DNA from: Hemiscyllium ocellatum | Taxonomy: Eukaryota | Direction: 5' to 3' | NCBI RefSeq assembly: GCF_020745735.1 | Contig: NC_083419.1 | Span: 76,868,738 to 76,932,737 of the forward strand | DNA: 64,000 bases | Shown here: positions 1 to 64,000 of the stretch, one piece after another | Layout of the letters: each line of letters opens with the position of its first letter | How positions within the stretch are numbered: position 1 is the first letter of the stretch | Program-made: the position numbers and the translations under genes | The notes under the pieces: model-generated | What the model was told of the DNA's origin: nothing | Seen by the model: only the letters and a program-made list of their open reading frames with translations | Database searches by the model: none

Positions 1-684
1 CAGACTGGAGGCCTGTGACCAGTGATGTGCCACAGGGATCAGTGCTAGATCCACTGCTTCTCATCATTTAAATGTGAGATTTGGATGTGAACATAGAAGG
101 TATATGTAGTAAATTTGCAGATGACACAAACGTTGTAGGTGTAATGGGCAGCAAAGAAGGTTACCCCAGAGCATAACGGGATCTTGATCAGATGGCCAAT
201 GGGCCAAAAGTTGGTGGATGGAATTTAATTTAGATAAATGCAAGGTGCTGCATTTTGGAAAGGCAAATCGGGGCTGGGCTTACACACTTCATGGTAATGT
301 CTTGGGGAGTATTGCTGATCAAAAAACCTTGGAGTTCACAGTTCTGTGGAAGTGGAGTCAGAGGAAGACAGCATAGGGAAGAAGGCATTGAGTATGATTC
401 CATTTGTTGGTCAGAGCATTGAGTATAGGAGGTGGGATGTCATGTTGCAGCTATACAGGGCACTGGTTAGGTCACTTTTGTAATATTGTGTGCAATTCTA
501 TTTTCCCTCCTAAATGAAGGAAACTGAAACTTGAAAGGGTTCAGAAAAGATTTCCAAGGATTGGAGCGTTTGATCGGCAAGGAAAGGCTGAAGAAGCTGC
601 TGCTGTTTTCCCTGGAGCATTGGTGGCTGAGGGGTGAACTTATCGAGGTTTGTAAAATCATGAGGGGCATGGATAAGTAAATAA
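1..684 (+). mobile_element. CR1/HER1-type LINE, degenerate RT fragment
   Basis: Degenerate GVPQGSVL, FADD and LERVQKRF-type RT motifs with stops and frameshifts. Confidence 0.85.
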
Positions 685-707
685 GGTTTTATTTGTTTAA
701 AGGCAAA

Positions 708-1240
708 TGTGACATTTATGTTCCAGGTGCGATGCAACTGGTTAAACAACTCTGCATTAAGCCAAACAGAATTTACTTAAACACTACGGTTGAAAAGCAA
801 ACAAAAGAAAGTGGCATTAAGAATAACTAAACGATTTGAAAGCATAAGTGACTCCTTGATACAGTAACTTCTTTATTTCCTGATCCAATGTTGTAACACT
901 TCATAAACACACTCCTTGGCAAAAAGGGAAATTCAAACTCGTATTCTTACAGGCGGAGGGAACAACATCCAGAGAAATCTCTGAATGCTCAGTTAGGAAT
1001 CATTTACTGAAGCTTGAAAACTTCTGATACTCAAAACATCTTGGGATTGTTGCAGCTAACCCAAAACTAGAAGAACCTGAACTGGAGAACTGGCCACTAC
1101 TTTTCCATTGTTAAACAGTTTATAAGAAAAACCTACAGCACTCTCGACTCTTTGGCACCTCTGCCTTTACAATCTTTCTTAAAAAAAACACAGACCAAAG
1201 TAACCATTTTAAAGTGACGGTATCCTCACACTACCACACA
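708..1240 (-). mobile_element. Putative LTR, possibly the 3' LTR of the Gmr1-like element
   Basis: TGTGA...TCACA terminal inverted repeat (708-712, 1226-1230), AATAAA on the minus strand near 872, and a purine tract at about 1241-1253 on the minus strand. No TSD found. Confidence 0.35.
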
Positions 1241-1254
1241 CCTCACTTCCCCTG

Positions 1255-1407
1255 NNNNNNNNNNNNNNNNNNNNNNNNNNNNNNNNNNNNNNNNNNNNNN
1301 NNNNNNNNNNNNNNNNNNNNNNNNNNNNNNNNNNNNNNNNNNNNNNNNNNNNNNNNNNNNNNNNNNNNNNNNNNNNNNNNNNNNNNNNNNNNNNNNNNNN
1401 NNNNNNN
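1255..1407. other. Assembly gap (153 N) next to a (CT)n/(CA)n microsatellite
   Basis: Run of N followed by CT/CA repeats to about 1460. Confidence 0.99.
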
Positions 1408-1467
1408 TCTCTCGATCTCTCTCTCTCTCGATTGCTCTCTCTCTCTCACACACACACAGTGAACTAT

Positions 1468-2815
1468 TATCTTTTATTCATTTTATGGGTTGTGGGTGTC
1501 GCTGGCTGGTCACCATTTCATGCCTGTCCCTAGTTCCCCTTGAGAAAGTCGGGGTGAGCTGCTGCCTTGAACTACTGTGGCCACCTGCGGTGGGTTAACC
1601 CGCAATGGCATTAGGGAGGGAATTCCAGGACTTTGACCAGTGACAGTGATGGAACGGCATTATATTTTCAAGTCAGGATGGTGCATGACTTGGAGGAGAA
1701 CTTGAAGGTAGTGCAGGTCCCTCACATCGGCTGCCCTTGCTCTTCTAGATGGAAGTGGTTGTGGGTTTGGACGGTGCTGTCTGAGAATCTTCGATGAATT
1801 TCTGCAGTGCATCTTGTAGATAGTAGCAGCAGTGTATACTGAGCATATGTGGGGGAGGGAGGAGACACTTGTGGATCTGGTGCCAATCAAGTGGGCTGTT
1901 TTTTCCTGGATGTTGTCCAACTTCTTGAGTGTTGATGGGGCTGCGCCCATACAGGCAATTTGCGAGTATTCCATCACACTTACAACTTGTACATTGTAGG
2001 CTGCAGTACTCCTACCTTCTGACCTGCAATTGTGGTAAGTGCAGTCGAGTTTCTGGTCAATGATAATCCGCAGGATGTTGATATTATGAGATTCAGTAAT
2101 GGTAATGCCATTGAAAGCCAAGTGGCAGTGGTTGGATTGTCTTTTCTTTTTGATGGAAACGTTACTTGCCACTTGTCAGCCCACGCCTTGGTATTGTCCA
2201 GATCTTGTAGCATTTGAACATGGACATCAGAATCTGAGAAGTCGTGAATGGTGCTGAACAGAGTGCAACCATCGGCTAACATCCCCATTTCTGACCTTGT
2301 GATAGAGGGGAAGGTCATTGATGAAGCAGCTGAATATGGTCGGGCCGAGGACACTACCCTGAGGGACTCCTGCAGAGATGTTCTGGCCCTGAGTTGAATG
2401 ACCTCCAACAATCACGGAAACGTTGATTCTCCTGCTCCTTGCATGCTGCCTGAACTGCGGCGCTTTCCCAGCCACACATTTTCAGCTGATGAATCCACCC
2501 ATCAGAGAGTCTGCACCCATTGACTCCAGTTTTCCGATGGTTCCTTGAAGCCACATTCAATTGAGGGCAGCCTTGGTGTCAAGGACTGTCTCTCTCACCT
2601 TACCTCAAGCATCCAGCTGTTTTGTCCACATTTGGATCAAGGCTGTAATGCGTTCAGGAGATGACTGGCCCTGGCAGAACCCAAGCTGGGGGTCACTGAG
2701 CAGCTTACTGCTGAGCAAGTGCTGCTTTATAGCACTGTTCATGACACTTGCCACCACTTTACTGATGATCACGAATAGACTGATGGGGAGTTAACTGGCT
2801 GGGTGGAATTTGTCC
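1468..2815 (-). mobile_element. CR1/L2-group LINE 3' fragment (RT C-terminus and 3' UTR)
   Basis: Minus-strand GVPQGSVLGPTIFSCFINDLP and MEYSQIACMGAAPSTLKKLDNIQ; A-rich 3' tail at about 1470. Confidence 0.85.
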
Positions 2816-2869
2816 TTTTTTATGTACAGGATATCCCTGGGCATGTTTCCACATTGTTGGTTAGATACC

Positions 2870-5860
2870 AGTTTTGTTATTGTACTGCAACATTAATAAG
2901 AGACAAAGATGATTTCATTTCAAAGGCCTTAGTCAAAATCTATTATTACGTGACAATACACTCTCATTGCATCAACTGCAACCATGCATTACTGCATTCT
3001 GTTTCTGTCTATTTACTCCTGCAACCAAATCCTTCCATCTTACATCATCCACGCTGTGACAACACATCAACAAATACGTTTATTCATGCTGTCACGTGCA
3101 CACTTTTCAAATTGAACGGCTGCAGTAATAAGCTCCAAGTAAACCATCTAGTACAGCCCTTACATTTCTACAAAAGGTTTAATGGCTTATGATCAGGACA
3201 TGTAGTTGTCCAAGACTCATTACTGACAACATAAATATTGGAACACCAAGCTCAAGGTCTGCTTCTCAATCGTGGAATATTTCTGATGAATATTCAGTTT
3301 CCTGAAGAAAGAACACATGGGGCTTCCTATCTTCCGCATCGTCATCTTGTAAAAATACAGCACCGGTATTCACATCACTCACAACAATAGCCATCTCGAG
3401 TAGCTTTGTGTAATTAGGGGGCAGTGTCTAACATAGCTTTCTGGCTGGGAAATGCTGTCTGACATTCTTCTGTCCACTAAAATATCCAGCATTTCTTCAA
3501 TTAGTCAGTCAGTGAAGCAACCACACGACTACCAGTTGGTACAAACTTCTGGTAAACCTGTTCACTGCCAGGAATCATATTCCTCCTGTCTTTGTCAATG
3601 TTATGGTCCGGGCCATCTGTCCATGCCTGACAACTTGGCCGAGGGGCATGACTCAGACTTTGGCTAATTCACACTTAGCCGGGTTTATCATCAGCCTGCC
3701 TTCCCAAACTCAATTGAATAGTTCCAGTAAATGCTGCAAATATTCCTTCCGTGAGTGACTAAAAGATCACCAGGTTGTCGATGTACACATTACAATTGTA
3801 TAACCCAGAAATGCCTTTATTATTTAGCCTTTGAAATGTGGCTGGCACATTTTCCATACCAACTGGCATGACTTTAAGTTGGTAAAGTCTATTCAGTGTA
3901 ACAAAAGCCGAAATAGTCTTCGCTCCTTCGGATAAAGGTACCTGCCAGTATCCTCTGAGCATGTCCAAATTAAAAATCTAAGTTGCTTGTCTTACCATTT
4001 CAATACAGTCTTCCCAATGTGGAATCGGATATGAATCATACTCTGCAACCGCAGTAACTTTGCAACAGTCTGCACACAATCATCCGGCTTTGGCACCATT
4101 ACTATGGCTGAGCTCCAGTTGCTGCAACTCACTTTGATGTTATTTTTGGAACATGCGTTCAGTCTGTCCTGAAACATAAGACAATTTTCTTTGTCTAAAA
4201 TGATATTGCTTAATTGGAGACAACTCCCTCATTCAATTTAATCATTCCCTAAAGTTTGATACACAGTTTAAGTATGAGGTCGCTGAACTCTGACTCACTA
4301 ATTGCTCCTTATTTAATTTCAGCGGTCCTCTCAGCTCATACCCCAACACTCATTCAAATGGACTAAATGTGATAGGTTCATGTAGTGCATCTGGTAAGAT
4401 GTACAAATGGAATACTTTTATCCAGTCGTTTGAATTGTCTTGATGATAAGCCCTCAATCTGGTCTTCTCTAAGCTCATTAATGGTGTTTGAAGTTTGACC
4501 CCACCTTTCTAACTCTCCCTTGCCATCCTTGTTGGTAAGCAATGGGTAAGCTACCCGTAACTTCCATGCTTAAATTAGATGTAAAATTTGACCCTTGTAT
4601 TGTACCTCTGTGGGTGGTCATTTTTGAGATAAACATTGGGGTTAACTCTTCTACAATCCTTCTAGCAGTGGTATTACACAAATAGAATGACCTCAGGATA
4701 TCGAATTGACTTATCTATTATAGTTAACAAGTACTGATTCCCACTTTTTGTTTTGTCTAGGGGTCCTACTCAATCAAGGAAGACCCTTGTAAAAGCCTTC
4801 TGAAATGCAGGGATGGGTATGAAAGATGCTGGTAATATTATTGCCTTAGATTTTCCGGTTGCATGACATGTATGACAGTTCTGGCAATTTTCATCTCCAC
4901 CTTTATACAGTCCTGGCCAGTCAAAATGTTTGTGTATTTTAGCTGAGTTATTCTCACTCCCACAATGACCCACAGGTGGTTCATGTGCTACCTGCCAGAC
5001 CTCCTTCTTATATGACCCTGATAATGAATTTCTCCCACTTTCCCATCTGCCTAAATGTCTCATCAAGACATCATTTTAAAGTTAGTAACGTTTGGGAATG
5101 AGCTCACATTCTTCTTCTGCGTTCTCTTTTCAATATAATTGCTTCAGTTTTTCATCTTTCTGTTGTAACTGAGTTAATTTCTCCGAATTAAAAATGTCCA
5201 TTAGTTCTCCACCTGTTCTTGTTTTGTCTGAACCATTCAATCAAATATGGTCTCTGATAATTCTGTTTTAACTATTCGTGGGCGGCACGGTGGCACAGTG
5301 GTTAGCACTGCTGCCTCACAGCGCCAGAGACCCGGGTTCAATTTCCGCCTCAGGCGACTGACTGTGTGGAGTTTGCGTGTTCTCCCCGTGGATTTCCTCC
5401 GGGTGCTCCGGTTTCCTCCCACAGTCCAAAGATGTGCGGGTCAGGTGAATTGGCCATGTAGTTGCCTGTAGTGTTAGGTAAGGTGTAAATGCAGAGGTAT
5501 GGGTGGGTTGCGTTTCGGCGGGTCGCCGTGAACTTGTTGGGCCGAAGGTCCTGTTTCCATACTGTAAGTAATCTAATCTAAAAAAACTTGTTTATCTGTA
5601 CTCTTTGTTTTCTTCTTCTGTGTTAACTGGTGACCTCGTTATCAATCTGTTAGCGTTCTCCAATTCTTCCATGATATAAATAACAAAGGTGTTCATTGTA
5701 TTTATTTGGAACATGAGATAATCCATTCACAAATATGTTGAATTATTGCGCTCTATTAGAATGATAACTAAGTTGTTGATTTTCACTGCCCAATTCCAAC
5801 AGCAGACTTTATCCCAACAATAGTCTTAACTTCTGACTGAGAATTCGGTATTTTGGTCAA
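2870..5860 (-). mobile_element. Gypsy-superfamily LTR retrotransposon internal remnant with Gmr1-like order INT-RT-RNaseH
   Basis: On the minus strand: integrase HHCC (HEPPVGH...CQNCHTC, 4770-5066), QGSNFTS core, FSPFE.VLGYELRGPL, then RT (RGYWQVPL...PATFQR...YIDNL, 3759-3968), then RNaseH toward about 3050. Confidence 0.85.
5280..5580 (+). mobile_element. HE1-type tRNA-derived SINE, full length, inserted in the Gypsy remnant
   Basis: A box GGCACAGTGGTTAGC, B box GGGTTCAATTTCC, 3' end GGGCCGAAGG.CCTGTTTCC with an (AATCT)n tail. Confidence 0.9.
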
Positions 5861-6689
5861 GACACTCCATGAACGGCTTATGCCTGAAACGTTCACTCTT
5901 TTCTTTGGGTATACTGCCTCACCCGCTGTGCTTTTCCAGCACCACATTTTTTTTTACTCTGATCTGCAGTACTCTCTTTCTCCTTTTCCCTCGGTTGTCT
6001 TTTCTGGAATAATCTGAGATATACAGATGCCCTTGCAAGGAGTTTTGTGGTCCTGGAACATGAAGAGGGAGGAATAAAAAAACTGTTGTATGGAGACTTA
6101 CAGGGATTGTTGGGTTTAATTGAGAGGTGGGCGAGGGTATCCCAGTTGGAACGCTGAATTTGGAAATGACATGATAAATTCTTGAATTCTGTGTCCTCTC
6201 AAATAGAGAGTCCCTAAATCATCTAACAAGTGTGTCTTGGGCATGTCGACATAATGTAAACATGTGACTTGTGAATTTACTTCCTGCATGGTGAGATTCT
6301 CACAGCCAGGCAGCTAGTGATGGTCCAAAGGTTCTGCTTCAGGAACGCTGAAGAATGGTATGAAAGCCCTAAAAATCGACTATACATGGATAGCCTCCCT
6401 ATTGGCTAAGAGAAATTAATGGGAGATTTCCATTGGTTTGACGTGAGCTATCAGATGACCAGACATCACCTTAGACACTAAAACTAAAGGAAATAACTCA
6501 TAAGGACACTCTGTAATTGTTAGTGATAAATCAGTCGTAAAAGCTGTCTGTTATGATTTAGTCTCTTCTTCAAGCAGGAAAGTTACATTGCATGGAAGCA
6601 CACAATCTGAAATACATTAGAACACGTTCCAGCAACTGGAGCATGCTGGTGGCCTCTGACAAAGAAAGTAGCTTCAATGAAATGTGATG

Positions 6690-6950
6690 TGCTTCATATT
6701 GCCACAGACACGGAAATGTACATCCACGCTCACATATACACACACAGACACTGACACAAATATACACTTACACCTACCCAGAGACAGACACAGAGCCATG
6801 GATATGCACAGTCACAGACACACACACAGACACATAGTGACACACACACAGACACACACAGACACAGGCACTCACACACAGACACACGGACGCACGCACA
6901 AATACACATGCGCGCAAACACAAATACAGATACACACACAAGCAATCACA
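6690..6950. repeat. CA-rich low-complexity / microsatellite tract
   Basis: Interrupted (CA)n and (CAGA)n; explains several spurious ORFs in the track. Confidence 0.9.
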
Positions 6951-7154
6951 GAACAAAATGACAGCTTGTGTTAAGAGTGACTGCATTTCAACCATCACAT
7001 CTTGACTCTTGAGAGGAGCTGCGTCATTGAAATTTGAGAGGTTACGTCTCCACATTATTTTCGGATGGGATGTTGAGTGATATTTTGAGATAAATGGGAA
7101 AGCACGAATAATGTCAACTGTTTTCTCAGGGAAATATCCTCTTTAACATTGAAT

Positions 7155-10100
7155 ATAGGAGCAGGAGGAGGCCATTCAGCCCTTGGAACCTGTTCTACCA
7201 TTCATCATGATCATGGCTCATCATCCAGCTCAATAGCCTCGTCCTGTTAACTCCCCATTACCTTTGATCCTATTTGTGCTAAATGCTACATCTAGCCACG
7301 TCTTCAATACATTCAATGCTTTGGCATCAACTAATTCTAAAGGCTCATCACTCATTGGGTGGAGAAAAGTATCCTCATCTCCACCTTATATGATCCACCC
7401 CGAATCTTCAGTCTGTGTCCCCTGATTCTGGACACCCCCACCATCAGGAGCATCCTCCCTGTATCTACCCTGTCTCGTCCTGTGAGAATTAGATCCCCTC
7501 CCATTCGTTTAAACTCCAGCCAAAACAATCCTAACCTAGACAACTTGTCCTCATACGTTAGTTCCACCATCCTCGGAATCAGTCAGTTAAACCTGCGTTG
7601 CACTCCCTCCAGAGCAAGAGCAGAACTGAAAAATGTGTTGCTGGAAAAGCGCAGCAGGTCAGGCAGCATCCAATGAGCAGGAGAATCTATGTTTCTGGCA
7701 CAAACCCTTCTTCAGTCACATGCTTCCTGAAGAAGGGCTTATGCCCGAAACGTCGATTCTCCTGCTTCTTGGATGCTGCCTGACCTGCTGCGCTTTTCCA
7801 GCAACATATTTTTCAGCTCTGATCTCCAGCATCTGCAGTCCTCATTTTCTTCCAGAGTAAGAGTAACCTTCCTCAGAAAAAGATACCAAAACTGCAGACA
7901 GTGTTTGTGGTGTAGCGTCACCAAAGCTCTGTATAACTGTAACAACACATCCCTGCTCCTGTACTTGAAATATATCACAATTAAGGTCAATATGCAGTTG
8001 CCTTCTTTAATGCCTGCTGCAACTGCATGCTTACCTTCAACGACTGGTGCACAAGGACATGTAGGCCCTGCAGCACACTCCCCTCTCCCAATTCACAGCC
8101 AGTCAGGTAATAATCTACCACCTTGCTTTTGTTTCCAAAGTGAATAACCTTTATCCAAAATAAACTGCATCTCCCATTGATTGGCAGGCTCACCCAATCT
8201 GTCCACATCATGCCATAGTATCTCTGCCTATTCGTCACAGTCCACCCTCCCACCCAACTTGGTATCATCTGCAAGCCTTGAGATATTACATTTTATTCCT
8301 TCATCCAAATCATTAATATATATTGTTAATAGCTGGGGTGTCTGTGGCATCTCACTCGTTACTGTCTTCGAATTTGAAACGGAACTCTTTTAACCTACTC
8401 TGTTTCCTCTCTGCCAATCAGTTTTCTATTTATCTCAGTTTAATATTGCACAGTGATCTCTTAAATGGGGCATTGTCAAACACTTTCAGCAAGTACAAAT
8501 ATACCATATTGACTAGTTCAGCTTTGTCAACTCTGATAGTTAAGTTTTCACAGAATTCTGATAGATTTGACAAGCATGATTTCCTCTCCATAAATCCATG
8601 CTAACTCTGTTTGATCCTGACACGGCTTTCTAAATGGTCTACCATAAAGTACTTGATAAAGGATTTGAGAATTTTCCCCACTAACCGATCTGAATCTTAC
8701 TGGTCTATTGTCTGGTTTCTCTGTACCTCTCTTTCTGAGTGTTGGAGTGCCAATAGCTGCCCTCCAATCTGCAGGGACTGTACCATAATCTAAAGGATCC
8801 TGACAACCAACGCAGCCACTATTTCTAGAACCACTTCCTTAAGTACTCTGGGATACAGGTTTATCAGGTCCTGAGGATTTATCGGGTTCCATCCCCTCAA
8901 TTTCCCAGCACCATTTCTTTACTAATATTGACCTCCCTCAGTTATTCCCTCTCACTAAATTTTGCATTCCCCAGAATTTCTGGTGCTTGATTTGTGTCTT
9001 CGAGTGAGAGAGTCCTGCAGCACAGAGACAGGTCGTTTTGTCCAAACTCTTCCATACTGACCAAAACGCCCACCCATACTAACCCCATTTCCTTGCATTT
9101 GGTCCACATCCATCTTACCCTTTCCTATCCATATATTTGTCAAAATGTCTTGAAATGTTGTAAACGTACCCACCTGAACCACTTCCGCTGGCAGCTCCTT
9201 TCGTGTACGTACCAGCCTCTGTGTGAAAAAAATGTCCCTCAGGTGTTCTTTTATACTGTTCCCCCCTAAACTTAAACAAATGACATGTAATCCTCTATTC
9301 CTTGATCCTGATTCTCATGATTTTGTACAGTTGTCTAAGATCCCATCTTCTCAGTCTCCTAGGCTGCCGAGAAAACAGGTTCTAGCTTGCTCAGCCTCTC
9401 CTTATAACTAAGCTCATTGAGTCCTCGTAACATCCTGATAAATTTCTTCTGCACTCTTTCCAGTTTAATAACATCCTTCCTCACGCAAGGCGACCAAAAC
9501 TCCTTGCATGAGGAGGTGACAAGGTGACATGCTCCAACTGCAGCCTCACCAACCTCCTGTTCAACTGTCCTTTTTTTGTGAAGACAGAACAATAGTATGT
9601 ATTCAGTTGCTCAGCTGTTTCTTTTTCCTTTGTTTTTCATTTCCCGATTTTCATCTGTAGCGACCTACATTTGTCTTCACCAAATACTTTCTCTTCACGT
9701 ACTGTAGAACCTTGTAGCCTCAGTCTTCATGTTCCCTGCAAGTTTACTTTCTTTTGTACTGTGCTTTCCTCATCTTAATCAATCCCTTCGTCCTTCTTTG
9801 CTGAATTCGAAACTGCTCTCAAACATCTGACCTATTATTTTTCTTGGTCAATCTCTATGCTTCTTCCTTCAATTGGAGACGATGTAATTTCCTTTATAAG
9901 CCATGGCTTCGCACTGTTACCCATTTTGCTTTTGTGCCAGACAGGAATAAATAGTTGTTGCAGTTACCCAATGATTTCCTTGCATATTTGTCAATGCCCA
10001 TCTACTGTCACACATTTAAGCAACTTCCACTAATCTATCAACGCCAACTGATGCTTTATATTTCGTCATAGTTTCCTTTATTAAAATTCAGCATCCTAGT

Positions 10101-10440
10101 CTCCAAATCATCTGGCTCACTTTCCATCTTGATAAAAAAAAGTTGTATCTTGTCATGGTCACTCATCCCTAAGGGGTCTCACGCAGCGAGTTTGGTAATG
10201 TGTCCCTTCTAATTACACAGTGCCCAATCTAAGATGGCGAACTCTTAGTTGGTTCATTCACATGTTGGTTAAGGAAGCCATCCCATATGTACTCAAGGAA
10301 TTCTCCCTCTTAGACATTGTGGCTAATTTGATTTGTCCAATCTAGGTGCTGATTAAAATCAGCCATGATCACCGATGTCTCCATATCACATGCTTGGCTA
10401 ATTCCCTATTTAATACTATTCCAACGTGACCACTGCAGTC
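7155..10440 (-). mobile_element. Cluster of degenerate CR1 LINE fragments (3' ends, RT, endonuclease)
   Basis: Minus-strand peptides such as YEDKLSRLGLFWLEFKRMGGDLI, LYRALVTLH and KDVIKLERVQKKFIRML. Confidence 0.8.
7619..7850. mobile_element. Penelope-derived inverted-repeat (hairpin) element with a hammerhead-like motif
   Basis: The arm CTGAAAAATGTGTTGCTGGAAAAGCGCAGCAGGTCAGGCAGCATCC is mirrored by its reverse complement; CTGAAGAAGGGCTTATGCCCGAAACGTC at 7727-7754. Confidence 0.75.
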
Positions 10441-10889
10441 TGGCCGGCTTTGTATGATACCCACTAATGTTTTTTTGTCCCTTGGTATTTCACAGCTCCA
10501 TCCATACAGACTCCACATTGTCGAAAGTAATGTCCTAAAAAGAGGTGAACACAAGTACGTGACAATGAATTGAGATAGTTTTGCTCAAATATGATTGGTT
10601 TGATTTTAATTAGACTTTCAATGAGTTGCTTAGTAAAATCTGGGACCGCCAACTGAAGGTGATGAGCTGGAACATTTGTGGAATTGCTTTCTCTGTAGAT
10701 GAACATCAGATACATTTTGTTGACATTTTCACAGTAGATGCAATGACAGTGCTCCTCCAGCAGGTGAAAGTGAGGGTTCATAGTCGATCCTTCAACCAAC
10801 ACCTTCACTGAAAAAATGTTAAGCCACAAAAAAGATTGACTGAGGCTACTTAGTGTAACATCATTTATTGAAAAAAAAAATGGTGGAGT

Positions 10890-13360
10890 CTTTAAAAAAG
10901 GATGTTACAGCAGAACACTGTGAATGGCGTTACAAGATGGAAGTCTTGCCTGATAAAAGTATTAGAATTCTTTGAGAAAATGGAGGAAACCGTGATTGTA
11001 ATATGTTTTGATTTTCTGAAGGTGTTTGATAGCACCCATGCATAAGATTACTGAATAAGATTGGAGCCTTGGCTTTTGAGGTACTGCATTAAGATGGAGA
11101 GGTGCTTTTTGAAATCCCAATCAGAAAAGTTTGATTAAGAGTTTTATTTTACAGGATGTCAATCTGTGGAGTACCACATAAATCAGTTCTGGGGACACCA
11201 AAATTTACAAAATATTTTGATGACTTAGATAAGGAAAGTGAATATATTGTAGGCAAGTTTGCGAATGACACAAAAATTGGAGCGGAGGCAAGTGGTGAGT
11301 ATGACACAAAAAGATGCTTGTGGAGGGATACAGATAGGACAAAAGACCGAACAAGAAACTTTGCATAATAATATAATGTGGATGAAATAAATGAGAACAG
11401 ACGTAAACAGTGAAGTTTTGCATTTTAACAGGCAAGACAGAGATTGAATTCAGAAATCTACAGGGAATCTGCATCTCCGAACCACAAAAGGTTAGCTTTC
11501 AATTTCAACTGTCAGTAAGGATGGCAAATGTCATGTTGGGGTTTGTTTGAAAACTAATTATGTCTTGAGATTAGGAACAGTCAGATAGAGCAGCGAATGT
11601 GTGGCTGAGGAGCTGCTGCAGGGGTTAGAAGTCCCATTGTTCAAATATTGGGATTTCTTCAGGAATAGAAATGACCTGTATAAGAGGGAACTGAATTGGA
11701 AGGGGACCGATATTTTTGTGGGGAAATTTGCTAGCAGTATAATGAAGGTTTTAAACTAGCAAGGGGAATGGTGGGAACCAACAAGATAGTGAGAAAAGAG
11801 AAAATTGTGAGGTGAGATACGGTGAGCAATTCTAGGAGTCAAGGCAGACAGCAGTTTGGCAAGAGCGAGGTAAGACTGTTAAACTGCAATTTAATTCGAT
11901 GCAAGAGGCCTGACATGTGAGCCAGATGAACATAAGGCATAGATGGGAATGTGGGACATGGATATTTTTACCATTACAGAAAGTGGCTCAGGGATGAACA
12001 GGACTGGCAGCTTAATGTTCCAGGATATAGATCCCATAGAATGCACAGACAGAGGAGCAAGAGAGGAGTGGTGTTTTTGGTTAGACAGAACAATACAGCT
12101 GGATGCAGAGAGGATATTTCTTGGAGGCTGCCCAGTGAAATGATATGGATGAAACTTAAAAATAAGAAAGAAGTGATCATCTTGTTGAGATTGTAAAATG
12201 GGCCTCGTAATAGTCAGTGAGAACTTCACAAGCGAATATGAAAGGAGGTCTCTGCTATCTGTCAGAAAAAAGAATGATGATAGGGAATTTTAACTTCCCA
12301 AACACAGTTTGGGATAGTGTTAACATTTTCGAATGTAGAGAAATTGGTTAAGTATGTACAAGAAAACTTTATTATTCAATTTGTGGATGTACCTACTAGA
12401 GAGTGTGCACTACTTGACCTTCTGTTGGGAACCAGGGCAGGGCAAGTGACTGAGGTGTCCATAGCGCACGCTTCAGGGAAAGTGTTCATAATTCTATTGT
12501 TTTAATAATAATGATAAGAAAGGATAGAATTGATTTAAAAACTGAATGTCACAAATTGGAATGTGGCTAGTTTCGATGGTATTAAACTTTGAGAAGTTAG
12601 TTTGGGGAGGTTATTCACAGGTAAAGGGACGTTTGACAAGTGGGAGGCCTTCAGGAATGAGACAATGAGAGCTCAGTGATGGCATGTTCCTGTTTGTGTG
12701 AAAGACAAGTGAAATGCTTGATGATGAGTGAAATTGTAACTCCTGCCCAGAAAAAGAAGGGACGGGGTGGGTGTGGATTCATCAGGTATAGACAATTGGG
12801 AATTGAGTGAATCCTGAGAATGGTATAAGGACAGTCAGAGTAGACTTAAACAAGAAATCATGAGGGGAAAAGGAGGATATTAAATTGCTTTGGCAAATAG
12901 AGTTAAGGAGAATCCGAAAAAATTCTAAAATTATTTTAAGGTCAAAAGAATAATTAAGGAGAGAACACAGCCCTTAAATATCAACATGGCATTCCATGCA
13001 AGGAACCACAGGAGATGGCTAAGACACGAAGCAAATATTTTGTATCAATTTTTACAGTCGACAGGAGAATGGAAGCTAAGGAACTTGGAAAATAAAGCAT
13101 GTGATCTTAAAATGAGTTCATCTTACAGAAGAGGAGGTGTTGGAGGTCTTAAAGTATACAAATGGAAACAAATCCTGGAGATCGGATTAGGTATTCTCAG
13201 AACTTTGTAGGAAGCTAGGGAAGAGATTCGTGGACCCCTTGCTGAGATATTTGTATCGTTGATAATCATAGATGAGATGCCAGAAAACTGGAGAGTGACT
13301 AATATGGCAGCATTATTGAAGAAAGTTGTATGGAAAAGCCGGGGAACCATAAACTGGTGA
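10890..13360 (+). mobile_element. Degenerate CR1 LINE pieces: RT fragment, then ORF1 end and ORF2 endonuclease
   Basis: GVPHKSVLG/FANDTK remnant near 11160-11280; WDMDIFTITESG endonuclease remnant at 11943-12143. Confidence 0.75.
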
Positions 13361-13446
13361 GCATTTCACGCCAGAGATGCTGCCAGACGTTCTCAGCATT
13401 TCCAGCAGTTTCTGCTTTTGTTTCTGACACACAGCATCTTTCAGAC

Positions 13447-13758
13447 TTTAGATTATTTGACTTACAGCGTGGAAACAGGCGCTTCGGCCCAACAAATCCA
13501 CACCGACCCGCCGAAGCGCAACCCACCCATACCCCTACATTTACCCCTACCTAACACTACGGGCAATTTAGCATGGCCAATTCACCTAACCCGCACATCT
13601 TTTGGACTGTGGGAGGAAACCGGAGCACCCGGAGGAAACCCACGCAGACACGGGGAGAACGTGCAAACTCCACACAGACAGTCGTCTATTTAGTAGTCAG
13701 AGAGCATTAGCTTTTGGATTGCAGGCCTGTTAGAACATAACAACATCCAAACATGAGA
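13447..13758 (-). mobile_element. HE1-type SINE variant with a 71-nt insert, 5'-truncated
   Basis: SINE body 13447-13687 followed by an insert (13688-13758) identical to 29795-29865. Confidence 0.85.
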
Positions 13759-13769
13759 GATACGATCAG

Positions 13770-14468
13770 GAGAAGGCCATCTGACCCATGAGTCTGCTCT
13801 GCCTTTCAATAACATCATGGATCATCTTTCAATGGACTGAGACACCACCTACCCACCCGTTCACTATAACCCTTCCTTCCTTTACTGTTCAAAAATCTAT
13901 CTTCACCTCTAAAACATTCAACAGGTTAGACTCAGCTGCTTCACTGGGCAGGGTATTCCACAGATTCATAACGTTTTGGGTGAAGACGTTCATCCCCAAC
14001 TCAGTCCTAAATCTGTCGCCCGTATTTTGAGGTTCTACTTTCACCCACCAGTGGAAATAGCCTCCCTGCTTCTGTTTCATATATCCCATTTATAATTTTA
14101 CAACCCCCTCCCCCATTCTTCTAAATTCCAATGAGTATAGTCCCAGTCTGATCAATAACTCCTCATAAGCCAACCCCCTCATTTCCAGAATCAACGTAGT
14201 CAACCTCCTCAGCAAATCCCACCCCAGTGCCGTCTCATGTAAGGCGTTGAAAAGTGTACAGAGTACTCCAGGCGTGGGCATACCAGCGCTCTATACAGCT
14301 GCAGCAGAAAGTCCCAATTTGAAACTCTATCCACTGGCAATGAAGGACATTATTCCATTTGTCTTCCTAACTAGCTACTGTACTGGCAAACCATACTTTT
14401 GTGTTTCATGCACAAAAACGCCCAGGTCCCCATGCACAAATGCATTTTGTGATTTTTCACCATTTTAC
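13770..14468 (-). mobile_element. Old CR1 3' fragments
   Basis: GDRFRTELGMNVFTQNVMNLWNTLP and YEELLIRLGLYSLEFRRM on the minus strand. Confidence 0.8.
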
Positions 14469-15453
14469 TAGCGGTGTACCACAAGGATCTGTTTTGGGAC
14501 CATTGCTTTTTGTTATCTTTATAAATGATCTAGAGGAAGGACTTGAAAGCTGGGTAAGCAAGTTTGCGGATGACACAAAAGTCGGTGGAGTTGTGGATAG
14601 TGAGGAAGGAAGTGGTAGGTTACAGCGGGATACAGATAAGTTGCAGAGCTGGGCGGAAATGTGGCAAATGGAATTCAATGTAGCTAAGTGCGAAGTCGTT
14701 CACTTTGGTAGGAATAACAAGATGATGGATTACTGGGCTAATGGTAGGCTACTTGGTAGTGTGGATGAGCAGAGGGATCTTGGTGTCCATGTACACAGAT
14801 CTCTGAAAGTTGCCACCCAGATAAATAGTGCTGTGAGGAAGGCATATGGTGTACTGGGCTTTATTGGCAGAGGAATTGAGTTCCGGAGTCCTGAGGTCAT
14901 GTTGCAACTGTATAAGACTCTGGTGAGGCCTCATCTGGAGTATTGTGTGCAGTTTTGGTCGCCATACTATAGGAAGGATGTGGAAGCTTTAGAACGAGTG
15001 CAGAGGAGGTTTACCAGGATGTTGCCTGGAATGGTAGGAAAATCTTATGAGGAAAGGCTGAGGCACTTGGGGCTGTTCTCATTGGAGAAGAGAAGGTTTA
15101 GGGGAGATCTGATAGAAGTGTATAAGATGATTAGGGGTTTAGATAGGGTAGATACTAAGAACCTTTTACCGCTAATGGAGTCAGGTGTTACTAGGGGACA
15201 TAGCTTTAAATTAAGGGGTGGTAGGTATAGGACAGATGTTAGGGGTAGATACTTCACACAGCGGGTTGTGAGTTCATGGATTGCCCTGCCCGTATCAATG
15301 GTGAACTCCCCTTCTTTATGGTCATTTAAGCGGACATTGGATAGGCATTTAGAAGTTATTGGGCTAGTATAGGTTAGGTAGGATTCGGTCGGCGCAACAT
15401 CGAGGGCCGAAGGGCCTGTACTGCGCTGTATCCTTCTATGTTCTATGTTCTAT
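14469..15453 (+). mobile_element. Young 5'-truncated CR1/HER1 LINE with an uninterrupted RT C-terminal ORF
   Basis: About 300 codons without a stop (GVPQGSVLGPLLF, FADD, LERVQRRFTRML, RGDLIEVYKM; stop at 15372), 3' UTR GGGCCGAAGGGCCTGTACTGCGCTGTA and a (TTCTATG)n tail; nested in an older antisense CR1. Confidence 0.93.
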
Positions 15454-17330
15454 AGTAGTCCACTTTGTTATTATTCCTACCAAAATGGAATTCCTCACGT
15501 TCACTAACATTGTACTCCATCTGTCAGGCCCTTGCCCACTCCCTTAAACTTTCTATATCCTTTTGCATACTTTGCTCTGTCACTCATTTAAGTGTCTTCC
15601 GGGAACTACAGCACACTACACTTGAATCTCCAACTCGACGCAATCTATCTGAATTGTAAACAATTGCAGTCCCAACACTTGTAAACAATTGCAGTGTCAA
15701 CACGAAGCCCTGAGACACACCACACGCCATTGATTGCCAACTAGAAAAACGCTCATTTATCCCCACGTTTTGCACTCTGTTAGTTAACCAATCTTCTGTC
15801 CATGCTAATACATTGCCCTGAACACTGTCCATCTTATGCAGCAGCCGTCTGTGTAGCACCTTGCTGAATGTCTTTTGGAAATCCAGATACACCACTTTCA
15901 CCAGTTCCCCGTTGTCTGCCACACTCATTATGACCTCAAAGAATTTCAATAAATCAGTTAAACATGACCTGCCTTTCATGAACCCCTGCTTTATTAAATA
16001 AATGTGAGGTGTTGCATTTTTGTAAGGCAAACCAGGGCAGGACTTATACACTTAATGCCTGGGCCTTGGGCAGTGTGCTGAGCAAAGAAACCAAAAGGTG
16101 CAGATGCATCATTCCTTGAAAGTGGAGTTGCAGGTAGGCAGGGTGGGTGAAGAAGGCGTTTGGCATGCTTTCCTTCATTAGCCATAACATTAATTTGAAG
16201 GAGTCGAGATGTCATGTCTCAGCTGTACAGAATATTTATGAGGCCACGTTTAGAATTATTACAGACAAATCTGGCTTTGAAGGCTTTTGTGAAACTTGAG
16301 GTGATGCAAAAAAGATTTCCAAGAATGATGTTGGAACTGGAGTGTTTAAGGTATAAGGTGAGGCTGAATAGGCTGGGGCTCTTCTTTCCCCTGCAGCGAG
16401 AGGAAAGAAGTCTGACGAGTGGTCTGAACAAGACTTGTAAAATCATACGGGGCATTGATATGCTGAATATCCAAGGCCTTTTTCCTCGAGTGAGAGTGTC
16501 CAAAACTAGAAGACAGCGGATTAAGGTGAAAGGAGAAACGTTTGAAAAGAACCTGAGGGGTAACCTTTTAACGTGTATGTACGGAAAAATCTGCCAGTGG
16601 TAGTGGTTGAGGCGGGTTCAATTACTGCATTTAAAGTCACCTGGAAGGGTGTATGAACAGGTAACACACAGAGGAAAATAGGTCAAATGTTTGGCAAATA
16701 GTACTCTGTCAGATTGGGATATCTGGTCAGTGCAGTTGGACTGAAGGGTCTGTTTCTGTGCTGGATATTTGTATGACTATAATGTTTGTTAAAACTGAAA
16801 CAATGTCCTATTCTTACCACAGCTGGAATACTGGATTTTACTTGGGACTCATATCAAAGAAAAGGTACACTGGAATGTGAGACAATCCAGACGAGGTTTA
16901 GTCGACTGATCCTGAGGATGGATGGAGTGTCTTAAGAGTAGAGATTGAATCGTTTGGGCCTATACTCATTGGAACATAGAAGATACAGTGGTGACATTCT
17001 GAAACATCCATTATTTTCAGGAAACTTGATGGTGTAAATGCAGAAATGTTGCTTCCCCTTGTGGGAAAGTTTAGGACCAGGGAGTAGAATCTTTGAATTA
17101 GAGGTCACACATTTCAGGCAGAACAGAAATTGTCTCCAAGTATTTAGTGAATCTGTGGAATTCGTTTCCACAGAAGACTGTCGAGGTTGGGTCATTCAGT
17201 ATTTTAAAGGCTGAAATGGGCAGATTTTGATTTGGTAATTGAATCAATGCTTGCAGTTAAAACGCTGGAAAGTGGAGGTGAGGATTATCAGTTCAGCTAT
17301 GATGTAATTGTTTGGAAGACCAAACTCCAT
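15454..17330. mobile_element. Mosaic of older CR1 fragments on both strands
   Basis: QGFMKGRSCLTDLL...DFQKTFSKV (minus); YRIFMRPRLE and RLNRLGLF (plus). Confidence 0.75.
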
Positions 17331-19844
17331 TTGGTTGAACAGACTGTTTTCTGGTTCCATATCATTAACCTTTGCTCTAAGTTAGTCTTTTCAAATTTAT
17401 ATTGGGATCATTTAAATTAACCTCCATTTCATGTTTGAAGCCCAGCTGCTTCAAATCCTCCTCAAAATGAAAAAAAGACAGCGATCATATTTCTCCCTGT
17501 TTGATGGCATGGCATTCTGCCTCCAATGCAGTGACTACACTTGTAGACATATAGTCCTCCAGTTCTGCTGTGTATTTGTCAAACACAACCAAGGCTGTCA
17601 CAGAAAGTTTAAAGACAGATCAAAACTACATTTATACTAGAATATCAAACACACCATCGGCATCTGTTGCATGGAGTACACACATTGCATATTAAGGCTC
17701 TCTCAGCTCTCATCCATTAAACACTGTAAGGGTTGTTCATAGATGATTTGCGTATGTGTGTGTGTATGTCTGTGCCTGTAGATGATAATCTACTTGTATA
17801 ACAAAGTTTCGATGCATAATGTGGTTCCTTTTTTATTCTGCTGTCAAGCGTTTCAAAATCAGAAAGACAGTGGGTAGGAGTTCAAGCCCCTTTACACGAT
17901 TACATCAAATATGTTCCGTGATTGTACAGCTCATGTAATGTGCTGGGTAAATCTCCCTCTATATTCTGTTGTCCAATGCAATCATGTCAAATATATTTTG
18001 GTTTAGATACAGAGTAGTTCTGCATCCAGGATCCCCTAAAAAAAAACCCTCCCAGAGTAGGTACAACACGGATTCGATACAGAATAAATTGACCTCTACA
18101 ATATTAAACATTCCATGAGATGTGCAGTAAAGGTTAATTATAGACGAAATATGCATCGCTTTGAACCATTAAACATTCCTCAGACCAGAATAATACTGCT
18201 GAGTTACAATGAAAACCCGAACACAGTAATGTCTTGCAGCTTCATTCCTATCAAGTATTTCCCCATCACTCAATACTCAGACAGATTTTTGAGAAAATCT
18301 TGCTGTACTGACTCAAATCTCACTAAATAGATGGATGAATTTGGCTGAGAAGATATGTTAGTGAGGTGTTGGCTTCATGTGATTGAGGAAAACATTGTCC
18401 GATTGTGGAGACGCAAAACAAGGCATCAGATACAAAGAAAAAAGAGGGAAAGGCAGCAGAAGAGAGAAAAAGAGAGACAGAAATATTAGCTGTACCAATG
18501 TATCACTGTATTATAGTTTTTTTGACTAAATAAGACAATTGATACCTCTGTCATTCAACAATCGTACAAATTATGTATTAAAAAGTCCTAACATCAATTA
18601 GTATTGGAATCCATTGAGTTCTTTGCATTTTTTCCACAATTCGTGCTGCGTTTGTTGAGAAATATAAAGTGGGGTTTTGTTGTTCTGTAATCTATTCTGA
18701 GAATTCTATTTCTGTGTTTATTTACATAAATGCTTAATTGGTTTCAAAGAAGTGATGATGACAGAAAAGCCACAGGAACGAAGTGATTTATTGGTAAGTT
18801 TCAAATCGAAACAAGTTTATTTTAAGAATGTTGACCGTTTGCAGAAGTGAATAAAATTTTATGAAGGCGAATGCAACAGAATTTTTTATTGCTGAAAGGT
18901 AAACACAATTTAAAACTTTTATTTAAGTGAAAAATTCAGTTCTGATATTTCTGCAATTAAACTTCAATGTTGAACTGGATCTACGCTGAATGTCGCACTG
19001 ATTTATATTGTAGTCCGTTTAGACGGTGCAACATCACTCAAAGTGCGTTTTAGAATATTCGCGTGAAATACTTGAAATGACACCAGGAACTGCCGCAATA
19101 ATTGCATTGAATTGATATAGTTGTTGCGAGGTTTCATGATACGTATAACTTTCTGGTAAGGGTCAGCAATGAGTCCCTACCCGCAATTGCCCATTGAATA
19201 GCTTGCTAAAGCCACTTCAGAACACAGTCAGTTACTTCTCTTTGGGTCTGGAATCTCATTATCGGCCAGACCATGCCTTGCTATTCGTGAAACAGCTGTT
19301 TTTTATATTTTTCCATTGACTCGGGTTACTTGGTCAGCATTTGGCTTTCCGATTCCAGGATTTCTTTGAATTCAAATTTCACCCTGGGCAAATGATGGTA
19401 TTCCAAACACCGTCCAATCAGCATCAAACTGGAGTTAGGAAATAAATGGTCTCGTGATATCACCACTGTGATCCTAATGTTGGGAATGCACAGAAAGCGA
19501 TCACAAACAGAAATGTAATAAATCTAACACTTTACATCATGAACATTGGAGATCAATACTGCAAAGAACTCTCTTGCTGTTCACAGCAACATCACAGGAG
19601 ACTTTGCATCCAATCGTCAATCTAAAATCTGTATCGGACTCTGTCTGAAGAGCCTGGCTCACCTTAATTTGCATTTTTGACTTCTTCAAAATTAAGAATT
19701 TTGAATTATGAAAAAGTTCATCACGTGTCATAAGAAGGTGGTCATCAGCAACTTTTTGAAGACCTGCCATCTTGCTCGGCTAATTTTGGTTGCTCCTTCT
19801 TAAGAAGCTTTATTACAACTAATTGGTTTCTCAGTCGAGGCTGT

Positions 19845-20052
19845 GGTGTTGGAAATGTACAGCAGGTCACGCAGCATCTGAGGATCAGGAGCATCGACGT
19901 TTTGGGCATAAAGCCATCATTAGATTACCGATGATGTTGTTATGCCTGGAATGTTGATTCTCCTGCTCCTCGGATGCTGCCTGACCTGCTGTGCTTTTCC
20001 ACCACTACACTCACAACTCTGATCTCCAGCATCTGCAGTCCTCACTTTCTCC
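19845..20052. mobile_element. Penelope-derived hairpin element, diverged
   Basis: CAGCAGGTCACGCAGCATC arm and its reverse complement, with terminal CTCCAGCATCTGCAGTCCTCACTTTCTCC. Confidence 0.7.
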
Positions 20053-20356
20053 TGATTGGTTTCTTAGTAAGGTTTGGCACAGGAAAGGAACTCTCACCTT
20101 ATTGTTGAACGGGTAGGGAAGGCCAGTTAGGAAGTTCAGACGTCCTCCTCTGAACGACAATGCTAAACCATGAAACATGCTTCAATGCTTTGGTAGGTCA
20201 GTCATTATCGTTCATTATTCCAGTATTTTCATTTCATACTATTTCATTAATTGAAACTACCATGGTAAAGATTGATTCTGGAACTTTACACCAAACCTTT
20301 CGATTGCTTATTACATACTCATAATGCCTCCTCAACCACTTTATCAAACTGTCATG

Positions 20357-20625
20357 TTAGATTAGATTAGATTAGATTAGATTAGATTTACAGTGTGGAA
20401 ACAGGCCCTTCGGCCCAACAAGTCCACACCGACCCGCCGAAGCGCAACCCACCCATACCCCTACATTTACCTAACACTAGGGGCAATTTAGCTTGGCCAA
20501 TTCACCTGAACCGCACATCTTTGGACTGTGGGAGGAAACCGGAGCACCCGGAGGAAACCCACGCAGACACGGGGAGAACGTGCAAACTCCACACAGTCAG
20601 TCGCCTGAGTCGGGAATTGAACCCG
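20357..20625 (-). mobile_element. HE1-type SINE, 5'-truncated, long (TTAGA)n tail
   Basis: Close match to the other SINE copies. Confidence 0.9.
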
Positions 20626-20629
20626 CTTC

Positions 20630-22260
20630 AATGAGTTTTTTTTATTGACTCATGGAACAAGGTGGTTGCTTTTAGTTGTCTGTAGGTGTCCTTCAGAAGA
20701 TGGCAGAAAGCTGTTTTTCTGAAATAACCTGTTCCAAAATGCTCGAAGAAAGGGAATGCCAGATTTTGACCCAGTTACTGCAAAGGATCTATGATATATT
20801 TCCATCTCAGGATGCTGAGTGGCTTAAAGAGGAGCTTACAGTGGTACTGTTCCCATGTACCTGCTGCTCCTGTCCATCGAGATGCAAGTGGTAGTGGGAA
20901 GTGGCTAAGGAAGTGGCTACGTTACTGCAGGGTAATTTTTTTAGGTAGTGCAGGTATTAAGCATCAGATTTGGAGGCAATGGACGCTTGTGGATGTTCTG
21001 CTGATCAAGTGAGATGCTTTGTCCTTGACAATGCCTAGCTTCTTGAGTGCAGTTGAAGCTGCTCCTATCCAGTCAAGGGGCGAGCTGTACCATTACCCCC
21101 CACCCCCACCTCCCCCACCCCCCCGACTTCTGTCTTTTAGACAGTCTATTGGCTTTGCAAGTCAGGAGGGTGATTTACTTCTGGCCGGCTCTTACAACCG
21201 TTGTATTTATATGGAGTGTACAGCTCAATTTTTAATGAGCAATAAGACCCAGGATGTCGATGGTGAGGAATTCAGTGACGATAACATTATTGAATATCAA
21301 GGGATTTTGGTTAGATTGTCTCTTATTGACAATTGTCATTGTCTCGCAGTTTTGTGGTATGCATGCAATTTGCCAAGTGTCAGCTCAACTCTGGGCATTT
21401 TCCATATTTTGTTGTGTTTGAATGTGGACTGAGCAGTCACAAAAAAGTGCTAGATCAATGCAGATTTCTCTTCCGACCTTTTGATGGAGGGAAGGTCATT
21501 GCTGAAGCAGCTGAACATGATTGGGCCGAGGACACTTTCATTAGGAACTCCAACAGAGATTTGCTTTGGCTGAGACGACTGACCTCTAACAAGCAGAGCC
21601 ACATTCCAATGTGTGAGGTCTGACTACAGGCAGCAGGGAGTTTGTCGTCTAATACCCATTGAATCCAGTTTTGCTAGGACTCCATAAGTTCACACTGAAT
21701 GTGACCTTAATGTGAATGGCTGTCACTCTCCCCTCATTTCTTGAATTCAGTTCTTTGTTCCCCTTTAAATCTAGTCTGTAATTCAGTCATGAGCTGACTC
21801 GGCCTGGCACAACCCACATCTTATGTCAACGAGCAAGTTATTGCTGATCTAGTGCTGCTTTACAGCACATTCCTACACCTAACTCATAATTGAGCATAGA
21901 CTGATGGGAAAGTAATTCGCCAGTGCGGTTTAACCTATTTTCTGTGCATAGGACCTGCCTGGTCTATTTTCCACATTGTCCATGCCAGTGTTGTAGCTGT
22001 ACTGGCAGTGCCTGGCTAGCACATGTCATCAGTATTATTGCCAGAATTTTGTCAGATTCCATAGCATTTGCAGTAACCAGTGCCCCTTGCCGAACAGTGT
22101 CTTGATATCACATGGAGAGAAGCGAATTTCCTGAAGACAGGCATCTGTGATATTGGTGATCACTGGAAGATGCCGAGATGGATCATACAATTGGCACTTC
22201 TGGCTGAAGATTGCTTTGAATGCTTCAGCCTTAACTTTTGCGCTGATGTGTTATTCCTCC
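20630..22260 (-). mobile_element. CR1/L2-group LINE remnant, same family as 1468-2815
   Basis: Similar 3' end (TTTTTTTATTGACTCATGG) and shared internal blocks; heavily degenerate. Confidence 0.7.
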
Positions 22261-22400
22261 AATGAGTTGTTTAATACTCAACCATAATTCATGACTTGAA
22301 TAAATGGTCTTGCCACAATATTTCCAGACTATAATCCCCAACCTCCACTCCATGATGTGGATATGCACAACAAGAGATCGCTTATCCTTTGTATTTTATT

Positions 22401-22690
22401 TTAGATTACTTAGAGTCATAACCAGTGGCAACAGGCCCTTCGGCCCAACAAGTCCTCACCAATCCACCCATACCCCTACATTTACCCCTTACCTAACACT
22501 ACGGGCAATTTAGCATGGCCAATTCACCTGGTCCGCACATCTTTGGAGTGTGGGAGGAAACCGGAGCACCCGGCGGAAACCCACGCAGAACGTGCAAATT
22601 CCACACAGTCAGTTGCCTGAGTTGGGAATTGAACCCGGGTCTCAGGCGCTGTGAGACAGCAGTGCTAACCACTGTGCCATCGTGCCGCCC
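22401..22690 (-). mobile_element. HE1-type SINE, full length
   Basis: Ends in GTGCCATCGTGCCGCCC (the SINE 5' end); A and B boxes present. Confidence 0.9.
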
Positions 22691-22963
22691 ACTAGTGCTA
22701 GTGAGTGCTAGTGATGTGTAAATGACTAGATTTTGTAGATTACTACGGTGCATCGTATATTCGCTTAAATTGTTTGTCTCGAAAATGCTTTACTTCACAG
22801 ACTTCCGGATATAATGTTCTGTCTTCAATTCATCTCTCCGACAGGCAAGGTCATTGATGTCACACTGGCTTTCCTCCACATTAATTGCTAAACCAAACGT
22901 TTTTCACCTCATCTTTGAACTTACTGATCGAAATTGCTACATTCTTGACGAGATCGTTCATAT

Positions 22964-23119
22964 GGAGGAGAAAATGAGGTCTGCAGATGCTGGAGATCAG
23001 AGCTGAAAATGTGTTGCTGGAAAAGCGCTGCAGGTCAGGCAGCATCCAAGGAACAGGAGACTCGACGTTTTGTATTCCCGAAACGTCGAATCTCCTGTTC
23101 CTTGGCTGCTGCCTGACCT
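22964..23119. mobile_element. Penelope-derived hairpin element with a 14-bp flanking direct repeat
   Basis: GAGATCGTTCATAT at 22950-22963 and 23120-23133; internal inverted repeat around CGACGTTT...CCGAAACGTCG. Confidence 0.8.
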
Positions 23120-23284
23120 GAGATCGTTCATATACACTGCAAACAGCAAAGGATGCAGCACCAAGTCCCATAGTAAACCACTGGACACAAGATAGCTTCA
23201 CAAAGACTACCTTTGACCATTACCTTCTGCACCAAATAAACCATCTGCAACAGATCCCATGAGCCATTACCATATTGAAGATGT

Positions 23285-23431
23285 ATGATCTTAACAAAAA
23301 CGTGATTTAAGTCAATAAGCATTACATTCATTTTTTGCACTCGATGACACATCTCAATGATCTTAACAAAAACGTGATTTAAGTCAATAAGCATTACATT
23401 CATTTTTTGCACTCGATGACACATCTCAATG
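23285..23431. repeat. Perfect 72-bp tandem duplication inside a CR1 remnant
   Basis: GATCTTAACAAAAACGTG...CACATCTCAAT occurs twice with period 72. Confidence 0.95.
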
Positions 23432-24726
23432 CCTGTTCGGAAAACAGTATCAGCCATGTCCGATAAGATATCACTTCCGCCAAAGCCATGCTGCAATTTA
23501 TTGTTGAAACCTGACAATTCCAACTTTTAATCAATGCTGTTCCTTAGATTTATTTATTAACTTCAGTCAAGCTTTCTACTTTTAAACTTAGGTTTATGAG
23601 CGAAACTATGTTTTGTCATTTAGCTCCTTTCACCCGGTGATAACTTTTTTCATCTCTCTGACAGATAATTTACTCTAGCTGAAATAATCTTAAGTCACTT
23701 CTGTTTCATTCCAGAAAATGGGAATGGAATTGAATACAATGTTGAGGCCAACAGCAATCTGTCCGTTTGGTCTTGATGCTGTCAGTGTATGTTCACTCTC
23801 AGAGGCAGGAAGACTTTGTGCTGATAATACGGAAAGTCGCGCCTGGTGTATCATTCTCAGCTGGCGCATAACTTCCTGTTTCTATGTGCCAGCAGCAAGT
23901 CACACATTTCACTTCTGATCTGAAAATCAACGCAGGGGATGCAATCCGGCGGAAACATCTGCCGATGTAGACTACATCAGGACACAGCGTGTGAAGCGAT
24001 CGCATTGAAGTGACATTTGCAAATCAACCTTTCGATCTCTGTTTCACTGTCTGATTCCAGAATGCCATTGGACGAGTCTCTCGAACATCTAACAAGCTCA
24101 GTAGATTCACTGACGTCTGGAACATATCAACTACACCTTATCATGTTTTTGATCTTGTACTTCTTGTTACTCTTTCTTCAGATTTAATGTTCCCAGTATT
24201 AGATTCTGTCTTCTGTATCTATCATCTCCCCAGCTGAATACATTCTGTTTGATCTATTTCCTAGATTTTGATCAACTTAAACAAATGATACAGTTTTGTA
24301 CAGACAGGTATGTCGGTGTATCAGATTAACAGAATCAATATATGGAGAGACCACATTGTCACAATATATGGAGAGATCAGTGACATTGAATTCAAATAAA
24401 GCACAGCACTGTATGGTTTCAAACTTTGCAAATCCTCTCTCTTTGAAAGAGCTTATCCTAACGGATAATTATTTTCTTGATTCTTTCTGAAACTATGACT
24501 AAAAATCCTTATCTTTAACAAAGTTTCAAATATTATTAGAGGTTGCAGCACTGGCATTTCCTACAGTGAGCTTTGTGGTGTTTAACTGTTCTGGTCAAAA
24601 AGAAGACTTAAGCAATGGTTTCTCCGAGTTCCCAGCCATTGCCCATGCAGTTCCATAATAATTACAAGCTGTTGATAAACCCCAAAATGAACAGAATGTC
24701 CCGACCCTGTACACATTCAAACGTCA

Positions 24727-25880
24727 TGATGTAGGCCTCGAAGCTCTCCGTTTCTTCCTGTCATGCCAACCCAAACATTACAGTTCCACTTCCACTCTCA
24801 TTTGCTTGGCTCCACTGCTCAAACCTCAACTACATTCCCTTTCAATCCTCCCACTTCCTCCAAACCAAAAGGGTAGCTATGGGCACCAGCTATGTCTGCC
24901 TCTTCGTCAGATATGTGGAACAGTAAATCTTCCACGGCTACAACGGCATCATTGCCCACCTTTAACTCTGCTACATGGATGATTGTATCAACGCCACCTC
25001 ATGCTACCACTAGGAGGTTGAACAGTTCATCAACTTCACTAAAAACCTTCCACCCTGACATAAACTTCACAGGGACCATCTCGGACACCTCCCTCCCTTT
25101 CCTAGACCTCTCCACGTCTATCTGCAGTGACCGACTAAACATTTACTGCAAGCCCAATGACTCCCACAGCTACCTGGAATACTCCTCCTCCCATCCGATC
25201 TACTGAAAAAATGCTATCCGTTATTATCAATTCCTCTGCTCAAAGGAGGACTAGTTCCACCATAAAACATTTCAGATAAACTCCTTTTTCAAAGACAGCA
25301 ATTTCCCCTCCCACATGGTTGACGATGCAATTGAACCCCACTCCTACAATCGCAATAGGGAGCCCTCTGTTCCTTACCTCTCACCGCTTCAACCTCGCAT
25401 ACATCATATCATCCTCCACTGCTTCCAGCAGCTGCAAACAGATCCCATCACTCGGGGTAAATTTCCCTCCCTACCCCTATCTGAATTCTGGAGATACCAT
25501 TCCCTCTGCGACTCCCTCTTCAGGTCCACGCCAAACATCCCCCCTCCCCACCACCGTCCCACTTCCCACCCCATCTCCTTCCCTTGCCACCACAGGAATT
25601 GCAAAACCTGCGCCCACTCACCTCCAACAAGGCCCTAAATGATCATTCTACATCACAGAGAAGTTTACCTATATTTCCACAAATGTCACCCACTGTGTCT
25701 GTTCCACTTGGTGTGGTCTCCTCTACATCAGGGAGGCAGGGCATTAAGTTGCGGATCATTTCAGAGAACATCTCTGAGACACCTGTTTCAAACAACTCCA
25801 TGACCCCGTGACTGAACACTTTAACTCCCTCTCCCAATGCACTAAGGACCGGCTGGTCATATTCTTGCTCAATTCCAATG
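24727..25880 (+). mobile_element. Penelope-like retroelement remnant (RT and GIY-YIG endonuclease)
   Basis: Degenerate VAMGT.SYVCLFV.YVEQ and YMDDC RT motifs, YCKPNDSHSYLEY, then FTYISTNV...CGLLYI...DHFREHL. Confidence 0.85.
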
Positions 25881-28689
25881 AATAAATACAAAATAACCGA
25901 GCCTGAATTTGGGATGATGTTAACAGGATTTATTTCGATCTAAGCATAAACAGACTATTTTGACATAACAGGTGCAGACATCGACTTTCTGAAAAAGCAG
26001 CTCGAGCGATCTAAGTTGGCACCAATATGAGTTTGGTCAATACTGAGGCAAAAATACAGCACCCAATCTTGAGTGAAATAAATAAAGAAACTATCTTAGC
26101 CCCGAAACAAGATAGAGTGTATTAAATATGAACAAAAACGCAATTATTTTAGGATATAATAGAAAAGTAATTTATAGTGTATTGAAATGTAAACAGAGAT
26201 GTGACATTGTGTCTCTAAGCTAAATTGGTCATTTCTTCCCAGCTAAATTAATCATTTCAGAAATGCCTTTGTTAAGCTTCATGTATCATTCGTCGGTCCA
26301 CTCCACGAATCTTGCAAGGTCCTTGTTAAATTCTGAACTATCGCCTTCCTTGTACACAGTGATTGTTCGTTTCATGGTACAGCAAATTGTGAAGTTGTGT
26401 ACTGTACGCCAATGTCTTTGTCAAGACTTCAAAGCAATCACACCTCCAAACATTTACAGAATATCACTATGGATCTTCCATGAGTCCAAAAAAATGATTT
26501 CTCAAATTTGCTCACATATCTATTGTGAAGGACGTTTTCAAATAACTTGAAATGCAAATGGTTCACATCAATCTGATGAAAGTAGCATTTCATGTGTTAC
26601 ACCACACAAAAAAAATCAAGCAAGTTTGTTGTCACGAGTTGCTCTGAGCATGTCTACGTTACATTCTTTTATCAAACAAAACCATTTCCAAGGTTGTGAT
26701 GGTTCGTCTATCTTCTGTGCAAAGGTCTGAATTTTGTGTCTGAATGCAGATGTAACTGGCTGCTCTGGGTAAAAGTATAATTTGTGCCTTTCACAATGTT
26801 AATGTATATTGTTGACTTTAGTTGAATAAAGTGATGTTGTTCCAGGCAATGTGTGGCACCATTAATTAGACCATGAATTTCCACATCACTAGCCGGAGAG
26901 TCAGATGGAGTTTATTGATATCATTGAAACGAAGGCTTGGAATATTTCCGGTATGAAGCATGTTAATTAGAGCCTCTGAACTAGACAAAGTAGGAAAGAT
27001 TAATTTCGAATAGTAGAACGTTTTCAAGACATAGAAAGATCGCTTCACCAATCGCACCATGTTCACATGAAAGCAGAGCCTTCCAGCCAACACACACTTT
27101 GTGAGGATTTCAACAATAGGGAACATGATTTTACAATGAGAGGAGAAAAAATTTAAAAAGGTTATCAGAGACAAATTTTATACAGAGAATGGTTTGTGTT
27201 TGGGATGATTTGGTGGTGGATATTTACAACAATTAGGAGACATTTGGATAAGTAAATGAATATCAAATGTTTGGAAGGATTTGGGCCAAGTACACACAGA
27301 TGCGATTAGTTTAGTTTGGGATTATGACTGGCATGGACTGGTTGGACCGAAGTGTCTTCAATCATGCTGTATCACTCCATGACTCTATGACTATTTATTG
27401 AGTTTTCTCAATATTAAACAGTGCTGCAGTGATCCTCGAATGAACTGTTGATGTTTAGGTTGTGTCTGAGACTTTGCGGATATTTTCTTCCATGAGAGGA
27501 GGGACGGGTTCTCCAAGTTTCACAACTGAAAAATAAAATTTTCTCCAGTATTGTTGCTGAGTAGATTTGTTTCTGCAGAGGCAGTGGTTATGGTTTGCAG
27601 TTGGCTTTCCACCAACTAGTCAACAGTGAGACAAAATATATTTGATCCACTGCAGAAACTCCACCTGCTTCCAGTAAATGAACATGGGAACTTAAGGACC
27701 TTTTCTGCAGTCAGCTTAATTGCTGCCAACTATTGTATCTGGCCAATTAAAGGGAAAACGAATCAACTAAATAAAATCCTGCCAAACAAAGTATATTTTC
27801 CCAATTACTCACAATGGTTACATTTCACTTGGTATTTCTTCTTTAAAAAGGAAAGTCACTGAATTCAGCATTCACTGTATGACTATCAGAAAACAGGTGA
27901 ATGACGTTTTGGTTAGTTCAGCCTGTTTATTGAGTATCTTTAAAGCTCCTGAATATGAAGTTAATGGATCCAAAATCCCACATTGCAGTAACTTTTTTTT
28001 ATCATCTCAAAGTAAATCAACAGCGCATTTTTGCTTATTTTTATGAGTTATCTGCCCCTGTCAGAGCTATCGGTGAGCAGAAAAATGTATTGTTTATAAC
28101 CTACATTCGTGGTAATCATTATTGTAATTCTCTCTAATTTAACCAAACATTCCTGATGTACCCAGACAGTTACCTGCAATTGTTTAGCCATTCAGGATTT
28201 TTAAAAAAAAACCTATGGACGGTCCTGTTTAGTTCATTAGATGTTCTTTCAAAAGTTTACCTCGGTGTCATGTATCACTGCCAACTCACTTTTTGTTTCT
28301 CAGACACACAGCTTTCCTTTACAATGCATTTTAGGATCGGAGTAATTTGAAAAAAAAAATAAGGAGATACATTCTGCAATGTAAGGAGGTGCTTCTAACC
28401 TCCGGGTCCAAACTGTTTAGTGACACACTCAATCACTTTAGACATGCTCCATATTTAGGTTGCCTAAATTGAATTTAGAAACGCAGATTAGAAATGATAT
28501 GTTATTTTGTAATATGAGAGAGACTTTGATTGACAGCAAAAATAAAGTCACAAACATTGTTAGCTATTAATATTATTGAATTTCTTTTTAGCTTTATCTG
28601 CTTGTGCTTGAATGTCGAACTAAAGGGAATTAACCTCTAATTGAATATTCAGAATATAATAACATTGGACACGCTCTGTATTCAATTTT

Positions 28690-28864
28690 TAGATTAGATT
28701 ACTTAATGCGTGGAAACAGAACCTTCGGCCCATCAAGTCCACACCGCCCGCCGAAGAGCACCGCCGCTCCTACCCCCCGACCCATTCCCCTACACCTAAC
28801 ACTCCGCGAAATTTAGCATGGCCAATTCACCTGACCTGCACATTATTGTACTGTGGGAGGAATC
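28690..28864 (-). mobile_element. HE1-type SINE 3' fragment directly upstream of the VH TATA box
   Basis: (TAGAT) tail, GGAAACAG..CCTTCGGCCC and GCATGGCCAATTCACCTGACCTGCAC; similarity stops at about 28864. Confidence 0.85.
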
Positions 28865-28888
28865 TGTGAGCCTGCCCCTTCCGATGGC

Positions 28889-28897
28889 CATATAAAT
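28889..28897 (+). promoter_or_regulatory. TATA box of the IgH V promoter
   Basis: CATATAAAT about 90 nt upstream of the leader ATG. Confidence 0.65.
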
Positions 28898-28983
28898 CCT
28901 GGGCACTAGCCCGTAATTCAACACTCCTGCATTGGCTTTGTTTAGAAAGATCTTGGAAAAACCGTTTCCCACAAGTTATCAGA

Positions 28984-29032
28984 ATGATTGTGTCGACTAT
29001 TTTTCTCAGTTTGTTACTGACTTTCTCATCAT
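28984..29032 (+). CDS. IGHV: IgH leader exon (MIVSTIFLSLLLTFSS, phase 1)
   Basis: Hydrophobic signal peptide with donor T|GTGAGT; splices in frame to [11 protein letters not shown]. Confidence 0.92.
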
Positions 29033-29161
29033 GTGAGTGTTTTTTTGGTTCAAGTCTCTCTTTGGTTCTGTCTCAACGTTAGTCTACCGCAGGAATGTAA
29101 AATACACAACCATCATTTCATCTGCATTAATGCTCAAGGTTTATTTGTTTTCTTTTTAAAG

Positions 29162-29518
29162 GTGTCCAGTCGGAGGTTGTTTTGACTCAGCCAGATGCAG
29201 AGACTGGCCGTCCCACAAGCAGTCTGAAACGGACCTGTAAAACTAGTGGGTTCGATCTTAGCAGCTACAACATGTACTGGGTCCGACAAATTCCCGGACA
29301 GGGTCTGGAGTGGCTGGTACGCTACTATAGTCCATCCAGCAATAACTATGCACCAGCGATTAAGGGTCGATTTACTGCATCCAAAAACACTTCAAACAAC
29401 ATTTTCGCTTTGCACATGGGGAGCCTGAAGGTCGAAGACACCGCCATCTATTACTGTGCAAGTGGTTATAGCTGGAGTGAGTACTGGGGCCAAGGGACCA
29501 TGGTGTCAGTGACTTCAG
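29162..29518 (+). CDS. IGHV: Pre-joined VH-D-JH exon of a shark IgM heavy chain
   Basis: Acceptor TTTTTAAAG|; EVVLTQP...TC...[14 protein letters not shown]...[27 protein letters not shown] in one frame; donor G|GTAAG; no RSS between V and J. Confidence 0.96.
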
Positions 29519-29551
29519 GTAAGAACTTTGAACTTTCGTAGTGACTTTTTA

Positions 29552-29922
29552 AGATTAGATTAGATTACTTACAGTATGGAAACAGGCCCTTCGGCCCAAC
29601 AAGTTCACACCGACCCGCCGAAGCGCAACCCACCCATAACCCTACATGTACCCCCTACCTAACACTACGGGCAATTTAGCATGGCCAATTCACCTGACCC
29701 GCACATCTTTGGACTGTGGGAGGAAACCGGAGCACCCGGAGGAAACCCACGCAGACACGGGGAGAACGTGCAAACTCCACACAGTCAGTCGCCTATTTAG
29801 TAGTCAGAGAGCATTAGCTTTTGGATTGCAGGCCTGTTAGAACATAACAACATCCAAACATGAGAACCCGGGTTTCAGGCGCTGTAAGGCAGCAGTGCTA
29901 ACCACTGTGCCACCGTGCCGCC
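29552..29922 (-). mobile_element. HE1-type SINE variant, full length, with a 71-nt insert replacing part of the B-box region
   Basis: SINE 3' and 5' halves flank the insert at 29795-29865. Confidence 0.9.
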
Positions 29923-30389
29923 TACCAAGAACTTTCTTTTCATGTGACTATTTTCTGAATTAAATGAAACTCTGAGTCTGTGCTGAGTTTGGTTTGGTTC
30001 GGATTGATTATAGACTTCAGTTAAGGCTCAGCAAATAGTTAAAATGGTGATGATGGAGTCAATTGCTCTTTGGATCTCTTTTATTTTTATAAGATCGGCA
30101 TTCTGTGTGGCTGGGTTACTTGAAATACCTAATGTCTCTTAATCAGTCAGCTAAAAATAATGTTTAATGTCAGTGACACCCTGACTGTGAGTTTTATTAT
30201 CAACAACAAACGCTAAGCATTTAACGATGTTCAAAATATTACCAAACATGATTAAAATATGCTAAAATATCATTATTCATTTCTTGAATATATGTTCTTA
30301 CCATGATTATGCTTTCTCAATTATTTTGCTAATTTTGTTAACGGCAATCAGCTTACAAACTATCATAACATTTTCTCGCGGTGTTATAC

Positions 30390-30660
30390 TTCATTCTGTT
30401 GATTAGATTCTGAGTTTATTTTACTTGATTTGGTTGAACTGTGTTGATTGGATTTTGGCTTTGTTTTTAGTTGGTTTTGTTGAATTGTGTTGATTGACTT
30501 TTGAAATTGTTTTATTTGATTCTGTTGAAATGAACTGTTTGGATTCTTAGTATGTTTCATTTAAATCTGTTGTTTTGAGTTGATTGGATTCTGATTTTAT
30601 TTTCCTTGATTCTGTTGAATTGACTTGATTGGATTCGTATTCAGTTTGTGAAATTGATCT
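30390..30660. repeat. Degenerate T-rich minisatellite, 45-bp period, about 6 copies, in the J-C intron
   Basis: GTTG(AA) anchor at 30433, 30479, 30524, 30569 and 30614. Confidence 0.8.
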
Positions 30661-32154
30661 GCGTTTTCATTCGTTCTGTGTTTAATTTCTGTTGAGGAGA
30701 TTGTCTCTCTGGATTACTTTTCATTACCAACATTTGTGAAGTTCTTTTGTTTTTCATGAATCATTTCTGCATTAGTTAAACTTATATGACATATTTTACT
30801 CTGCTTGATTGAAAACATTATATCAGTTTGTATCGGTTGAAAATCAACTTTAGGCAGAAACGGGGATGTGTGAGAAATGAAGAAAAAAACGAGTTTTTAA
30901 TGCATTGACTTTTTTTTTAGAAATCTCAGGTCTAATTGTAAACTAACTGAATTTTGCTTTGAATAGCATCATTCAAAATAAAATTTGGGACTAAAATCTT
31001 AAACTGCAGAATTGATCAGATTACGTGGTTGAAACTAACTTAAAATTATAATGTGGTAATATTTGTCCATTCAGCAATTTTGTTTTGACCATGAAGTGAT
31101 TAATCAATATATGCCTCCAACCGCTCTACTGTGTTTTGCACAAGATTGTCGTGATCAAGAAGGTTGTGCAGGTTGAAAATAAATTGAATTGTTGCCAGAA
31201 ACGTTACAGCTTTAATGTTAAGTCCCCTCACAACAAGGGTGCTGTTATGACTTGTTATTTCTATTCAATTTAATCATTGGTTTGCTTGATTCTGAGCAGC
31301 TTTGTTAGACTTCAATTTGTTTTTTTTTGTGAGGTTACATCATGTTCTTGATTCTGTTGAAAATGTTTGCAGAGCTAGTTCTGCTGCAAACACATCGTGC
31401 TGTGATTTGTTGAGGAGGGATTGTGCTTGGGTAACATTAAATGTGTTATATTTGGGAAACCGTTTCTGGTTTCTACATTGTTTTTGCAATGTTAACATGG
31501 TTGGTGACGGTGAACCGCTCCAGGTTCCTCATTTCATGCAATCAGCATGCGAGTTGAAGTTTCATAAAGCCTATTATTAAGTGAAAGGCAAATCGCAATG
31601 GTTTTAAAAATTAAGGGAAAACATACCTTCTGGCGCCATTTTTAATTAAAAGAAATAATCAAGTATTAATGTAATCCATGCTTTATAATCCAAATTCAGA
31701 ACTCAACTTCTAGTTCAATCACAAGGTCTGTCTTTGAACGGTTTACAAGTCATAAAGAAATATTATGTTCCAATAATCCTTGCTCTTGAGCAAAAACGCC
31801 ATGACTGTGTTATAATTGATCAAGAAACACATTTCAATTCTGCTGTAGACTGCATACATATTTGCCTGGCTGGAAAAGATCATGAGCAAAGACCATTTGG
31901 AAATTTTGCTAAATTCTTTGAAGAGCAGATCAGTTTCACTGCTTGATCAGTTTAACAAATAACTTTAGTTAATTAATTGTTATGTCCCTGATTTAACTGG
32001 ATTTTCAGGATAGAAATACAACATTAACTTAATTATTTCATCTGCACAGTGTTTTAGGTGTTCCCAATCTGTGCATTTTAAATAAATCGTTACATTTTAC
32101 AACAAAATATCAACTGAAGAATCTGCTCACATCAGTTAAGTGTGACAATCATTT

Positions 32155-32445
32155 AGATTAGATTTCGTGCAGTATGCATCGGGCCATTTGACCCAACAAG
32201 TCCACAACGAACCTCTAAAGAGTTGCCCACCCAGATCCATTCTTCTACCCTAAATTTACCCCTGACTAATTCACCTAACACTATGCACAATATAGCATGA
32301 CCAGTTCAGCTGACATGTACATCTTTGAATTGTGGGAGAAAACCCACACAGACACAGGGGAGAATGTGTGAACTCCACACAGGCAGTCACTCGAGGCTGG
32401 AACCGAGCCTGGGTACGTGTTTCTGTGAGGCAGCAGTGTCCACAT
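32155..32445 (-). mobile_element. Older diverged HE1-like SINE
   Basis: TTAGATTAGA tail, CCCAACAAGTCCAC, GGGAGAATGTGTGAACTCCACAC. Confidence 0.75.
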
Positions 32446-35400
32446 TTACTTAGACATTCGTTAAAGCGGGCAACTCCAGACAGAAGCATGTTTTCAATTC
32501 ATAACTTTTTAAACATTTTTGAACATCAAAAACACTTAACAAGAAAGTGAACTTGCTGCTTTTCACACTGGAATCCAGTATTGACTTTATGCAATGCATG
32601 CAAAATCTCCACAGTTTAAGAAATGTTTTAAGAATATGTAAAAATAATTTAGAGAATAATCCATTTCCTCCGGATCTATGCTTTAATTGGCGATATTTCC
32701 TACCTCACTAATTTTGTTAAATATAATGACTTAGGAAGTTTATTATCTCAGTGGCTAGTTATGTTCATTGTAGACACATTCTTTTCACATTAATCTATTG
32801 GTTAGTTCCTCTGATGAATGTTCAATTACAGTGAATTTATTTTCCGTGAGAAATTGAGCAATGTATCTACTAGGATTAAGCCTGCTGTGCAGTTTGTTTC
32901 AGTGCTATCTCCGACCAACTTGTCAACAGTCCTGACCATTTGTAAATTGTTCAGTTCGTATACCTAAATCTCAGGCAGTTTAATTTCATCTCGCACTTCA
33001 AATCCACTTTTATCCGGCAGAAATGCAATATTCGAATGGGTGCTTCAGAATTGAGAGCCCTGACCATGTTGTTCTAATCCGAATGAACATTTCAGGAACA
33101 AAAGGGAGATCGCAAGAGTTTTGAAATTGGTTGTTGGCATCAAGAGATATTTGATTGAGCGAGGCAGTGGGAAATATGCTGCATATTTTCTTTGTGCCTC
33201 AGTTGTGCAGGACATGTTTAGTGGCACAATGCAGAAACTGAATTTTTTTTGCATCTTATTATTTGAAAACATATCATCAGCTTTTAATGTCACTGGCAAC
33301 AGTCATATTACAGTTCAAAACATTTTAATCTTTTTCTAAGTAGACCATCTGGTGCAGCAACATTCACAGGGGAAAGTGGAAGGGAGTTCTAGGGTGAAAT
33401 CCAGTGACAGTGAATTAATGGCAATGCAATTCCAGTTTTATTTCTGTGTAGTTCCCATAGAGTTTGAACAATTCGGAGCTGCTGTCAAAGTATTCTTGGA
33501 TAAATGTTGAAATGTTACTTTCATCGTGCAAACATTCTGGAACAATCCCTGGTTGTTGGAAGGTGTTAATAACTAACAAAGTTTATGCACTGTCAAACAG
33601 GTTGGCTGTGTTCTCCGTGACACTGTCGAGCTCTTTGTGTTTAGGTCTGTTGTGATGTTGTAGTAGGGTCCCTGTTTCTGTGCCAGGTTTCCTGTGTTCA
33701 CTTACAACCTGTTAGAGAGGTATGTAACAACATCTCTTATCAGATTGCTTCAGTGCAAGAAAGCAGATTGAGATGTTTGGGTTTGTTGGAATTCCACTCA
33801 CAGAGCCAGTGAAATCTATTCAATCGCTGTCCTGACTTGTGTCTCTTAGATATTAAACAGAATTTTGGTGGTTAGCAGCTTTTTCCAGATCAATGTTTGT
33901 TCACAAGCTTTTGGGCATCGCTAGATGGGGTTAATGGAGTAAGTACTCAAAGAAATCCCAGCTTTTGACTTGCTTTTCTAACAATATCATTTATAACTAA
34001 CCCAGAATGAATCATGTTCGAAGCATATTTGATGTGATTATGCTTAGGCTGTTTTACTTTATAGTAAACCAGTGCTGTAGCTAAATTTGATTGTTCAGTA
34101 CGGTGGGGGTTCCGCTGAACCCAACATTTGCAGCAGATGGTGATAGCCTTTCAATTGGTTTTCAATTAGTATTTCAGACCGTCCAGTATCTCTGCTAAGA
34201 ATCCTTTGTCCAACAGGAGTCAAGCAAACGTTATCGCTGTTTATCTCAACAGGTGTGAGCTCTTGCGCCAAAAACATGAAAACAATTTGGTGAAGAGGGG
34301 AGTCTCTGGATACGAAAGGTTAACCTTGCTTTCTCTCCACAGGAGCAGCCAGACCTGCTGAGTTTCTTCAGAAATTTCTGTCTTTATTTTGGTTTTCTAG
34401 CATTTAAATTGTGTTGTTTCATTGAAAAAGTTATGTTCGATTAAATACATTCTTCAGAGCAAAGATGCATTTGAACAAATTGGGAATGTTCAGAGAAATT
34501 AAATATCAGAGAATCGTTGAATTTGAGCGCCCTGATCTCGAGCTGTAGTTTCACAAGAAACTATTATGAAGTAACAACACATTCCAGAGTGCAATGTGTG
34601 AGGTAATTGTTTGGAAGTTATTTTGATCACTCATATAGAGAATGTTAATGATCCACTTCCAAATAATCAACAGAATTGTTAAAAAAACATGCGAAACAAT
34701 TAATTTGTTGAACTATTTTAATATAAAGTGATCACTGTCAACGCTAGCTTAATGCATGACACAATGATACGAAGGTAGGAGCAGGAGGTCTGCACTCAGT
34801 CCCTCGAGCTGTTCCACCACTTACTTAGATCATGGTGCATTTGTGAGCCAAATCCACAGGCCTCCCTTTGGCTAAACACTTTAACACCAATGATTATCAA
34901 GCCAAAAAACTATCCCAGATTTACTGATTCGACTGCTCATAACAAAGGGAGACACTATTTCTGAAAGACGTTTCTCTGAGTATTTAAAGTGACACAATGA
35001 GGCTGGAATTAATTGCCCATGAAAGTCAGCGTTAAATCTCTGAAAATTTCCAATTGAAACATTCCAATTATCATATTACATTAATTTAACACTATACTTC
35101 CCTGGAATAATGAAATATAATGTGTGATTGCCTTTCTAGAAAGGAGGGAAGCTTCATTCCTATTATATGATTAAGAAATAGTTCTGTTCATTCAGTGAAA
35201 ACACAGTCAAATCACACAAAAAGAAACCATGTCATCTTGTGTTGACACACAAGTGCCTCAAATGATTTTCAATTCTTCCAGTGGTTGTTTGACTCTCTAG
35301 ACAGGTGGAAGTGTCAGACTTTTTATATTGCCTTGAGAAACCAGTTGTCATCAGTTTATTTGAATTGCTGAAGTTTGTGTGGTCTTAGCACATTCACAAC

Positions 35401-35949
35401 GTTGTTAGGAAGTGAGTCCCATGGCTGTGATCGAGGAAGATGAAACGGCCAGAGAAATAGTTGAGAGTCAAGTTGAAGTCTTATTTGGAGGAAAGCTTTC
35501 AGGAGAAGCATTTACATGCATGCCCACCCTTATCATCAAGAATCTCAGTTTTGGAACATGCTGCCAAAGGGACATGTCAGCATGCAAAATGGAAGCTGAC
35601 GAAGGCAACTCGGCCCCTCAGGAATGGTATTCCATTCACAGGATCATCGTTAATCTTGCTGCTCACCAGTCTTCGCAATACACCGATAACATTGAACCTG
35701 ATTGTTTACTCTTCAAGAAAAGAATGGTGAACCTTTGGAATTCTCCGCCACAGGAATTGATTGAGGTCAAAGCATTGAATGATTTCAATAAGAAGGTAGA
35801 TTCCTTCAATCCTCAAAAAAAAATGCTACGGATGTGTGGGAGAAAGGCAATCAAGCTGCAATATTGGATGAAAGCCATGAAAACATTGAATGTGGCCTGG
35901 TTTGTAAGTTTCCACGTAACGCCAAAATTGGTGGTATAATTGGCAGTGA

Positions 35950-36540
35950 AAGTTTTCTAAACGTACAATGTGATCTTGATCAGCTGGGCCAATGGGCTGA
36001 GGAGTGGTAGATGGAGTTTAATTTAAATGAATACGACGTGTTGCTTTTTGAGAAGACAAATCAGGTCACAACTTACAGAGTTAATGACAGGGTACTGGGA
36101 AGTGATGTTAAATACAGGGCTCTGAGGGTTCAGACTCATAGAGTCTTACAGAGTTAATGGTAGGGCAGTGGGTGGTGATGTTGAACACAGGGCCCTGAGG
36201 AATCAGACTCATAGATTCTTGAAAGCGTTGTCTCAAGTAGCTAGCGTGTTGAAGGTGTTTGGCACTTGTACTTTCATTGTTGAGAGCATTGAGTGCAGGA
36301 GTTGGGGATTCATGTTGTAACTGTACAAAATATTGGACTGAACTGCCAGAGGACGTGGTAAATGCAGAGATAGGTACAACATTTAGAAGACACTTGAACA
36401 GCTACAGGAACTGGATAGGTCTAGATGGATATGGGCCAAAGTCAGGCAAGTGGAATGAGTGTAATTTGGGAACTCTGGTCAGCATGGATGAACTGGACCA
36501 AAAGAACTGTTTCGGTGCTATATGATTTTATGACTCACTG
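35950..36540 (+). mobile_element. Old CR1 3' fragment
   Basis: Degenerate RT C-terminus and 3' UTR (ATGGGCCAAA...GGACCAAAAG). Confidence 0.7.
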
Positions 36541-36630
36541 ATTTTATGGTAGAGTAGGCTCAAAGTTGGAAGGTGTGGTGAGCAAGTGAGGGGCTAGATT
36601 GGGAATGTGGGAGAGTTTGGTTTGGTAGGC

Positions 36631-36930
36631 TGTGGCACAGTGGTTAGCACTGCTGCCTCACAGCGCCTGAGACCCGGGTTCAATTCCCGACTCAGGCGAC
36701 TGACTGTGTGGAGTTTGCACCTTCTCCCCGTGTCTGCGTGGGTTTCCTCCGGGTGCTCCGGTTTCCTCCCACAGTCCAAAGATGTGCAGGTCAGGTGAAT
36801 TGGCCATGCTAAATTGCCCGTAGTGTTAGGTAAGGGGTAATGTAGGGGTATGGGAGGGTTGCGCTTCGGCGGGTCGGTGTGGACTTGTTGGGCTGAAGGG
36901 CCTGTTTCCACATTGTAAGTAATCTAATCT
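36631..36930 (+). mobile_element. HE1-type SINE, near full length
   Basis: A box, B box GGGTTCAATTCCC, (AATCT)n tail. Confidence 0.92.
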
Positions 36931-37449
36931 GTGAGGTGTTGGGTGGGTGCTCGGTAAGTTTGCATGCACCCTGTTTGGCAAGGTGGCATCAAGGTAAATT
37001 ACAATGGTCACTGAATAATTTGGTAGAATTGTGCTTGGTAGGTTAAGGGTAGTTTGATCTGAAATGTAGGAGGTCTGTCTTTGCCAGGTTGGTTTTTGGA
37101 GAGATCAGCGGGGTACCAGGCTGCTTTGTGGAGAGGTGGGCAGAGTGCAAATGCAAAGCTCGGAGTCTGGTAGATTGTAAAACACAGATGCGAAAGGAGC
37201 TGGGATGCAATATGCACAGGTTGACTTGGCAAGATGAGAGATCAGTGACCAAGGGCTGAGGTCATGCCTCGGATAGTGGGCTTCTGTCAGAGGTTGTGAA
37301 AATTACGGTGCCAGGTCCAGTCAGGGCCAGATTCACCATGGGCCAGATGCAGGGTGACAGGAGTGGAAATGAGTGAAAGGAATTGAGATCTTATGTCCAT
37401 CTGGAATATAGAAGATTGCATTGCAGTGCCCTTCAGCTGTAGATGTTGC

Positions 37450-38830
37450 GCCGACCTGTGGAAGCAATATGAAGCCTATCTATCCTCCACTATTCCATTT
37501 TTATCCAATGACCTTTTAAATGCTATTAAATTGGCGAGTGTGCTATTGTTCCAGGCGGTGCGTTCCATGCCCCTACTACTCTCTGAGTAAAGAAGCAACC
37601 TCTGACATCTGTCCCCTATCTATCAGCCCTCAATTTAAAGCTATGTCCTCTCCTGCTAGCCATCACCATCCAAGGAAAATATCTTTCACTGTCCCCCTTT
37701 GTTTATTTTTATGTCTCAATTAAGTCACTTCTCAACCTTCTTCTCTCAAACAAAAACAGCCTCAAGACCCTCATCCTTTCCTCCTAAAACCTTCCCGCCA
37801 TACCAAGCAACGCCTTGGTAAACCTCCTCTGAACTCTTCCAAAGCTTCCACATTCTTCCGATAATGCGGTGACCAGAATATTTCACAATACTCCAAGTGC
37901 GGCCACACCAGAGTTTTGTACAGCTGCAGCCTAACCTCGCGGTTCTGAAACACAGTCCCTCTATCGATGAAAGCAACCACAAAGTATGCCTTCTTGACAA
38001 CCCTATCAACCTGGCTGGCAACTGTTATGGATCTATGTACATGGACACCGAGATCTCTCTGCTCAGCTACACTACCAATATGGATTGCCTTGGATGCGTG
38101 TCTTGTGATAGAGGTTGTGTGGTCCGGGCATGAAAGGTGTGTAGCAGGGTAGGGTTTGTCAATGTGAGTGGAAAGTTTTGTCTAGACAGAGTAAGTGCAG
38201 TGGTTAGTCTGAGAGATGAACTGCGTGACAGTTTGATAGTTATTAAAGTTAATAGTTACTTTTTCATTTCTCAGATCATGTTTATGGAAATACTCAGCTG
38301 TAACACTGCAAAGTCTCTGAACCTTAATAGTCCTCCATTTTTTTCAGAGGCCTCCAGCATTCAGATAATTGTAAATCAGAAGTTTTAACTTCCAGGCAAT
38401 TGGCATGAGTTCAACTTTGACTGCCATCCTCCCAGTCCCAGTGCTCAGCTCCTGCCTGTGCTGCTGCTGCAGTGACCTTCCACCCAAAGAGAACATTCTG
38501 CCTTGCACTGATAAGTGAGGAAGGCTCACTGGACCTGATTTCGAAGTATGGGGACGGCAAACACAAGTAGACACAACTTTATAGTGAAGGGAGATAGGTA
38601 TAAGTCAGAGGTATTTACTTTACTCATTGAGTCGTAAGGGTGTGGAGTGCTTTGCCTGCAATGGTAGTAGTTTCGCCAAGTTAAAGTGCATTGAAGTCGT
38701 CATTGGACAGGCATATGGACGTACAGGGAATAGTGTAGGAGGAATGGGCTTCAGATTCGTATGAGAGGGCAGGGTAACATCGAGGCCCAAAGGGCCTGTA
38801 CTGCGCTGTAATGTTCTATATTCTATGTCC
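37450..38830. mobile_element. CR1 fragments (minus 37450-38075; plus 3' end about 38570-38830)
   Basis: LQLYKTLVWPHLEYC (minus); tail GGGCCTGTACTGCGCTGTAATGTTCTATATTCTATG (plus). Confidence 0.8.
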
Positions 38831-38899
38831 TGTGATTCACTCTGATTTCTCTCCGTGGATACTGCCAGCTGTTGCGTATTTCGAGCAGCACGGTACCGA

Positions 38900-39215
38900 G
38901 TGGGGCGGCACGCTGGTCCCGTAGTTATCATTGCTGTCTCATAGTGCTCGGGGCTCGGGTTCGATTCCAGCCACGGGTGACTGTCTGTGTAGAGTTGGCA
39001 CTTTCTCCCCATGTCTGTGTACGCTTCCTCTCACAGTCCAAAGAGGTGCAAGCTGGGGGAATTGCAAATGTTGTGTTCAGGAATTAGGAGGTTAGAATGC
39101 ATTAGTCAGTGTTAAATGTAGAGTAATAGGGTAGGGGGAATGGGTCTGGATGCGTTACTTTTCAGAGGGTGGGTGAGGGCCTGTTGGGCCAAGTGGCCTG
39201 TTTGCACACACTGTA
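38900..39215 (+). mobile_element. Older diverged HE1-like SINE
   Basis: GGGGCGGCACG start, GGGTTCGATTCC B box, GGGCCAAGTGGCCTGTTT end. Confidence 0.75.
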
Positions 39216-39566
39216 GAATTTCAATGAATCTGCATTTCCTTGGTTTGGGTTTGTGAAACCTCTCTGCTTTTCACTTGCAATCCAGTGAAAGTGTCAATTG
39301 GTGAGATCGTCAAACAGTTACTGGTGGTGGGATCAGGATGTTCTTCTTCATAAATTATATGGTAATTGGCAAGTTCGAGGGCATGTTTATAAAGAGAGAA
39401 CCAAAGATCATGATCAGAAACTGGTAGGAAACAAAAACAAAAACATTTATGCTGTAGACTTCAGAGGGAGCATACTGGCAAATATTTACAGCTGACGATA
39501 CATTTGATTAACTGATAAGGTCAAATTAACAGGAACTAACATGCTCAATTGGTCATTCTACTGTAG

Positions 39567-39872
39567 AGATACCTTCTCCCCCCACGCTGTATGGTCTGGT
39601 CACCTCCTGTCAGAAGCACAACACCGGTTCCGTGATCTTTGGTTGTTTGGTGATGGACTATTCCCGTGACGTCACCAATGTAACCTGGAAGAAAGGTGGG
39701 GAGCTAATCACGACTGGATTGAAGACTTATTCATCAGTGAGAAACAAGAACGGAACCTACACCCTGAGCAGCCAGTTAACCGTGCCCAACTCAGCGGTAG
39801 ATTGCCCCAGCAAAATCTACTGTGAGGTTCAACACAGCGGGTCACACAAAAGCAAAGAAATGCCATGTCAAG
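39567..39872 (+). CDS. IGHM: IgM CH1 exon
   Basis: TAG acceptor, phase 1; [15 protein letters not shown]...FGCLVMDY...TW...IYCEVQH...MPCQ; donor G|GTAAGT. The Cys in TSC is the position expected to bind light chain. Confidence 0.95.
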
Positions 39873-39959
39873 GTAAGTGTTGTGGGAAATGAGATAAACA
39901 GAGCATCTGGGACTAACATGAATGAAGCATTATTTATAACGATTTTCACTGAATCACCT

Positions 39960-42900
39960 CATACAGCACAGGAGAAAGGCCCTTTGGACCATCCAGTCCA
40001 CGCCTATCAATAGCAGCCACCTAACTATTCCAATCTCATGTGCTAGCACTTGATCCATTGCTTTATATGACTTGACTTTGCAAGTATGCCTCTAATTACT
40101 TCATAGTGGTTATGAGGGGCTCGGTCTCGGCATGACTTATAGGCACTGAACTCCAGACTCACACCACCATCTGTTTGATTTTGTTAAACTCGAGATCAAC
40201 TCTAAACCTCCTGGCCTTACCTTCACCATGTGCTCCTGAGGCATTGATCTCTCCATCAAGGGGAAAACTTTCGTCCAGTTTACCCTGTCTATGCCTAAAA
40301 TAATTCCAGATATCATGATAATCTTCTCCGTAATTGTCCTCTGCTCCAAGAAAAACACATGTCTAGCTAATCTAGTTTCATAACTAAAACCCTCCAACCC
40401 AGGCAAAATCCTAGCAAATCTCATCAATGCTGCCTTCAGTGTAATCACATTTACAGAGTCATAGAGATGCACAGCATTGAAATAGACCCTTTGGTCCTAC
40501 CTGTCCCTCCAGACCAGTTATCCCAAGCCAATCCATTCCCACCTGACAGCACCCGGCCCATTTCCCTCCAAGCTCTTCCTATTCATATATCCATCCAAAT
40601 GCCTCTTAAATGTTGCAAATGTACCAGCCTCCACCAGTTCCTCTCGCAACTCATTACATGCACGTTACACACTCTGCGTGAAAAATTTGCCCCATAGGTC
40701 TCTTTTATATCTTTCCCCTCTCAGCCTATCCCTATGCCCTCCGCGACACCAGGGAAAATACTTTGCCTAATTACCCTATCCATGCCACTCGTATTTTTGT
40801 AAACATCTATAAGGTTAACCCTCAGCCTCCGACGCGCCAGGGAAACAGCACCAGCCTGTTCAGCGTCTGCCTGTACCTCAAATTCTCCAACCCTGGCAAA
40901 ATCTTTTCTGAACCCTTTCAAGTTTCGCAACATCTTTCCGATAGGAAGGAGACCGGAATTGCACGCAATATTCCAATAGTGGCCGAACCAATGTCCTGCA
41001 CAGCCACAACATGACCTCCCAACTCCTGTACTCAATACTCTGACAAAAAAAAGAAAGTATACCAAACGCCTTCTTCACTATCCTATCTATCTGCAACTCC
41101 ACTTTCAAGGAGCTATGAATCTACACTGCAAGGTCTCTTTGTTCAACAACACTCCCTAGGACCTTACGATTAAGAGTATAAGTCCTGCTAAGATTTGCTT
41201 TCCCAAAATGCAGCACGTCGCATTTATCTGAATTCAACTCCATCTGCCATTTCTCAACCCATTAGCCCATCTGGTAAAGATCCTGTTGTAATCTGAGGTA
41301 ACCCTCTTCGCTCTCCACTTCACCTCCAATTTTGGTGTCATCTGCAAACTTACTAACTGTTCCTCTAATGCTAGCTTGAAAATCAGTTATGTAAATGATA
41401 AAAGTAGAGAACCCAGCACTGTACATGATCCCGACCTTATATTTTCTTGTAAACATTGCCACTGAAACAGCACAAATCACCAGGACAGCAAACAGCACCC
41501 AATGTATAACACCGCAGGTCCATCAAGAACATGCACACAACGCTTCAGTATGGCCTAACCTGTGTTTTATTAAGGTCCAGTACCATCTCCCTACTCTTCA
41601 TTGTCAATGTATCGGCTAATGAAAGCAAATACCTTTCCCACCTTCTTAGCCTCTTTATCCAGACGACACAGTACTATAGGGGATTGGTGGGTATGTATAC
41701 CAAAGATCTTCAGTCCTGTCCAGAATTTCACCATTCAAAACGTAATACCTCACAGTTTCTTCTCCCGAATTACATCACCTTACAGTTATCCAGAATGATT
41801 TCCATTTGCAACTTCTCTTCACATATAACCAACCCTTGTATGTCCTTCTGCTGTCTAAAGTTAGTATGTTTATCACTTACCAACATGACAAGTTTCCTGT
41901 CCACTGTGAATTTACTGGTTAATCCTCCTACATTCGAGACTCAATCATTGGTATATAAGAGAGACAACAAGGAAATCAACACCAATTCCTGCAAAACACC
42001 ACGAGACATAGATTTCCAGTCACGCAGACATCCTATGACCATTATCCCGGCTCCCACCACTCAGCTAGTTCTCGATCCAATCTGGCAAATTAACTCGGAT
42101 CCCATTGGCTCTGATTATTTCTATCATCTGGACATCGAGTTTTCCCTCTGAAAACTACCATCAAATTGTTACACATGACATCCTCTCAATAAAACACTGC
42201 TGAAAATTGTTGATTGATCTTCCAAATGAAGACTAATTCCGTTTCTCAATAGTTCCAATAGTTTTTCCACCACTGTGACTAGCTTGACAGATCTGTATTT
42301 TCATTGTTCATCCCTTCCTTCGTCCTGATTAACAGTGCAACATTGGCTGATCTACACTCAGCACAATTGCTGTGGCCAGACAGTCATTCTAAATTATTGT
42401 CAGCGACTCAACTATTTAATCTTTTGCATCACTCAACAGCTTGGTATGCATTTCATCTGCCCTGGAAATATAACCGCTTTTCATCCAGCAAGACAACACA
42501 GAACATTACATCATGTGTCCTAATTTTCAAACGTACATCACAACACTCCTCCATGATTTTTATCCCCAAATTGCCCCTCTTCCTAGTGAACACGGACACT
42601 ACACAATAGACAATAGACAATAGGTGCAGGAGTAGGCTATTCTGCCCTTCGAACCTGCACCACCATTCATTATGATGATGGCTGATCATCCTCAATCAAT
42701 ATCCTGTTCCTGCCTAATCCCCATAACCATTGATTCCACTATACTTGAGAGCTCTGTTCAACTCTTTCTTAAACGAATTCAGAGACTGGGCCTCCACTGC
42801 TTTCGGGGGCAGAGCATTCCATTCACCCACCACTCTCTGGGTGAAGACGTTTCTTCCCATCTCTGTTCTAAATGGCCTACCCGTTATTTTTAAGCTGTCA

Positions 42901-44470
42901 CCTCTGGTTCGGGACTCACTCGTCAGCCGAAACATGTTTCCTCCCTCCAGAGTGTCCAATCCTTTCATAATCTTATATATCCCAATCAGATCCCCTCTCA
43001 GTCTTCTAAACTCAAGGGGATACAAGCCCAGTCGCTCCAATCTTTCAACATAAGATTGTCCCGCCATTCCAGGAATTGACGTTGTCAACCTACGCTGAAC
43101 TCACTCAATAGGCAGAATGTCTTTCCTCAAATTTGGAGACCAGAACTGCACACAATATTCCAGATGTTTGTTTCGACCACGACCTAATCCTCTGGCTCCA
43201 CTCCAGTATTAACACTTACTGATCATTACTGTTTCCCGAATTATTCTTTTATTATGAATGAGCCTGTAACTTTAAAAAATATTATCCTTTATTTTGACTG
43301 CTATTATTTTCTCATGGTCCCTTTTGCTCTCCTAATACCTCTTTCTTTCAACGTCCCCCTTGCACGTCCTGTCCTCCATAATAGTATCTATTGTTCTGAG
43401 ATTTCAGTATAGAACAGAAGTCTCCCTTGTTTCTCTTTATCTCACCCTCCATGCCCTTTGGTGTCCGCAGTCCACTACATTATTGGTCCTACGCAGTAGC
43501 TTTTTGGAAATGATTTCCCTGTTCTTTTCTTATTTCTTTCTTAAATATGTCACACTGCTCTGATTTAAATTTACCACTAAGTGCCAGTTTCCAGTCCACT
43601 CTGGTCAAATCATTACCTGATCTTATTGACATTGTCCTTCCCCTTCAGAACTTTGGGTCAATTTCTATCCCTTTCCAGAACAATCTGGAATCTAACCGAT
43701 TTAGGATCACTATCTGCACTGTCCATTGATGTTTTGCACAATGTGTTGACTTCATTCCCTACAGTTAAGTCTAGGTTCACCCCTCTCTTGCAAGGTCTTG
43801 ATTAAAATTCTCTGTATGAAACATATACTTCTTTAAAGTATTCTCCTGGGGGCATTTTCAGAATTCTGCTCCCTCTAAACTTTTGTCAAAAATGAATATC
43901 CAAGCCTACGCTGAGGATGTTAAAAACCTCTTTTCTCATTCCCCTATTTAATTTACGTTTCTGTGAAATTTGCCCATGCATCTGCACTTGGTCATTTGGA
44001 CTTATAGTAAGGTCTATTGTGCTCTCCCAGTAGTCATGTTTGCTGTATTTTGGTTTTGAAGTACTGTCCATTTGGCTTTGTTCGAGGAGGTATACATGAT
44101 TTCATATCTCTTTACAGCCTAAAATACTCTTGTTAGAATTGCGACAGAAGCAACATTCGGTACCGCACACCCCCGCCCCCATCCTATTCAATCGTTCCGT
44201 GCCTCGCTTGACGGCAGTACATCCTAAAATATTGAATACACTCCTGTCCCGCTCTCAATATGTCTCTGTGATAGCAGCCTCGCAATTTTTCTCATTTATA
44301 CCGATAATGCATCTGTCTTGTTCATTAGACTCTGTCATGAAAACGAATACCATCCAACGTTGCTATCTCCCTTCTGATTTAACCGGCCTATAGTTTCTCT
44401 GCCTCCTTGATTCACTTGCTGTGTACTATAATTTTAGCCTTTCACATTGTCCTGTTGGTCTTTCTGCGTG
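39960..44470 (-). mobile_element. Nested CR1 LINE fragments filling the CH1-CH2 intron
   Basis: VRPLLEYCVQF..YRKDVAKLERVQKRF, SKFADDTKIGG and YVERLERLGLYPLEFRRLRGDLI on the minus strand. Confidence 0.85.
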
Positions 44471-44603
44471 GATCCCAGCTTCTCCAGCACTCTGCACCAT
44501 AATGATTCTTGTATCCATTAACCACAAGAAACCCTGATATATGATAACTGATTGTATTTGTTATGGAATCTGTCAGATAATTTGTGCGATGTATTTACTA
44601 AAG

Positions 44604-44915
44604 GTCCAGATATTCTCCAACCAACTCTTCTCCTTACTGTGAGCTCCAGTGAAGAAATCGCAAACAGCAAGTTTGCAACCGCTGTCTGTTCAATCATCGA
44701 TTTCCATCCGAAGTCAATCTCCATGATCTGGTTGAAAAATGGCCGACCCTTGGATTCTGGCTTCTTCACGTCTCCCGTGTGTGAGGCAAACGGGAATTTC
44801 TCGGTGACGAGTCGGCTGATGGTCCCTTATGGTGAATGGTTCAACAGCGCAGTCTATACCTGTCAGGTCACTCATGGAGAGAACATTCAAAGTAAAAATA
44901 TTACCTCACTCCAGG
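44604..44915 (+). CDS. IGHM: IgM CH2 exon
   Basis: AAG acceptor, phase 1; [18 protein letters not shown]...[10 protein letters not shown]...WLKNG...YTCQVTH...; donor G|GTAAG. Confidence 0.95.
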
Positions 44916-46449
44916 GTAAGAGACACATACTGAGAGAGCTACAAATCATTCTGAACTCTGATGTGAATCAAACACAATAATTTATCAGCCTTAGTAAACA
45001 GCACGGTACAGCGTCTCATTTCCCAATATGCCACATATCTCATTTCAGCTTGAGTGTTACATTTGCATTGCTCATAATCCAACATTTTGGCAAGTCAAAA
45101 AAACATGTTTCCCCTCTGTTGAAGATAGATATATAGACAGTGAGCTTTGTTAAATAGCTTGTTGGCTGACCACCTGGGAGAGGAATTCAGAGGGTTGAAT
45201 CTTTGCCTGGTAGCCGCTTCAAGGATAAGTTTGGAGGAGGAGGGGGGGGGGGATATTGGAGATATATCTGATTGAGATATAGAAAATAATGAGAGATTGA
45301 GGTGGAGTGAACATGGAATAGATGTTTTGACTGGTAGGCGAAACGAGGATCCAAGGGCGCAGTCTCAGGGTCAAAGGGGAATCGTTTAGAACTGAGATGG
45401 GGGGGAATTTCTTCAGACTGAGGGTGATTAATTTGTGGAGTTTGTTGATGCAGAGGGCTGTGGAGGCCAGGCCATTGTTTGTATTCAAGCCAGAGATAGA
45501 TCGGATCGTGTTTAGTATAGGGAGAACACAGTAGAATGGCTTTAGCCCGAAAGGTCGATTTTCTTGGTCGTCGGACGCTGCCTGGCCTACTGTGCTTTTC
45601 CAGCACCATTGTGATCTAAACTCTGGATTGGCCAAGCCAATCTGATCCTCTATCTTATGATGTTGTGGTCTCAAAATGACGTGTTTAAAATATGCAGTGA
45701 CCCTTACTTGAAAATAAATCAAAATGCGTTCAATGCTCAAGAATGAGCTGTTGGCCTTGGATATTGTACGACATCGATTTTTTTTCTGGTACTGAGCTCC
45801 TTAACTTCATTTATGGGATCAGACCACAGATCAAGTGGGTATCACATTGATTAACTGGGATAAACGTGATTTCACTAAGCTTCTTTAAGATGCTCTCTAT
45901 AATTAGTGGATGATACAGGAGAATAAATTCTGGTAAGAATGCTACAATAGGGACGAATGAACTAGGAACTTGAGACATGCTGATTTATCCTAGTTTGGGG
46001 TGGCGATGTTTACACAGTGTATAATGGATGTCTATAAAACTAGTGCACATTTCCATCGCTTTTCTGGATGAATTTCAGATGCTTTTGCTTGTTTCTCTTT
46101 TTCTGTGTTCTATGAGGAAATTAATAATTGCGGCTTGGTAAATAAATTGAACGTACAGACTAGTCATGAACTAACTGAATAGAGGGAAAGATTTAAGGAG
46201 ATGGGTGTCCTTCTCGATATCCAATGCTGTACTCAGTGTCTTGTTTTCGGATCTATTCCCAACTCAGCCCACGAGAGACAATGACATAAATTAGAGAATT
46301 ACATCATACCAATAACGGAAAGTATTTTCGACCACATTGAATATAATGAACAGAATTCACTGTTCCTGTAACACTGCAGAACTCTGTAAAGAGAATAACT
46401 ATTATTTAGTATAATTTGTCCAAAATTTGGGATGTTATTTGTCCGGTAA

Positions 46450-46576
46450 AAAGTGAAGTCTGCAGATGCTCGAGATCACAGCTGAAAATGTGTTGCTGGT
46501 TAAAGCACAGCAGGTTAGGCAGCATCCAAGGAATAGGAAATTCGACGTTTCGGGCATAAGCCCTTCATCAGGAATG
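46450..46576 (-). mobile_element. Penelope-derived element end with the cleanest minimal hammerhead-like motif (46540-46575)
   Basis: Minus strand reads AUUC-CUGAUGA-A-GGGC-UUAU-GCCC-GAAACGUC-GAAU. Confidence 0.75.
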
Positions 46577-47008
46577 TGTCAGTCAGTTATTTGTCAGTCA
46601 CCATGACCAGCAGCATTTGCACCTAAGGGTTATGCACGTGGAAATTAACTAATTTATATTCAGATTACTTTTGTCACAAGTATCAATAGATGTGAGAGAC
46701 AAACTCTGAAAGAAAGGTAATTCCATGGGTTACGTTATGGTATCTTCGATGATTTTACTTGTTTCACAGGTTTCACTTGTTACAAAGGCAGTGCTCTTTA
46801 GGAATAATTACACAGGGTATGTTATAGGTAATCACAAATGCTTTCACAAAGCAAAATACATCAACAATAGTAAGCATCGTTTCAGCAATAGTTGGAGTTG
46901 CCATTTTGAAGGTGGTGTCTTCACCATGTGAAGAAGTAATCTGAAGATTGGGTATTTGCAACATAAAGAGGCACTTTTCATTGACTTTGATTTTTTGTTT
47001 CTTCAAAG

Positions 47009-47314
47009 ATACCGAGTGCCACGCTAACACCGTTAAAATCCTCCCACCACCAGTAGAACAAGTCTTACTGGAGGGGACGTTGACGTTAACCTGCGTTTTG
47101 TCCAATCTTCCTTCTGGAGTCAACGTTACCTGGACACAGGAAAAGAAGCCTCTGAAATCAGAGATTGCTGACCAGCCTGGACAGAATCCCGAAAGCCTGA
47201 TCAGCAAATTGGACATTTCTACTGAAGTCTGGCTGAGTGGTGTTACTTTTGAATGTGTGGTGTACTATCAGAATCTATCGACTTCGCTGAGAGACTCCAT
47301 CCACAAGGAGAAAG
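47009..47314 (+). CDS. IGHM: IgM CH3 exon
   Basis: AAG acceptor; [29 protein letters not shown]...[10 protein letters not shown]...FECVV...SIHKEK; donor G|GTGAGC. Confidence 0.95.
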
Positions 47315-47767
47315 GTGAGCGGTGAGATTAAAACACAAAGGATCTCATGTGTAATCCGGATCCTGCTACATCAATGGCAGCCTTTGATTGGTAATGAACA
47401 AACACCGTTGGGAGCATTAATGATGCATCTGAAGGCAGGATAGCTAAGTAGCTGATTAAGAAAAAGATGGAACAAAAGATATTTTATTCTGACTAAGTCA
47501 GATAAGGTGGGAAGAAGCCTGGGTTGTGATGTCACCATCAGCAATGACAATTGGACAGAATGCCCTTGTTGTGGGCTGGAAACATGGCGACAACTTTCAC
47601 ATTAAACTTTACTTTTTTATCTGAACAGAATATGTACCATTCTGCTCTTTTAGAGAACGAAAGTGAATAAATCCCAAATTAAAAATGGCGTATTTTAATA
47701 TTTCGTGAAATTGTGATATTGGTTCATTTTTAAAATTTAATTTATATTTGTCTCAAATATTCTGCAG

Positions 47768-48159
47768 TGATTAATCTGCTGGAGCCATCAGTGTCGGTCC
47801 TCCTGCCACTAACAAAAGAAATCCCCGCTCAGACGTTTCAATCCCTCACCTGTTTAGTGAGAGGTTTCTCCCCCCAAGTGATCTTCGTCAAGTGGACAAG
47901 CAATGACAAGCCAGTGAATCCCAGTAACTACAAGAACACCGAGGTGATGGCAGAGAGTGACAACATCTCCTTCTTCATGTACAGCCTGTTATCCATTACA
48001 GCGGAGGAGTGGGCCAGTGGTGCTTCTTACTCCTGTGTGGTGGGACATGAGGCAATTCCATTGAAGATCATCAACAGAACAGTCGATAACTCCAGCGGTA
48101 AACCGAGTTTCGTAAACATTTCAATTGCATTGATGGACACTGTTAATTCATGTCAATAA
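47768..48159 (+). CDS. IGHM: IgM CH4 exon plus secretory tailpiece
   Basis: CAG acceptor; [10 protein letters not shown]...WTSND...[25 protein letters not shown]; tail [20 protein letters not shown] with sequon and penultimate Cys; internal donor G|GTAAAC at 48097/48098 for the membrane form. Confidence 0.97.
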
Positions 48160-48160
48160 A
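48155..48160 (+). promoter_or_regulatory. Candidate secretory poly(A) signal overlapping the stop codon
   Basis: CAATAAA contains both the TAA stop and AATAAA; T-rich tract at about 48202-48212. Confidence 0.55.
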
Positions 48161-48839
48161 AATCTCAAAGTTGCATTTAATAATTCAACAGAAATAATAA
48201 CGTTTTTATTTCCTCAAGTTGCGAGCTAAATACTGAATTAGTTGTTACTCACTCTGGCTTACATTCCATCTGTGCAGTTAAAGTGGATTATTAACAGGTC
48301 CAAGACGAGTGCCTTGTGTAGTTAATGTTTTCTGCTCAGATACACCCTGAGTCAGAGACAACGTAAAGCTCACTCATTGCAGGATTCCACCAAGTACCTT
48401 AGCCATCCTAAATCCCTCTGTGACAAAATCTGAGAATGTCCATTTTATATCAAGGGTATGGCACCAGTTTTGAACTTGGTGTTCTTGATTCCCCCGATTG
48501 GACATTCTTACAAAATTCATGTCAGTTTTAAACTGCCACTTTGCACCAATTGGAAATGTAAATTTAAGAAACGTTAAAATTAAACTTGATTGGAACATAA
48601 CAATCGTAAAGAGTGCAGAGCAATTTGAATGTAACCTTTGTTTCTGGGGAACTGCGAGGGATCTTGCGCCAGCGCATGAGTTGACAGAATGTATCTTCAC
48701 TTTCACACTGAAGAGAATCGATAGATGAGTTGTTGTGGAGCAGAAGTGAGAGGGACGATGAATGGTCTGTCCTCTTGCTCCCTGTGCAGAGTTTTCATGC
48801 TAGATGTCCTCTGTAATGTAATCCAGTTGCTAACAGGAA

Positions 48840-49063
48840 CTGAGCTGAAAATGTGTTGCTGGAAAAGCGCAGCAGGTCAGGTAGCATCCAAGGAGCAGGA
48901 GTGTAGACGTTTCGGGCATGAGCTCTTTTTCTGATTCCTGAAGAAGGGCTCATGCCCGAAACGTCGACTCTCTTGCTCCTTGGATGCTGCCTGACCTGCT
49001 GCGCTTTTTCAGCAACACATTTTCAGCTCTGATCTCCAGCATCTGCAGTCCTCACTTTCTCCT
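48840..49063. mobile_element. Penelope-derived hairpin element in the CH4-TM intron with a sense-strand hammerhead-like motif (48934-48969)
   Basis: Inverted arms; AUUC-CUGAAGA-A-GGGC-UCAU-GCCC-GAAACGUC-GACU on +. Confidence 0.75.
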
Positions 49064-49539
49064 GTTAACAGGAACAGTCAGCTTCTTGCTTGATGTCTGA
49101 AGATTTAAAATTTCCACGCAAAATAATACCTTTGAAATATGTTGGTCAAGCTCGGCCCTGTTAACAAATGATTAACATTGACTCCCATAAACTAAAACCA
49201 GTGTTTCCATCGTCTGGTCTGAATTCTATAGTTTGGGCTCAGTTTTCTGGAGCACATGGGATCAATTCAGGTAGTGGAGCACTTGATATCATTTCGTTTC
49301 ATATACAGAACACAAGTAGACGATTTCTGATAAACATATTCAGAAAAGTTATTTCTGGAGCAGTGGGGATTTGAACTCAGGCCTTTTGTCTCAGAGACAG
49401 AAATTCAATCATTGCAACAGATGAGTTGCTCAAAAACGCTTATCTCTCCACGACGATGGGAAATGTTTCCTGCAACACCAAGGTCAGATCTAATTTAGGC
49501 AATCCATTAAAATTAGAACAATAAAATTAGAATAATAAA

Positions 49540-50700
49540 AATTGCAGTCTGGTAAAAGAGCAGAAACATACATAGAGAGATTATCACAAATACACACGCA
49601 AAGACACATATACAGACTCTCACCTAAAGACAACTATTTACGTGCACACTCAAATATCCATATAGATAAGACGTCATACACGCATACATGCACGGAGCCA
49701 CACGTGCAAGTGATTTTTGAACACTCACCTAAGCTCTTAAAAAAACTCACATACACCGAAAGAAAAGCATTTGCACTAATGAACAGGGGTACTCTCACAT
49801 AACCATGAGAAACATAGAAACACGCTAACACACAAATGGACATGAATACATATACAAAAATACAGCATAATACATACAGACATACACACATGAACATACA
49901 GATACAAATTCCGAAAAATGTCCTCCCACATGTCGACTCACACAGGCACATAATTGCACAGAGATAAACATTAATATCATTATTTTCCCAATTTCAGTAT
50001 CACAAACATACGATGACAGAGGCATCTTAATTGGGTATTTTAAAACCACATTGATCAGCATGTATACAATGTCACACAGACACACAATTTCAGAGTCCCA
50101 CATGCAGTCACACAAGTGCATAAATCAAAAAATAGAGGGGCGTTTATTAAATAAGGATAATATGCACAAGCATCAGCAAGCATGCACAATTACACAAACA
50201 AGCTTATCAGGAGATGGTTTGGGAAGGATTGGCACAAAAGCAGACATCATCATATAAATATAAACATCCATCAAAACATGACTTTGAATGCTAACATTTA
50301 ATAAGCATAAACATGAAAATAACCTAGTGTAGGTAGGATCTGAAACAGACACATGAGCACTCATTTTAGATAGCACAATTGAAAAGTGAACACTCACAAA
50401 GACATTCCAAGATAAGCATAGTCATCAACGATGTAACATATTAGCATGATGATGGTTACACAATGTGAAAAGATCAAAATTTACGTACACAACCATATGA
50501 GCACACCAGCAGTAAAGGAACTGTGCACGAATGTGTTTGTTCGTGCACTGACTCCGACATGGGCAAGAGTGAAGCATGAGACTCTCATAACCACATACAC
50601 AAACATTAAAGGAACACCAAACACACCAAGCAGTGGATCAAATAAATTAAGGGACACATGTACAAAAACTTATTCCTAAATATACAGATCCTACAAATAA
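49540..50700. repeat. About 1.2 kb of CA-rich cryptic low-complexity sequence
   Basis: Dense ACAC/ACAT/CACA motifs; explains the Cys/Val-rich minus-strand ORFs. Confidence 0.75.
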
Positions 50701-51097
50701 AAATACGAAGCAATGTCCTGACTGTGATGTCAATTCTATTCATGAGTTGCCAAGCAAATAGTCATCAATACGTAAAGATGAGAATCACATTTGAAGTTTT
50801 ATTCAGTGATGGCCACACTTTTCAACTAAACTGCTGTCACAGCCTATATTTAAAATATAATGATATAATTAAATAATCATTTGTAATAAGCATCCCACAA
50901 ATAATAATATCTTCCAATGATAGATTACAAAAAATATAAATATTCTGACATGGACAATGAAGAAATAACGGGTTCAGTTACTGTTTGTAATTTCTTGCTG
51001 AGACTCAACAATGCACTAATAGTTGCAGATAAGAGTCACACTTGGGAAATACCTGACTGCTTTATGAAGATGTAATGATCTCTAATTGCACGACTTG

Positions 51098-51716
51098 CAT
51101 GGGAGGTGGGGAGATGTGTTGTTTTCGCAGGTGTAGCGAGAAGGTAGGTGGTGATGGTGGGCTTGAGTGTGGTGCTGGTGGGTCGGGAGGGGGATTAAAT
51201 CAGCAAGCACTAGGGAAATGTATAATTGGGTACTAACTTTAGTGCATAATTATTCTAGTAAATAATTTAGTCTCAGCAAAACAGCTGGGATAGCTGAAAC
51301 ACACGAACTAGGCAACTAAAGACACATTGTTAAAATGTATATTCAGGAATGGAATATACCTGTGAACAATGGAAGATTTTACAAGCAAACAGATAAAGTG
51401 ATAGGAACATCAAGATCCAAGTTTAGCAAAATCTTCCTAATGTCAGCACTTACAGATGGAAGGGTCGCCAACTTGGAGAAGGGGGGAAATAATAAGAGCG
51501 GATCGCAAGTTAGTCATAGAATAAAGTTGATTGGGAAATGTAGGAGTCAGAAGTGGTGACCTCATGCAGCTCAAAAGTATAACTGTGTACTAGTTTGAAT
51601 ATTCATTGCTCATTTGCTTCTGCATTTGATGTCTTTTCTTGCAAGATCATAAAATAAATTGTCTTGTTTCCAGTTTTGGTGGTCTCGTCTAAATTTTATT
51701 AAATTTGTTTCTAACA
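51098..51716 (+). repeat. ERV 5' LTR (619 bp)
   Basis: Aligns with 59071-59701; ends TTTCTAACA; AATAAA at about 51520 and 51653. Confidence 0.92.
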
Positions 51717-51720
51717 GATT

Positions 51721-51739
51721 TGGAGGCTCATCCCGGGAA
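51721..51739 (+). promoter_or_regulatory. Primer-binding site, tRNA-Pro-like
   Basis: TGGAGGCTCATCCCGGGAA versus the canonical Pro PBS TGGGGGCTCGTCCGGGAT, 4 nt after the LTR end. Confidence 0.75.
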
Positions 51740-51980
51740 TGCAAGCTCCAGTCGCTCGGCATTTTTGAGAAAACGGAGAAGGTGCACCTCGCTGATTTCG
51801 GCGGTCTCTAGTGCCCCTCCTTGCCGCAAGCGGCCTGTGCGAGCGTGATCGGGACTGAGAGACCCTGGAAAAAAGACAGGAAGACGCGGCGGTTTCGGTC
51901 AGGTGACTCTTGTGTGCACAAGATCCTGGGAAGAAAAGTCTTAAAAAATTTATCCAGGCGACCGGGGGAGGCAGCGGTAT

Positions 51981-52400
51981 TTGCTGCCAGTTGGATATAT
52001 CCGGGGATCCGGGGAACCGGGGTTCCGGTCGACGGGTGTTGGTTCTGTAATTGCTGCCAGTTGGATACATCCGGGAGTCTGGCAGCAGTATTTGCTGCCA
52101 GGTGGATGTATCCACGTATCTGGGCGACCGGAGTAGGTAGCGGTAGTTGCTGCCAGTTGGATAAATCTGGGTGACCGACATTGGTAGTTGCTGCCTGGTG
52201 GATATATCTGGGGATCCGTGGAACCGGGGTTCTGGGCGACAAGGTTGGGCGAATCCGGTCGAACAGTGTATGTAGTAGGAATTGCTGCCAGTTGGATTTA
52301 TCCGGGGATCTGGGGTTCTGGGGTTCTGGGCGACCAAGTTAGGTAAATCCGGTCGACCAGGGTAGGTAGCGGTAGTTGCTGCCAGTTGGATATATCCGGA
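51981..52400 (+). repeat. Seven-copy tandem repeat array in the ERV 5' leader
   Basis: Core TTGCTGCC(A/T)G(T/G)TGGAT at 51981, 52051, 52092, 52147, 52188, 52282 and 52376, with variable spacers. Confidence 0.9.
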
Positions 52401-52728
52401 TTTGCCGCAGGACGGGGCACGCTGAAACGACCAGGTAACTCTGTGCACAGACCATGGTTAAGAAAATGGACCTTTAACTATTCCCTTGGTGGTCGGAGAA
52501 GTACGAGAAGTACGGGAAATTGACAACATTTAAAATAAAATATTTAATTAGATAGATTAATTTGATGAGTAAGGTGTCTACGTGATTCGACCATGCAGCC
52601 TTAGACTGGTTGTTAAGAGGGGAAAACCCCCATGCGAAGATCAGTACACTGAAGTGGGCGTGGAAGAAGGTGACACCGGTCCTCAGTAAGGTTAATTAAA
52701 TTACATAAAGAAACGGCCGAGTGTTCAA

Positions 52729-54231
52729 ATGGGAAATAAGAATAGTCGTTTGTGTCGAAGGGGACATGAGAGGGACGTCTGAGGACCATATCCCAACACA
52801 CAGTCCTAAAGAAAAAATGTTAAGAGATTGGAAGTACAATCCTCGGATGCGAGGAAATGATAATAAAAACAAATGATAAAAAATTGTTGTTTCATCTGGA
52901 CAAAGGAAAGCATTAAACCTCCAAGTGTTTTTTTGGTCTAAATATGGGTCAGATGAAGATTGGCTATGTCAAGAGTTAAATATATATGTAAATAAGAAAC
53001 AACGATACTCCCGGAAAGAATCTGACTATATCACCTGTTGGATAGGAAGTCCGAAAATCTTTGTCTTGAAAAAGTCAAAGACAGAAGAAGGTGATGAGAA
53101 ACCAAAGGTTTCCCGTTGGGATCCTCTGTCAATTTTACCTCCCTCTTACGACAAAGACAATAATGGTCCGTCGTCGTCGTCGTCCCCCTCTCCCACAGCG
53201 CCCCCTCTCCAGTGCAATAAACTGAAAAGAGTCAAGAGAGAAACTTCCCCGTGAGTCCAATTAAAACTAGATCAACAGTGAAAAGGAGGGAGGAGTGGGA
53301 CATAGGCGGGGCAGCAACACATATATTACCTTAGGGAAGTACCTGTCGGTAACGGCGAAATCGGATATGTTAATGCACCACTGACTAGTAGTGAATTTAG
53401 AACCCTTAAAAAAGAAATGAAAAGTTTGATTGAGGACCCCGTACAATTGGCAGAACAGTTGGATCAACTTTTGGGGCCGAATTTGTATACATAGCGTGAA
53501 CTGATGAGCATTCTAGGGACGCTATTTTCAGGAGAAGAGAGGGGTATGATTAGAAGAGCTGCTCTAAAGGAATGGGAAAAGAGACATCCAGAGGGTAGGG
53601 GAGTAATACCAGCCGAAAACAAATTTCCCAATGTGGACCCTCATTGGAAGGGCATGGATGAACGCAAAAGGGGAGAAATTATAGACTTTCGAGAAATGGT
53701 CATTTGGGTATTAAAGAAGCAGCACCTCGATCTCAGAATTTTGTGAAAGTCTTTGAATTGAGACAGGAGAAAGATGAAACCCCGTCGGCATTCTTCCAGA
53801 GACTAAAAGAGGCTGCTAGAAAATATTTGTAAATGGATCCCAATGATCCGGTAGCTCAGGAAATTTTAAAGGTCCAGTTTGTGAGTAAATCATGGCCGGA
53901 CATACAAATGAAGTTACAGAAAATAAAAGGATGGAGTGAAAGACAGATGGGAGAAGTGTTACATGTGCACAGAAAGTGTATGTGAAAAGAGAAGACGAGA
54001 AACAAAAACAGAAAGCTAAAATAATGGTCGCAGCGGTTGAGGAAATTACGAAGAGAAGGTTAGAACCAAAAAACAACGGGAGGACAAGAGAGAAAGAGCG
54101 TAGATTGTAGAGAAAGAAGGCAACAGGCAGGATGTCATTACTGCTGAAAAGTAGGGCATTTTAAAAGGCAATGTCCAATGCTAGAACAATAAAGACAGGC
54201 AGTTTCATTGATGACGTTTGATGAAGAATAG
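52729..54231 (+). pseudogene. gag: ERV gag (frameshifts and stops)
   Basis: MGNKNS myristoylation-type start, FW.KYGSDEDWLC, MHR-like RQEKDETPSAFFQRLKE, CHYC*KVGHFKRQC zinc knuckle (54133-54174), TAG at 54229-54231. Confidence 0.9.
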
Positions 54232-57200
54232 GGGAGTCAGGGGTTCCTCCTCCATTGGGAATCCTTGATAAATTTAAAATGGGACCCGAAGGAGAAGAGG
54301 CAGTATTCTTGGTGGATACGGGAGCAGCACGGTAATCCCTAAGTTTTAGACGTAGCAGAGTTTAAATTGACTAACAAGGGTCTTAGGATTTCTGGAGTAA
54401 AAGGTGAAAAATTCTTAGTGCCCATTTTCAAGCCGACTGTAATAAAGGAAATAGCAAAGAAGTGAACGGACAATTATTATATATTCCTAACATTGAAAGC
54501 AATCTTTTGGGTAGAGATTTGATAATTTTGTTAAATTTAAAGATTGAAGTGGAGAATACTTCAGTAGCTCTGATGATCAATAAATTAACGATTAGTGACG
54601 AAGAACAGATAAATCCCAACGTGTGGGCAAGAGCTGGGAACTCAGGTTATTTGAACATTGATCCGATCGTAATTACACTCTCCCAAGAGAATTAAGACAG
54701 TAAGATTAAAACAGTATCCGGTTTCATTAGAGGGATGCAAGGGTCGACAACAAGTAATAGATTCTCTAGTTAAAGAAGGACTATTAGAACCATGCATGTC
54801 ACCCTTTAATACCCGAATACTACCCATCCGGAAACCAGATGGAACTTACCGACTGGTACAAGATCTCAGATCAGTGAACCGACTGGTCCTTACATGGCAC
54901 CCGGTGGTACCCAATCCATACACGCTTTTGAGTAAGATACTGTGTGATCATCGCTGGTTTAGTATAATGGATTTAAAAAGATGCATTCTTGGCTTGTCCT
55001 TTAGCCCCAGAAAGCCGCGACATGTTCGCTTTTGAGTGGGAAAACACATACACTGGCAGAAAACAACAGTTCCAATGGACAGTACTTTCCCAGGGATTCA
55101 CAATTTCACCTAATTTATTCGGACAAGTACTGGAACTAGTCCTGGAACAATGTAAAATGCCACAAGAGACGTCACTGTTGCAATATGTGGACGATCTACT
55201 TGTATCAGGACGAAAGATAAATTATGTAAGTTGGGCCACGAATGGACTGTTAAATTTCCTAGGGCAGCAGGGTTTAAGAGTATCTAGGAATAAATTGCAA
55301 TATGTCGAGAAAGAGGTGAAACTGACAGGGTCCGAATACTAAAGTCTGCATTGGACAGAAGAGGAGAAGGAAGTGTTACACGAGTTGAAGCGTAGTCTAA
55401 TACAAGCTCCAGTATTGGCCCTGCCGAGAGAAATCATTTCTCCTTTTTGTGACAGTAAATGATGGAGCAGCTTTAGGAGTGTTAACACAGAAAAGAAGGG
55501 GAAGGAGGTATCCCATAGCTTTCCTGTCTAAGATCTTGGACCCTGTCTCGAGGGAATCGCGTGAATGTATACAGGCAGTAGCAGCAACTGTCATATTGGT
55601 AGGGGAAAGTCGAAAACTTACTTTTGGAGTGGTGCTCGTCGTTAGAACCCCCCATCGAGTCAGAACTGTGTTAAAACAAAAGGCAGGGAGGTGGTTGACA
55701 GATTCTCGAATTTTAAAATACGAGGCCATCCTGATGGAGACAGATGACCTTGCATTAGCAACAGACACCTGTCTAAACCCAGCTACCTTCCTATGGAAGG
55801 GAGAACCTCTGGACAAACCAGAATTAGAACATAACTGGTTAGATATCATCGAGTATAAAACCAAAGTTACACAGGAACGAAGAGATATCCCCTTACATGG
55901 GGGACAGATTGTTTATAGATGGGTCATCGAGAGTAGTGGAAGGAAAAAGACACAATGGATATGCAGTAGTAGACGGTAATGAGAACCGAACAGTGGAAGC
56001 TGACCGGCTGCCTAACACATGGTCGGCCCAGACTTGTGAACTATACACTTTAAACCAAGCTTTAAAATACTTAGAGAATCGAGATGGAACAATTTACACC
56101 GACTCTAAATACGCTAACAGGGTAGTGCATACTTTCGGAAAGATATGGCAAGAACGAGGACTAATCAATAGTCAGGGGAAGGAATTAGTACACGAAGAGT
56201 TGATAGGACAAGTATTGAAAAGTTTGTAATTGCCCAGAGAAATAGCTGTCGACCATCTACACGGACATCAGAAAGGGAACATTCTAGAAGCAAGGGGAAA
56301 CAGACTATCAGACGAGACAGCCAAAGAGGCAGCTATGAACCATACAGCAACAAGGATACAGATTCTTACACCCCTAGTCGACTCTTCTTCTGTGATCCCT
56401 GTGTACACAGAAGAAGAGAAAAAAAGAATTCCAAGAAATAGGAGCCACTAAGACAAAGGAAGGTGGATCCTCCCGGATGGGAGGGAATTGTCGAGTAAAC
56501 CATTCATGAGAAACATCTTAGCCACTTTACGCCAGAGAAGTCATTGGGGCTCCCAAGCTATTATGTGACATAGTATTAAGGAAATATGGATGTTATGGAA
56601 TATATACGTTGACAAAACAGATATGTGAAAGGTGTGCAACTTGTCAGAAGATCAATAAGAAAGTAACAAGGGAAGGGCCAAAAGGAGGGAGAAACCCAGG
56701 GCGAGACCCTTCCAAAGTAGACAGATGGATTAGACTGAACAACCCCCAGCTGGAAAACAGAAGTACCTGTTTTTCCTCGTAGACCAGCTAATCAGGTGGG
56801 TGGAAGCTATCCCAATATCATTGGCCACCTCAAAAAGGGGTGGCAAAAACCTTCCTTGAACATATCATCCCACGATATGGAATCGTGGAAAGTATAGATT
56901 CAGACCAAGGTAGCCATTTTACTTCCAAGATCCGACAAGAAGTAATGGCAGGATTAGAGATCTCTTGGGAATTCCACACACCTTAGCACCCACCTTCCTC
57001 TGGACAGGCGGAACGAATGAATCAGACCTTAAAGAAACAATTATACAAGCTAGTCCGAGAGACTCAATTACCATGGACCAAAAATTTGCCTATTTCGCTA
57101 TTACGCGTTCGGAGTGCCCCAAGGCGAGTTATCGGCCTTTCTCTCATTAAATGATATTTGGGCTACCATTCCTGGGAGGGAAAAGGGGACGTGCCTACAG

Positions 57201-57538
57201 CTGAGTTTAATGACAAGTTTTTGAAAAATTATATTGTGGCACTTGGCTATTCATTATTTATTCTTAGGAATAAAGGCCTGTAGGTACAGACACCGCCACT
57301 TGAGTTTGCAGCACATCGCATACAGCCGGGTGATTGCGTCCTGATCAAGACCTGGAAAGATACTAAACTGCACCTGAGCTGGGAGGGACCATTCCTTACC
57401 CCCCTGACTACTGAGACAGCTGTCCAGACTGCTGAGAAAGGGTGGAGTCATCACACTCGCGTTCAAGTTCCTGTGTACGCCCCATCAGCGGAGTGGCAAG
57501 CTCATCCTCCAGACAACCCTCTGAAAGATAAGCTGTGA
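54232..57538 (+). pseudogene. pol: ERV pro-pol (protease, RT, RNaseH, integrase), disrupted, with an apparent deletion after the RT core
   Basis: LVDTGA (54315-54323), PILPIRKPDGTYRLVQDLR-type motif, SQGFTISP, QYVDDLL (55184-55195), LFIDGSS, IYTDSKYA, HLHGHQKG, SIDSDQGSHFTS. Confidence 0.93.
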
Positions 57539-57546
57539 AAAAAGGA

Positions 57547-58943
57547 ATGAACTAAGACAAAAGACTTTTTTTAACGCTCGATTGTTATTGATTGTGAAGG
57601 CTGCTTGGACTCACCACTCCCTGGCACCTAAAAGATTAAGACAGGTAGAGAGATGGGCAGGTACTGGTATAGTATTATAACATAAGTAGCATTAATTGTT
57701 CAAGGAGGAGGGAAAAATCACTTCACTTCACTATGCCAAGATTATGCTGAACAAAAAGGACTTGCCGACTGTTCGGTCTGAGCAGAGGCCCCACAACATA
57801 GCGAATCTGGGATCCCCATCTCGGTAATACCGCTCACCAAGAAGTGTACGATATACAACAATTTGACTCGGACGCAAATGATACAATGTGGAGTTTTGAC
57901 AGGGGTGAATATAACTTTGCGGGATGGTTCCTTAGACCAGCCCCGAAAAATCCAGGATGCTATCGATGGCGTTAGAGTTTCCCCACCGAAAGGAGCAGTA
58001 AATGCCACCTGTTTCTGTAATCAGAATGACGCCGCACCCTTCCAATTAGGAAAATCATCTTGTGTCTACACCAGCCAAACCACTACCACGACCATTCCCC
58101 TTATATTAAACGGAAGATGTTGGGTATGCGGCCTGAAGGTCTATCTATTTACTCCCGTGGAAAAATACATTCGCGTGACCGACTGTATAGAAATGCATGC
58201 ATGATATGATGTTGATGAAACACTGCCTCAAAGCCAGTAAAGCTGGGATGGCTGCTGTTACCTCGCTTATATAGTTCCTCACCTCCGATTAGAAAAACAT
58301 GAGCACAACCTGAGAAAGGAGGGGGGAATAAGACGTAAGGCCCGAGAGGTTTCTGAAGGAGACCACCTGTTGTGGACACTACTCCCAAACTATGGCGCTG
58401 CAAGGGCAGGGGTAGAAATACAGAAACTGGCAGCTGCCCTTGAGAAGTTAATTAATGTTACTGTCGACGCAATGCGAGAAAGCCAGTCCCAAATATCGGC
58501 TATAACCATCAAAATGTTTGCTACAAGACTAACAGCTTTACAGAATCGAATGGCTTTAAACTATCACTTGGCCGAAAAAAGGGGGAAATTATGCTCTGAT
58601 TAGTAAGGAATGCTGCACCTCCATCCCAGACACCTCTTCCACAGTGGAAGGGAAGGTAGAAATAGTTAAGAAAAAAGATAAAGAATATAAGAGAAACCGA
58701 GGATGAACTTCGAAGGATGAGAGATGTGAATGGGGCGACTGGGGACTGACTGGTTGGAGATCGTGGCTAGCTAATTTACGCATTTATGTATTACTGATAA
58801 TAATATGTCTAATCATAGGATTTAACGTGTTAAAGTGGATAATGAGTAAGTTGGCAATGTCTTTAGGAGGAGGAAAACAATCAATGTTGGTCATGACAAC
58901 AGCTCGCGCACAAGAAAGCAAGAGTAGCAGATTACTCCTATAG
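57547..58943 (+). pseudogene. env: ERV env (gamma-type TM subunit), disrupted
   Basis: CWVCG motif, RRKAR furin-like site (58331-58345), LQNRMALNYHLAEK immunosuppressive-domain-like stretch, degenerate x-ALISKECC (CX6CC-like), hydrophobic anchor near 58780-58850. Confidence 0.85.
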
Positions 58944-59070
58944 TTTGAAAAAGGCAGACTTAGGAGGGCAGAAATGGCAAGATTGTGAATCTCTGCACTT
59001 TAGGGAGAAAAGAAGGCATAAAATAAAATTGCAAAAACAACAAATGGTAAAAGAAAAGAAATGACGGCGT

Positions 59071-59701
59071 TGTGGGAGGTTGGGAGGTGTGTTGTTTTCG
59101 CAGATATAACGAGGAGGTGGTGATGGTAAGCTTGAGTGTGGTGCTGGTGGGTCGGGAGTGGGGGCAGCTGCAGACAATGATAAAATGAGCAAGCACCAGA
59201 GAAATGAATAATTGGGTATTAACTTTAGTGCATAATTATTCTAGTAATAATTTAGTCTCAGCAAAATAGCCGAGATAGCTGAAACACATAAACGAGCCAA
59301 GAAAAGACACATTGTTAAAATGTATATTCAGGAATGGAATTTACCAATGAACAATGGAAGATGTTACAAGCAAACAGATAAAGTGAAAGGAACATCAAGA
59401 TCCAAGTTTAGCAAAATCTTCCTTATGTCAGCACTTATAGACTGAAGGGTCGCCAACTTGGAAAAGCGGGGAAATAATAAGAGCGGATCGCAAGTTAGTC
59501 AGAGAATAAAGTTGATTGGGTAATGTAGGAATCAGAAGGGGTGACCTCACGCAGCTCATAAGTATAACTGTATACAAGTTTGAATGTTCATTGCTCATTT
59601 GCTTCTGCATTTGATGTCTTTTCTTGCAAGATCTTAGAATCAGTTGTCTTGTTTCCAGTTTCGGTAGTCTTGTCTAAATTTTATTTAATTTGTTTCCAAC
59701 A
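59071..59701 (+). repeat. ERV 3' LTR (631 bp)
   Basis: Starts TG after the purine tract AAAAGAAAAGAAA (about 59049-59061) and ends CCAACA; homologous to the 5' LTR. Confidence 0.92.
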
Positions 59702-59772
59702 ACTTGGATGCAGACAGATCGATCTGGATCAATAAACAATCTAACTGCGTTCTCTCGGCTTTATATTCATAG

Positions 59773-59900
59773 ATTCAATAGATTGCACTTGGATTGAAGA
59801 CTGTGAGGATGATAATAGCAACATCTGGACAACTGCTTCCACGTTCATCACCTTGTTCTTCCTGAGTATGTTCTACAGTGCTGCCGTCACTCTGGCGAAG
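59773..59900 (+). CDS. IGHM: IgM transmembrane exon TM1
   Basis: Branch-point-like CTAAC (59741), TAG acceptor, phase 1 matching the CH4 internal donor; [43 protein letters not shown] with the antigen-receptor TM motif; donor AAG|GTGAGA. Confidence 0.94.
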
Positions 59901-60040
59901 GTGAGAATGATCACATCTTTCACATGCCAAACAGCCCAATATGTTTTGTGAAATCTCTAAGTGTACCATTGAATAAAAAAATAAATCTGAAAGCCCCTGA
60001 TTAAAAACAAATGTGTCAATGCTTTATCACTCTTTTCCAG

Positions 60041-60049
60041 ATTAAGTGA
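60041..60049 (+). CDS. IGHM: IgM TM2 exon (IK-stop)
   Basis: TCTTTTCCAG|ATT AAG TGA gives the short K-I-K cytoplasmic tail typical of membrane IgM. Confidence 0.85.
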   Translation: MK

Positions 60050-60435
60050 ATGAATTGTGGAACCTTTGATTTTCCTGCTCTGCTTATCAAGGTCTCTGAA
60101 TTCCCAATCTAAAATCTGTCCAGTTGCTGGCTCGAACAGTGAGATAACTTCAGTTTATCAGCGTGTAACTGAGAAATTATTGATGGATTTTCCGCTTTAC
60201 TTTGATATCGTTGAGATGGTTGTGGTTGGAAGAATTTGTAGCTTTCCAGTTGTTTGAAGTCCATTTGTTTTGTTTTTATTTGTTCCTCATTCAGAACGTT
60301 TTCGTACCCTTTATGATGAGCCTTTGTATTCCCTTTCTTGTGACAGAAAATTCCCAGCTCACAGCGTATGTGTTCTCGTCACTTCTGTTAACTTTTACAT
60401 CAAATTTTTGGATAAAAATGCTTTCTGAAATGGTT

Positions 60436-60441
60436 AATAAA
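60436..60441 (+). promoter_or_regulatory. Candidate membrane-form poly(A) signal
   Basis: First AATAAA I found after the TM2 stop (about 390 nt); AT-rich context makes it weak. Confidence 0.35.
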
Positions 60442-63129
60442 TCTCGAATGAATATGCACTAACCTTGGGTTTCCTGAATTCTTTCGTCAAGCCCAGTCAT
60501 TAATAATGCATTTTCCTCCATCCAACTCATTGCCCAGCCAAATACTTTCACTTGCTTTGTTTGGTTGTGTTTCATTCAGTCATTTAGTTTAATGCTGCGC
60601 TACCATGAAACCCACTAATGTAAATGCATCTTTCCATATGCCTGATGGAACACTCCAGAGGCAGAATGATTAGAGAACATTTTCCCTTATGCACAAAGTG
60701 TCACGGCCTCGGGTCACGTAATGATAATTTTGTTGGCTCCATCAGAAGCCGATAAAAGCCGGGCAACGGAGTTTGAATGTTTACTCTACACTGTCTAAAC
60801 TAAAAGTACTCCCAATGTCGGGACAGCCTGGGTTAGTAATGCATAAATCGCAACCGAAAGCGCTCAACGAAACATTCACCAACCGAAAATGTCAGGTATT
60901 CAGACACAACACGTGCACAATCCAAGCGCGGATTCTCAGAACTGGAGGTTTTATCACACATAGATCTCATGAAGCATAATTTCTGGGATCTATTTGACAC
61001 AACCACACCTGCCAAATCCCAGGAAATGAGACTGAGATCTATCTGATACAGGGATATTACTGAACAGCAAATCTCAAATATACAAATCAGAGGTTGATGC
61101 TGATGAGGCAAGGCAGAGCTCATAAGTAAATATTCAGCTTTTGGGATCAGTATGATGCAAGACAGAATTGAGAGCCAATCATAGCAGCTGTTAACAGAGT
61201 CTTGAAACTATCAGCAGAGGAGAACAGTCCGAATTTCTCAGAGTTGGTGAGGTTCATCATCCTGGGAATAATGCTGTGAATCAGTCACATACCCAATGTC
61301 ATAACTTTGCTTTTTTTTTCAAAAATGTGGCACCTGAAACTGGATGCAATATTCCACGTGAGACAAGCGACTGTTTTATTATAAATAAGTGCTTTGCTAT
61401 TGTTCTCTACAGTGCACTTGAGATTGGATTTATTTGCTCTACTGTCCACGTGTCATGGTACATTCCCTGATTTCTGCACATATACACGGAGGATCCTCTG
61501 ATATTTCACCGCTTTTTGTTTACACCCTTTCTATTGTATGTTCCTCTTATTTAATCACAAAACAAAGAAGCATGTCGCACCTCCATGAGACTGGGATCTA
61601 TCTGGCACACCGATATTAATGAATAACAATCCTCAAAGGTTATAAATCACAGGTTGATTTCGATCAGGAAACGCAGAGATCAGAATTTCTGGAAACCCTG
61701 CTGCTTTCTATCTCCTTTCCCACAACCCCTCTGACAAACTTGATGCTCTTACCTGTTCTTCCAATATCCTAACACTTTTCCTTATATTGATATTAATATT
61801 CTTCTGTAATTTTGCATGATAGACCAAAGCACAGGTTGAACCAACAAGGAGTCCAAACACTGAACTCTGAGAACGTACAAAATAAGGCAACCTACATTCT
61901 GAAACGGCAAACACCCGTTAACAAATAGTTGGCAAGTACAAAACACCGGGTGAGATGAATTTGAACAAATCAAAATAAAAGGAAAACACTCTGAAGATGC
62001 AGCGGTGTAGGCAAGACCTGAGCAGACAGAATAGAGTTCATTTTTTAAAATTATTGTTTATATCCAGAATTTTCCTTCCACACAAGGTACCTTTTTATTT
62101 CCCATCACCAATTCACCCGTAGTATCTTTATTTTCACCTACTAACCATCACCAGTAAATTGAATAATTTATATTCAAAGCCCCTCAAGAACAACTCACAT
62201 GATCAAAGGTACGGCAGAAATAGGAAGAGCTAGAATGAGATTGGAGTCAATTTTTCTTGTGCTGAAATATTATTGCTGTTCTAACAAAAGGTGTTTCTGA
62301 GTGATTGTCCAATGAAGCTATGTGAATGGAACTCAGAAATAAGAAGAGCATGACTACTTTGATCCGATTCTAATAGTCCCCCCAGTAGTCAGAATGAAAT
62401 TGAGTAACAAGTATGTTGAGAGATCTCATTTATGCATAAGAATAATAGACTTGTAATAATACCAAATTTTAACATTCCAAACATAAAGTGTAGCAGCCAT
62501 GGTCTTAAGAGCTTGGGTGGTGAGGAATTTGTTATGTGTTGAAGAACATTTTCTTCATTAATATCCAGATGTAACTACCACAGATGGAGCAAACCTGACC
62601 TACTCTTTCGAAATAAGGCAGAGCAAGTGACTGAATGGTTAGTAGGGGAGCGGTTTGGGGCCAGGGGTCATAATTAGATTAGTTGTAAAATATCTATGGA
62701 AAGGACTAGCAATATATATAAGTTAATATTCTGAATTGGACTAGTGCAAATTTTCATAGTATGAAACAAAAACTTTCAAGGGTTGATTGGAGTAGAATAT
62801 TTGCAGCTAAAGGGACGGGGCTTTCAGAAGTGAGATAATGAAAGTTCCTTTTAGAGTGAAGATAAGGCTGGTAAGAGGAGTGAACACCGGAGGAACAAAG
62901 ATATTAAGGCTGTGGTTAAGAATAAGAACGAATCATATATTAGACATAGATAAATGAGATCAAGTAAATCTCAAAGAGTATAATAGGTGCAGGGACATTC
63001 TGAAGAGGGGAACGAGGAGGGCAAGAAAGGAAAATGAGATAGCCTTGGGAGATAATGTTAAAGATAATCAAAGAGATTCTATTCTTACATTAAGAGCAAA
63101 GGAGTGGAGTCATAGAGATATACAAGTTA

Positions 63130-63432
63130 GGGGTGGCACGGTGGCACAGTGGTTAGCACTGCTGCCTCACAACGCCTGAGACCCGGGTTCAACTCCCGAC
63201 TCAGGCAACTGACTGTGTGGAGTTTGCACATTCTCCCCGTGTCTGCGTGGGTTTGCTCCGGTTTCCTCCCACAGTCCAAAGATGTGCGGGTCAGGTGAAT
63301 TGGCCATGCTAAATTGCCCGTAGTGTTAGGTAAGGGGTAAATGTAGGGTTATGGGTCGGTTGCGCTTCGGTGGGTCGGTGTGGACTTGTTGGGCCGAAGG
63401 GCCTGTTTCCACACTGTAAGTAATCTAATCTA
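63130..63432 (+). mobile_element. HE1-type SINE, full length, inside CR1 remnants (about 62640-64000)
   Basis: GGGGTGGCACGGTGGCACAGTGGTTAGC...(AATCT)n. Confidence 0.92.
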
Positions 63433-64000
63433 CAACATGGTATCAACCCTATACTCACGAATATGGGTTCAGATAAGACTCCACACCCCCCAGGGAAAAA
63501 GACCTTTCTATTCACTGTATCCAGGCCTCTGATGATTTTATAAACCTTTATAAAGTCATCACTCAGCCTCCAATCCTCCAGAGAAATCAGCCCCAGCCTA
63601 TTCAGCCTCTCCCTATATAACTCTATATGGATAATCCTATAGGGATGGCTTCTAAAAATTCAAAACAAAATAAAGTAAAACTGCAAAATAAATATTGTAT
63701 CTAATTACTACAAAAAAAAGGTTCAATTGCGCCAAATTGGAAAGGAATGTTGAAATGTAACCAATTCTGAGGACTACAAGAAGTTGCAAGAGATCATTAA
63801 TTAATGTATGGTATGTTCAAATAATTAGCAAACGAAGATCCACACAGATAAGCGTAAGGTGTTCCATTTTAGTAGGAATAATGTGCGTGACATCTATTCA
63901 AAGATGCATGACTAGGTGAGGGAGACAAACAAAGGGGTTTCAGACAATTACATCAGTCACTAACAATTTCACCACAGGTTCCAAAGGCCATAAAAATGCA

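What the first reader, a model, noticed from the sequence alone, without database searches (positions are those of the whole stretch)
28984..60049. Candidate system: pre-rearranged IgM with intact CH1-4 and TM exons whose membrane arm is split by a sense-strand retrovirus
Seen: every exon has an open frame and canonical splice sites, the VDJ is already joined, and an 8.6-kb ERV lies between the secretory poly(A) region and TM1. Established: sharks have germline-joined Ig clusters; nurse shark IgM1gj is one, but it lacks CH2, which is present here. In mammalian mu genes, lengthening the secretory-to-membrane distance favours the secreted mRNA. Inference: the locus may encode a fixed-specificity, secretion-biased, innate-like IgM. 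Suppressing the membrane form could also keep a pre-joined gene from acting as a B-cell receptor or disturbing allelic exclusion, which might let it persist.
Basis: partly seen in the sequence, partly recalled or inferred. Interest (0 to 1): 0.85.

Follow-up and report, generated by a model that had tools for sequence, protein, structure and literature searches.

The report
Eroding pre-joined shark IgM with retrovirus
This is one of at least ten shark antibody genes in this genome whose variable region is already joined in the assembled DNA; an old, dead retrovirus sits just before its membrane-anchor exon, and although the gene still reads through it is likely decaying rather than making a dedicated secreted antibody.

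Summary
The anatomy is right: leader, in-frame joined VDJ (CDR3 ASGYSWSEY), CH1-CH4, secretory tail, TM1 and TM2 all have open frames and GT-AG sites. An 8,604-bp dead, sense-strand, MLV-like provirus (5-bp target duplication, LTRs 9% apart) ends 71 nt before TM1; 29 of 29 other TM1 loci have the empty site. The reading as a special system is weak. Pre-joining is common here (at least 10 joined VDJ), and two other in-frame joined genes are intact with membrane exons and no provirus. This copy has changed residues that other sharks keep (V-core Leu to Arg, CH1 cis-Pro to Arg) at the rate of broken copies (12:16 against 81:100; constrained copies 5:28), has mutated the conserved second secretory AATAAA, and has lost about 420 nt upstream of its TATA box. 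Against decay: no stop or frameshift, where 2-4 are expected (P about 0.02-0.12), so it probably outlived the insertion for a while and may still be weakly expressed. No RNA of this species could be tested. Verdict: new member of a known kind, most likely eroding.

The parts
28688..28855 (.). 168-nt SINE fragment standing where 16 of 16 paralogues have 346-423 nt of upstream sequence (about -548 to -128 from the ATG)
   Evidence: left junction matched without a difference by a 369-nt contig of run X1; best other copies 82-85%
28889..28896 (+). TATA-like CATATAAA, shared with the paralogues
28984..29032 (+). Leader exon
29162..29518 (+). Joined V-D1-D2-J exon, in frame, CDR3 ASGYSWSEY; Leu to Arg two residues before the first Cys (codon at 29230)
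29555..29926 (.). Young SINE inserted 36 nt after the J donor, absent from the 3 paralogues aligned
   Evidence: 95-96% to other copies in the window
39567..39872 (+). CH1; the C-x-x-x-D-Y-S-P proline is Arg (codon at 39665)
44604..44915 (+). CH2 (present, unlike IgM1gj)
47009..47314 (+). CH3; C-x-V-x-H histidine is Tyr (codon at 47266)
47768..48159 (+). CH4 with internal donor after 48097 and secretory tail ending -SCQ stop; first AATAAA overlaps the stop (48155)
48196..48201 (+). Second poly(A) hexamer, AATAAA in 26 of 27 other copies, AATAAC here
51098..51716 (+). 5' LTR with sense AATAAA at 51520 and 51653
51717..59070 (+). Internal part of a dead class-I-like provirus (RT closest to MLV among solved structures; RNase H fragments; env-like remnant near 58241-58603)
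59071..59701 (+). 3' LTR; 54 differences in 613 sites from the 5' LTR (K2P 0.094)
59773..59900 (+). TM1; four private replacements, two of them new cysteines in the spacer, no private silent change
60041..60049 (+). TM2 (Ile-Lys-stop; Val-Lys-stop in paralogues)

Best explanation
This is a dispersed shark IgM cluster whose V, D1, D2 and J are joined in frame, likely by RAG in the germline, with a dead provirus in its last large intron; the gene has likely lost most or all of its selection and is eroding, with the provirus a passenger rather than a co-opted switch. Shown: anatomy, private insertion, dead provirus, erosion counts. Inferred order: the copy split from its relatives, the provirus inserted early (about 0.047 of the 0.057 substitutions per site on this branch ago), the membrane arm drifted from about then, the secreted arm stayed under some selection for part of the time, and constraint lapsed over roughly the last third to half of the branch. 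If transcribed today, the RNA would probably end at the stop-overlapping AATAAA or in the 5' LTR, and the heavy chain would probably fold poorly and be held in the ER.
For: Private replacements at positions invariant in 7 heavy chains of other species versus private silent changes: 12:16 here, 81:100 pooled over 8 broken copies (P=1.0), 5:28 in two constrained-looking copies (P=0.023). With the smaller set: 16 of 29.2 expected under neutrality (0.55, CI 0.31-0.89); broken copies 0.69 and 0.49, constrained copy 0.15. Overall 48 replacement and 22 silent changes, omega 0.79-0.87, not different from neutral by the silent yardstick (P=0.60). 37 of 47 private residues are absent from every outgroup aligned. 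The lost CH1 proline is the position of IgG P151, whose loss leaves CH1 largely unfolded and BiP-bound unless a fitting light chain forces folding (PMC13558067, passages). Second AATAAA mutated; upstream deletion. Joined, intact, provirus-free genes exist.
Against: No stop, frameshift or splice break: 9.6-11.6 expected if neutral over the whole branch; from the ratio in 10 other drifting copies (29 nulls per 94 invariant-site changes) 2.2-3.7 expected, P(0)=0.02-0.12. At face value a model that spares missense but removes nulls fits 12-67 times better than a dead gene, before allowing for the fact that this copy was picked for being intact. Replacements in the secreted exons are below the intron rate (43 of 69.2, P=0.0005). 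The deleted upstream stretch is no more conserved than introns (0.079-0.087 against 0.061-0.079), so it may not be regulatory. One AATAAA remains at the stop, and which hexamer sharks use was not established.
Confidence: 0.62

Rival explanations
1. One reading: a living, fixed-specificity IgM made mainly in the secreted form, because the provirus lengthens the CH4-TM1 intron fourfold and its 5' LTR ends read-through transcripts; the LTR signal would also have made the host's second AATAAA dispensable.
For: Frame intact against expectation; TM exons at the neutral rate, secreted exons at 0.62 of it; sense LTR hexamers kept; tail cysteine kept; joined Ig genes are expressed early in nurse shark (PMC4279169, PMC2193156, passages).
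Against: TM versus secreted contrast not significant (P=0.40); IgM1gj, though far more diverged, keeps the V Leu, CH1 Pro and CH3 His that are lost here; C54j shows the same intact-but-eroding pattern without a provirus; the normal intron already holds several AATAAA that are read through.
Confidence: 0.2
2. Living at low level under weak selection, with the provirus simply spliced out as part of the intron, so both forms are made.
For: CH4 donor, TM1 acceptor, pyrimidine tract and TM frame intact; other copies carry 2.5-4 kb insertions in this intron, and two of them (C129p, C126b) keep near-unchanged TM1.
Against: Five replacements and no silent change in TM exons that are nearly invariant in 29 other loci, two adding cysteines to the extracellular spacer.
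Confidence: 0.14
3. The join is a somatic B-cell rearrangement or an assembly artefact.
For: No listed contig piece bridged the CDR3 in runs X1-X3 (only the longest 8 per run were listed). Somatic partial joins are known from thymocytes (PMC2435157, passages).
Against: No unjoined twin in the assembly (next V match 91%); identical junctions recur in duplicated clusters (L010/L011/L015, L016-L018, L020/L021, L007/L008, L022-L025), which somatic joining cannot give; private changes are spread evenly over 30 kb, not piled on V.
Confidence: 0.03

Closest known systems
Germline-joined (VDJ, VD-DJ, VD-J) IgM clusters of sharks and skates (PMC5192425, PMC4279169, PMC2435157; passages)
   Same: Minicluster L-V-D1-D2-J-Cmu1-4-sec-TM1-TM2 with the segments already joined in frame; many partly and fully joined sister clusters in the genome.
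   Different: Carries a private provirus before TM1; heavy erosion of conserved residues with the frame still open. No such case was found in the searched library.
Nurse shark IgM1gj (P0024)
   Same: Fully joined VDJ, secretory tail with cysteine.
   Different: CH2 is present; V 60%, CH1 57%, CH3 50% identical to IgM1gj against 67%, 67%, 69% to ordinary nurse shark mu, so not an orthologue; IgM1gj is a proven neonatal serum protein and keeps the residues lost here.
Class I (gamma/epsilon-like) endogenous retroviruses
   Same: LTR-internal-LTR, target duplication, RT fragment far closer to MLV RT (E 1e-18) than to foamy or HIV-2 RT (E 1e-4); at least 38 other LTR matches in the genome.
   Different: All genes broken; not placed in a named lineage here.
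Mammalian mu secretory/membrane choice by poly(A)-splice competition (recalled; one reference title seen)
   Same: Internal CH4 donor competing with a proximal poly(A) site, TM exons downstream.
   Different: Effect of intron length is not shown for sharks and was not tested here.

Membership tests
Shark IgM cluster | One V, two D, one J and four Cmu exons with secretory tail and TM1/TM2 | tested here: met
   CH4-tail 86% identical to nurse shark mu
Germline-joined IgH cluster | V, D and J fused, no signals between them | tested here: met
   Junction resolves into V end, D1 part (AGTGG-T, one change), D2 part (TATAGCTGG) and J part, by comparison with unjoined L019
Germline-joined IgH cluster | Join present in non-lymphoid DNA of several animals | tested here: inconclusive
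   No listed contig piece spans the CDR3; indirect evidence strong
IgM1gj | CH2 absent | tested here: not met
   CH2 at 44604-44915
IgM1gj | Orthology to the nurse shark gene | tested here: not met
   Closer to ordinary mu in V, CH1, CH3 and CH4
IgM1gj | Abundant neonatal secreted protein | not testable with these tools
   No RNA run of this species was available
Class I ERV | Paired LTRs with target-site duplication and MLV-like RT | tested here: met
Class I ERV | Placement in an RT tree among named gamma or epsilon viruses | not tested
   only a search against solved structures was run
Pseudogene | Stop, frameshift or broken splice site | tested here: not met
Pseudogene | Neutral-like change at conserved residues | tested here: met
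   12:16 against 81:100 in broken copies; only part of the branch looks neutral

The most novel reading that the evidence does not exclude
A dead provirus has turned a germline-joined four-domain IgM into a secretion-only, fixed-specificity antibody gene: its 5' LTR supplies the 3' end, the membrane exons have drifted since the insertion, and the secreted frame has been kept free of nulls for most of the time since. It would be a natural test of whether an Ig gene can be used without ever acting as a B-cell receptor.
Probability: 0.2. Interest if true: 0.65.

Novelty: new member of a known kind. Interest (0 to 1): 0.3.

Why it matters
How sharks with tens of pre-joined heavy-chain genes keep one receptor per B cell is an open question (PMC2435157 notes that joined VDJ make skate data hard to read). 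If this gene were expressed as secreted-only, it would show one way out. On present evidence it mainly illustrates the life cycle of such clusters: germline joining, dispersal, insertion of mobile elements and slow decay. The more useful result for a specialist is the census: 27 of the 30 V loci examined are partly or fully joined, and intact provirus-free joined genes (C55j, C54j) give ready controls.

Tried and rejected
Expression: the look-up of sequencing runs gave 'no RNA holder listed'; this is no evidence either way. Run X4 is spliced IgM RNA of another organism and shows paralogue-type letters at the places listed; it says nothing on this locus. Germline status from reads: no listed piece bridged the CDR3. 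Outgroup DNA to date the split between species could not be had, so no age in years is given. Branch-specific rates rest on private-variant counts, not on a codon model. Promoter loss as proof of silence: rejected as proof, since the deleted stretch is not more conserved than introns. SINE dating by best hit: only rough, 40 of 2,798 candidates scored. Orthologue with the same CDR3 in other sharks: none among 17 V-length hits or in the proteins aligned; weak negative. Insertions in the same intron of C129p, C126b, C189p and C181p have no match to this provirus. No other Ig exon in the window. Earlier findings of this scan: none. Papers sought and not held. Folding was not run: a predicted model would not show destabilisation by point changes. 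Copies dropped from counts: C8, C189b, C17u, C190j, C8b, C8c (exons missing from the stretch fetched).

Full report
Observation. The organism is therefore inferred to be a carpet shark. The provirus spans 51098-59701 with ACTTG on both sides and ends 71 nt before TM1. RT and RNase H fragments are on the + strand, RT is MLV-like, and every frame is full of stops. Its LTRs differ at 54 of 613 sites (K2P 0.094). Of the 30 TM1 loci fetched (40 of 99 candidates were scored), the 29 others all have the uninterrupted site, so the insertion is private to this copy.

The join. Compared with an unjoined cluster (L019), the junction is V end + part of D1 + part of D2 + J, with little or no added sequence. 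It occurs once in the assembly, and there is no unjoined twin (next V match 91%). Of the 30 best V loci fetched (40 of 146 candidates scored; the joined query ranks joined genes first), 8 are fully joined, 13 have two joins, 6 have one and 3 are unjoined, judged by V-to-J distance; identical junctions recur in duplicated clusters. A pattern search finds 9 full joins, a tenth turned up on C56, and a J-donor pattern gives 71 matches, some perhaps of other isotypes. Germline joining is thus the likely origin and is common here. Reads did not confirm it directly: no listed contig piece spans the CDR3.

Does persistence need loss of the membrane form? No. C55j (one of two near-identical neighbours, read in full) and C54j are joined in frame, have open CH1-CH4, intact TM exons and a normal 2.76-kb intron. 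Longer introns of 3.2-6.8 kb, from other insertions, occur in four more copies.

Selection. In a tree of 17 copies this one has the longest tip (0.062). Its private intron change is 0.057 per site (609 of 10,665); each LTR has gathered 0.047 +/- 0.006, so the provirus came early, about four-fifths of the way back. In exons it has 48 private replacements and 22 silent changes against 74.7 and 29.6 expected from its introns: fewer replacements than neutral by the intron yardstick (P=0.0006), not by the silent one (P=0.60). TM exons have 5 and 0 (5.5 and 2.1 expected), secreted exons 43 and 22 (69.2 and 27.6); the contrast is not significant (P=0.40). At positions invariant in seven heavy chains of other species, among 26 copies, it has 12 private replacements to 16 silent changes, like eight broken copies (81:100) and unlike the two that look constrained (5:28; P=0.023). 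The changes include Leu to Arg two before the first V cysteine, where solved VH domains have Leu (that this side chain is buried is established knowledge, recalled), the CH1 proline equivalent to IgG P151, and the CH3 C-x-V-x-H histidine; all outgroups, IgM1gj included, keep these. PMC13558067 (passages) reports that P151A leaves CH1 almost unfolded and BiP-bound, though it can still be secreted with an engineered matching light chain, so the change impairs but need not abolish secretion.

Non-coding damage. All 16 paralogues compared have 346-423 nt upstream of about -128 that this copy lacks; a 168-nt SINE fragment stands there, and the TATA-like box remains. A contig of run X1, which may be the source sample, matches across the left junction. 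The lost stretch is not more conserved than introns, so its role is unproven. The second AATAAA after the secretory stop is intact in 18 of 18 copies and 8 of 9 more (the exception is a broken copy), but reads AATAAC here; one AATAAA overlapping the stop remains. That AATAAC is a weak signal is recalled. Both family-conserved LTR hexamers (19 of 20 and 18 of 20 LTRs) are intact in the 5' LTR, so read-through RNA could end there.

Results against my reading. The frame has no null. Full neutrality predicts 9.6-11.6. Ten other drifting copies have 29 nulls for 94 invariant-site replacements; 8 of the 10 are broken; this predicts 2.2-3.7 here, P(0)=0.02-0.12. The best dead-gene fit puts the loss of constraint in the last 26-34% of the branch, after the insertion, and still fits 12-67 times worse than a model that spares nulls. 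I discount this because the locus was picked for being intact out of some 70, because C54j shows the same pattern without a provirus and has lost even its tail cysteine, and because of the poly(A) and folding changes.

Comparison with what is known. Partly and fully joined IgM clusters, attributed to RAG in germ cells, are described in PMC5192425, PMC4279169 and PMC6795676 (passages); PMC2193156 (passages) reports early expression of joined light-chain genes, two of six being pseudogenes; PMC2435157 (passages) covers exclusion and the lack of the octamer in shark IgH promoters. This gene is not IgM1gj (CH2 present; closer to ordinary mu). Searches found no paper on a provirus in a shark IgH cluster; the library lacks most subscription papers, and I did not read supplements (table S1 of PMC12227049, of which I saw passages, may list such loci). 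The effect of intron length on mammalian mu is recalled; PMC6973322 (passages) only cites the competition work and saw no effect of an added poly(A) signal in its own construct.

Verdict. Observation confirmed; interpretation partly supported. New member of a known kind, most likely an eroding germline-joined IgM with a passenger provirus (0.62). Interest 0.3; 0.65 if shown to be a secretion-only gene ending in the LTR (0.2).

Noticed in passing
L001-L030, L145-L153 (G000): 27 of the 30 V loci examined are partly or fully joined (VD1-D2J, VD1-D2-J, V-D1-D2J, VDD-J, VDDJ), with at least a dozen different junctions, several copied among clusters; nurse shark is reported to have no canonical joined IgM (PMC5192425).
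   Followed up: partly
G000:C55:76014691-76077905 (L007, L008, L084-L086): Two neighbouring near-identical joined IgM genes 43 kb apart with CDR3 WVYSWGAVDY; the one read in full is intact with no private change at invariant sites and normal TM exons, a better candidate for a living fixed-specificity IgM. A frameshifted sister lies on C26.
   Followed up: partly
G000:C54:73704000-73726200 (L099-L101): Second old joined IgM on the same contig, 3.2 Mb away: frame intact, 31 replacement to 6 silent private changes, tail cysteine lost, no provirus.
   Followed up: yes
L002 junction versus window 29455-29490: The out-of-frame join on C113 and the partly joined L020/L021 share the D2 end (TAGCTGGAG) with this gene, and L009/L010/L020 share its V-D1 join, which hints that full joins arise stepwise from partly joined clusters.
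   Followed up: no
window 14465-15452 and L125-L130: A LINE RT fragment in the window is 91% identical, inverted, to part of the 2.5-kb insertion in the secretory-TM1 intron of C129p and C126b.
   Followed up: partly
window 51950-52430: Degenerate tandem repeats of about 41-94 nt in the proviral leader.
   Followed up: no
window 51720-51740: Primer-binding site after the 5' LTR resembles a tRNA-Pro site (label recalled, not tested).
   Followed up: no
P0029: A database protein labelled Aeromonas veronii is 78% identical to shark IgM CH4-tail, probably host sequence in a bacterial record.
   Followed up: no

Follow-up and report, generated by a model that had tools for sequence, protein, structure and literature searches.

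The mammalian μs/μm switch sets Cμ4-M1 splicing against use of the secretory poly(A) site, and is built from a composite terminal exon, a weak internal donor, and TM exons further downstream. Intronic poly(A) use in IgM is governed by intron size and 5' splice-site strength (PMC3708835, citing Peterson and Perry), although the dependence on intron length in that source was measured in mouse constructs. Mammalian genomes are depleted of full-length LTR elements within 2-5 kb of exons. Mutagenic mouse LTR elements fall mostly in this depleted zone (29 of 40) and in sense orientation (20 of 26), and chimeric ESTs are recorded for 2.9% of the human LTR elements there (PMC3088655).

Germline-joined heavy chains are known from other sharks. 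The nurse shark IgM1gj gene, in which a fully joined VDJ precedes the μ constant exons and the secretory tail is canonical, demonstrates that such H chains can be plentiful as serum antibodies in neonates (PMC5192425, PMC4279169). For the germline-joined H chains of horn shark, transcripts were not detected (PMC2193156). Elephant shark CmiERVs, which belong to the fish/vertebrate class I ERVs, have the order LTR-gag-pro-pol-env-LTR and LTR divergences of 0.024-0.033 (PMC4422223).

The window analyzed here, 64 kb of Hemiscyllium ocellatum DNA, resembles each of these systems in part. It carries an IgM gene with all the elements of the μs/μm arrangement, a joined VDJ like that of IgM1gj, and a provirus with the gene order of the CmiERVs that, unlike them, sits within an Ig gene. 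No report of such a locus turned up among the open-licence papers searched; supplements to the bamboo and epaulette shark genomes or subscription papers could annotate it.

A germline-joined IgM minilocus

The host gene has the organization L-V(D)J-CH1-4-sec-TM1-TM2 with μ-type sequence, and lies entirely on the + strand. A TATA-like V promoter element (TATAAA, 28891) is followed by the leader exon (28984..29032) and by a VDJ exon (29162..29518) that is fused in frame in genomic DNA, lacks recombination signal sequences (RSSs), and encodes a short CDR3 of 11 residues. Scanning the 64 kb yields a single RSS-like match, at 35202, and none at V or J. Next come CH1 (39567..39872), CH2 (44604..44915), CH3 (47009..47314), and CH4 with its secretory tail (47768..48159), which has an internal donor after 48097, a secretory stop at 48157-59, and a secretory AATAAA at 48155. 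A loose poly(A) end at 48188 is found in a related organism's sequencing run, guessed to be RNA. TM1 (59773..59900) is open in frame, TM2 (60041..60049) encodes IK-stop, and the membrane AATAAA is at 60436. Together, TM1 and TM2 differ from the closest relative by five replacements, two of which are new cysteines. Searches of the window return no Rfam matches and, with ARAGORN, no tRNAs. Scans for loci related to CH4 confirm none of the stretches examined (0 of 132 from metagenomes, 0 of 77 from prokaryote genomes).

Two SINE-like repeats (unstranded) also occupy risky spots in this gene, at the promoter and at the J donor. The first (28687..28862), 70-82% alike to 8 other copies within the window, ends 29 nt before the promoter TATAAA. 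The second (29552..29928) is younger, up to 96% alike to other copies, and starts 33 nt past the J donor.

An orthologous relationship to IgM1gj is rejected. The gene here retains CH2, which is absent from IgM1gj, and its V is nearer a conventional Chiloscyllium V (89 of 118 residues identical to a C. punctatum V, 72 of 117 to IgM1gj). That C. punctatum V continues beyond its V end as an unrearranged segment would. The joining here is independent of that in nurse shark. IgM1gj may itself lack a membrane form, a possibility that carries no weight in what follows.

An old provirus in the CH4-TM1 intron

The provirus spans 51098-59701 (8,604 bp), sense to the gene, with gag-pro-pol-env on the + strand. 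Its two direct LTRs (617 and 631 bp) are bordered on each side by the target site duplication (TSD) ACTTG, at 51093..51097 and 59702-06. The 5' LTR (51098..51716) starts with CA and carries TATAA at 51578 and AATAAA at 51520 and 51653; a GU-rich stretch follows the AATAAA at 51653. The 3' LTR (59071..59701) starts with TG, with TATAA at 59563 and a U3 AATAAA at 59505. A PBS-like 18-mer (51721..51738), which we take to be tRNA-Pro-like, precedes a leader (51900..52440) containing 94-96-nt tandem repeats. The coding region consists of a broken gag remnant (approximately 52750..54231), a pro-pol remnant with many stops and frameshifts (54232..57530; RT, RNase H, and IN-like), and a broken env-like remnant (approximately 57650..58930). 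The order gag-pro-RT-RNaseH-IN is retained, with Pfam matches to RVT_1, RT_RNaseH, and RNase_H, and pol is collinear in tblastn with a 1,163-aa pol and with gag-bearing relatives, with an internal gap of ~66 codons against one relative. Neither of the two env-region ORFs matches Pfam; we take the region to be env-like from the TM motifs in its translation, which are immunosuppressive-domain-like and Cys-Cys motifs.

The RT best matches MMLV-type structures (E ~1e-18, compared to 1e-4 for foamy virus and HIV-2) and also matches unnamed pol proteins from catshark, rays, snakes, and birds at 55-74%. It has a YVDD motif, and a stop codon separates gag from pro, presumably a read-through arrangement. 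These features point to a class I-like (gamma/epsilon-like) ERV, a placement that spans both gamma and epsilon elements.

The provirus is old and dead. Its LTRs are 91.7% alike, differing at 51 of 612 positions (8.3%; a divergence of 0.089, well above the CmiERV values). Its pol has 19 stops over six partly overlapping matches and at least five frame changes. A recent or mobile element is rejected on the strength of the broken frames and the LTR divergence.

The provirus also appears to exist as one copy across roughly 20-35 sister clusters. Of 23 sequencing runs listed, 20 contain part of the window and none contains half of it; no RNA run is listed among those containing it, which is no evidence on expression. 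Four of the 23 were examined. In one (X1), three of the eight listed contigs fall inside the ERV at depths of 3.7-5.0, with 0, 0, and 1 differences, and three host-intron contigs have depths of 90-128. In another (X5), a contig of depth 35 begins to match at exactly 59702. The sister clusters appear to be without the ERV, although the joint of an empty site is not among the 15 joints listed of 461. At six listed CH3/CH4 sites, the window's letter is absent or nearly so in the four runs, including in the DNA run with an exact match to the ERV; run contigs lose rare variants, and these missing letters say nothing on expression. Ratios of CH4 to TM depth in two further runs (X8 and X16) are contig depths and were left out of account. 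The host intron differs from sister contigs at 238 of 2,781 positions (8.6%), indistinguishable from the LTR-LTR difference (Fisher p=0.94).

Processing signals in the enlarged intron

The preliminary description had placed a sense ERV in an 11,675-bp CH4-TM1 intron, and this geometry holds. The intron (48098..59772) runs from the CH4-internal donor (AGC G/GTAAAC) to the TM1 acceptor, and subtracting the provirus and one TSD (11,675-8,604-5) leaves 3,066 bp, so that the proposed fourfold expansion is 3.8-fold as measured. Provirus and gene share the + strand, and the distance from the 3' LTR end to TM1, put at about 70 bp, is 71 nt, of which the TSD takes five and host intron 66 (59702..59772). 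As described, the branch-point-like CTAAC (59741-59745) and the TM1 acceptor are spared. A contig from another organism's run, guessed to be RNA, omits exactly these 11,675 bases (GT..AG). This single contig, with 27 letters on its shorter side, supports these splice sites as a general feature of IgM genes and not for this copy.

Several of these signals bear on how the intron might be processed. Scored out of nine against the U1 consensus, the CH4-internal donor is weak (5/9), and the two donor-like sites noted earlier in the proviral leader reach 8/9 each (CAG/GTGACT at 51903 and CAG/GTAACT at 52435). The latter cannot intercept the CH4 donor and matter only for RNA started in the LTR. The LTR AATAAA signals that had been described are present at 51520, 51653, and 59505, but the 3' LTR has none in its R region; the place that matches 51653 (59638-59643) holds no canonical signal, and only the U3 hexamer is kept. 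The ERV is rejected as a special source of AATAAA, since its density (13 in 8,604 bp, 1.5/kb) is no higher than that of the host intron (5 in 2,979 bp, 1.7/kb). One host AATAAA, at 59731, lies in the 66 nt between the 3' TSD and TM1. A coding transcript from the 3' LTR into TM1 is also rejected. An unspliced RNA of this kind would be non-coding, since an in-frame stop lies 12 codons ahead of TM1 and no ATG occurs between the two.

The earlier expectation of premature polyadenylation or mis-splicing stands insofar as the geometry is a risky one, but the expected outcome is not a broken transcript. Cleavage past the secretory stop without CH4-TM1 splicing yields ordinary secreted IgM, so that intronic cleavage is expected to encode the secreted protein without truncation and to shift the ratio of secreted to membrane forms. 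Like the mutagenic sense intronic insertions of mouse IAP and ETn/MusD elements, and like the transposable element-derived soluble immune isoforms sPD-L1 and IL18R1-short (PMC13709765), the locus has a sense element close to an exon, with a poly(A) signal ahead of a TM exon. Unlike in these cases, the host gene already makes a secreted isoform, which implies a ratio shift and no new protein, and the element is old, decayed, and known from DNA alone. The retained secretory stop, like the germline-joined VDJ, the age and decay of the provirus, and the relaxed constraint described below, goes beyond the preliminary description.

The ERV might be harmless, with TM1 exon definition intact, the LTRs silenced or decayed, and both forms made normally. 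The branch point is accompanied by an intact acceptor AG, no additional AG past the branch point, and a pyrimidine tract of 15/20 (12-16 in the gene's other acceptors); AATAAA is not enriched in the ERV; and fixed intronic LTR elements are mostly benign, as the low frequency of chimeric ESTs suggests (PMC3088655). We nevertheless consider this distinctly unlikely. The weak CH4 donor has to contend with the secretory site, four host AATAAA, and the LTR signal over 11.7 kb, and the accelerated protein change in the cluster would stay unexplained.

Constraint on the cluster and its implications

Constant-region amino-acid changes are concentrated on this branch. Compared to the C. punctatum relative, counts are 31:5, 28:3, and 24:5 with three outgroups (p=1e-5 to 6e-4), about a sixfold excess in the first case (p=1e-5), and CH4 alone gives 10:0. 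Otherwise invariant columns are altered at 11/159 here and 0/159 in the closest relative. CH1-CH4 have changed at about 9-10% and TM at 5/45; relaxation specific to TM is rejected because the constant domains changed as fast. The match between LTR and host-intron divergence suggests that these changes piled up over about the age of the provirus, and the whole cluster is probably under relaxed constraint.

Complete silencing, with frames kept open by chance and ascertainment and an ERV that has no phenotype, is rather unlikely in our estimation. Changed polarizable codons (31/330, 9.4%) do equal the 9.5% obtained by simulating neutrality over the LTR branch length, and invariant columns show no significant sparing (11/159 versus 20/171, p=0.19). 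A SINE adjoins the promoter, and joined horn shark H genes were not detected as RNA (PMC2193156). However, both the membrane and secreted frames are open and all splice dinucleotides are canonical, which is improbable after about 4% change per site, even granting a few dozen clusters. In neutral simulations, the 573-aa secreted frame and all splice sites survive in at most 1 of 1,500 trials at d=0.044 and in 8 of 1,500 at d=0.03. Because such survival is so rare under full neutrality, some selection has acted.

What that selection preserved might be the secreted product. The provirus could have made a germline-joined heavy chain effectively secretion-only, with the secreted frame maintained while the protein diverged, a history to which we assign a low probability. 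It is similarly doubtful that a starved CH4-TM1 splice removed the conflict between a pre-assembled chain and one-receptor-per-B-cell exclusion, or that a fixed-specificity antibody came to be secreted without being displayed as a second B-cell receptor, though neither idea lacks points in its favor. The pre-joined VDJ is in frame, the secreted frame is intact at odds of about 0.1%, the insertion lies exactly in the intron that decides between secreted and membrane forms, the 5' LTR signal is intact, and IgM1gj supplies a precedent as an abundant neonatal serum antibody (PMC5192425, PMC4279169). Against this, relaxation is not limited to TM, with CH1-CH4 equally fast and CH4 at 10:0, and Leu20 of the V-domain core, which is Leu in 22 of 23 relatives, is replaced by Arg. 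TM1, TM2, and their splice sites are also intact, although this is uninformative, given 39-47% survival under simulated neutrality.

The explanation we favor, with about even confidence, is that a weakly constrained cluster tolerates the ERV as a passenger, one that likely tips its output towards secreted IgM and is neither a null mutation nor a coding exaptation. A class I-like retrovirus long ago entered one of many IgM miniloci, in sense orientation and 71 nt before TM1. Judging from the matching divergences, this cluster may have split from its sisters at about the time of insertion, and somewhere on the same branch may have become germline-joined and much more weakly constrained. The insertion could have drifted to high frequency, since a redundant, pre-joined cluster needs no efficient membrane form. 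Provided that the gene is transcribed, two features would favor the secreted form, as reasoned from mammalian IgM processing: the lengthened intron that follows a weak CH4 donor, and the intact 5' LTR poly(A) signal.

Some observations fit the passenger explanation poorly. A passenger in a dying gene leaves the evidence of selection unexplained. Long introns occur elsewhere in the gene (J-CH1, 10,048 bp), and divergent clusters are not rare, as C. punctatum cluster P0034 breaks 21/180 invariant columns. Taking the collapsed sister contigs as an approximation of the ancestor would double the length of the branch and reduce constraint by only about half.

This locus bears on how sharks tolerate pre-joined heavy-chain clusters beside heavy-chain exclusion. 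It offers a natural test with controls: about 20-35 sister clusters are seemingly without the ERV, letters private to this copy stand on either side of the CH4-TM1 junction, and the LTRs provide a clock for the branch. The secretion-only history, if true, would make the cluster an innate antibody gene of the IgM1gj type, independent in origin and with a switch of retroviral making. Should the membrane form prove to be depleted, a retroviral insertion would be linked to an antibody gene's switch between secreted and membrane forms; otherwise, this would be an ordinary old insertion in a copy of the gene that is drifting.

Anatomy of the host gene and its provirus

The window contains a single shark IgM heavy-chain minilocus, in which a leader exon (28984-29032) and a fused VDJ exon (29162-29518) precede CH1-CH4, the secretory tail (to 48159), TM1 (59773-59900) and TM2 (60041-60049). 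Splicing the exons by script leaves an open frame for both the secreted (573 aa) and the membrane (598 aa) form, and the splice dinucleotides are canonical. A contig from another organism's run, guessed to be RNA, excises exactly the 11,675-bp CH4-TM1 intron (one contig, likeness 85, with 27 letters on its shorter side). CH3-CH4 and TM1-TM2 are joined there too, with a loose poly(A) end at 48188. These joints support the exon model and are not specific to this copy.

The VDJ exon has a short CDR3 and a framework Arg where 22 of 23 relatives have Leu. Neither V nor J has a recombination signal nearby, the sole RSS-like match in the 64 kb lying at 35202, and a somatic rearrangement caught in the assembly is unlikely. 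The nearest named relatives are Chiloscyllium punctatum chiPu_0018444/18445 (CH1 84/99, CH2 95/103, CH3 86/100, CH4 96/109 and TM1 38/42 identical), whose V reads beyond the V end and resembles an unrearranged segment. Unlike IgM1gj, the germline-joined IgM of nurse shark, the window gene retains CH2, and V identity between the two is only 72/117, so its germline joining is an independent one. SINE-like repeats closely flank the V exon, one (28687-28862) 29 nt upstream of the TATA-like box of the promoter and the other (29552-29928) 33 nt past the J donor, and a minisatellite with a 45-nt unit occupies 30398-30636 in the J-CH1 intron.

The preliminary description of a sense provirus in the CH4-TM1 intron (48098-59772) is borne out and accurate in its measurements. 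The intron is 11,675 bp long, and 3,066 bp are left once the provirus (51098-59701, with ACTTG on either side) is removed. The element, said to stop about 70 bp before TM1, ends 71 nt short of it and spares a branch-point-like CTAAC at 59741.

Remnants of RT, RNase H and an integrase-like domain follow one another on the + strand in the order expected of a retrovirus. Compared with MMLV-type structures, foamy and lentiviral ones are far poorer matches to the RT fragment, which matches unnamed vertebrate pol proteins at 55-74%. Decay is extensive: pol carries 19 stops and at least 5 frame changes across six partly overlapping matches, with a gap of about 66 codons. Neither of two ORFs in the region 3' of pol has a Pfam match; this region is a putative env, recognised only by its motifs. 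Between the LTRs, 51 of 612 columns differ (28 transitions, 23 transversions; K2P 0.089) and 5 gaps occur. This puts the insertion at 22-89 My if the rate lies between 2 and 0.5e-9, as assumed here; the 2.2e-10 in the available text of PMC4422223 would make it about 200 My, and the age is safe solely in relative terms. The leader (51950-52430) contains 94-96-nt tandem repeats, and its CpG observed/expected of 0.92 compares with 0.38-0.63 for the host intron and the remaining parts of the element. Relatives of this ERV family, matching 51100-59700, occur in runs X8 and X16 from two other organisms, among them contigs of an RNA-guessed run at 8-13% difference.

Elsewhere in the window are an open LINE-type reverse transcriptase fragment (14371-15372, 333 aa, Pfam RVT_1), an exact 72-nt tandem duplication (23285-23428), a 73-nt duplication (36072-36220) and an assembly gap (1255-1407, 153 N). 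Two database proteins on contigs below 800 bp probably reflect contamination of public records: P0035, a shark IgM-like protein assigned to Aeromonas veronii, and P0211, an ERV RT of vertebrate type assigned to Klebsiella pneumoniae.

Copy number and sister clusters

Contigs from four of 23 listed runs were compared with the window, the comparison covering 32 of some 187,600 pieces and 15 of the 461 joints; none of the 23 is recorded as RNA or holds half of the window's words. Among the pieces listed for DNA run X1, which may be the assembly's own sample, three contigs within the ERV, at depth 3.7-5.0, match it fully in two cases and with 1 difference in the third. In the host intron, three contigs reach depth 90-128 and differ by 6-10%, and two more have depth 4-5 and differ by 11-14%. 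These depths imply that the ERV is single-copy and that roughly 20-35 sister clusters are collapsed; for C. plagiosum, the available text of PMC8692893 gives 37 IgM clusters.

In X5, another sample, a depth-35 contig first matches at 59702, the base right after the 3' LTR, behind 113 unmatched letters. This fits sister clusters without the ERV; an empty-site joint is absent among the 15 of 461 joints listed. At several ERV places, X5 contigs of depth 2 to 6 share the letters of the window; this would fit, though it does not prove, a second animal carrying the same copy.

RNA-processing signals

The AATAAA hexamers (about 51520, 51653 and in the 3' LTR) and donor-like sites (near 51900 and 52432) attributed to the provirus are all present. 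The ERV has 1.5 hexamers per kb and the host intron 1.7, four host hexamers preceding the provirus. Only the hexamer at 51653 stands in a setting like that of an LTR R region, beside a GU-rich stretch, and its 3' LTR counterpart is non-canonical. The CH4 donor is weak (5/9; other donors of the gene score 6-8) and the TM1 acceptor is ordinary. Another host AATAAA (59731) comes 10 nt before the branch-point motif of TM1. In the same intron, a 188-nt self-complementary repeat (48842-49029, 89% inverted identity) has enormous depth in all four runs and is a very high-copy MITE/SINE-like element.

Since the secretory stop precedes the remainder of the intron, cleavage at the LTR would yield secreted IgM with a long 3' UTR. 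In mammals, use of the intronic IgM poly(A) site is set by intron size and donor strength (PMC3708835, citing Peterson and Perry, in its available text). Sterile TM RNA could start in the 5' LTR and use leader donors, or start in the 3' LTR; in the latter case an in-frame stop lies upstream of TM1, with no ATG in between.

According to the available text of PMC3088655, full-length LTR elements are depleted near exons and mutagenic ones concentrate there; fixed human elements in this zone give chimeric ESTs in only 2.9%. It is doubtful that the ERV leaves splicing wholly unaffected, a reading that the 2.9% figure and the similar hexamer densities favour and the weak CH4 donor disfavours. Exaptation of the ERV as a secretion-only switch is a similarly slim prospect, one that the R-like context of 51653 would favour.

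Protein change and the standing of the cluster

The constant region has changed faster on the window branch than in the C. punctatum relative (31:5, 28:3 and 24:5 with three outgroups; p=1e-5, 5e-6 and 6e-4), with 10:0 in CH4 alone. TM changes are 3:0, 2:2, 4:0 and 3:0 with four outgroups, and V changes are 9:5, 8:2, 7:3, 8:4 and 7:5. Among columns invariant in eight other shark IgMs, 11/159 are altered in the window copy versus 0/159 in the relative; each nurse shark chain breaks 1/160 and remoter sharks 6-11. Another C. punctatum cluster, P0034, breaks 21/180 otherwise invariant columns, so fast-diverging IgM clusters may be common. The last two thirds of CH2 (44670-44915) have zero polarised changes on the window branch, against about 1 per 13 residues in other domains, possibly through gene conversion or local constraint.

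Five contigs of organism A, all of high depth and wholly intronic, differ from the window intron at 238/2,781 positions, the same as the LTR pair (p=0.94); pieces that bore exons, had low depth or came from other organisms were excluded. If both lineages changed equally, sister separation, insertion and relaxation would be of similar age. Neutral evolution simulated over the branch length of the LTRs gives 9.5%, which the 31/330 changed residues (9.4%) equal. Should the collapsed contigs stand close to the ancestral sequence, constraint would be reduced by only about half.

A silent pseudogene is an unlikely reading. That neutral rate would suit it, as would the horn shark joined H genes, whose RNA was not detected according to the available text of PMC2193156. 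However, no more than 1 of 1,500 neutral runs at d=0.044 keeps the entire secreted frame (5-6% by the no-stop criterion alone), which speaks against pure decay. Because TM stays intact in 39-47% of runs, its open exons are uninformative. The available texts of PMC5192425 and PMC4279169 describe nurse shark pup serum dominated by a joined H chain, and that of PMC2435157 describes shark B cells expressing one functional H chain.

We lean, with about even confidence, to the view that the cluster, being redundant, germline-joined and under weak constraint, tolerates the ERV as a passenger, which would tilt any output to secretion. The anatomy, the decay, the depth-based copy numbers and the faster protein change are direct results; timing, causality and any consequence for RNA are inferences. 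Every ingredient of the locus is of a known kind, and no report combining an ERV with a pre-joined IgM appeared among the open-licence papers listed in the searches. The value of the locus is that of a natural experiment, open to testing, on how a pre-joined antibody gene switches between secreted and membrane forms.
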